Shown here: piece after piece, positions 1 through 30,965 of the stretch
Numbering within the stretch: the first letter of the stretch is position 1
Layout of the letters: every line of letters starts with the position of its first letter
Source of the DNA: an uncultured Sulfurospirillum sp.
GTDB taxonomy: Bacteria > Campylobacterota > Campylobacteria > Campylobacterales > QNZT01
DNA length: 30,965 bases
Direction of reading: 5' to 3'
Assembly (NCBI GenBank): GCA_964501795.1
Contig: CAZCUH010000003.1
Coordinates: forward strand, 1 to 30,965
Notes under the pieces: model-generated
Databases searched by the model: none
Seen by the model: the letters and a program-made list of their open reading frames with translations, nothing else
Told to the model about the DNA's origin: nothing
Made by a program: the position numbers and the translations under genes

Positions 1-201
1 GATATGGAAACAGGTTGTAAACATACTAGAGATTTGAGAAAAGCAGGGATTGATTATGATATAAAATATACAACGATCAAAGGGAAAAATGCAGCACTTG
101 TCGTTGTAGGACCATTTGAGACAAAAGAAGAAGCCAAAGCGCAACTTCCTAAACTCAGAAAATTTTCAAAAGATGCTTTTGTTAAAAGAATCAAAAACTA
201 A
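1..201 (+). CDS. SPOR (septal peptidoglycan-binding) domain protein, C-terminal part; gene probably starts upstream of the window
   Basis: Translation ...LVVVGPFETKEEAKAQLPKLRKFSKDAFVK matches the SPOR pattern (V.vGPf...eA...l..l......aFv). The frame is open to base 1. Confidence 0.8.
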   Translation, partial: DMETGCKHTRDLRKAGIDYDIKYTTIKGKNAALVVVGPFETKEEAKAQLPKLRKFSKDAFVKRIKN

Positions 202-215
202 AATTTACTTCTCTC

Positions 216-252
216 GTTTCAAGTGGCTTTTGCCACTTGAAACACTTTTTTT
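216..252 (+). terminator. Rho-independent terminator after the SPOR gene
   Basis: Perfect 12-bp stem GTTTCAAGTGGC-TTTT-GCCACTTGAAAC (216-243) followed by ACTTTTTTT. Confidence 0.9.
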
Positions 253-276
253 AAAAAATCATTTATCTATTTTCGA

Positions 277-282
277 TACAAT
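277..282 (+). promoter_or_regulatory. Sigma70 -10 box (TACAAT); predicted TSS near A289
   Basis: TACAAT preceded by the A/T tracts typical of Campylobacterota RpoD promoters, just after a terminator. Confidence 0.55.
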
Positions 283-288
283 CATATT

Positions 289-444
289 ACCCCGCTAAGC
301 AAATACCTCAGTGTTTGAAAGAACAAGAGGGTGTAGTACTTTTGTCCATACTCTGCGTTATATTTCCTTGCATTCGCTATGGCGAGTCCTGCAAAAATAT
401 ACCTTGATTATGAACAAAATCACTATATCAAGCCTTAGTAGGAT
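289..444 (+). ncRNA. Candidate structured ncRNA, 6S RNA-like long irregular hairpin (alternatively a structured flgA-operon leader)
   Basis: Hand-folded nested pairings: CCCGCUAAG/CUUAGUAGG, AGUG-UUUG/CAAA-CACU, CAA..GGUGUA/UAUACCUUG, UUUUGU/GCAAAA, and an apical UUCGC-UAUG-GCGAG. CAAGA..UGU and ACCUUGA recall conserved 6S blocks (from memory). No covariance search was run. Confidence 0.45.
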
Positions 445-472
445 AACAAACTTACACATAAGGATATGAAAA

Positions 473-1162
473 TTGCTATGTTGCCAAAAGTATATCATGC
501 TCTTTCTACTACTTTTGTCACTCTCCTTAGAGGCTTCTACCGCACAAAATCAACTTATAAAAAATGCTATCAAAGATAAATTTTTAGAAAATTACCCCAC
601 CCTCTCTATCTCTAAAATCACCATCAAAGCACTAGGGAAAATACCTAAAAATTTTCAATCCTACCATATAAAAACGATTTACCTCTCACAAGCCTCACTC
701 AAAAGAGACCATGGAACATTCTCTGTGCTCTATGCCAATGATACAAAAAAGAAAAAACGATTTTTTAAATTTCAGCTAGAGGCGATGATTGGTCTATATC
801 TCTCACAAAGAGAGATGAAAAGAGCCCAAACACTTGATAACAACTATCTCATCTATAAAGAAGTACCCTTTAAAAACCTTCCCACGCCTCCCATCACACA
901 GAAATATTTTTATGATTATGAGACAAAAAGAAGCATAAGAAGAGGAAAAATCATCACTATCAATGATGTAAGACGCATTTTAGATATCAAGCGTGGTAAA
1001 CTTGTCGATGCAACCTTGCATGATGGATCTGTTGTCTTAACTTTTAAAGTCAAAACAGTCCAAGAAGGAAATATAGGTGATATTATCAAAGTAAAAAGGG
1101 GCTATTATAAAAAATTCAATGCACGCATCACTTCCAAAACCAGTGTGGATATCATAGAATGA
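473..1162 (+). CDS. flgA: Flagellar basal-body P-ring formation chaperone FlgA
   Basis: Signal peptide, SAF-like region and C-terminal ..G.IGD.I.V motif (VQEGNIGDIIKV). TTG start 8 nt after AAGGA (460-464). The flgA-ubiX-coaD-tmk order is known in Campylobacter/Helicobacter. Confidence 0.85.
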   Translation: MLCCQKYIMLFLLLLSLSLEASTAQNQLIKNAIKDKFLENYPTLSISKITIKALGKIPKNFQSYHIKTIYLSQASLKRDHGTFSVLYANDTKKKKRFFKFQLEAMIGLYLSQREMKRAQTLDNNYLIYKEVPFKNLPTPPITQKYFYDYETKRSIRRGKIITINDVRRILDIKRGKLVDATLHDGSVVLTFKVKTVQEGNIGDIIKVKRGYYKKFNARITSKTSVDIIE

Positions 1163-1683
1163 AAATCATCTTAGCCATCACAGGAGCTAGTGGTGTCACA
1201 CTAGCACAAAAATTTGTCGCTGCACTCCCCCCTGAGATAGAACTCTTTATCATCCAATCACAAAATGCCAAAACAGTATTTGAAAAAGAGGAGAACATCG
1301 AAGTCCTAGATGATAATGATATCGCCGCCAAGGTCGCTTCGGGTTCGTTCAAATGTGATGCGATGATTGTCTTGCCTTGCAGTATGAATACTTTAGCAAA
1401 GATTTCTTGTGGGATTTGTGACAATCTTACCACTAGAACTGCCTCTGTCATGATAAAAGAGCAGAGAAAACTCATTTTAGCACCAAGAGAGATGCCATTT
1501 TCTGCTATTGCTTTGGAAAATATGCTAAAATTAGCCCGTTTACAAGTCATCATCGCCCCACCAATTTTGGGATACTATGCAAATCCTTCCTCCCTTACAG
1601 ATATGGAAGATTTTTTGATAGGAAAGTGGTTTGACTTGATAGGGATAGAACATACATTATTTAAACGATGGGGAGAGAAATGA
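1159..1683 (+). CDS. ubiX: Flavin prenyltransferase UbiX family (partner of the UbiD-family decarboxylase)
   Basis: MKIILAITGASG, ASGS, PCSMNTLAKI, LILAPREMP motifs. Confidence 0.95.
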   Translation: MKIILAITGASGVTLAQKFVAALPPEIELFIIQSQNAKTVFEKEENIEVLDDNDIAAKVASGSFKCDAMIVLPCSMNTLAKISCGICDNLTTRTASVMIKEQRKLILAPREMPFSAIALENMLKLARLQVIIAPPILGYYANPSSLTDMEDFLIGKWFDLIGIEHTLFKRWGEK

Positions 1684-2171
1684 AAAAAATAGCACTATAT
1701 CCAGGGACTTTTGATCCTGTCACCAATGGGCATATTGATATCATTCAACGGGCACAAAATATTTTTGATGAAGTCATCGTAGCAATCGCCCAGTCAACCG
1801 ATAAAAAGCCGATGTTTTCATTGGAGAGACGAAAAGAGATGTTAGAGTTAGCAACCAGTGATATGCCCTGTGTGCGTGTTGAAACTTTTGATATACTTTT
1901 AGTTGATTTTGCTAAGCAGATGCAGACAAATAACATCATCCGTGGACTTCGTGCGATTAGTGATTTTGAGTATGAGTTGCAACTCTCTTATGCTAACTCA
2001 TCCTTAAATCCTGACATAGAGACCATCTTTTTGATGCCCACCCTCAAAAATGCTTTTATCAGCTCCTCTGTGGTGCGTGCTATCTTAAAACACAAAGGTC
2101 CAATTAACCATCTAGTCCCTAAAGAAATTTTACCGCTTATTGATAAGGATAGCTATGTATGTACTATTTGA
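1680..2171 (+). CDS. coaD: Phosphopantetheine adenylyltransferase
   Basis: YPGTFDPVTNGHIDII, RGLRAISDFEYE, ISSSVVR. Start at 1680 overlaps the ubiX stop (ATGA). Confidence 0.97.
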   Translation: MKKIALYPGTFDPVTNGHIDIIQRAQNIFDEVIVAIAQSTDKKPMFSLERRKEMLELATSDMPCVRVETFDILLVDFAKQMQTNNIIRGLRAISDFEYELQLSYANSSLNPDIETIFLMPTLKNAFISSSVVRAILKHKGPINHLVPKEILPLIDKDSYVCTI

Positions 2172-2730
2172 GGGGGTAGATACTTCAGGGAAAAGTACAC
2201 AGGTGGATTTGCTGCATGCCTGTTTCCCTAATGCCATCAAGACCAAAGAACCAGGGGGAACCGCTTTGGGTATGACCTTGCGTGAGCTGATACTGCATCA
2301 AGGGGTACACAACCATAAAACAGAACTGTTTCTTTTTTTAGCAGATCGCGCTGAACACTATCATGATATCATCAAGCCAGCCCTTGATAAGATGATACTC
2401 TCAGATCGTGGGCTCATCTCTGGTATCGCGTATGCCTTGGCAAATCATGAGAGCTATGAGATGGATTTTCTGCTCACACTGAATCGTTTTGCACTCGATG
2501 ATACCCTGCCAGACAAAGTCATCTTGCTCCTGACCAATGAAGCACTCATCAAGGAGAGACTAGGAGAAAAAAATGCCGATTTTATCGAGCAGAGAGGTAT
2601 GGCTTATCTGCTCAAGATACAAGCTATCATGATAGAGGTCATCGAAGCACTAGGTGTGGATGCTATCATGATAGATGCCAACAAAAGTAAAGAAGAAATA
2701 CACCAAGAGATAAAGGATTTTATAGCATGA
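2155..2730 (+). CDS. tmk: Thymidylate kinase
   Basis: FEGVDTSGKSTQ P-loop, KEPGGT, LFLADRAEH, SDR. Start at ATG 2155 after AAGGA (2145-2149). Confidence 0.96.
   Translation: MYVLFEGVDTSGKSTQVDLLHACFPNAIKTKEPGGTALGMTLRELILHQGVHNHKTELFLFLADRAEHYHDIIKPALDKMILSDRGLISGIAYALANHESYEMDFLLTLNRFALDDTLPDKVILLLTNEALIKERLGEKNADFIEQRGMAYLLKIQAIMIEVIEALGVDAIMIDANKSKEEIHQEIKDFIA
2624..2635. repeat. Iterated palindrome CTATCATGATAG, exact copy inside tmk
   Basis: Read directly. Confidence 0.95.
2663..2674. repeat. Iterated palindrome CTATCATGATAG, exact copy inside tmk
   Basis: Read directly. Confidence 0.95.
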
Positions 2731-3929
2731 TACGCGCCTTAAAAGGGATGAAAGACACCCTCGCCCCACAAAACAAAAAATTTGAATATTTTATCGAAAA
2801 CACAACAAAAATTGTCAAAAAATATGGCTATGAATTTATCGAAAGTCCTATATTGGAAGAGACTACTCTGTTTAAAAGAAGTGTAGGAGAAAGTAGCGAT
2901 ATCGTGGGTAAAGAGATGTACCAATTTACGGATAAAGGGGGCAATGATGTCTGCCTACGACCAGAAGGTACTGCGGGTATCGTACGCGCTTTTGTAGAGG
3001 CAAAGATGGATCGTATTGGTGGGATAAATCGTTTTTTCTATTATGGTCCGATGTTTCGCTATGAGCGACCACAGAAAGGAAGGCTAAGACAATTTCACCA
3101 ATTTGGATGTGAGAGCTTCGGGGAATCAAACCCCCTAGAAGATGCCAATATCATTATCATGATACAAGAAATCTTAGACTTCTTTGGAGTCAACTATACC
3201 ATCGAATTAAATTCACTAGGCTGCCCTAGCTGTCTGCCACCATTTCGCCAAAAGCTAGTCGCATTTCTCGATGAAACAGAAGGCTTTTGTGAAGATTGCC
3301 TCAGACGCAAAGAGACCAATCCTATCCGTGTCTTTGACTGCAAAAATCCACATTGCCAAACCCTACTTACCACTGCACCAAGATTGAACAAAGCCTTATG
3401 TCAAGTGTGTCAAAATGATTTTAAGGTCGTAACCAAAACATTGGATAAAGCAAACATCAGCTATACGCTCAATCCAAATCTCGTACGGGGACTTGACTAC
3501 TACTCCAAAACAGCTTTTGAATTTGTAAGCACAGACTTAGGCGCACAAAATGCCGTCGCAGGTGGTGGACGCTATGATAAACTTGTGGAATATCTTGATG
3601 GTCGTCCTACGCCTGCTATTGGGTTTGCCATAGGCATTGAACGGCTATTGGATATGATAGACATCAAAGCCTCAGCAAGAGAGGGGTACTATTTTGGAGC
3701 CCTCACGCAGGAAGCACAAGAAGCCGTTTTTTTACAAGCACACAAACAACGAAAAAAAGGCAAGGTCATCCATAATTATGATGTCAAAAGCCTCAAAGCG
3801 CACCTCAAAGGTGCGGACAAAGCCAATGCAAGATATTGTGCCGTTATAGGTGAAGATGAGTTGAAAAATGCAACGCTTTGGGTCAAAGATTTGCAAGAGA
3901 AAAACGAAGAGATGAGACCTTTAGACTAA
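2727..3929 (+). CDS. hisS: Histidine--tRNA ligase
   Basis: LRPEGTA, FRYERPQKGRLRQFHQ, LVRGLDYY, GGGRYD, GFAIGIERL. Confidence 0.98.
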   Translation: MIRALKGMKDTLAPQNKKFEYFIENTTKIVKKYGYEFIESPILEETTLFKRSVGESSDIVGKEMYQFTDKGGNDVCLRPEGTAGIVRAFVEAKMDRIGGINRFFYYGPMFRYERPQKGRLRQFHQFGCESFGESNPLEDANIIIMIQEILDFFGVNYTIELNSLGCPSCLPPFRQKLVAFLDETEGFCEDCLRRKETNPIRVFDCKNPHCQTLLTTAPRLNKALCQVCQNDFKVVTKTLDKANISYTLNPNLVRGLDYYSKTAFEFVSTDLGAQNAVAGGGRYDKLVEYLDGRPTPAIGFAIGIERLLDMIDIKASAREGYYFGALTQEAQEAVFLQAHKQRKKGKVIHNYDVKSLKAHLKGADKANARYCAVIGEDELKNATLWVKDLQEKNEEMRPLD

Positions 3930-3931
3930 AA

Positions 3932-5761
3932 ATGCAAAATTATGGTATGCAACTTTGGGCTGATGATAACTATAGCATCAGCCAAGATACATTAAGAGTC
4001 AACTTTGCATCCAAGCCTTCACTCTTAGAAATCGTTACTAAAATTCGTCAACAAGGACTGAGAGGTCCTCTACTACTGCGTTTTCCACACCTGATAGAGA
4101 AGCAAATTGATGCACTTTATCAACATTTTAGACGCGTTTTTCAAGAGTTAGATTATCATGGACATTTCCAAGCTGTTTTTCCACTCAAAGTCAATCAATA
4201 TCCAAACTTTGTCAAGCCACTTCTTGAAATTGGCGAAAAATATCACTATGGCTTAGAAGCAGGAAGTAAAGCAGAACTACTCATCGCCATGACTTATACC
4301 AATGAAAATGCCCCTATTCTAGTCAATGGATTTAAAGACAAAGAACTCATCGAGATGGCCTTTTTATCAGCCAAAATGCAACAAGATATCACGCTAACCA
4401 TCGAAGGTATCAACGAGTTAAAAAGTATTATCGCCGTAGCCAAGGAGAAAGGCTCTCCACTACCAAAGATAGGATTAAGAGTTAAGCTCCATAGTGCAGG
4501 TATTGGATTATGGGCAAAGAGTGGTGGTATGAATTCCAAGTTTGGACTCACTTCTACCGAACTCATTGAAGCGATGCAGTTGATGAAAGAGCATGGCTTA
4601 CTTTCGCAATTTACGATGATTCACTTTCATATTGGCTCACAGATGACCAGTATCGCTCCACTCAAAAAAGCCCTGAAAGAGGCAGGAAACATCTATACAG
4701 ATTTAATCAATCTAGGAGCAGATAATTTACATACCATCAACCTAGGTGGTGGCTTGGCAATAGAGTATTCTCAAAATGATGCTTCTCCGCATATTCACTA
4801 CTCCCTTGAAGAGTATGCCAATGATGTCGTCTTTATGCTTCAGAGCATTGCACAAGCAAAAGGGGTCACAGAACCCAATATTACTATCGAATCAGGAAGA
4901 TTTGTCGCTGCACCTCATGCTGTACTCATTGCCCCTGTCTTTGAACTCTTCTCCACAGAATACTCACCACAGGCGCTAAAACTCAAAACAGTCAATCCCC
5001 CTTTGATTGATGAATTAAATGCGCTCTATCATGATATCAATCAAAACAACGCTAGAGAGTTTTTGCATGATAGTTTTGATCATCTTCACTCGCTTTTTAC
5101 ACTCTTTGATCTTGGATATATTGATTTAATTGATCGATCTAATGCAGAGATTTTAGTACATCTTATCATGAAAAAATCTATCTTACTTTTAAAAGATCAG
5201 CATTTAGAGGAACTGTTAAAAATGCAAGAGCATATCCAAGAAAAGTATCTTCTCAACTTTTCCCTCTTTCAAAGTATGTCAGATTTTTGGGGTCTTAAAC
5301 AGCACTTTCCTATCATGCCACTCTCCAAGCTAGATGAGAAAGCAACCCACACTGCCAATCTCTGGGATATCACCTGTGATAGCGATGGAGAGATACCTTT
5401 TGATGAACAAGAACCACTTTATTTACATAGTGTCAATCTTGAAGAAGAAGATTATTTTTTAGCATTTTTTCTCACAGGTGCCTATCAAGAGGTCTTAGGT
5501 ATGCAGCATAATCTCTTTACCCACCCTACTGAAGCGACTATCATGATAGATAGTGATGGTTATAAGATAGAAAATATAAAAGAATCTTCTTCAATAATTA
5601 ACATTTTAGACGATTTAGATTATGATGTGCATGAAATTAAAAAACATTTGCATATGCATATAAATCAAAGTCATTTTATCAAACAAGATGAAAAAGAGAA
5701 TATTTTAACTATTTTAGAATCTTTACTTTCTGAGAATGGCTATTTAAAAACTACAAACTAG
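3932..5761 (+). CDS. speA: Biosynthetic arginine decarboxylase
   Basis: VFPLKVNQ (PLP lysine), GLEAGSKAEL, HFHIGSQ, ESGRFV, DITCDSDG, GAYQEVLG. The start at 3932 (MQNYG) fits homologues better than the ORF-track start at 3878. Confidence 0.96.
   Translation: MQNYGMQLWADDNYSISQDTLRVNFASKPSLLEIVTKIRQQGLRGPLLLRFPHLIEKQIDALYQHFRRVFQELDYHGHFQAVFPLKVNQYPNFVKPLLEIGEKYHYGLEAGSKAELLIAMTYTNENAPILVNGFKDKELIEMAFLSAKMQQDITLTIEGINELKSIIAVAKEKGSPLPKIGLRVKLHSAGIGLWAKSGGMNSKFGLTSTELIEAMQLMKEHGLLSQFTMIHFHIGSQMTSIAPLKKALKEAGNIYTDLINLGADNLHTINLGGGLAIEYSQNDASPHIHYSLEEYANDVVFMLQSIAQAKGVTEPNITIESGRFVAAPHAVLIAPVFELFSTEYSPQALKLKTVNPPLIDELNALYHDINQNNAREFLHDSFDHLHSLFTLFDLGYIDLIDRSNAEILVHLIMKKSILLLKDQHLEELLKMQEHIQEKYLLNFSLFQSMSDFWGLKQHFPIMPLSKLDEKATHTANLWDITCDSDGEIPFDEQEPLYLHSVNLEEEDYFLAFFLTGAYQEVLGMQHNLFTHPTEATIMIDSDGYKIENIKESSSIINILDDLDYDVHEIKKHLHMHINQSHFIKQDEKENILTILESLLSENGYLKTTN
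5538..5549. repeat. Iterated palindrome CTATCATGATAG, exact copy inside speA
   Basis: Read directly. Confidence 0.95.
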
Positions 5762-5775
5762 AAGGGAAATATCCA

Positions 5776-6492
5776 ATGCGTAAATGCTCACTCTATCAAG
5801 TCATCAAAGAAGATTTGGCTACTCCTTGGAAAAATGATCCTGCTATTACCTCAAGACTGGAGTTATTTACCAATTATCCAGGGGTCTGGGCTTTGATAAA
5901 TTATAGAATTGCGCATCGTCTCCATACAAGAAATTGGAAAATTTTAGCGCGGGTTATGATGGGGATTTCTCAAATTTTCACCAATATCGACATTCACCCA
6001 GGATGCAAGATAGGTAAACGGGTCTTTATTGATCATGGCTTTGGAGTAGTCATCGGAGAAACTGCCATCATAGAAGATGAGGTGCTTATCTATCAAGGCG
6101 TCACCTTAGGCGGCGTCAGCCTAGATAGAGGTGTCAAACGACATCCCACTATCAAAAAAGGTGCCGTTATCGGTGGGGGTGCTAAAGTGCTTGGAAATAT
6201 CGAGGTAGGAGAAAATGCCAGAGTAGGCGCAAATTCTGTAGTCGTCAAATCCGTTCCTGCAGAATGTACTGCTGTAGGTATTCCTGCCAGAGTGATCCAT
6301 AAAGGAAAAGATAAAGCACAACTCTCTCACAATAAAATTCCTGATATTAACAAACAACTCTTTTTGTATCTTTCAAAAAGGTTATCTGTATTGGAAGATG
6401 CCCTACTCAATCATCATGAAGAAGTCTTGATTGAAAAAGATCATGAATTAGAGAAGATATATAAAGATTTTATTGAGACGATGGATAATTAA
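5776..6492 (+). CDS. cysE: Serine O-acetyltransferase
   Basis: DPA, YPG, IDIHPG, FIDHGFGVVIGETA, QGVTLGG, KRHPT, hexapeptide repeats. Confidence 0.97.
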   Translation: MRKCSLYQVIKEDLATPWKNDPAITSRLELFTNYPGVWALINYRIAHRLHTRNWKILARVMMGISQIFTNIDIHPGCKIGKRVFIDHGFGVVIGETAIIEDEVLIYQGVTLGGVSLDRGVKRHPTIKKGAVIGGGAKVLGNIEVGENARVGANSVVVKSVPAECTAVGIPARVIHKGKDKAQLSHNKIPDINKQLFLYLSKRLSVLEDALLNHHEEVLIEKDHELEKIYKDFIETMDN

Positions 6493-6502
6493 AGAAAGAG
6501 AG

Positions 6503-6530
6503 AAAGGGCACCCTCAATAGGATGCCCTTT
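6503..6530. terminator. Probable bidirectional terminator between convergent cysE and the OMP-SPOR gene
   Basis: Inverted repeat AAAGGGCA(CCC)-TCAATA-(GGA)TGCCCTTT, with A/T runs at both ends. Confidence 0.75.
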
Positions 6531-6541
6531 GAGATATAAGA

Positions 6542-7474
6542 TTATTTTTTAGTACTATAGACAAATGCATCACATTTGATAGTTTTCTTGATTTCACACA
6601 AGGCTTCAAATGCATCTTTTTTACATCTATATGGTCCTACTAAAAGTCTATTGACTTCTGTGCCACTTGGATTAGTAGAGACAAAGTTTCTATGTTTATA
6701 TCCATTTTCATCTAACTTATTAAGAAGAGAGATATTTCTGATGCTTTGATCACAATCAGCACACTTAAGCTCAGAAGCAACTTGTACATAATAGGTATTG
6801 TCACATCTATCCGTATAGTTTGTTGGCGTAGCACACACTTCAACTGTTTTTACTGGTGCTGCGATTGTAACTACCTTTTCAACTGGTACCTCTTTTGTTA
6901 CTATTTTTTCAATCACTCTAGTACCACCACCAAAGGCATAGGCCAAGCCAAGCGTAGGCACTACATCAATAGTATGACACTTATCTTTTCTCAAAGCGCG
7001 TACTTCGGGAGTAAGGCTTAATCTATCCGTCAATGCAACATTTGCACCTATACCTGCATCAAGAAACCATTGACCAGAGCAAGAACCATTTCGTGTTTTT
7101 ACACCATTTTCATAATTTTCATATCCACCACCTGCTAAGATATAAGGACTGATTTTATGCCATGGTGTTGCTTTTTTAAGAAGACCATTGACTGCAAATC
7201 TATTCACAGAAGTGGAACTATTACCATTGAGTGTAGTTGCATTCGCACGATTAAAATCGGCATCATTGACTCTCTCGTAACTCACTCTTGCACCTACATT
7301 ATCAGTAAAGTATGTATTCAGATTCGCACCAAATACCGGTGCATCATCAACAACACAATCACTATCGGCAAAGTTATACCCGCCATAAACATTCACATCT
7401 GATGTATAATTACCAGCTACAAGGGAAGAGCTAAGTACAGCCACAGTAGAACAAGTAAACAAAAATCTTTTCAT
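6542..7474 (-). CDS. Outer-membrane beta-barrel (OmpA/CadF-N-like) fused through a Val/Lys/Pro linker to a Cys-rich SPOR domain
   Basis: Signal peptide; alternating barrel strands (GANLNTYF, ARVSYER, PYILAGGGYE, FLDAGIGANV, TLGLAYAFGG); linker IEKIVTKEVPVEKVV; C-terminal YYVQVAS...LLVGPY...AF..L..IK...DAFVY. SD AGGAG. Confidence 0.75.
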   Translation of the reverse strand: MKRFLFTCSTVAVLSSSLVAGNYTSDVNVYGGYNFADSDCVVDDAPVFGANLNTYFTDNVGARVSYERVNDADFNRANATTLNGNSSTSVNRFAVNGLLKKATPWHKISPYILAGGGYENYENGVKTRNGSCSGQWFLDAGIGANVALTDRLSLTPEVRALRKDKCHTIDVVPTLGLAYAFGGGTRVIEKIVTKEVPVEKVVTIAAPVKTVEVCATPTNYTDRCDNTYYVQVASELKCADCDQSIRNISLLNKLDENGYKHRNFVSTNPSGTEVNRLLVGPYRCKKDAFEALCEIKKTIKCDAFVYSTKK

Positions 7475-7565
7475 TTAAAACTCCTAGGATTTTATATTGC
7501 ACAAATATATCAAATATATTTATTCAAAATTGAAATATTTTATTGTTTTTTCCCTTAATCTAACT

Positions 7566-9383
7566 TTAATAGATATAAAACTTTTTCATAAAGTTCTCAT
7601 CAACATCGAGTAAACCCCTCTCTTGTAGGCTTTTGAGAACATTTTGATCACAGTCTGTATCCTCTGGCCATCTACGAGAAAAGCCATCAATTTCCCCTTT
7701 ATTCGTTGCATCGATACAGATAAATTCCTTTTCTAGCACGACATCACGCGTTGCATCTATGTTATTGACGATACGCCAAAGCAACATATAGGGATTGTCC
7801 AAACTATTTTTATGGCTATCTACAACGATTACTAGCTTTGTATGAGGCTTGATTGCCTTTAATTTTTCAAAACTATCTTTTACTGGCGCTTTTTTATCAA
7901 TTGCGAGGATGACAATAGGTGTTTTTGTATAAGTTTTATACTGTTTGAGTTCACGCACATTAGGCTCCAACGCCTGTACTATATCAAGCAAGGCTTCATC
8001 ACTCACAATCTCTTTCGCTGGAAAGTTGACATTATCACGCGTACAGTCAATACCCAATTTTCCACCATATGCAAAATCATCAGAGGAGTGATCTAGCGCA
8101 TCGCAGACCCCCTCGCTTATCATGATATTCTCTATCTTGACACGATCGAGTATATAATCACTCAAAGCATCATAATCTTCCAAAGAAGGTGCATCTTCAT
8201 TGACAAATATCGCATGCTTGACAAAACTCATCTGTCCAACACCCCAAAATACATGCATAAATTGTTTGGCATGTCCAGGGTATTGGGTCTTCATCTTGGC
8301 AATGATAAGATTATGAAAGACACCATTTTCTGGCATCACATAATCAATCAAGTCAGGTGCCGTCGTACGAAGCAGTGGCAAAAATATCCGCTCCGTCGCC
8401 CAGCCCATATACTTATCTTCCAACGGTGGCTTACCAACCACAGTCGCCAAATAGACAGGATCCTTTTTATGACTGATACAAGTAACATCCATCACAGGAT
8501 ACTCTTCTTCAAGTGTATAGTACCCCGTATGATCACCAAAAGGCCCTTCAATCTCCATCTTAGAAGGATCTACCACACCTTCGATCACAAAATCAGCATC
8601 CTCAGGAATAAACAAATCATTTGTCAATGATTTTACAAGTCGTGCACTCTCACCCTTGATAAAACCATACATCAGTAATTCAAAAACGCCATGTGGTAAA
8701 GGCGCAGTAGCAGCCCAAGTATAGAGTGGATCTCCACCAATGGCAATAGAGACAGGCATCTTTTTACCCGCTTTTTTATATTCATTAAAAAAATTGGCTG
8801 AGTCTTTATGAATCTGCCAATGCATCCCTAAGCGTTTCTCACCATACACTTGCAGACGATACATTCCGAGATTTTTTCGTTCTCCATCTAAAGACTCTGT
8901 ATAGACTTGTCCCATCGTGATAAAAGGTCCACCATCTTGACTCCAAGTCGTTAGTATAGGCATATCATAGAGACTTAGCCTATCATCATGATAGACCACT
9001 TCCTGACAGGCACCTTTAGATTTTAAGCGTTTTGGAAAGACATTTTTAAGTGAAAAAAGCTGTGAGAGCATCCCAAACTTTTCACCCAAAGAGCTAGGTG
9101 GTTTGAGATGTAAAAGTTTTTCGATTTCATCCGCCACATCATCGGCCTTTTTACCAATAAAAAGCTCTGTCGCCTTATGCGAGCCAAAAGCATTCATCAA
9201 GACTGGTGTCGTGAATTTTTTACCCAATCTTTTCGAGACAGGATGTGTAAATAAAAGTGCTTTGGAATCTTGTTTTTTGACTTCAATATAAGCGATGTGG
9301 GGAATTTCTAAATCTATATCCACCTCTGCATCTATCTCTCGCAGAAGATTGTGTTCTTTGAGTAGGGCTATGGCATTTTTCAT
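7566..9383 (-). CDS. ubiD: UbiD-family decarboxylase (menaquinone biosynthesis type in Campylobacterota)
   Basis: DGGPFIT, NLGMYRLQ, MHWQIHKD, EGPFGDHTGYY, GKPPLED. Start 9383 chosen by SD spacing (9386 is possible). Confidence 0.95.
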   Translation of the reverse strand: MKNAIALLKEHNLLREIDAEVDIDLEIPHIAYIEVKKQDSKALLFTHPVSKRLGKKFTTPVLMNAFGSHKATELFIGKKADDVADEIEKLLHLKPPSSLGEKFGMLSQLFSLKNVFPKRLKSKGACQEVVYHDDRLSLYDMPILTTWSQDGGPFITMGQVYTESLDGERKNLGMYRLQVYGEKRLGMHWQIHKDSANFFNEYKKAGKKMPVSIAIGGDPLYTWAATAPLPHGVFELLMYGFIKGESARLVKSLTNDLFIPEDADFVIEGVVDPSKMEIEGPFGDHTGYYTLEEEYPVMDVTCISHKKDPVYLATVVGKPPLEDKYMGWATERIFLPLLRTTAPDLIDYVMPENGVFHNLIIAKMKTQYPGHAKQFMHVFWGVGQMSFVKHAIFVNEDAPSLEDYDALSDYILDRVKIENIMISEGVCDALDHSSDDFAYGGKLGIDCTRDNVNFPAKEIVSDEALLDIVQALEPNVRELKQYKTYTKTPIVILAIDKKAPVKDSFEKLKAIKPHTKLVIVVDSHKNSLDNPYMLLWRIVNNIDATRDVVLEKEFICIDATNKGEIDGFSRRWPEDTDCDQNVLKSLQERGLLDVDENFMKKFYIY

Positions 9384-9411
9384 CATTTTTCCTAAAAAAG
9401 ATTTCTCTAGG

Positions 9412-9441
9412 AAAAGGGTATTATAATCTTGATTAATACCC
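9412..9441 (-). terminator. Intrinsic terminator after hemC, with a TATAAT -10 box (9420-9425, minus strand) for ubiD embedded in it
   Basis: Minus strand reads GGGTATTA-N10-TAATACCC-TTTT; TATAAT overlaps the 3' arm. Confidence 0.6.
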
Positions 9442-9461
9442 TATGAATTATACAAGAAGCT

Positions 9462-10406
9462 CTAAAATATCTCATTGAGTGCTATTTCTTCTGCCCGTTT
9501 GAGCAGTTTGATAGCACCATTTTCTATCATGATATCTGCAAGTTCTTTGCCCATCTGTTTGTAGGCACTCTTATCACAGAATTTTTTCTCTTTGATGATT
9601 TCATTGCCATCAGGTAAACCCACACAGCATCGAGCAACAATACTCTCACCATCATACTTCGCATTGACACCTATAGGAACTTGACAGCCTCCTTGCAAGA
9701 CCGTCACAAAGTCTCTCTCTACGGTAGTCTCAATCAAGGCATTTTCATCATTGAGTACAGCAATAATCTCTAAAATTTTAGGATCATCAATCGCTTCAAT
9801 ACCAAGAGCTGCCTGTCCCATCGCAGGAATCATCTCTTGCACTTCTATAGGAGTGGCATACCGCACCTCAGCTTGCAATCCCAATCTATTCAACCCAGCA
9901 GTTGCCAAAATGATAGCATCATATTCACCATCTTTAAGTTTTCTGATTCTTGTATTGACATTACCTCGAAGATTTTTAATCTTCAAATCAGGACGCAATG
10001 CCAGTATCTGCATACGCCTTCTCAAACTTGTAGTCCCAACAACAGCACCCTGAGGCAGTGCATCGATATTCTCATATTTTTCACTCAAAAGACAATCACG
10101 CACATCCTCTCGTGCTGTGATAGCACCCAACACAAGCCCCTCAGGAAATTCCATCGGTACATCTTTAAGACTATGCACCGCGATATGTGCACGCCCCTCA
10201 AGCATCGCATCTTCAAGCTCTTTGGTAAATAGCCCTTTACCACCAATCTTTGCCAAAGGAGTATCCAAAATCTTATCCCCTTTTGTTGACATCTCACTAA
10301 GTACAACTTCCATATCAGGAAAGGCTTTCTCAAGTTTGGCTTTGATGTGTTCAGATTGCCATAAGGCTAATTTACTTTTTCTCGTCGCTATGATAAGTTT
10401 TTTCAC
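9462..10406 (-). CDS. hemC: Hydroxymethylbilane synthase (porphobilinogen deaminase)
   Basis: IATRKSKLALWQ, GGKGLFTKELE, HSLKDVP, GTTSLRR, LRGNVNTR, GGCQVPIG. Confidence 0.98.
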   Translation of the reverse strand: MKKLIIATRKSKLALWQSEHIKAKLEKAFPDMEVVLSEMSTKGDKILDTPLAKIGGKGLFTKELEDAMLEGRAHIAVHSLKDVPMEFPEGLVLGAITAREDVRDCLLSEKYENIDALPQGAVVGTTSLRRRMQILALRPDLKIKNLRGNVNTRIRKLKDGEYDAIILATAGLNRLGLQAEVRYATPIEVQEMIPAMGQAALGIEAIDDPKILEIIAVLNDENALIETTVERDFVTVLQGGCQVPIGVNAKYDGESIVARCCVGLPDGNEIIKEKKFCDKSAYKQMGKELADIMIENGAIKLLKRAEEIALNEIF

Positions 10407-11272
10407 TATTTTAGTATCTCTTTATATTTATTTCTTGAATAATCTTTTTTACCATCTACATAAATAGTAGGTGTACCACTAATCATCAACTTTCCACCAG
10501 CTTCAATATCTTCACTATAATGTGTCAATATATCTTGTGCATTGATATCTTTTTCTGTGATATGTGTACCTATGGCTTTATTAAAAGCTTTCAAAATCTT
10601 TTTATCATCATCGGTATTAAGTTCAAATTTTGCCGCATAGACTTTTTCAACTACATTTTTCACACCTTGTTTCTCAGCGACTAAAATCGCTTTTATCACA
10701 GTTGGCGCCTCCTTATGTAACATCGTCAAAGGAAAATGATAATAATAGAGCGCTATTTTATCAGGATGTTCTTTAGCCGCTTTTAAGAGTTTTGGCATAT
10801 AAGATTGACAAAATGGACAGATAGGATCAGAAAATGCCACTATCTTCATCTTCGCATCAGCATTTCCATAGAGGAGGTGATCTGCTTTATAAAATGCTTT
10901 TTCATCTAAATCAGGTGCCATATGATCCTTGAGAGAACTCTTTGTCTTCATATTGATAAAATCTCTTACGATATAGGTACCATTTGAGAAGATTTTATCA
11001 TGCACAGTCATAATGCTATCTTTCTTTTTTTTCTTTTTCTCTACCTCTAAGTCAATATCGAGGAAATAGACTTTCCAATTAGGCAGTGTATCCACCGTAG
11101 CAGACTGTCCGACCCTTATCTCTTTGAGTTTAAAGTTTTTATTGACATTAATCGCCTTTTTTACATAAGCAATAATATCTTTCTCAACTTTCTCATTTGC
11201 TGTACTTTTAGCACTCACAACAGCACTACTTAATAGTGTCAATATCAATAACTTCGACATCAATCGCGTCAT
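10406..11272 (-). CDS. Periplasmic thiol:disulfide oxidoreductase, DsbC/DsbG-like (N-terminal domain plus thioredoxin fold)
   Basis: Signal peptide, FSDPICPFC (CXXC), YYHFPL, GTPT cis-Pro loop. Start 11272 from SD AAGGA spacing. Confidence 0.85.
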   Translation of the reverse strand: MTRLMSKLLILTLLSSAVVSAKSTANEKVEKDIIAYVKKAINVNKNFKLKEIRVGQSATVDTLPNWKVYFLDIDLEVEKKKKKKDSIMTVHDKIFSNGTYIVRDFINMKTKSSLKDHMAPDLDEKAFYKADHLLYGNADAKMKIVAFSDPICPFCQSYMPKLLKAAKEHPDKIALYYYHFPLTMLHKEAPTVIKAILVAEKQGVKNVVEKVYAAKFELNTDDDKKILKAFNKAIGTHITEKDINAQDILTHYSEDIEAGGKLMISGTPTIYVDGKKDYSRNKYKEILK

Positions 11273-11633
11273 CATCATCCTTTCTTTTCATCTTTTTAGA
11301 TTTTAATTTCAAAACTTTTTTAGCAATAAATGTACCAATGAAGCTAAATTGCAACGCAGCGCCTAATATATCGCTAAAAAAACCTGGAATTATCAAAAGT
11401 ATGGCACCTATAAGTGTAAAGAGACTGAGTTTTTGAAACTCTTCTATCCCCATCTCTCCACTCATAAGCATCGCCATACTTTGTGTAACAGTATAACGAA
11501 AATTGATTAATAGAAAAAAACCAACTCCAGCAGAGAAAATGATCTCCAAAAAAGTGAGCAATCCTCCAATCTCGCTTGAGATATTGGAGGTAACCATCAC
11601 TTCTATAAAGAGATACAATAGAAAATATATCAA
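11226..11633 (-). CDS. fxsA: FxsA family membrane protein
   Basis: Hydrophobic N-terminus with FIE and LLIIPGFFSDILG motif; acidic tail DDDAIDVEV. Confidence 0.88.
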   Translation of the reverse strand: MIYFLLYLFIEVMVTSNISSEIGGLLTFLEIIFSAGVGFFLLINFRYTVTQSMAMLMSGEMGIEEFQKLSLFTLIGAILLIIPGFFSDILGAALQFSFIGTFIAKKVLKLKSKKMKRKDDDDAIDVEVIDIDTIK

Positions 11634-13325
11634 CTAGAGTCCTTTAATTTTCTCAAATATTGCATCTTTGGAGATACTCTCTTTCTCTAAAGTAGCACGA
11701 TTTACAAGTTGTACTTCTCCCTCTTTAAGACCTTTTCCTATGATGATAGCATAAGGAAATCCAAGTAGTTCAAAATCACCCATTTTAAAGCCAAAACGCT
11801 CATGACGATCATCTAGTAAAACAGAAATCCCAGCATCTCTCATCTGCGTATAAAGTGCTGTTGCAAAGGCAAGTTGTGCTTCATCTTTCATATTTGAAAT
11901 CACGATATCAAATTTAAAGGGAGCTGTTGCCTCTGTCCATAAACAACCTTTTTCATCATGGTGTTGCTCTATCATGACAGCCACCAAACGACTCACTCCT
12001 ATGCCATAAGTACCCATGACAAATGGTTTACTTTTACCATCTCGATCTAAAAATGTTGCACCCAATGCTTCACAATAGCCTGTTCCTAGTTGAAATATAT
12101 GCCCTACTTCTATCCCCTTGGTCATTTCAAGCTTGCTACTACAAGCAACACAAACATCTCCAGCATGCACAGCGGCTATATCATGATAGGAAAACGGCTG
12201 ATTCTCAAAGCTCACACCGATATCATGATAATCTTTTTTATTGGCACCACAAATCAGTGAGTTTGCATCTTTTAAGCTCTCATCAACATAACAATCCACG
12301 CTTTGGTCAAAAGGTCCTATAAAACCTACCACAATACCTGCAGCTTCCAATTCCTCACAACTTACATCTTCAAGTTCTAAGGCTCCACAGGCATTTTGTG
12401 CCTTGACTTCTTGGAGTTCATCGCTACCTCGCAAAAAGAAAAGTACAATTTTCTCAGATGCTTCATAGATTGCTTTTTTCGCAACTGCTTTGACAAAGTA
12501 ATATGGTTCTACTTTGAAAAAGTCACTCAACGCTTCTATGCTCGTAATATCTGGTGTATGAAAAGCACCACCTTGCATCTCTACTTCACCTTCTGGCGCC
12601 GTTGGTACTTGTCGTTTTGCTGCTTCTATATTGGCAGCATAGTCACACTGTGAACAGATGATGATGTCATCTTCACCATTTTCTGCCAAGACCATCAATT
12701 CTCTCGAACCGCTTCCACCTATGGCACCACTATCAGCTTCTACGACACGAAAATCAAGTCCAAGTCGCTGTAATATTTGACTATAAGTCTGCTCCATCAA
12801 GGCATATTCTCGTTTTAAATCTTCAACATTTTCATGGAAACTATACCCATCTTTCATCAAAAATTCACGCCCTCGAAGTAGTCCATATCGTGGTCTCGCT
12901 TCGTCACGAAATTTTGTATTGATTTGATAGAGATTAAGGGGGAGTTGTTTATAGCTTTTGATACGATTTCGTACCAAATCCACCATCGCCTCTTCATGGG
13001 TTGGTCCTAAGACAAATTCATTGTTTTTTCTATCTTTAAAACGCAATAACTCTTTACCAAACTTTGCATATCGCCCGCTCTCTTTCCAAAGCTCCGAGGG
13101 AGTCACAAATCCTAATTGTACCTCTTGACACCCTGCATGTTCTAACTCCTCTTTGACAATCGCTCTTATCTTATCTAAAACAATTTTTCCTAGTGGTAAA
13201 AAGTTATATATCCCTGCGCCTATCTGTGATACAAAGCCACCTCTGACGAGATAAATATGGCTAGGAAGTATGGCATCTTTTGGTGCATCTTTTGTTGTCG
13301 GTGCAAACAGGTTTGTAAATCTCAC
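11634..13325 (-). CDS. proS: Proline--tRNA ligase with editing insertion domain
   Basis: [56 protein letters not shown]. Confidence 0.98.
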
Positions 13326-14650
13326 GCTTTATCCTTTGGTTTTAAATCTTTTTCGATTTGATAATCACATTTATAAGTATCCAATGCTTTTCTTTGCTGT
13401 GCATTGAGTCCGAAAAAAAGTTGAATAGACTGTACAACCGTATCAGACTGAGGCAATTCTGATACATTTTTTAATTTTTTTGTAGGCTCATGCAAGAACT
13501 GATTAAATGCTCCATGAAGTACTTTTTTCATCGATGCTTCATGTTCTTTGGGTATATACCCTTTTTTGATAGCTTTTGCCAGTTCTTTCTCACTGCACTC
13601 CTGCGCCATGTCACGAATCTCTTTGATGAGTGGATCAACAGAAAGGGTTTGAAGCCATTTGAAAAACTCTTCTGTAAACTCTTCGATGATACGATAAGCA
13701 AGCTTCGCATTCTTCTCACGAAGCGCCATATTTTGCTGCATAATTCCTTGTAAATCATCTACCGCATAAACGCTAATATCTTCTTGCTGAGATTCACTAA
13801 TGTCACGAGGTACTGCCAAATCAAACCAATGACGCTTAAATGAGGCTTCTTTTACTATATCTTCTGTGATGATACACTCCGCTGCAGCCGTTGCAGAGAA
13901 AAGCAATCGATAATGATTTACCAAATGTTCTAATTCAGAAAAAGGCTCTACAATCACACTCACACCTTCTATCTGTTCAGCCAATTTATAAGCATTTTCC
14001 ATATTTCTATTGATGATGATGAGATTTGCACCAGCATTGGCTAAATGTTTTGCTGCCAAAGTACTCATCTCTCCAGCACCTACAATAACAGCACTATATC
14101 CTCCCAAGTTACCACCAAAAAGTTCTTTGGCTTTGTTGACTGCAACAGAGGCAACAGAGATAGGATTTTTAGAGATATCTGTCGAATTGCGTATCATCGC
14201 AGCACAACGAAAAGCGTGATGCATCACCCGTGCCATTTTCTGCCCTGAAAAACCATGGTCATAAGAAAATTTAAATGCCTCTTTGACCTGTCCCACGATT
14301 TGTGTCTCACCCACTACCAAGCTATCTAGTGAAGAGACAACAGAAAAGAGGTGATGCACTGCCTTAGCATCTTCATACATCTCACCATTATCACGCAGCA
14401 TATTGATATCAACTTGTGCAAAATCAGCCAAATAGTCATAAACTTTTTCACTGACACCTAACACACTATTGACACTTAAGATGATTTCCACACGGTTACA
14501 AGTTGATAAAAGTATCGTTTCATTGATGTTTGCTAAGGTGTCTAGATAGTGGTAAAAATCTAGCAACTTTTCATCGCTATTAAAGGCAAGTTTTTCGCGT
14601 GTTTCTATCTCTGTATTTTTGTGGGTAAAGGATAGTGTTATATAGTGCAT
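13322..14650 (-). CDS. hemA: Glutamyl-tRNA reductase
   Basis: [38 protein letters not shown]. Confidence 0.98.
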
Positions 14651-15543
14651 TAAAATTCTCTTTCAATCATATTTTTTATCACAGACTCTAAAGCCTCATT
14701 TTTCTCTTCTTTTATCGCATCTAGTGCTTCAAGCCCAAGTTTTTGTGCCAATTGTATAGACTTCTCTATAGCACCACTCTCTATCATGATAGACTTTATC
14801 CAGGCTGCATCTTCACTGCTTAATTGCTTTTTATAGAGTCCTTCTAGCCTCTTTTTCTGCTCCTCATCTATACGATCAAAGAGATAGATATACGGTAAGG
14901 TCGTTTTTCCCTCTTCATAGTCATGTAAAGCGGGTTTGCCCAAGGTATCAGCATCCATCGTGATATCTAAGACATCATCTATGATTTGAAAAGCAAGTCC
15001 AAGATTTTTCCCATAAAGCCCAAAAGCTTCTGCATCCTTATGCGCCAATAAAGCAGCAGATTTTGCCGCAGCTTCTATCAATACCGCCGTTTTTTTATAT
15101 ATCATATCAAAATAGCGCGCTTCATCTAAATTGAGTGATTTTGATAATTCAACATCCATCAATTCCCCAACAGAGAGCATCGTTACCGCATCTGCAACTG
15201 TCTTGGATATCTCTTGTGAAAAAGCCGTAAGAAGAGAAAAGCCCTCTGAATATAAAATATCCCCTAACATGATAGCTGTTTTATTACCAAATTGGGCATT
15301 GATTGAAGCAATGCCCCGTCTTGTATCAGCATCATCGATCACATCATCATGCAGTAAACTTGCAGCATGAATCAGCTCTACAATAGCTGCCAACGAAACA
15401 CTCTCTTCGCTTTCACCTGCTATCTTTAAGATAAGCTTTGCTCTTAAACGCTTTCCAAAAGGAAGCTTTTCATACAATGAAAGTGCATGCGCATCTAACC
15501 CTGCCACGCTCTCATGCATCAGTGTTTCAACTTCTTCTAGCAT
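14650..15543 (-). CDS. ispB: Polyprenyl (octaprenyl-type) diphosphate synthase
   Basis: GKRLR, ELIHAASLLHDDVID, RRG, AFQIIDDVLD, GKP..D..EGK.TLP. Chain length cannot be determined from sequence. Confidence 0.9.
   Translation of the reverse strand: MLEEVETLMHESVAGLDAHALSLYEKLPFGKRLRAKLILKIAGESEESVSLAAIVELIHAASLLHDDVIDDADTRRGIASINAQFGNKTAIMLGDILYSEGFSLLTAFSQEISKTVADAVTMLSVGELMDVELSKSLNLDEARYFDMIYKKTAVLIEAAAKSAALLAHKDAEAFGLYGKNLGLAFQIIDDVLDITMDADTLGKPALHDYEEGKTTLPYIYLFDRIDEEQKKRLEGLYKKQLSSEDAAWIKSIMIESGAIEKSIQLAQKLGLEALDAIKEEKNEALESVIKNMIEREF
14781..14792. repeat. Iterated palindrome CTATCATGATAG, exact copy inside ispB (extends to 14-bp TCTATCATGATAGA)
   Basis: Read directly. Confidence 0.95.
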
Positions 15544-15544
15544 A

Positions 15545-15967
15545 TCAACCTTTTCTTGTTTTGGGATCTGTAAATTTTATCTCTAAGCTCTTTTGTGGAT
15601 CAGTCACAAATGCTTTGAGTAGCGCACTTCTATTTTTAGCATTAAAATCTTTAAAGGAGAGAATAAGATAAGATCTTTTACTACGCTCATGATAATCATC
15701 TCTAAGTGCTATTTTAATACTATCTCGCTTATACTTTTTTTGTAGGATGTACTGCGTAGGAAATCCGTCATACTTTATGAGAAGTACGAGACGCTCATTT
15801 TGATAAAGCGTCCATCGAAGCGTTACAACTCTCACACTAGCATCTTGCTTTTTTTTCACCTCAATTTTTCCAACTGCATCCTTTGTCAAGACAAAATTAT
15901 GTGAAAAATCCCACTTAAAAGCGACAAGGATGAGTGGCAAAAAAAGTGTTAAAAAAAGTTTTTTCAT
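15545..15967 (-). CDS. Exported hypothetical protein (resembles the gene at this position in C. jejuni)
   Basis: Signal peptide MKKLFLTLFLPLILVA; tightly coupled to neighbours. Confidence 0.75.
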   Translation of the reverse strand: MKKLFLTLFLPLILVAFKWDFSHNFVLTKDAVGKIEVKKKQDASVRVVTLRWTLYQNERLVLLIKYDGFPTQYILQKKYKRDSIKIALRDDYHERSKRSYLILSFKDFNAKNRSALLKAFVTDPQKSLEIKFTDPKTRKG

Positions 15968-16248
15968 TCTGCTTGTGTTAAAATATCTCCCATACCAGCG
16001 ATATAGGCATTTTTCAAGTCATCTTCAACACTCTCAATATTGCTTGCAATATATGATACAACAAGCTTTTCGAGATCTTCACCCTCTTGTAATCTCTCTT
16101 CGAGTAATTTTTCTAGTGCATTCATGCGTCTTAAATTGTTACTCAATTCATTTTCCACCACGGAACGATTTGCATTAAAAATAATATCAAAATACTTTTT
16201 TTCTGCCGTTCCCCCAAACAGTGCATCGTCTTCATTAAAATCAAACAT
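15964..16248 (-). CDS. Small acidic conserved protein, DUF2018-like
   Basis: LFGGT..KKYFDIIFNANRSVVE..L pattern; synteny with ispB-hemA-proS; SD AGGGG. Confidence 0.75.
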   Translation of the reverse strand: MFDFNEDDALFGGTAEKKYFDIIFNANRSVVENELSNNLRRMNALEKLLEERLQEGEDLEKLVVSYIASNIESVEDDLKNAYIAGMGDILTQAE

Positions 16249-16278
16249 TTTATCCCCTATATTTTATTTTCAAAAGAG

Positions 16279-16287
16279 ATTATAGCA
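16279..16287 (-). promoter_or_regulatory. Extended -10 promoter TGCTATAAT for the DUF2018...hemC run
   Basis: Perfect TGnTATAAT on the minus strand about 30 nt upstream of the ATG at 16248. Confidence 0.8.
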
Positions 16288-16292
16288 TAATA

Positions 16293-17228
16293 TTATGAGA
16301 AAAAATGGCTAATGAGCTCTCGTAAATGGTTATAATCATCTATTCTATTAATTTTATCGCGAAACTCCGAAGCAGCAGGGAAACCTTTTGAATAAGTGTG
16401 CAAATGTTTTCTAAATATTGAAACACCCTTGTCACCATAAAACTCATACATCAAGTCATAGTGTCGTAAAACAATCTCTTTGATCTTCTCTTTTTCTACA
16501 CTTTTTAAACTATTTTTTAATTGGTAAAATATCCATGGATTGCCCACTGCACCACGCCCTATCATGATACCATCACAATTGGTATATTCTCTCACATGCT
16601 GCGCTATCTCCAAGGAAGTGATATCTCCATTGGCAATGACAGGAATATTGACTGCCTCTTTTGCCTCTTTGATAGGCGTATAGTCAATGGGAGCCTTATA
16701 TTTACCAGCTCTAGTTCGTCCATGAAAAGTGATAAAATCAGCACCTGCATTTTCAACTGATTTTGCAATATCTGCTGCAATTTTTTCATTAAATCCCAAA
16801 CGAGACTTTACTGAGGTGTACTCTTTATTGGAATATTTTTTAATGGTTTCAATCACACGAGACATTTGTGGTAAATCCGTTAGTAAAGATGAACCAGAAT
16901 TTTGAGAGACGATTTTGGGAACAGGACATCCACAGTTTAGATCGATCCCATCAATCCCATCAAAATCATTTAAGATAAGCACTGCCTCTTTAATGACATC
17001 AACATCACTACCTGCAATTTGTACGATATAGGGAGACTCACTTGGAGACTTTTCAACCATCTTAAATGTTCGTGAAGAGTGGTATTTTAGTGCATTGGCA
17101 CTTATCATTTCAGATATCGTGACATCTGCACCAAATTCTTTAGCAACAGAGCGGAAAGGAAGATCTGTATAGCCCGCCAAAGGGGCTAACATCACAATAT
17201 CCTTTTTAGAAAAATCTATTGTAGCCAC
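16293..17228 (-). CDS. dusB: tRNA-dihydrouridine synthase (DusB-like)
   Basis: LAPLAGYTDLPFR, SEMIS, DLNCGCPVPKI, HGRTR, NGDI, MIGRGAVGNPWIF. Confidence 0.92.
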   Translation of the reverse strand: MATIDFSKKDIVMLAPLAGYTDLPFRSVAKEFGADVTISEMISANALKYHSSRTFKMVEKSPSESPYIVQIAGSDVDVIKEAVLILNDFDGIDGIDLNCGCPVPKIVSQNSGSSLLTDLPQMSRVIETIKKYSNKEYTSVKSRLGFNEKIAADIAKSVENAGADFITFHGRTRAGKYKAPIDYTPIKEAKEAVNIPVIANGDITSLEIAQHVREYTNCDGIMIGRGAVGNPWIFYQLKNSLKSVEKEKIKEIVLRHYDLMYEFYGDKGVSIFRKHLHTYSKGFPAASEFRDKINRIDDYNHLRELISHFFS

Positions 17229-17234
17229 AGAGAC

Positions 17235-18239
17235 CTATACAAAAAGCTCTGTATCAAAGTTACGACCTTGATCTTTCAAAAAGAGGATATATCTAAATTT
17301 TTGATACTCATCTTCGGAGGCATTTGCCAAAAATTCTCTTGCATCATCTATCATCTGAAGTTCAAATAAGACATAAAGATATGCCTCTCCAGCGGTATTT
17401 GGAAATTCATGCGCAAGCTTTCCTGCGAGGTTCAAGAGTCTATCAGGCACAAGCTTTGCTCTTAATTTTTTCATAAGAGCAATAAAATCTTCACTTGTAT
17501 AATCCAAATGCTTTATATAGGCGATGATTTCATCATCACCCAATTCTAAAGCATCTTCTTTGGCATTCATGCGATTTATCATGATATCAAAAACTTCTCT
17601 TGATGGTTCGACTTCATACTTGACAAGTTCTGACATCGGTGCATAAGTAGCAAAGGTCAAAAACGCTTTTTTACAAGTCGCTTTATCATCACATCTTTTT
17701 AAAATAGTGCTTGCATAAGTCTTGTCTTGTGCCATTTGATTTAAAGCATTTTGTAACATATATGGGTTACTTGGCTTTAAGTCATACTTTGTCAAGTCCA
17801 CGACTTCACCATTTTCTAAACGCTCTTTTGCCTCTAAGATATCTTGCACATCGTCATTGTAGATACGATATTTTTTTGCTTTATAGGGATCAGAATTTAA
17901 AAGAGGCAAAATCGCACCAGGCAACTTAAAAAAATCACTTTTATAATCTGCTTTTATCTCTTTACCCAAAAGTGCTTCTTTCGCCGCTTGTGTAAATTTC
18001 TCTCCATCTTTTTTTACACGCCTAAATCGTATCGTATTGGTAGTGCCGTAAAATATAAGGTGCGCGATAGTGGCTAAGAAAAGTAAAATAACTGGTAAAA
18101 TAACCCATATAGCTACAGGTAGTGTAATAGGTACATCAACGATATTTAAAGTATATTTTCCACCTTCAAAACTATAAACATACACACCCAAAAGGATGAT
18201 AAAAAATAGCCCAAAACCAATATACTTTTTTAATCCCAT
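17235..18239 (-). CDS. Conserved membrane protein: two N-terminal TM segments plus a soluble helical region
   Basis: Two hydrophobic stretches at the N-terminus; lies between dksA and dus, the arrangement I recall from C. jejuni. Confidence 0.75.
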   Translation of the reverse strand: MGLKKYIGFGLFFIILLGVYVYSFEGGKYTLNIVDVPITLPVAIWVILPVILLFLATIAHLIFYGTTNTIRFRRVKKDGEKFTQAAKEALLGKEIKADYKSDFFKLPGAILPLLNSDPYKAKKYRIYNDDVQDILEAKERLENGEVVDLTKYDLKPSNPYMLQNALNQMAQDKTYASTILKRCDDKATCKKAFLTFATYAPMSELVKYEVEPSREVFDIMINRMNAKEDALELGDDEIIAYIKHLDYTSEDFIALMKKLRAKLVPDRLLNLAGKLAHEFPNTAGEAYLYVLFELQMIDDAREFLANASEDEYQKFRYILFLKDQGRNFDTELFV

Positions 18240-18240
18240 T

Positions 18241-18591
18241 TTACGCCCTCTTTTCTACAATTTCTCTACAAACTATACAATACCTCGCCTGAGGTTTTAC
18301 TTCCAATCTTGCTTTACCAATAGGTTCCTCACACATTTCACAAATGCCATAAGTACCATTTGAAATTTTAAAGAGTGCGTACTCTATCTCTTTAAGTTCT
18401 TTTTGCTGTTTGATATTTAATGCCTCTTCTATCGCTGTATCAGCTGAAATCGTAGCATAATCTGCTTCATCACTTGCCTCTGCAACTTTGAGACCATCGA
18501 TCTCTTTACTATTGTCATTAATATTCTTCAAAATCTGCTTTTGTCTCTCAAGCAACTTCTCTTTAATCTCTGAAAACTCTTCTTGTGACAT
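18241..18591 (-). CDS. dksA: RNA polymerase-binding factor DksA
   Basis: Coiled-coil tip DEADYA (DxxDxA) and C4 zinc finger YGICEMC...CIVC. Confidence 0.92.
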   Translation of the reverse strand: MSQEEFSEIKEKLLERQKQILKNINDNSKEIDGLKVAEASDEADYATISADTAIEEALNIKQQKELKEIEYALFKISNGTYGICEMCEEPIGKARLEVKPQARYCIVCREIVEKRA

Positions 18592-18612
18592 ACTGTCCCC
18601 CTCTTTTATGCC

Positions 18613-19068
18613 TTACTTGTGGTAAGGATGCTTATGGATTATGGTTAACGCACGATATATCTGTTCAAATAAAATAACTTTTGCAATCTTATGCGAAAAG
18701 GTTAATTGACTCAAACTAATAACCTTGTCTGCTTTTTTTAAAAAGCCCTCTTCAAAGCCGTATGCTCCAGCTATAAAGAAATTTAAAGATGTATTTATAG
18801 CAAAATTTTCTGAAAACTCAAAACTATCTACCTCTTTCCCTGCTGGATGCAAAGCGATATTGACCCCTTTCATATACGGTGAAAATGCCTCGCTATAAGC
18901 CTCTTTAGCCATTATAGCATCTCGATTTTGTGCTGAGGAGATTTTTTTATTAAATAATGCAATTTCATGAATTTGTGCATATTTTTGTATCATTTTTTTC
19001 TGATTGAGAATGATTTTAGAAAATTCATCTACATTTTTTTTCTCAATCGTATAGACATTTATTCTCAT
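18613..19068 (-). CDS. rlmH: 23S rRNA pseudouridine-1915 N3-methyltransferase
   Basis: SPOUT motifs FFIAGAYG, ISLSQLTFSHKIAKVILFEQIYRA, HPYHK. Confidence 0.95.
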   Translation of the reverse strand: MRINVYTIEKKNVDEFSKIILNQKKMIQKYAQIHEIALFNKKISSAQNRDAIMAKEAYSEAFSPYMKGVNIALHPAGKEVDSFEFSENFAINTSLNFFIAGAYGFEEGFLKKADKVISLSQLTFSHKIAKVILFEQIYRALTIIHKHPYHK

Positions 19069-19093
19069 TTAAAAGAGACCCGTGCCAAGTACG

Positions 19094-20011
19094 CTACGAT
19101 AAAAGATCATCTTCAACATAATCTTCTAGTCGTCTTCCTCTTTTACGCACATTGCGCGTATCATGATGACCTATTCTATAATCTAGAAAATGTAAGAGGT
19201 CGCCTACTGTATTTTTCATACGGCTTCGTCTCACTATCATATCCACGAATCCTTTTTCAAGTAAAAATTCAGCAGTTTGAAAGCCTTTTGGTAAATCTGC
19301 ACCAATAGTCTGCTTAATCACTCTTTGTCCTGCAAATCCTATCAATGCACCAGGCTCTGCGATGATAATATCTCCAAGCATCGCAAAGGAAGCACTCACA
19401 CCACCCATGGTAGGGTCGGTTAAAATGGATATAAATGGTAAGCCATTTTCTGAAAGTTTTTTTAATGCAGCAGAGGTTTTTGACATCTGTAAAAGTGAAA
19501 AAGTACTCTCTTGCATCCTTGCACCACCACTCGCAGAGACGATGATAAATCCTTCTCTCTTCTCAATAGCACGATGCACCGCTCGCACAATCTTTTCACC
19601 TTCAACAGAGCCTAAACTTCCTCCCATAAATTGGAAATCAAAGACTACTAATTGCACAGGTACTCCATTGATAGTGCACTCTCCTGAAATGACAGAAGAT
19701 TTTTTACCTGTCTTTTTCTCACTCTCTTCGACTCTTTTTTTATACGATTTTTTATCCACAAATTTTAGAGGATCAATAGGCGCTAAATTCCCATCCATCT
19801 CTACAAAACTACCTTCATCTACCAAGTATGTAATTCTCTCACTCGCAGAAATTCGCATATGATACTTGCATTTAGGACAGACTTGTAAAAGATTTTCTAC
19901 CTCTTTATAGTACATCAAAGCATTACAGTTTTTACACTTTACCCAATGACTTGGTGCCTCTGGTTGCTCTGGTTGTTTCCTAAAAGTGTTAAATATGTCA
20001 CCAAAATTCAT
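19094..20011 (-). CDS. accD: Acetyl-CoA carboxylase carboxyltransferase beta subunit
   Basis: WVKCKNC...VCPKC zinc finger, [40 protein letters not shown]. Confidence 0.98.
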
Positions 20012-20745
20012 GAGCGCTCCCCTAAAAGTATATTTTTTAAATCTTGAAATTGTTTTAAATCTTTGCAGATTAGTATAAGGTCATTATATTCATATTTGTA
20101 TAAATTTTCACACATAAAAAGACCTGCTTTAGAGTCATAATCACGCATTGGACCTTCAAAGATAACAAAATCTACACGATGGGCATATGCCAAGGAGAGT
20201 GCAGAAGCCCCAGGGATTCTATATTTTATCTGCGCGTCATACAGTTTTTTTGCATAATTTTGAGAACGGTATGCTCGCTCAAATATACCTACACTAGAAC
20301 AAGGGTTAATCACTTCATCTTTAAATATGATGCTATCAAGTTTTGCAACTTGAAACTGCTCTTTAGTCTTGACAAATATATCCCCATTTGCAAAATTAGA
20401 GATAATACCCACCAATACTTCTTCTTCAAATTCAAGCGCAATAGAAGCACCAAAGTATGGAATCTGTGAGAGAAAATTATCACTTCCATCAATAGGATCT
20501 AAAATGATATGATAGGCACCCTCACCTATCTCACCACTCTCTTCAGAATAGATTTTACCAAAAGAGCTTAGATGCTTGATAAATATCTTTTCAGCCATGA
20601 TATCAACCTCTCGGCTAACATCACCACCTGCACCAATCTCATATTTTTGACAAAGCGCCACATCAAAGCCACGCTCTATCTTTGCATATAGCTCTCTATT
20701 CGCCTCAATAACGGCGCTGATAAATGCTTTTATATCAATAATCAC
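20008..20745 (-). CDS. Inositol monophosphatase/FBPase-like family protein
   Basis: SEE and [10 protein letters not shown] motifs; GTG start after AGGA. Confidence 0.88.
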
Positions 20746-20751
20746 AAAATC

Positions 20752-22140
20752 CTATTTATGAAACAATTTTTTGGCAATAGCCTCTGCTGCTATCTTACCA
20801 TCTTGGGCTGCGGTAACGACCAAATCACTGCCTCTAAAACAGTCACCTCCTGCATAGATATAGGGTTTAGAAGTTTCTTGATTTTCATCAGCTACGATAC
20901 AACCCCACTTATCCATCTCAACACCATTTTCAGATAAAAATTTCGGTGAAGTATTGTTAAAGCCCAGTGCAAAGATCACAACATCAGCATCAACTCTAAA
21001 GCTACTATCTTCAACGATTTCTACGCGTTGTCTGCCTGATTCATCTTTTTGAGTGAGCATCGTTTTCTCCATCTCTATACCGATAACCTCACCTTCATCA
21101 TTGAGAAGCACCTCTTTAGGAGAAGCATAAAAGACAAATTCAGCCCCCTCTTCTTTTGCATTTTTAAACTCTTTTCTAGATCCTGGCATATTATGTCCAT
21201 CTCGACGATAGAGACACTTCACGGAGGCAGCACCTTCACGCAATGAAGTTCGGATACAGTCCATCGCCGTATCACCACCACCGATAACCACTACATTTTT
21301 ATTTTCTACACCAAAGCGATTATCATACTCTTCTTCAAAATGTTTCTTTTGGGTATTGATTAAAAAATCAATCGCGATATAAACACCCTTACCATTTTCT
21401 CCAGCGATATTTGCGCGTTTGGATGCCTCAGCACCGATACCTACAAAAACGGCATCATAATTTTCAGTTAACTCTTTAAAAGCGATATCTTTTCCCACTT
21501 CAACATTTAAAAAGAGTTTCATCCCCGCCTCTTCTAGCCATTTGAAACGACGAAATACTACCTCTTTTTCAAGCTTGAAACTAGGAATCCCATAAGTCAA
21601 TAAGCCACCAGGGCGACTTGCTTTTTCAAACATTTCAACCTGAATACCAGCGCGAAGTAGATATGTTGCGACAGAAAAACCCGCAGGTCCAGAACCCACA
21701 ATCGCCACTTTTTTATTGCTCATTTCATCGGCAAATTCTGGTCGCCATCCATTTTTAAATCCATTCTCAGAGATATAAGTCTCTACAGAACCAATCGTAA
21801 TCGCACCATAGCCATCTTGATGCAGCGTACAATCTCCCTCACAAAGTCTATCTTGTGGACAAATTCTTCCTGTAATCTCAGGAAAAGGGTTAGACTCATT
21901 GGAGAGTCTAAATGCCATATGCGAATCCTTATTTGCCACTGTTTTTAGCCATTGAGGAATATAGTTATGCAAAGGACACTTTACATGACAACCAGGATCA
22001 CCACACTGTACACAGCGATCAGCTTGGATTTCAGCCTCTACGGGCTTAAACACATTATAAATCTCTTTAAAATCTTTTTTTCTCTCGTTTGAACCTCTTT
22101 TTTCAGGCTCAATTCTCTCGACTTTTATAAAATTTTGCAT
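20752..22140 (-). CDS. gltD: Glutamate synthase small subunit
   Basis: RCVQCGDPGCHVKCP Fe-S motif, GRICPQDRLCEGDC, GSGPAG, GLLTYGIP, VIGGGDTAMDC. Confidence 0.97.
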   Translation of the reverse strand: MQNFIKVERIEPEKRGSNERKKDFKEIYNVFKPVEAEIQADRCVQCGDPGCHVKCPLHNYIPQWLKTVANKDSHMAFRLSNESNPFPEITGRICPQDRLCEGDCTLHQDGYGAITIGSVETYISENGFKNGWRPEFADEMSNKKVAIVGSGPAGFSVATYLLRAGIQVEMFEKASRPGGLLTYGIPSFKLEKEVVFRRFKWLEEAGMKLFLNVEVGKDIAFKELTENYDAVFVGIGAEASKRANIAGENGKGVYIAIDFLINTQKKHFEEEYDNRFGVENKNVVVIGGGDTAMDCIRTSLREGAASVKCLYRRDGHNMPGSRKEFKNAKEEGAEFVFYASPKEVLLNDEGEVIGIEMEKTMLTQKDESGRQRVEIVEDSSFRVDADVVIFALGFNNTSPKFLSENGVEMDKWGCIVADENQETSKPYIYAGGDCFRGSDLVVTAAQDGKIAAEAIAKKLFHK

Positions 22141-22141
22141 C

Positions 22142-25100
22142 TTAATCTCCCTCCTCAGGATTTAACGGCGCATTGGCTAAGTCTTTAGGTCGTATAATCC
22201 AAAAGTCTCGCAAAGTATGTCTAAAGTTATCCAAAATATATTGCGCTTTTTCACTCGATGTTTCATCGACATAATTTTTGAGTAATTTTTTGATGAAATG
22301 GCGCTCTTCATCACTCTCATCTGTATCAATTCTTTTAGCAGAAACAAGCTCTTGATTTAAATTATCGATAAAGTCATGATTTTCATCATAAACAAATGCA
22401 ACACCACCGGTCATACCAGCACCAAAATTCACACCAGTACGCCCCAATATCACAACTACGCCACCTGTCATATATTCACAAGGGTGATCACCTGTTCCCT
22501 CAACGATAGCCGTAGCCCCAGAATTTCTTACACAGAAACGCTCTCCAACAGATCCAGCGATATAGAGTTTTCCACCTGTCGCACCATAAAGACAGGTATT
22601 TCCTCCACAAGAAAATTTATCACTCTGTGTTTTAGGCGTGATGACTATCTTACCACCATGCATACCTTTACCGATATAATCATTACCAGCGCCATGAAGA
22701 TAAATCGAGATACCAGAACTCAAAAATGCCCCTAGCGACTGTCCTGCGACACCTTGGAGTTTAAAAGTGATACTATCATCAGCCAAACCTTTATTGCCAT
22801 AATACTTTGCAATCTCACCAGAGATTAGCGTTCCAAAACTTCTGTTGATATTTTCTATCTCTTTTTTCAGTACCATTTTTTCATTTGGATTGGAGATGAC
22901 TGGATAGACTTCTTTTAAAATCTCTTTCTCAAAGGCATTTTTATCAAAGGGTTCATTAGAAGTTCTTTGACAAGTATCCACACCATCTAGTCGCATCAAA
23001 ACAGATGAGAAATCAAACTTTTTCGCCATAGGATCATCAATCACTTTGAGCAAATCACTTCTTCCTATGATCTCTTCCATACTCTCATACCCCAAGTTTG
23101 CTAACATCTCACGCACATCTTCAGCAAGCAAGGTAAAGTAATTGACTACTCTATCTACAGTTCCTACAAAATGTTCTCTAAGCACTTCATCTTGTGTCGC
23201 AACACCGACTGTACATTTGTTGAGATGACAGATTCGCAGCATTCTGCATCCTACTAGTGTCAATGCCCCCGTACCAAAAGCGTAACTCTCCGCACCCAAC
23301 ATCGCTGCTTTGATGACATCTAGTCCCGTCTTGAGACCACCATCAGTTTGTAAATGTACCATCTCTCGAAGTCCATTGACCTTTAAAGCATTGTGCGCTT
23401 CAGTGAGTCCTAACTCCCAAGGATTACCCGCATATTTGATAGAAGTTAGTGGTGCAGCACCTGTACCACCATCACCACCAGAGATAATGATTTTATCTGC
23501 ATAGGATTTTGCAACACCTGCGGCAATTGTCCCTACACCTGCAGTTGATACCAGCTTCACTGTTACTGTTGCATCAGGATTGATCTGCTTCATATCAAAA
23601 ATAAGTTGTGCCAAATCTTCAATCGAATAGATATCATGATGAGGCGGTGGAGAGATCAATGTCACACCCGGCGTGGTATAGCGAAGGGATGCTATCAACG
23701 GTGTCACTTTATGACCTGGTAGCTGTCCACCCTCACCTGGTTTTGCCCCTTGTGCCACCTTAATCTGTATCTCTTCAGCAGAACGCAGATACTCAGGGGT
23801 CACACCAAATCGTCCAGAGGCAATCTGCTTGATTTTTGATCGATAAGAACTCTTTAAGCGAGAAGGCGCTTCTCCACCCTCACCACAGTTTGACTGTCCA
23901 CCAATACGATTCATCGCTTCACCCAAAGCTTCATGTGCTTCAGGAGAGATAGATCCAAGACTCATTGCAGCAGTTGCAAAACGCTTAAAAATCTTCTCAA
24001 TAGGCTCTACTTTATCGATAGAGATAGGTTTTCTATCAGAGGCAAACTCAAAGAAATCCCGAATCATCTTTTTATCACGATTATTGACCAAATCTTTAAA
24101 GGTATTATAATCTGCTTTATCATTAGAAATTGCTGCATCATGAATAGCATTGATTACCTTTGGTGAATAATCATGATACTCAAATCCTTCAAGATGCTTG
24201 TGAAAACCACCCAATTCTAGAGGGAAGAGTTTTTTGGTTCTATCTACCTCTAGTGCATTGGCATAGTCACGATTCAGTCGCGCTTCAATATCTTCATAAC
24301 CCAATCCCGAAATATAGACATGAGAATCTCTAAAACAGTCATCCATAATCTCTTGAGAGAGCCCAATCACATCAAAAAGTGATGAATTTCTATAAGAAGC
24401 AATCGTAGCGATACCCATCTTGGACATGATTTTTAAAAGCCCGCCATTGAGTGAAGCATGCACATTTTTAAACTTCTGTTTTTGCTCATAGCCTGAGAGA
24501 TTATTTTTCTTGCTCACTTCTAATACTGTAGCATAGAGAAGATAAGGGTAAATAGCATTGGCACCATAAGCAATCATCGTTGCACAAGAGTGTGAATCTA
24601 TCGCCTCTGCTGTCATCGCAATCGTAGAGGTTAAGTGTCTCAATCCTGCATCTAGCAAAGTTTGATTAAGACGACCAACCGCCATTGTCATAGGAATACT
24701 TTTCATATTTTCTTGATTACATCTATCATCCAAGATTATAATTCTCACACCATCATCTCTGACTGCTTTAATCACTCTATCGCTGAGTGCATCCAAAGAT
24801 TTTTTCAAATCTTTTTCAAACAAAGTAGAGAAAAATTCACTCTTGTAGTGTGCATTATATCTTGGATTTTCAGGGTCACCAAAAGCCCGCAATACTTGTA
24901 ACTTCTCTTCCATCAAGATAGGACTAATCGCTTTGAGACGAATCGCATGTTCTGGATCTTCTGCCAGGATATTTCTCACTTCTCCAAAACCAGTATTGAG
25001 ACTCATGACCACTCTTTCACGAATAGGATCAATAGGAGGATTGGTGACTTGTGCAAACTTTTGTTTAAAAAAGTCTGTGAAATTTCGTTGTTTTTGTGAA

Positions 25101-26581
25101 AATGCTGCCAATGGCGTATCATCACCCATTGAACCCGTATTTTCTTTGCCTTCATTCATCATCGGCGTAATCACCATATCGATGATTTCATGGGTTACAT
25201 TGAAAAATCGCTGTTTTTTAACAAGATTACTTATCTCATACTTTCTCGTATCTCCAAAAGGCAACTCAACATACTCTTGCAAATAAGTCATATTGTCATT
25301 GAGCCAATCTGCATAGTTGTTGGAGGATTTGAGATAATTGTCTATCTCATCACTTGTAAGTATTTTTCCAAACTTCAGATCAATACCCATCATCTCACCA
25401 CTTTGCAGTCTCCCTCTCTCTACGATATTCTCTTCATCAATTTTAAGGACACCATACTCACTTGATATGATAATTCTCTCATCTTTTGTAATGATATATT
25501 TTGCAGGACGAAGACCATTTCTATCTAAGACACATCCGATATAACGCCCATCAGTCAGACTCACCGCAGCAGGTCCATCCCATGCTTCAAAGCAAGTACT
25601 CATATACTCATAAAAGGCTCTTAAGTTAGAATCCATATGTGGCGCATTTTGCCAAGGTGCAGGAATCAATGCGCGTGCTGCTTTGAAAAAATCTACACCA
25701 TTTATCATCAAAAATTCAAACATATTATCTAGAGATCCACTATCACTCAAGTCATGTCTCGTAATAGGCAATAATTTTTTCATCTCTTTTTTTGAAAATA
25801 CTTTACTATCTATCCATTCACTTTTGGCTTGTACATTATAGCGGTTTGCCTCAACAGAGTTAATTTCTCCATTATGTGCGATAGTTCTAAAAGGCTGTGC
25901 TAATCGCCACTCTGGTAGTGTATTGGTAGAAAATCTTTGGTGAAAAAGAGCAAAGACAACTTTAAAATCCCGATTGGAAAGATCTTTATAAAATTGCTTG
26001 ATATGTGTAGGCATAATCAAGCCTTTATAAGAGATCACTGAGTTGGAGAAAGAGGGGATATAAAAGCGCTTATTTTCTCTAAATGCGCTCTCAATTTCGC
26101 GTCTTGTCATATAGAGTTGTGCTTCAAAGCGTTTGGTAGCAATAAGAGAATTTGGACTCACAAAAACTTGGCAAATCATTGGCAAACTCTCAAGCGCTTG
26201 TTCACCAAGTGCATCTGTATCTACTGGCACATCCCTGAATAGAAGCACTTTCAAGTCATTTTGTTCACAAATTTCTGTGATTTTATCTTTTTGGCTCTCT
26301 TCTTCTAAAAAAAGCATCCCTACTGCAAATTGATGTGGTAAATCCACTCCTTTTGCCTTTGCCTCTTTTTTCATAAACTCCACAGGCATAGAGAACAGAA
26401 GACCTGAACCATCCCCACTCTTACCATCCGCTGCGATAGCACCTCTATGCATCATCCTCTCTAGTGAGATAATAGCATCTTCAACATTTTCATGTGTTGG
26501 ATTGTTATTGATACTTGCAAGAAGTCCAAATCCACAGTTGTCTTTGAAACTTGTTAATATATCTAGATTATTGTTACTCAT
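22142..26581 (-). CDS. gltB: Glutamate synthase large subunit
   Basis: N-terminal CGFG amidotransferase start, HQRFSTNT, IKVAQGAKPGEGGQLPG, C..C..C..GVATQ cluster, GXGXG C-terminal domain. Confidence 0.99.
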   Translation of the reverse strand: MSNNNLDILTSFKDNCGFGLLASINNNPTHENVEDAIISLERMMHRGAIAADGKSGDGSGLLFSMPVEFMKKEAKAKGVDLPHQFAVGMLFLEEESQKDKITEICEQNDLKVLLFRDVPVDTDALGEQALESLPMICQVFVSPNSLIATKRFEAQLYMTRREIESAFRENKRFYIPSFSNSVISYKGLIMPTHIKQFYKDLSNRDFKVVFALFHQRFSTNTLPEWRLAQPFRTIAHNGEINSVEANRYNVQAKSEWIDSKVFSKKEMKKLLPITRHDLSDSGSLDNMFEFLMINGVDFFKAARALIPAPWQNAPHMDSNLRAFYEYMSTCFEAWDGPAAVSLTDGRYIGCVLDRNGLRPAKYIITKDERIIISSEYGVLKIDEENIVERGRLQSGEMMGIDLKFGKILTSDEIDNYLKSSNNYADWLNDNMTYLQEYVELPFGDTRKYEISNLVKKQRFFNVTHEIIDMVITPMMNEGKENTGSMGDDTPLAAFSQKQRNFTDFFKQKFAQVTNPPIDPIRERVVMSLNTGFGEVRNILAEDPEHAIRLKAISPILMEEKLQVLRAFGDPENPRYNAHYKSEFFSTLFEKDLKKSLDALSDRVIKAVRDDGVRIIILDDRCNQENMKSIPMTMAVGRLNQTLLDAGLRHLTSTIAMTAEAIDSHSCATMIAYGANAIYPYLLYATVLEVSKKNNLSGYEQKQKFKNVHASLNGGLLKIMSKMGIATIASYRNSSLFDVIGLSQEIMDDCFRDSHVYISGLGYEDIEARLNRDYANALEVDRTKKLFPLELGGFHKHLEGFEYHDYSPKVINAIHDAAISNDKADYNTFKDLVNNRDKKMIRDFFEFASDRKPISIDKVEPIEKIFKRFATAAMSLGSISPEAHEALGEAMNRIGGQSNCGEGGEAPSRLKSSYRSKIKQIASGRFGVTPEYLRSAEEIQIKVAQGAKPGEGGQLPGHKVTPLIASLRYTTPGVTLISPPPHHDIYSIEDLAQLIFDMKQINPDATVTVKLVSTAGVGTIAAGVAKSYADKIIISGGDGGTGAAPLTSIKYAGNPWELGLTEAHNALKVNGLREMVHLQTDGGLKTGLDVIKAAMLGAESYAFGTGALTLVGCRMLRICHLNKCTVGVATQDEVLREHFVGTVDRVVNYFTLLAEDVREMLANLGYESMEEIIGRSDLLKVIDDPMAKKFDFSSVLMRLDGVDTCQRTSNEPFDKNAFEKEILKEVYPVISNPNEKMVLKKEIENINRSFGTLISGEIAKYYGNKGLADDSITFKLQGVAGQSLGAFLSSGISIYLHGAGNDYIGKGMHGGKIVITPKTQSDKFSCGGNTCLYGATGGKLYIAGSVGERFCVRNSGATAIVEGTGDHPCEYMTGGVVVILGRTGVNFGAGMTGGVAFVYDENHDFIDNLNQELVSAKRIDTDESDEERHFIKKLLKNYVDETSSEKAQYILDNFRHTLRDFWIIRPKDLANAPLNPEEGD

Positions 26582-26611
26582 GCTCTTGTACCTTTGTAAA
26601 GAAAGTTTGAG

Positions 26612-26617
26612 ATTATA
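26612..26617 (-). promoter_or_regulatory. -10 box TATAAT upstream of gltB
   Basis: Plus-strand ATTATA is TATAAT on the minus strand, 30 nt upstream of the gltB start. Confidence 0.65.
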
Positions 26618-26690
26618 CTTAAAGTAAGGTTAGAAAGGAATAAAATGTGAAAACTAGAGCAAAAACTCCCTATTTTTAGGAGATTAAACC

Positions 26691-26714
26691 CTATCATGAT
26701 AGCTATCATGATAA
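26691..26714. repeat. Tandem copies CTATCATGATAG-CTATCATGATAA in the gltB/recO divergent intergenic region
   Basis: Read directly; 26692-26713 is a perfect 22-bp palindrome. Confidence 0.95.
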
Positions 26715-26752
26715 AGGCTCTTACAATAACAAAACTTAAAGTATCTTTTAGC

Positions 26753-26758
26753 TAAAAT
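26753..26758 (+). promoter_or_regulatory. -10 box TAAAAT upstream of recO
   Basis: GCTAAAAT with the recO ATG starting 6 nt later; no SD seen. Confidence 0.5.
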
Positions 26759-26763
26759 AAAAT

Positions 26764-27381
26764 ATGCAAGGTTATATCCTCAATATCAATAAAGTCAAAG
26801 ACGAAGACCTCATCGTCACTATCCTAACGGAGAATAGACTCAAGACCCTCTACCGTTTTTATGGAGCTCGCCATGCCAATATCAATCTAGGCTACAAGAT
26901 AGATTTTGAAGCTGTATCTTCCGCAAAATCTACCATTTCAATGCTGCGTGAAGTCCTACCACTTTCTGCAAAATGGATGCTTCAAAGCAATCGATTTTTT
27001 ATCTGGCAACAATTCATCAAACTGATGTTTAAACATCTTAAAGATGTCACTGACTTAGACCCCTTCTATTTTACGCTCCTCGAAGAGAGTGCTATCATGA
27101 TAGCCAAACAAAACCCCAAGCGTGTCATGATAGAGTCTTATCTACAACTTTTAGAGTATGAAGGACGACTTCATGACGATTTTCAATGTTTTATCTGTGA
27201 TGAGATGATAGAGTCTCACCTCGTGCTAGCTAGAAGTTTTCTGCCCGCACATCAAGCTTGTGTCTATGGAAGTGTGCTTGAGAAGCAAAAGATTACACAG
27301 CTCTTTTCTAGTAAATCTACCCTCTATCTTGAAGATGCTGAGGTTGAACATCTATGGCAACTGCTCCTAGAAGGCTTTTAA
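26764..27381 (+). CDS. recO: Campylobacterota-type DNA repair protein RecO
   Basis: MQGYIL...VKDEDLIVTILT...LYRFYGARHA.INLGYKIDFE N-terminus; YLQLLEYEGRLH; CFIC...HQAC zinc site. Confidence 0.9.
   Translation: MQGYILNINKVKDEDLIVTILTENRLKTLYRFYGARHANINLGYKIDFEAVSSAKSTISMLREVLPLSAKWMLQSNRFFIWQQFIKLMFKHLKDVTDLDPFYFTLLEESAIMIAKQNPKRVMIESYLQLLEYEGRLHDDFQCFICDEMIESHLVLARSFLPAHQACVYGSVLEKQKITQLFSSKSTLYLEDAEVEHLWQLLLEGF
27092..27103. repeat. Iterated palindrome CTATCATGATAG, exact copy inside recO (extends to 14-bp GCTATCATGATAGC)
   Basis: Read directly. Confidence 0.95.
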
Positions 27382-30300
27382 ACGGCTACCTTCAAGCTTG
27401 TCACTTTCTCTAGCTCTTCTACTATCGCATCACTGACTTGTATATTGGACTCTATGACCACATCTTGAAGCTTTGATGAGATGATGAGTTTTAGAGGTCT
27501 TCTACCAGGATATTTTTGTACGAGTTGATGCAACTGCTCTAGTGTAGTCATCTCATCTTTGAGCTCTATTTTGACAAATACAGGCGTTAATGGTTTTTGT
27601 GGAATAATCTCTTTTTTAATCTCCACTTTCTCTTTTTTTGCATCATCTAGCTCTACAATTTTATTGACCCGTATATTTGTTCCTCTATCATCTTTGCTCA
27701 CGGTTACTTTAAATGCTACAGGCCGATTCAAATCCATCATCTGCAGTTGAATCATCATCTTTTCAAATACCATCATCTCGATATTTCCATGTAAATCCAT
27801 GAGATTGACGATACCAAATTTATTTCCTTTTTTGGAAATCTTTTGCACCACCTCCTCGACTCTACCAATAAAGAGTGTTTTACTTCCATCTGCGAGTGTA
27901 TCTATCTCACTTGAGAGGGTATGTGGCGTAGCAGTGATTTGTTCTCGAAACTCATCTAGTGGATGCCCTGAAACATAAAATCCTAGCGTCTCTTTTTCAA
28001 GTTGTAAAATGGTTTTTGCATCATACTCTTCCCCATTTTCTAGCTCAATATTCACAGACATCATCTCTTCACTATCACCAAAAAGAGAATTTTCTGCCAT
28101 CTTTTGCGCTCTTGCTGCATCTGCACCTGCCGCGACGATTTTCTCTATGTTATCTAAAAGTGTACGACGCGAATATCCAAAACAATCCATACCTCCAGAC
28201 TTGATCAATGCTTCTAAAACACGCTTATTGACCTTTCCTGTATCAATACGCGCAATAAAATCATTTAAATCTTTAAAAGGTTTCTCATCTCGCGCTTCTA
28301 TCACACTCTCTATCGCCTTGGAACCTACCCCTTTGATCGCACCCAAACCAAAAAGTATCGCGTGTTCTTCATCTGACTCTTTAGGTGCAAAAGAGATCAA
28401 ACTCTCCGCAACAGAAGGCGGTAGGAGCTTGATGCCTAGGCGTTTCACCTCATCAACATATTTGACTACTTTATCGGTATTGTCCGCTTCTGAAGTCAAT
28501 AAGGCAGCCATAAACTCTTGCGGATAATAAGTCTTCAGATAGGAGGTCTCAAAGGTAATCATCGCATACCCAGCTGAGTGAGACTTATTAAATCCATAAC
28601 CTGCAAACTTTACAATCAAATCGAAGAGATCTTCTGATTTTTTCCTATCAAAACCTTTTTTGACCGCACCATCAGCAAACTCTCCTTTGAGTCTATCCAT
28701 CTCCTCTTTGATCTTTTTACCCATCGCACGACGCACCACATCTGCCCCACCAAGGCTAAATCCACCAATAGTTTGTACAATTTGCATGACTTGTTCTTGA
28801 TAAACGATTACGCCATAGGTTGGTTTGAGAATAGGTTCAAGTTCAGGAAAATCATAGACTATTTGTTCTCTACCATGTTTTCGCTCGATAAAGTCATCAA
28901 GCATCCCCGACTCCATAGGTCCTGGTCGATAAAGTGCCAATACCGCAATCAAATCCTCAAAATTTGTCGGTGCTAAGCGTTCGTTTAGACTCTGCATACC
29001 ACTAGATTCTATCTGAAACAATCCCACCGTAGCACCTGATTGAATCAGCTTATAGACTTCTGGGTCATCAAAATCGATTTCATTAAAATTGATATCTTTA
29101 TTGTATCTTGCTTTTATCAGTTTAAATGCATCATCTAAAACCGTTAAAGTTTTTAAACCCAAAAAGTCAAATTTAATCAAATCTACATCTTCAAGATATT
29201 TCAATGAATATTGTGTTACCAAAGAGTCATCCTTGGTAGATTTATATAAAGGCGCTTTATGCCATAACTCTTCATTGCTCATCACGACACCAGCTGCATG
29301 CGTACCAGAGTTTCTATTGAGTCCTTCAAGTGCTAACGCAAATTCCCACACCCGTTTTGCTTGTGCATCAGAGCCAATAAGCTCCTTAATCTTTGGCTCT
29401 TTCTTGTATGCCTCTTCAAGCGTGATACCTAATTCATCAGGAATAAGTTTTGCCATTGCATCAGCTTGGGCATACGGCATCGCCATCACACGCGCCACAT
29501 CACGAATCACCCCTTTTGCTAGAAGCTTACCAAAGGTAATCACTTGTGCGACATTGTTTCGACCATATTTATCAACGACATAGTCGATGATTTCACCACG
29601 GCGTTTCTGACAGAAATCCACATCGATATCTGGCATACTAACCCGTTCAGGATTAAGAAATCGCTCAAAAAGCAAATCATATTTCATGGGGTCAATATCG
29701 GTGATTTCCAAGGAATAGGCCACTAATGATCCAGCTGCAGAACCCCGTCCAGGACCTACAGGTACCCCTCTTTTTTTGGATTCTGCGATAAACTCCCAAA
29801 CGATAAGCATATAGCCTGGAAAATGCATCGAATTGATAATATCCATCTCAAAATCTAAACGATCTTTATACTCTTGATGGCGCTCTTTGGGTACAAACTG
29901 CAAACGCTTTTCAAGCCCTTGTTTACACTTAAATACAAAATAATCTGCATCATTGTCATACTCAGGTACCCCATCAGCAATCGCATACTCTTTGACAAAT
30001 TTAAAATTAGGTGGGGTTGGATCTCCCAATTTTATCTCTAAATTACACTTATCTACTATCTCTTGGGTATTGGTAATCGCTTCAGGTATATCTGCAAACA
30101 GCACTTCCATCTGCTCTGGAGATTTGACAAAAAATTCATGCACAGAGTGACGCAAACGGTTTGGATCATCAAACTCTTTATTCATCGCAATACACATAAA
30201 GGCTTCATGAGAATCTGCATAGCGCTGTTCAAGATAGTGCGTATCATTGGTGGCAATGATTTTAATCCCCGTCTCTTGTGAGACTTGGATAATCTGCTCA

Positions 30301-30884
30301 TCGATTGAGAGTTGATCGCCAATACCATGTCGCATAATTTCAAGATAAAAATCATCGCCAAATATATCCTTGTACTCTAAAGCCACTTCAACAGCGCGTT
30401 CATACCCTTTGGCACCATTTTTAACATTTCTCTCACTCAAATTTAGATGCCAATTAACTTCACCTTGCAGACAAGCAGAAGAACAGATAAGTCCTTGTGA
30501 ATGTGCGCGCAAAAGCTTTTTATTGATACGAGGATAATAATAAAATCCATTGATATAACTCTGAGAACTAAGATACATCAAGTTTTTATACCCTATCTCA
30601 TTTTTTGCATACAAGCAGAGATGAAAGCGCTGTTTTGTACTCTTATCGCCTAATTCATCTTGGTTATGCACATAGGCTTCCATACCAATAATGGGTTTAA
30701 TACCCTCTTTTTTCATCGTCACATAAAAATCAATCGCCCCAAACATGTTGCCATGATCTGTCATCGCTACAGAATTCATACCTAGTTTTTTGACTTTTTT
30801 TGCCAATGCTTTTATCTTATTTGCCCCATCTAGCAGGGAATATTCCGTATGTAGATGCAGGTGTGTAAAGTTAGTTTTGCTCAT
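27378..30884 (-). CDS. dnaE: DNA polymerase III alpha subunit
   Basis: PHP domain HLHLHTEYSLLDG, GPGRGSAAGSL, PDIDVDF, GTHAAGVV, FAGYGFNKSHS, OB-fold. No intein seen. Confidence 0.99.
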   Translation of the reverse strand: MSKTNFTHLHLHTEYSLLDGANKIKALAKKVKKLGMNSVAMTDHGNMFGAIDFYVTMKKEGIKPIIGMEAYVHNQDELGDKSTKQRFHLCLYAKNEIGYKNLMYLSSQSYINGFYYYPRINKKLLRAHSQGLICSSACLQGEVNWHLNLSERNVKNGAKGYERAVEVALEYKDIFGDDFYLEIMRHGIGDQLSIDEQIIQVSQETGIKIIATNDTHYLEQRYADSHEAFMCIAMNKEFDDPNRLRHSVHEFFVKSPEQMEVLFADIPEAITNTQEIVDKCNLEIKLGDPTPPNFKFVKEYAIADGVPEYDNDADYFVFKCKQGLEKRLQFVPKERHQEYKDRLDFEMDIINSMHFPGYMLIVWEFIAESKKRGVPVGPGRGSAAGSLVAYSLEITDIDPMKYDLLFERFLNPERVSMPDIDVDFCQKRRGEIIDYVVDKYGRNNVAQVITFGKLLAKGVIRDVARVMAMPYAQADAMAKLIPDELGITLEEAYKKEPKIKELIGSDAQAKRVWEFALALEGLNRNSGTHAAGVVMSNEELWHKAPLYKSTKDDSLVTQYSLKYLEDVDLIKFDFLGLKTLTVLDDAFKLIKARYNKDINFNEIDFDDPEVYKLIQSGATVGLFQIESSGMQSLNERLAPTNFEDLIAVLALYRPGPMESGMLDDFIERKHGREQIVYDFPELEPILKPTYGVIVYQEQVMQIVQTIGGFSLGGADVVRRAMGKKIKEEMDRLKGEFADGAVKKGFDRKKSEDLFDLIVKFAGYGFNKSHSAGYAMITFETSYLKTYYPQEFMAALLTSEADNTDKVVKYVDEVKRLGIKLLPPSVAESLISFAPKESDEEHAILFGLGAIKGVGSKAIESVIEARDEKPFKDLNDFIARIDTGKVNKRVLEALIKSGGMDCFGYSRRTLLDNIEKIVAAGADAARAQKMAENSLFGDSEEMMSVNIELENGEEYDAKTILQLEKETLGFYVSGHPLDEFREQITATPHTLSSEIDTLADGSKTLFIGRVEEVVQKISKKGNKFGIVNLMDLHGNIEMMVFEKMMIQLQMMDLNRPVAFKVTVSKDDRGTNIRVNKIVELDDAKKEKVEIKKEIIPQKPLTPVFVKIELKDEMTTLEQLHQLVQKYPGRRPLKLIISSKLQDVVIESNIQVSDAIVEELEKVTSLKVAV

Positions 30885-30893
30885 AATATACCC

Positions 30894-30905
30894 CTATCAT
30901 GATAG
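30894..30905. repeat. Iterated palindrome CTATCATGATAG, exact copy just upstream of dnaE
   Basis: Read directly. Confidence 0.95.
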
Positions 30906-30965
30906 TATGGTACAAAAACTTCTCTTGGCATTTTATTTTATTTGAAATTAGTCGATATAGGAAAA

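Follow-up and report, generated by a model that had tools for sequence, protein, structure and literature searches.

A hyper-abundant CATG-centred palindrome kept at the DNA level in one genus-level clade of Campylobacterales

We show that (Y)TATCATGATA(R) is a clade-specific word that is kept at the DNA level in the genome of a member of the Campylobacterales, an affiliation that agrees with the earlier placement of this DNA in Campylobacterota. In the window, by which we mean the whole stretch of 30,965 nucleotides that was analysed, the 12-mer CTATCATGATAG occurs exactly seven times (starting at 2624, 2663, 5538, 14781, 26691, 27092 and 30894) where dinucleotide shuffles give 0.01, the 10-mer TATCATGATA occurs exactly 17 times against 0.11 expected, and sites with at most one mismatch number 28 against 2.6 expected. 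The earlier note on this DNA had given all seven of these coordinates and the count of 17 cores correctly, and its seven near matches are real one-mismatch copies, to which we add four at 2723, 5164, 11739 and 15265; its GC content of about 37% was slightly off, the window having 38.0% and the genome 39.5%. Rfam and tRNA scans of the window gave no matches. The copies are listed below by position, with no strand assigned to any of them; G000, G001 and G002 are the three word-bearing species of this genus, and G003, G013 and G023 are outgroups.

2359..2368, exact 10-mer in the 2140-2730 (+) ORF at H-YHD-II; G000 only, with 3 of 10 bases different at the G002 site and differences in G001 and G003 too
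2624..2635, exact 12-mer in the 2140-2730 (+) ORF at QA-IMI-E; exact core also in G001 and G002, near match in outgroup G003
2663..2674, exact 12-mer in the 2140-2730 (+) ORF at DA-IMI-D; a lineage gain with about 6 base changes in 12 bp, relatives having Y-I-T/C-I-D
3155..3164, exact 10-mer in the 2727-3929 (+) ORF at II-IMI-Q; present in each of the three species
5027..5036, exact 10-mer in the 3878-5761 (+) ORF at L-YHD-IN; G000 only
5538..5549, exact 12-mer in the 3878-5761 (+) ORF at AT-IMI-D; in G002 a one-mismatch form, TATTATGATA, with C>T
8118..8127, exact 10-mer in the 7566-9386 (-) ORF at EN-IMI-S; also in G002, absent from G001
9525..9534, exact 10-mer in the 9462-10406 (-) ORF at AD-IMI-E; all three species, outgroups G013 and G023 being 2 mismatches off
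12179..12188, exact 10-mer in the prolyl-tRNA synthetase gene (11634-13325, -) at S-YHD-IA; also in G002
12221..12230, exact 10-mer in the same prolyl-tRNA synthetase gene at D-YHD-IG; also in G002
14781..14792, exact 12-mer in the 14650-15543 (-) ORF at KS-IMI-E; exact core in G001, one-mismatch form in G002
16560..16569, exact 10-mer in the 16293-17228 (-) ORF at DG-IMI-G; all three species and, exceptionally, outgroup G023
17577..17586, exact 10-mer in the 17235-18239 (-) ORF at FD-IMI-N; all three species
26691..26713, a pair of adjoining copies with cores at 26692 and 26704, 12 bp apart, in the spacer that separates the divergent ORFs 22142-26581 (-) and 26764-27381 (+); in G002 the second core is exact and the first has 8 of 10 bases
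27092..27103, exact 12-mer in the 26764-27381 (+) ORF at SA-IMI-A; TATTATGATA in G002
30894..30905, exact 12-mer in a spacer, just past the start of the 27378-30884 (-) ORF
1446..1455, one-mismatch copy TGTCATGATA
8984..8993, one-mismatch copy CATCATGATA, changed at the outermost base
11970..11979, one-mismatch copy TATCATGACA
19159..19168, one-mismatch copy TATCATGATG, changed at the outermost base
23632..23641, one-mismatch copy TATCATGATG
24169..24178, one-mismatch copy AATCATGATA
27123..27132, one-mismatch copy TGTCATGATA

The word is not limited to the window, and the suggestion of a genome-wide motif was borne out: the whole assembly of 1.61 Mb holds 1236 10-mers and 453 12-mers, about one copy per 1.3 kb, and TATCATGA is its top-ranking 8-mer. 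The earlier note had called for a Markov null, and a third-order model trained with the word masked predicts only 10 and 0.55 copies, respectively, far below those observed. The consensus is YTATCATGATAR, with C (63%) or T (24%) preceding the core and G (63%) or A (25%) following it, and the information in the flanks ends at about 14 bp. One-base variants at the inner positions are at background level, and among the 64 CATG-centred 10-mer palindromes the word has 1236 copies while the remaining 63 together have 58.

The other null that had been called for, in which coding sequences are shuffled so that every protein and the codon usage are preserved, was exceeded as well. Coding 10-mers numbered 893 as against 154 +/- 9 in these shuffles, a 5.8-fold excess, and for the 12-mer the excess was 19-fold. 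The word leaves a strong imprint on proteins: the tripeptide IMI is 7.4-fold over-represented and the word spells 612 of its 622 occurrences, while YHD is 16.6-fold over-represented and the word spells 392 of 396. About 80% of the copies are intragenic, and the density in spacers (1.42 per kb) is higher than that in genes (0.69 per kb). These results show that the word is kept at the DNA level and overrides protein sequence. Such behaviour resembles that of HIP1 (GCGATCGC) and of the other, alternate highly iterated palindromes (HIPs) of cyanobacteria (PMC4390886, PMC5861425, PMC13756078). Like the members of the HIP class, the word is a short perfect palindrome that is over-represented many-fold across the genome and beyond codon and amino-acid usage, it has coding and non-coding copies, it is not part of a longer repeat unit, and its copies at orthologous positions are better kept than their surroundings.

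A survey of related genomes, as the earlier note had proposed, found the word confined to one genus-level clade: among 400 Campylobacterales genomes, copy numbers reach the hundreds only in the three species of this genus, and the boundary between word-bearing and word-free genomes is sharp, falling between 80% and 75% identity of ProRS. In a 210-kb alignment of G000 and G002 (79.5% identity) 104 copies are common to both, and 70% and 75% of the copies of each genome are unchanged at the same position as against 15.3% for any 10-mer. Copies in orthologous alignments differ by substitution with no change of length, several are displaced by 10-20 nt between G000 and G002, and clustered multi-base changes make copies inside otherwise well-conserved genes. 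It is clear from these alignments that copies originate in place by base substitution and not by insertion, and then hold their position across species. Word-free islands of 12-14 kb also exist, and in G002 the longest two stretches lacking the word correspond to a type I-F CRISPR-Cas locus and to a NeuB-type glycan cluster of low GC, showing that horizontally acquired islands lack the word. Other palindromes and carriers were considered. The palindrome TTACATGTAA was enriched in none of 40 relatives, TAGATCTA, found seven times in one sister contig, was not hyper-abundant in the same 40 relatives, and of 38 viral contigs with close pairs none had the host-like dispersed pattern. In the four densest, which were the ones inspected, the pairs belong to tandem repeats of 171 bp or to repetitive genes, and the viruses are unrelated.

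The earlier note had also proposed a survey for co-occurring CATG/TCATGA methyltransferases, and an orphan of the M.HpyI/M.NlaIII type, vertically inherited, was found in every word-bearing genome and contig examined. This protein, P0001, is a D12-class adenine methyltransferase (PF02086 at 159 bits) with a DPPY motif at residue 210 (0-based position 223 when counted in the 347-aa ORF form) and 77-82% identity within the clade. Its locus is fixed next to xth/selO, with no endonuclease there in the word-bearing clade. Homologs with 56-65% identity, on the other hand, adjoin PF05315 IceA/NlaIII-type endonucleases at 8 of 80 loci (243 bits) and in the family member G013. CATG is the target of the endonuclease IceA1 and of the methylase hpyIM (PMC3261200, PMC4202330). 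Since the homologs neighbour CATG endonucleases, the central CATG of the word is probably methylated. A search of solved structures by sequence with P0001 and its commonest neighbour gave no useful match. Homologs of the P0001 family (56-64% identity) are also present in 11 of 38 relatives without the word, and therefore the methyltransferase is not the whole or a sufficient cause. For an altered specificity of P0001 the signal was too weak for interpretation: no more than 11 clade-fixed differences fall at sites that are otherwise conserved, some of them clustered in residues 301-325. Cytosine methyltransferases of the C5 type were also rejected as the cause because the three in G000 are strain-specific and none is conserved in G001 or G002.

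Since the other 63 CATG-centred palindromes total only 58 copies, there must be a reader that recognises the whole 10-12 bp. We tentatively propose, as the likeliest of the mechanisms considered, that the word serves in natural transformation as a methyl-marked tag of self DNA. The central CATG would be methylated at N6 of adenine by the orphan methyltransferase, and a symmetric, dimeric, sequence-specific protein would read the word over its full 10-12 bp, either at uptake or during processing of incoming DNA. Fragments with good copies would be preferentially taken up or recombined, so that new copies would spread by molecular drive and existing ones would resist loss. It is a slightly more doubtful proposal that this is the first palindromic, methylation-marked uptake or self-recognition sequence, with a clade-specific dimeric reader of m6A-CATG within TATCATGATA; if true, the methylated RAATTY rule of Campylobacter jejuni, the Neisseria words and HIP1 would be joined in one mechanism. 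Each of the three genomes has ComEC, DprA and 2-3 secretins, which makes transformation plausible; competence genes, being near-universal, prove nothing here. The link between the methyltransferase and the clade is a single evolutionary event and is therefore not independent evidence. Further points go against an uptake tag: no gene for a reader or receptor of the word was found, and the spacing of copies in long G002 contigs is no more even than random. In addition, every sequence feature found is also expected from repair bias or from selection of chromosomal binding sites.

The first of these, a methylation-coupled repair or mutation bias in which near-copies beside a methylated CATG are corrected to the full word with no function, as in an Elhai-type HIP ratchet or a process like very-short-patch repair, is unlikely. 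A model of this kind has been published for HIPs (PMC4390886). The conserved orphan CATG-type methyltransferase, the scarcity of inner one-base variants and the clustered changes in well-conserved genes are all consistent with it, as is the depletion of two-mismatch states between G000 and G002 (6 observed, about 24 expected), and a MutS with the mismatch-binding domain is present in both of these genomes. But no MutS_I match was found in G001, which is 89% complete, and Vsr-type short-patch repair was rejected because a search of the three genomes gave no Vsr homolog. Furthermore, m6A makes no deamination mismatches, the same methyltransferase family goes with no enrichment in 11 relatives, and the target of the enzyme is 4 bp as against a word of 10-12 bp, so that, other CATG palindromes being unenriched, a separate recogniser of 10-12 bp would still be required.

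It is also rather improbable that the copies are sites of an abundant chromosome-organising or replication-linked protein (SeqA-, Noc-, SlmA-like or nucleoid), perhaps hemimethylated, with weak selection for site density. A perfect palindrome fits a dimeric protein, orthologous conservation is high, positional turnover retains a nearby copy, and copies are scattered over every contig with a mean of 3.6 and a variance of 4.1 in 5-kb windows. There are 62 close pairs in the genome, among them the one at 26691..26713, which is a 4-fold excess with a favoured centre-to-centre distance of 18-24 bp; 25 of the 62 lie in spacers and the sequence between paired copies is unconserved. Against such a protein, there is no helical phasing at 10.5 bp beyond the single pair distance, and the spacing is irregular, the CV on long G002 contigs being 1.15 against 0.96 for simulated random placement. 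The analysis turned up no candidate protein, islands of 12-14 kb can do without the word, and more than 1200 very weakly selected sites would be hard to hold without drive.

That the close pairs are RNA or DNA hairpins, as terminators or cruciforms, and the single copies their spill-over is very unlikely. Two copies 18-24 bp apart can form a stem of 10-12 bp, density is highest in convergent spacers (2.65 per kb) and 46 of the spacer copies are no more than 10 nt past a stop codon, but about 80% of the copies are single and intragenic, half of the pairs are intragenic, and the pairs have no T-run after them. The idea that codon or peptide usage produces the word as a by-product, or that it is a degenerate MITE or REP or an assembly or adapter artefact, can be dismissed. 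Coding copies do use two frames only and often provide start or stop codons, and the genome prefers the codons ATC, GAT, CAT and TAT, but the two stop codons of the third frame are enough to explain why it is empty. The idea is refuted by the protein-preserving shuffles, the denser spacers, the uninformative flanks, the substitution-only changes at copies that are mostly intragenic, and the recurrence of the word in independent assemblies from NCBI, JGI and ENA.

The purpose of HIP1 has been debated for thirty years, and transformation is now favoured. [quoted passage not shown] Both HIP1 and the word are short perfect palindromes, hyper-abundant in genes and spacers above codon-aware nulls, written into proteins and kept at orthologous positions. 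The core of HIP1 matches a resident orphan methyltransferase, and that of the word probably does so too, judging from the homologs of P0001. The word is not HIP1 proper, however, because it has a different sequence in a different phylum, Campylobacterota and not Cyanobacteria; it is longer and AT-rich, with 10-12 bp and a CATG core, it is limited to one genus-level clade and not spread over a phylum, it shows no quasi-periodic spacing on long G002 contigs, and its presumed mark is m6A by an M.HpyI/NlaIII-type enzyme as against methylation of GATC and CGATCG.

The DUS and USS of Neisseriaceae and Pasteurellaceae are non-palindromic, and the receptor or uptake machinery that reads them is known. 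The word resembles them in being a lineage-specific sequence of 9-12 bp at about 1 per kb that shapes peptides, is enriched in spacers and at gene ends, occurs in pairs and is absent from foreign islands, and the cost to proteins would be accounted for if copies built up by molecular drive. It differs from them in being a perfect palindrome with a putative methylation site, and no receptor was found here; that known uptake sequences are not palindromic is a further point against an uptake tag. In the same order, C. jejuni takes up only DNA methylated at RAATTY by CtsM (PMC8468864), and there too a palindromic adenine-methylation site would mark self DNA. RAATTY, however, is a degenerate 6-bp site, frequent by chance alone and without special enrichment, whereas the word has 10-12 bp and is about 100-fold enriched, and P0001 is a CATG-family enzyme. 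P0001 is in the same enzyme family as the iceA-hpyIM/NlaIII restriction-modification systems, in which homologs are paired with IceA/NlaIII-type endonucleases, and differs in being a fixed orphan.

We found no published account of the word in Campylobacterota in the searchable literature, and the statement in the earlier note that no description was known still holds. To our knowledge, hyper-abundant genomic words are known in few groups only, namely, the cyanobacteria with HIP1 and the Neisseriaceae and Pasteurellaceae with DUS/USS. The word is an independent example from another phylum, with a different sequence on a different, probable methylation site. It is also recent, since word-bearing and word-free sister lineages are only about 25% apart in a housekeeping protein, and the contrast between them is a natural starting point in the search for the machinery by which such words are written and read. 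The 7-17-fold excess of two tripeptides shows a DNA-level force reshaping proteins, and the word is a practical marker for distinguishing native from acquired DNA in these uncultured bacteria of sulfur environments.

An exact search of the window confirmed all of the copy positions read by eye in the earlier note. The 12-mer, CTATCATGATAG, is present 7 times against 0.01 expected from dinucleotide shuffles and its core 10-mer, TATCATGATA, 17 times against 0.11 expected; 11 more copies carry one mismatch, so that sites with at most one mismatch total 28 against 2.6 expected. Nor is this CATG-centred palindrome, hereafter the word, confined to the window. The whole assembly, G000 (1.61 Mb, 210 contigs, 39.5% GC, 82.5% complete), holds 1236 10-mers and 453 12-mers, compared with 10 and 0.55 predicted by a third-order Markov model for which the word was masked in training, and its most frequent 8-mer is TATCATGA. 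The consensus of the copies is YTATCATGATAR, with a weak preference for G or C two and three bases out. Since the flanks are uninformative past there, this is a word of 10-12 bp without a longer repeat around it. Among the 64 possible CATG-centred palindromic 10-mers in G000, the word has 1236 copies and the remaining 63 together have 58. One-base variants are frequent solely at the terminal base of the 12-mer, inner positions being at background, and transitions at the next two positions inward from the 12-mer end are modestly raised. The specificity resides in the whole word. As the earlier note had supposed, full-text literature searches gave no prior description of it: "highly iterated palindrome" retrieved cyanobacterial papers only, and TATCATGATA incidental primer or sequence text only.

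Within the window, 14 of the 17 copies lie in ORFs, spread over nine different ones. In G000, where genes were called crudely from ORFs that cover 90% of the genome, coding copies read x-IMI-x in 572 cases and YHD in 321; the third frame, where the word would be read as TGA and TAG, holds no copy. The excess also survives a null that preserves proteins: when synonymous codons were shuffled within each gene, keeping each protein and its codon usage, 10-mers fell from the observed 893 to 154 ± 9 and 12-mers from 332 to 17. G000 proteins contain 622 IMI tripeptides where 84 are expected and 396 YHD where 24 are expected, and the word encodes 612 and 392 of these, respectively. The signal sits in the DNA and not in the proteins, whose sequences are distorted by it. 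Copies are twofold denser in spacers than in genes (1.42 vs 0.69 per kb), and convergent spacers are the densest class (2.65 per kb). Across G000, of which the 2140-2730 ORF region of the window is an example, 52 ORFs terminate on the internal TGA of the word (TCA TGA TAG gives a double stop), 93 crude ORF calls begin at its ATG, and 46 copies in spacers follow a stop codon by no more than 10 nt; these coincidences are probably a by-product of the start and stop triplets that the word contains.

The survey of related genomes proposed earlier showed that the word is hyper-abundant only in the three species of one genus. It covered 40 relatives at first and later 400 genomes drawn from the whole order; hundreds of 12-mers were found only in G000 (453), G001 (262) and G002 (583; the NCBI MAG "Campylobacterales bacterium Dive100_bin4.86"), and the next-highest count was 16. 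A metagenomic contig whose prolyl-tRNA synthetase (ProRS) is 80% identical carries 0.4 copies per kb, and contigs of about 20 kb with ProRS 75, 74 and 72% identical carry 1, 0 and 0 copies; the clade boundary is sharp. By ProRS identity of 79% or more the clade comprises roughly 20 species-level members, and the samples that contain it include those behind GCA_054041865.1, GCA_054040595.1 and JGI 3300039274. The nearest cultured organisms by ProRS are Nitratiruptor and Nitrosophilus (68-69% identity). In a word-free sister lineage with ProRS 75% identical to that of the window (JGI 3300045637 contig, L189:1-19946), the GATC-centred palindrome TAGATCTA is found 7 times in 20 kb, where composition predicts about 0.8, and may be a different iterated palindrome of a neighbouring lineage. 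It was not hyper-abundant in any of the 40 sampled relatives, where the top counts were 109 against 54 for the control (G003) and 81 against 5 (G004). Four viral contigs (L157, L145 [IMGVR_UViG_3300005573_000082], L143 and L147) from unrelated viruses have the 10-mer in a ~171-bp tandem repeat array or in a repetitive gene of AT-rich viruses, and the dispersed pattern of the host type is absent.

In alignments of orthologous window regions the copies differ by substitution and lengths are unchanged. Copies shared by the genus have near matches at the outgroup positions, and lineage-specific copies sometimes show several clustered changes; at position 2663, for instance, G000 reads A-I-M-I-D and its relatives Y-I-T-I-D. 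Between G000 and G002 (210 kb aligned, 79.5% identity) 104 copies are exactly shared, which is 70% of the aligned copies of G000 and 75% of those of G002, and the background sharing of an average 10-mer is 15.3%. Non-shared copies commonly have one mismatch (n = 33) or three or more (n = 38), and the two-mismatch class is depleted (6 vs about 24 expected). Transitions make up most of the one-mismatch forms (T1>C 13, C4>T 6, A2>G 5). At several places the copies of the two genomes are displaced by 10-20 nt within the same stretch, which indicates positional turnover.

A separate stretch of roughly 100 nt (window 328-431), upstream of the 473-1162 ORF and single-copy in G000, is 83-88% identical to contigs of relatives, with two matching places in G001, one each in G002 and the outgroup relative G003, and a weaker one in the outgroup relative G013. 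It is better conserved than the flanking genes, the G002 match is non-syntenic, and Rfam and tRNA scans found nothing in it; the stretch may encode a conserved small RNA or be a small mobile element.

Along the chromosome, copies in 5-kb bins of G000 are near-Poisson (mean 3.6, variance 4.1). Close pairs at 15-30 bp are in 4-fold excess (52 vs 12 expected), with a preferred centre-to-centre distance of 18-24 bp; 25 of 62 close pairs are intergenic and the sequences between paired copies are unconserved. The two longest word-free stretches in the long G002 contigs are as follows.

Word-free stretches in G002
14.4 kb, L170:14316 to L171:8670, contig C45: type I-F CRISPR-Cas locus (Csy1, Cas2-3)
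12.2 kb, L179:19371 to L180:11620, contig C1: low-GC (31.5%) NeuB/cytidylyltransferase/epimerase glycan cluster

Both are classic acquired islands, and the word therefore distinguishes native from acquired DNA. The first 3.4 kb of G000 contig C109 likewise has 0 copies, as expected for a recent import, and encodes a C5 methyltransferase 72% identical to a G003 gene. It is one of three such enzymes in G000, none of which is conserved in G001 or G002, so that they are strain-specific.

C5 cytosine DNA methyltransferases in G000
C23:9421-10377
C95:2563-3819
C109:1126-2124

The sole DNA methyltransferase common to the three species is P0001, a D12-class protein of 333 residues with a DPPY motif. 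Its orthologs (77-82% identity) occur in word-bearing genomes and contigs only, always near xth and selO and without an adjoining endonuclease. In G000 only, a nucleotidyltransferase/HEPN-like pair (140 and 153 aa; contig C64, L005:520-1315) lies between selO and P0001, and other clade members have different small genes in this slot. More distant homologs (56-65% identity) occur widely in Bacteroidota, spirochaetes and other Campylobacterales and usually have an upstream partner gene, which is PF05315 (ICEA) in 8 of 80 homolog loci and in the family member G013 (243 and 384 bits). In H. pylori, IceA1 is an NlaIII-like CATG endonuclease and the adjoining hpyIM a CATG methylase (PMC3261200; PMC4202330). 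From this gene neighbourhood we infer that P0001 is an orphan CATG adenine methyltransferase, in which case two methylated adenines are predicted per copy of the word. The co-occurring CATG methyltransferase anticipated by the earlier note has a putative counterpart in all word-bearing genomes, but the family is also present in 11 of 38 word-free relatives and is therefore not sufficient for the word. P0001 is linked to the clade through one evolutionary event only.

These observations call for a force that targets the 10-12 bp word as DNA, one that must overrule protein sequence, hold copies through about 20% divergence and be absent in sister lineages. Three mechanisms fit on the sequence evidence, each needing a putative protein that reads the full palindrome. 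Ranked first, and held only tentatively, is a self tag linked to transformation and methyl-marked at CATG. It is favoured because the pattern fits the uptake sequences of Neisseriaceae and Pasteurellaceae (DUS/USS) point for point, in density, enrichment in spacers and gene ends, pairs, peptide imprint and absence from islands. It is also favoured because the same order offers a precedent in methylation-dependent DNA uptake at a palindrome (PMC8468864), and because HIP1, the highly iterated palindrome of cyanobacteria, is now tied to methylation-dependent transformation (PMC13756078; 10.1101/2024.09.10.611283).

A ratchet of methylation-coupled repair ranks next and is unlikely. No Vsr homolog was found in G000, G001 or G002. 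A MutS with the MutS_I mismatch-binding domain is encoded in G000 (C85:3418-3750) and G002 (C23:2389-2703), in ORFs that are unusually long (about 970-990 aa); H. pylori and C. jejuni are not known to have a canonical MutS1. Such a ratchet has already been modelled for highly iterated palindromes (PMC4390886). That the copies are binding sites of a chromosome-organising protein is likewise doubtful; no 10.5-bp phasing was seen, the sole periodicity being the 3-bp one of coding sequence, and spacing in long G002 contigs was no more regular than random (CV 1.15 vs 0.96). Codon bias, mobile elements and artefacts are ruled out as the cause of the word.

ComEC and DprA are encoded in each of the three genomes, together with two or three secretins. 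Under the transformation-linked self tag, native DNA would be tagged by the word with its CATG methylated, the tag would act in transformation, and molecular drive would spread copies despite their cost to proteins; that molecular drive accounts for this cost is a further reason why the self tag is favoured.

Follow-up and report, generated by a model that had tools for sequence, protein, structure and literature searches.

The window analysed here, a stretch of 30,965 nucleotides, is contig 3 of a MAG in the Campylobacterales (1.61 Mb, 39% GC, 210 contigs, 82.5% complete), for which the closest named record is a 'Sulfurospirillum sp.' MAG. The genus is known from MAGs, and no cultured member was found. 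Exact copies of a palindromic 10-mer, TATCATGATA, are distributed over the genes and spacers of the window; the information profile of the copies gives YTATCATGATAR as the fuller form. There are 17 exact copies, against 0.11 expected from dinucleotide shuffles, and the 8-mer form is present 21 times (1.66 expected). The copies are listed below with the peptide encoded and the state of the orthologous site in the two other species of the genus, where G000 is the window species and G002 its sister species.

2140-2730: tmk (dTMP kinase by NCBIfam)
2359-2368: copy in tmk, Y-H-D frame (HYHDI), extending to an 11/12 copy at 2358-2369; window species only (G002 YKD, G001 YKQ)
2625-2634: copy in tmk, I-M-I frame (AIMIE), within an exact 12-mer CTATCATGATAG at 2624-2635; exact in all three species of the genus, with NMI, NME or LMI in outgroups
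2664-2673: copy in tmk, I-M-I frame (AIMID), within an exact 12-mer CTATCATGATAG at 2663-2674; window species only (G002 YITID, G001 YICID)
3155-3164: copy in hisS (IIMIQ); common to the genus, with LML, MMV, LLA or LMI in outgroups
5027-5036: copy in speA (LYHDI); window species only (G002 YLD, G001 FLD)
5539-5548: copy in speA (TIMID); also IMI in G002 but through ATT, one synonymous mismatch; IEI in G001
8118-8127: copy in the UbiD-family (menaquinone) decarboxylase gene (NIMIS); exact in G002, absent from G001
8984-8993: 9/10 variant CATCATGATA in the UbiD-family gene (VVYHDD); the orthologous G002 site is exact
9525-9534: copy in hemC (DIMIE); exact in all three species
12179-12188: copy in proS at residue 380 (SYHDI); conserved Y/F-x-D base, with H confined to G000, G002 and G003
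12221-12230: copy in proS at residue 366 (DYHDI); conserved D-Y-H base, with D as third residue in G000 and G002 only
14782-14791: copy in the polyprenyl diphosphate synthase gene (SIMIE); exact in G001, TGTCATGATA in G002
16560-16569: copy in dusB (GIMIG); exact in all three species
17577-17586: copy in a 334-aa ORF (DIMIN); exact in all three species
19159, 23632 and 24169: other 9/10 variants
26692-26713: two abutting copies (26692 and 26704) in the divergent spacer between a 1479-aa ORF and recO; in G002 the second is exact and the first has one base deleted
27093-27102: copy in recO (AIMIA); window species only, TATTATGATA in G002
30895-30904: intergenic copy, 11 nt upstream of the start of a 1168-aa ORF on the minus strand

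According to the original prediction, the palindrome is written into proteins in two frames, three times in tmk alone. The three tmk sites were confirmed at their coordinates, with the two exact 12-mers 39 nt apart in addition to the 11/12 copy, and all of the peptides named for tmk, hisS, speA, ubiD, hemC, proS, ispB, dus, a membrane protein and recO were reproduced, the gene names being checked by NCBIfam. A separate feature of the window is a spacer stretch of about 100 nt before the first operon (328-431). It has counterparts on two additional contigs of G001, at 87-88%, and on another contig of G002, at 84%, which makes it a multi-copy conserved element; neither Rfam nor a tRNA scan of the window, this stretch included, returned a match.

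Form, abundance and distribution of the palindrome

In the host genome, TATCATGATA is the commonest 10-mer and occurs 1236 times, or once per 1.3 kb, against a zero-order expectation of 4.4; the maximum-order Markov expectation is uninformative, its sub-words consisting of the motif itself. The reversed control word occurs just 2 times. One-base variants are rare, with 138 and 124 occurrences for changes at positions 1 and 10, 56 and 58 at positions 2 and 9, and no more than 28 at each inner position. In the genome-wide profile of the copies, the flanks contain no information beyond +/-2, which indicates a short word and not a longer element. A REP- or MITE-type element was rejected, as only 10-12 nt are informative and two thirds of the copies are intragenic. 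TACATGTA is a related CATG-centred word.

The spacing of the copies is near-Poisson over all contigs (variance/mean 1.17). No motif-free islands are found in the whole MAG, the longest gaps matching an exponential distribution, and the contigs, at no more than 30 kb, are too short for a long-range periodicity of the type reported for the palindrome HIP1. With ORFs called by a crude longest-ORF rule (1461 ORFs, 84% coding), under which gene-boundary counts are approximate, 824 copies fall in coding DNA (0.61/kb) and 319 outside it (1.24/kb). The non-coding copies are thus twice as dense, prefer the same outer base (C at 0.63-0.64 in coding and non-coding copies alike) and are also conserved, as described below, which indicates that the force acts on DNA. 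The density is 2.0/kb in convergent and 2.0/kb in divergent spacers, which argues that single copies have no terminator preference.

A comparison with related genomes reveals that the abundance of the word is confined to the genus. The 10-mer counts in the three species of the genus are 1236, 1028 and 1549, whereas 38 other members of the family and order have 0-93. The corresponding 12-mer counts are 453, 262 and 583, and none of 398 further genomes of the order (96 genera, 26 families) has more than 16. Hyper-abundance was therefore found in 3 of the 401 sampled genomes of the order, all of one genus. The hisS-region loci of 46 other Campylobacterales contain no copy. When 18 other genomes of the family were surveyed for k-mers in samples of 2-60 kb, no further hyper-abundant palindrome emerged, and another word, TTACATGTAA, is unused in the family, with at most 6 copies in each of 41 relatives and 1 in the host genome. 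In the literature searched, the word is not described as a bacterial repeat and no iterated palindrome is linked to the Campylobacterota. Genome G013, which has the highest count of TATCATGATA outside the genus (93) and an intact ICEA-plus-methylase pair, contains a non-palindromic word, AAAAATATGATA, approximately 14-18 times in 60 kb (contig 48, 1-60000).

Imprint on proteins and maintenance of the copies

The extracted ORF sequences contain 800 copies of the word, of which 509 are read as I-M-I and 291 as Y-H-D. As the third frame contains TGA, two frames alone are available; the third had been predicted to be barred from coding sequences, and it accounts for 0 of the 800 copies, yet it is used at gene ends, where it supplies TGA stops. 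IMI and YHD are the two most over-represented tripeptides of the proteome, at 552 against 71.8 expected from amino-acid frequencies (7.7x) and 361 against 21.8 (16.6x), respectively, and the near-variant tripeptides HHD (4.8x) and IMM (3.1x) are also raised. The codon choice is almost uniform: ATC-ATG-ATA encodes 541 of the 552 IMI tripeptides, where codon usage predicts 11.8%, and TAT-CAT-GAT encodes 358 of the 361 YHD tripeptides, where it predicts 45%. The use of ATC-ATG-ATA noted at first for all the listed IMI copies is nearly exclusive in the whole genome. IMI encoded by other codons is depleted (11 compared with approximately 63 expected), as if older IMI tripeptides had been recoded.

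The number of copies in coding sequences was compared with two randomizations, a synonymous-codon shuffle (137 +/- 9 copies) and a codon-order shuffle (6.8 +/- 2.5). The observed 800 copies exceed both, the latter by 118x, which indicates that amino-acid sequence and codon choice have both been bent. At least one copy is present in 524 of the 1461 ORFs (about a third, or 36%), and the motif contains approximately 5% of the ATG codons of genes and the same share of their CAT codons. The density of the motif falls with gene conservation (Spearman -0.31, p = 4e-6): when the genes are divided into thirds by conservation, the lowest third has 0.97/kb and the highest 0.19/kb.

To compare the sites with orthologues outside the genus, tmk, hisS, speA and proS were aligned with 24-46 out-of-genus sequences, which covers eight sites of the window (three in tmk, one in hisS, two in speA and two in proS). 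IMI or YHD does not extend across the outgroups at any of these sites, with the single exception of G003 at proS 380; the G003 genome holds 18 copies of the word, yet has YHD at this position. Eleven of the 24 motif-coded residues match the outgroup consensus and serve as anchors, such as Met at tmk 164 and hisS 145 and Tyr-His at proS 366-367, and the other 13 are novel. The columns of the novel residues have an entropy of 1.4-2.8 bits, compared with protein means of 1.0-1.5. Three of the eight sites are confined to the window species, three are shared with G002 only (one as ATT-coded IMI) and two are genus-wide. Conservation of IMI or YHD in motif-free orthologues, together with ordinary codon choice, was looked for and not observed, and the original prediction of lineage-specific substitutions at variable sites agrees with the 13 novel residues and the high entropy of their columns.

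The maintenance of the word was examined in 228 kb aligned between G000 and G002, at a nucleotide identity of 79.4%. Of the motif sites, 108 are shared, 49 are found in G000 only and 33 in G002 only, so that 69-77% are exact in the other genome, compared with 14.4% of all 10-mers. The per-base identity is 0.92 within the word, compared with 0.73 over 28 nt of flank to each side, and flanking 10-mers are intact in 4-12% of cases. Non-coding sites behave alike, with 13 of 22 exact and an identity of 0.86 against 0.70 in the flanks. The word is thus an island of constancy amid surroundings that are conserved below average. Gains and losses of the motif are evident in each lineage. The non-shared sites differ by 1 to at least 7 bases, with an excess of single steps: the one-mismatch state is found at 22 of the 49 G000-only sites, approximately 2.7x the binomial expectation. 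At lineage-specific coding sites, the tripeptide itself differs between G000 and G002 in 38 of 47 cases.

These comparisons show that copies arise by point changes wherever the protein tolerates them, usually on one or two existing residues (Met, Tyr-His, Ile or Asp), that the variable neighbours of these anchors are recoded and that the resulting copies subsequently change far less than the sequence around them. The copies are shown to be densest where constraint is least, in spacers and then in weakly conserved genes. There is hardly any doubt that a DNA-level force creates and keeps the genus-specific palindrome YTATCATGATAR, and we regard IMI and YHD as its passive imprint, with near certainty as to the DNA-level part. 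The view originally taken, that unrelated proteins are reshaped by such a force, is supported by the codon and orthologue tests and by the non-coding copies.

Paired copies, gene boundaries and a candidate methylase

Because the word is self-complementary, two copies on the same strand can base-pair. Copies are spaced at 18-24 nt approximately five times too often, yet only about 5% of all spacings are below 25 nt. Thirty-four close pairs in non-coding or gene-edge positions, with copies 15-27 nt apart, can form stems of 11-15 bp with loops of 4-8 nt, at a mean folding energy of -16.8 kcal/mol compared with -3.7 for shuffled sequences; examples are found in G000 on contig 4 at 25153 and on contig 18 at 14356. 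Among the 24 hairpins whose context is known, approximately 20 begin no more than 20 nt behind a stop codon. At the 3' end, 31 genes have at least two copies within 60 nt, compared with 3 genes at the 5' end. No T-run follows the hairpins in the pairs examined. In the orthologous pairs of G002, the stems are kept and the loops have diverged. The sole pair of the window (26692-26713) is an exception, being located in a divergent promoter spacer. Near position 10895 of contig 15, G000 has a pair, and in G002 a single copy caps a longer, perfect inverted repeat formed by the flanks, which is a different route to a hairpin at the same spot.

The word also contributes to the ends of genes. It supplies 56 of 359 TGA stops (16%), approximately 90 called start codons (about 5-6%) and 26 ATGA overlaps, and an SD-like sequence lies upstream of 46% of the motif-borne called starts. 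In the window, the ATGA overlap of tmk and hisS (2727-2730) is formed by a near-motif, TAGCATGATA.

The DNA methylases of G000 comprise one D12-class m6A enzyme and three C5 enzymes. The D12 methylase has 347 aa and is encoded on contig 64 at 3279-4319 (L086:1363-2406, minus strand). In the genus its gene sits between selO and xth, with no endonuclease gene nearby, and in G000 only an MntA-type toxin-antitoxin module is inserted beside it. The homologues in G013 and G028 are 61% identical and lie directly behind a gene for an ICEA (NlaIII-type) endonuclease; no ICEA gene was found in G000, G001 or G002. In H. pylori, iceA1 is a homologue of NlaIII and the adjoining hpyIM is a CATG methylase (PMC2749054). 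Judged by this family relationship, the central CATG of every copy is probably m6A-methylated by the solitary M.HpyI/NlaIII-family enzyme. Such a solitary enzyme is present in all three genomes of the genus and additionally in at least 10 of 22 genomes of the family that lack the word, which indicates that the methylase family cannot be a sufficient cause. The enzymes of the genus have a handful of private substitutions at otherwise invariant positions. One motif copy, read as AYHD, lies in a variable part of the methylase gene. Searching the PDB with the D12 methylase gave no match.

The C5 methylases were rejected as partners of the word: they belong to ordinary R-M pairs (EcoRII-C, NgoFVII-like, HNH ORFs), with the word at normal density. 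In the genome, which is 82.5% complete, no N6_N4 methylase, no Vsr-type endonuclease and no VirB4-type T4SS were found, and among the methylases, Vsr and VirB4 no genus-exclusive gene that tracks the word was identified. ComEC and DprA are present.

Comparison with known systems and competing explanations

HIP1 (GCGATCGC) and the alternate HIPs of cyanobacteria are short exact palindromes, over-represented 15-300x in genes and spacers, with sites that are conserved between genomes and an inner sub-word that is recognised by solitary methylases (PMC5861425, PMC4390886, PMC13756078). Methylated HIP1 raises transformation in a cyanobacterium (bioRxiv 10.1101/2024.09.10.611283). The present word resembles HIP1 in being an exact palindrome that is found in genes and spacers alike amid unrelated flanks, at an excess of at least one to two orders of magnitude, with sites conserved between genomes and one-base variants biased to the first and last positions. 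However, it is AT-rich and 10-12 nt long (HIP1 has 8), belongs to another phylum and is neither GCGATCGC nor a GC-rich alternate. It is centred on CATG with a probable m6A, whereas HIP1 has CGATCG with m5C plus GATC. It is restricted to one genus, whereas HIP1 extends through a phylum, and its methylase family is also found in word-free relatives. Additionally, its paired copies form 3' hairpins, unlike those of HIP1.

Pairs of DUS or USS form stem-loops behind genes. The present word shares with the USS of Pasteurellaceae and the DUS of Neisseriaceae the length of the word (9-12 nt), a density of approximately 1 per kb, the restriction to one lineage, a frame-specific imprint in weakly conserved genes and residues, and stem-loops of inverted pairs at 3' ends. 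It differs in being a palindrome, and the uptake bias through which USS and DUS are known to act is putative here. USS and DUS occupy particular frames in weakly conserved genes and residues and approximately double the frequency of the tripeptides concerned (Findlay and Redfield, PMC2817400), whereas the tripeptides are raised 7.7x and 16.6x here. The likeness to uptake sequences and HIP1 drawn in the original prediction is judged to be apt.

Restriction sites are normally avoided, not enriched. The methylase of the genus is of the same family as that of the iceA1-hpyIM/NlaIII system, and the homologues of two relatives stand behind an ICEA-family gene, but here the methylase stands alone, with no endonuclease gene found (PMC2749054). 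Within the phylum, a further likeness is offered by C. jejuni, in which a solitary m6A methylase, CtsM, acts on the palindromic motif RAATTY; unlike the present word, RAATTY is a 6-mer that is frequent by composition. To our knowledge, neither hyper-abundance nor an imprint on proteins has been reported for RAATTY. C. jejuni takes up only DNA that is RAATTY-methylated by CtsM and in this way tells self from non-self DNA (PMC10046745).

We rank first, as a serious but tentative reading that falls a little short of probable, the natural-transformation pathway as the agent of this force, with the word as a tag of self-DNA that would probably be read as m6A on the central CATG. This ranking is based on the lineage restriction, the density, the pattern of the imprint, the 3' pairs, the precedent of C. 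jejuni and the transformation data for HIP1. The presence of ComEC and DprA, the ICEA-linked homologues of the methylase and the HIP1-like bias of one-base variants to the outermost positions also speak for it. The solitary M.HpyI/NlaIII-family methylase would lay m6A on the central CATG of the word, the methylated word would favour the uptake and/or recombination of DNA of the same genus, and word-bearing alleles would spread by biased transfer, as proposed for USS and DUS and now for HIP1. More specifically, and more doubtfully, the word may be a palindromic uptake or recombination signal, read in its methylated form, of a free-living genus of the Campylobacterales. Against a transformation tag, the conservation of sites is equally expected under any other selected role at the DNA level, no VirB4-type T4SS was found, the known uptake sequences are not palindromes, the solitary methylase family extends to word-free relatives, no genus-exclusive gene was identified, and single copies are equally dense in convergent and divergent spacers.

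A methylation-dependent repair bias of the HIP type, in which mismatches near a methylated CATG would be corrected to the word with no role in uptake (Elhai's model of HIP1, PMC4390886), appears unlikely. The palindrome and its probable solitary CATG methylase are in accordance with it, as are the one-base deviations at the outer positions, which are also seen in HIP1 (PMC4390886), the depletion of non-motif IMI codons, as if these had been converted, and the excess of the one-mismatch state among the sites that G002 lacks. However, many lineage-specific sites are 3-7 bases away from the sister state, which is unlike the action of short-patch correction alone, the genome lacks a detectable Vsr-type endonuclease at its 82.5% completeness, the solitary methylase family is shared with word-free relatives, and Xu et al. 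take the conservation of sites as selection and not as replenishment (PMC5861425). The same authors read HIP1 as a binding site (PMC5861425), and the present word could likewise be bound by an abundant dimeric protein of the nucleoid, of replication or of segregation and be kept by ordinary selection. An exact palindrome suits a homodimer, and the conservation in coding and non-coding DNA and the near-Poisson, even spacing on all contigs are in agreement with this role, which we nevertheless consider distinctly improbable: a candidate protein did not emerge, this role would not predict the hairpin pairs at 3' ends, and more than 1200 sites at equal density per contig, with no positional pattern, are unlike known architectural sites. 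Such sites (parS, matS, SlmA and Noc) are few.

The word might instead be a building block of hairpins, in 3'-end stem-loops and in gene-boundary cassettes that provide ATG, TGA and TAG, with the coding copies as spill-over. The stability of the 34 close pairs, mostly just after stops, and the 56 TGA stops, approximately 90 starts and 26 ATGA overlaps in copies speak for such a use, but two thirds of the copies are single and deep in genes without a partner, 800 intragenic copies are left unexplained, few spacings are below 25 nt, the hairpins lack a T-run, and starts are not favoured, since the word has a similar share of starts and of internal ATG codons (approximately 5%). Such an origin is therefore very improbable. 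Selection for IMI and YHD as peptides, or a mere bias of composition or codon usage, retains practically no likelihood and is refuted by the codon and orthologue tests: both tripeptides are chemically unremarkable and easily tolerated, but two unrelated peptides correspond to one DNA word on both strands, a single codon combination is used in 98-99% of cases, the non-coding copies are denser, and relatives lack these peptides at the same sites, while the shuffles yield 6.8-137 copies against 800 and the reversed word occurs only twice. A miniature mobile element, or an artefact of assembly or sequencing, would account for the high copy number, but its likelihood is negligible; it is refuted by the absence of flank information beyond +/-2 and by the conservation at orthologous positions, with copies in-frame in housekeeping genes of three independently assembled genomes.

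These results indicate that a DNA process has forced two tripeptides into approximately 36% of the predicted proteins of the organism, with an imprint several times stronger than the roughly 2-fold effect documented for uptake sequences, and the word thus offers a clean natural measure of how far proteins are bent by a constraint that is not their own. Annotators of these genomes should not take IMI and YHD as functional motifs. As the word is sharply defined, limited to one genus and still turning over, and is accompanied by a candidate methylase and by 3' pairs, the purpose of highly iterated palindromes becomes testable in a second phylum. If the word is indeed a palindromic uptake or recombination signal that is read in its methylated form, it would represent the first system of the uptake-signal type in the Campylobacterota and a mechanistic bridge between HIP1 and USS/DUS, with the strongest imprint of any such signal on a proteome (tripeptides raised 8-17x).
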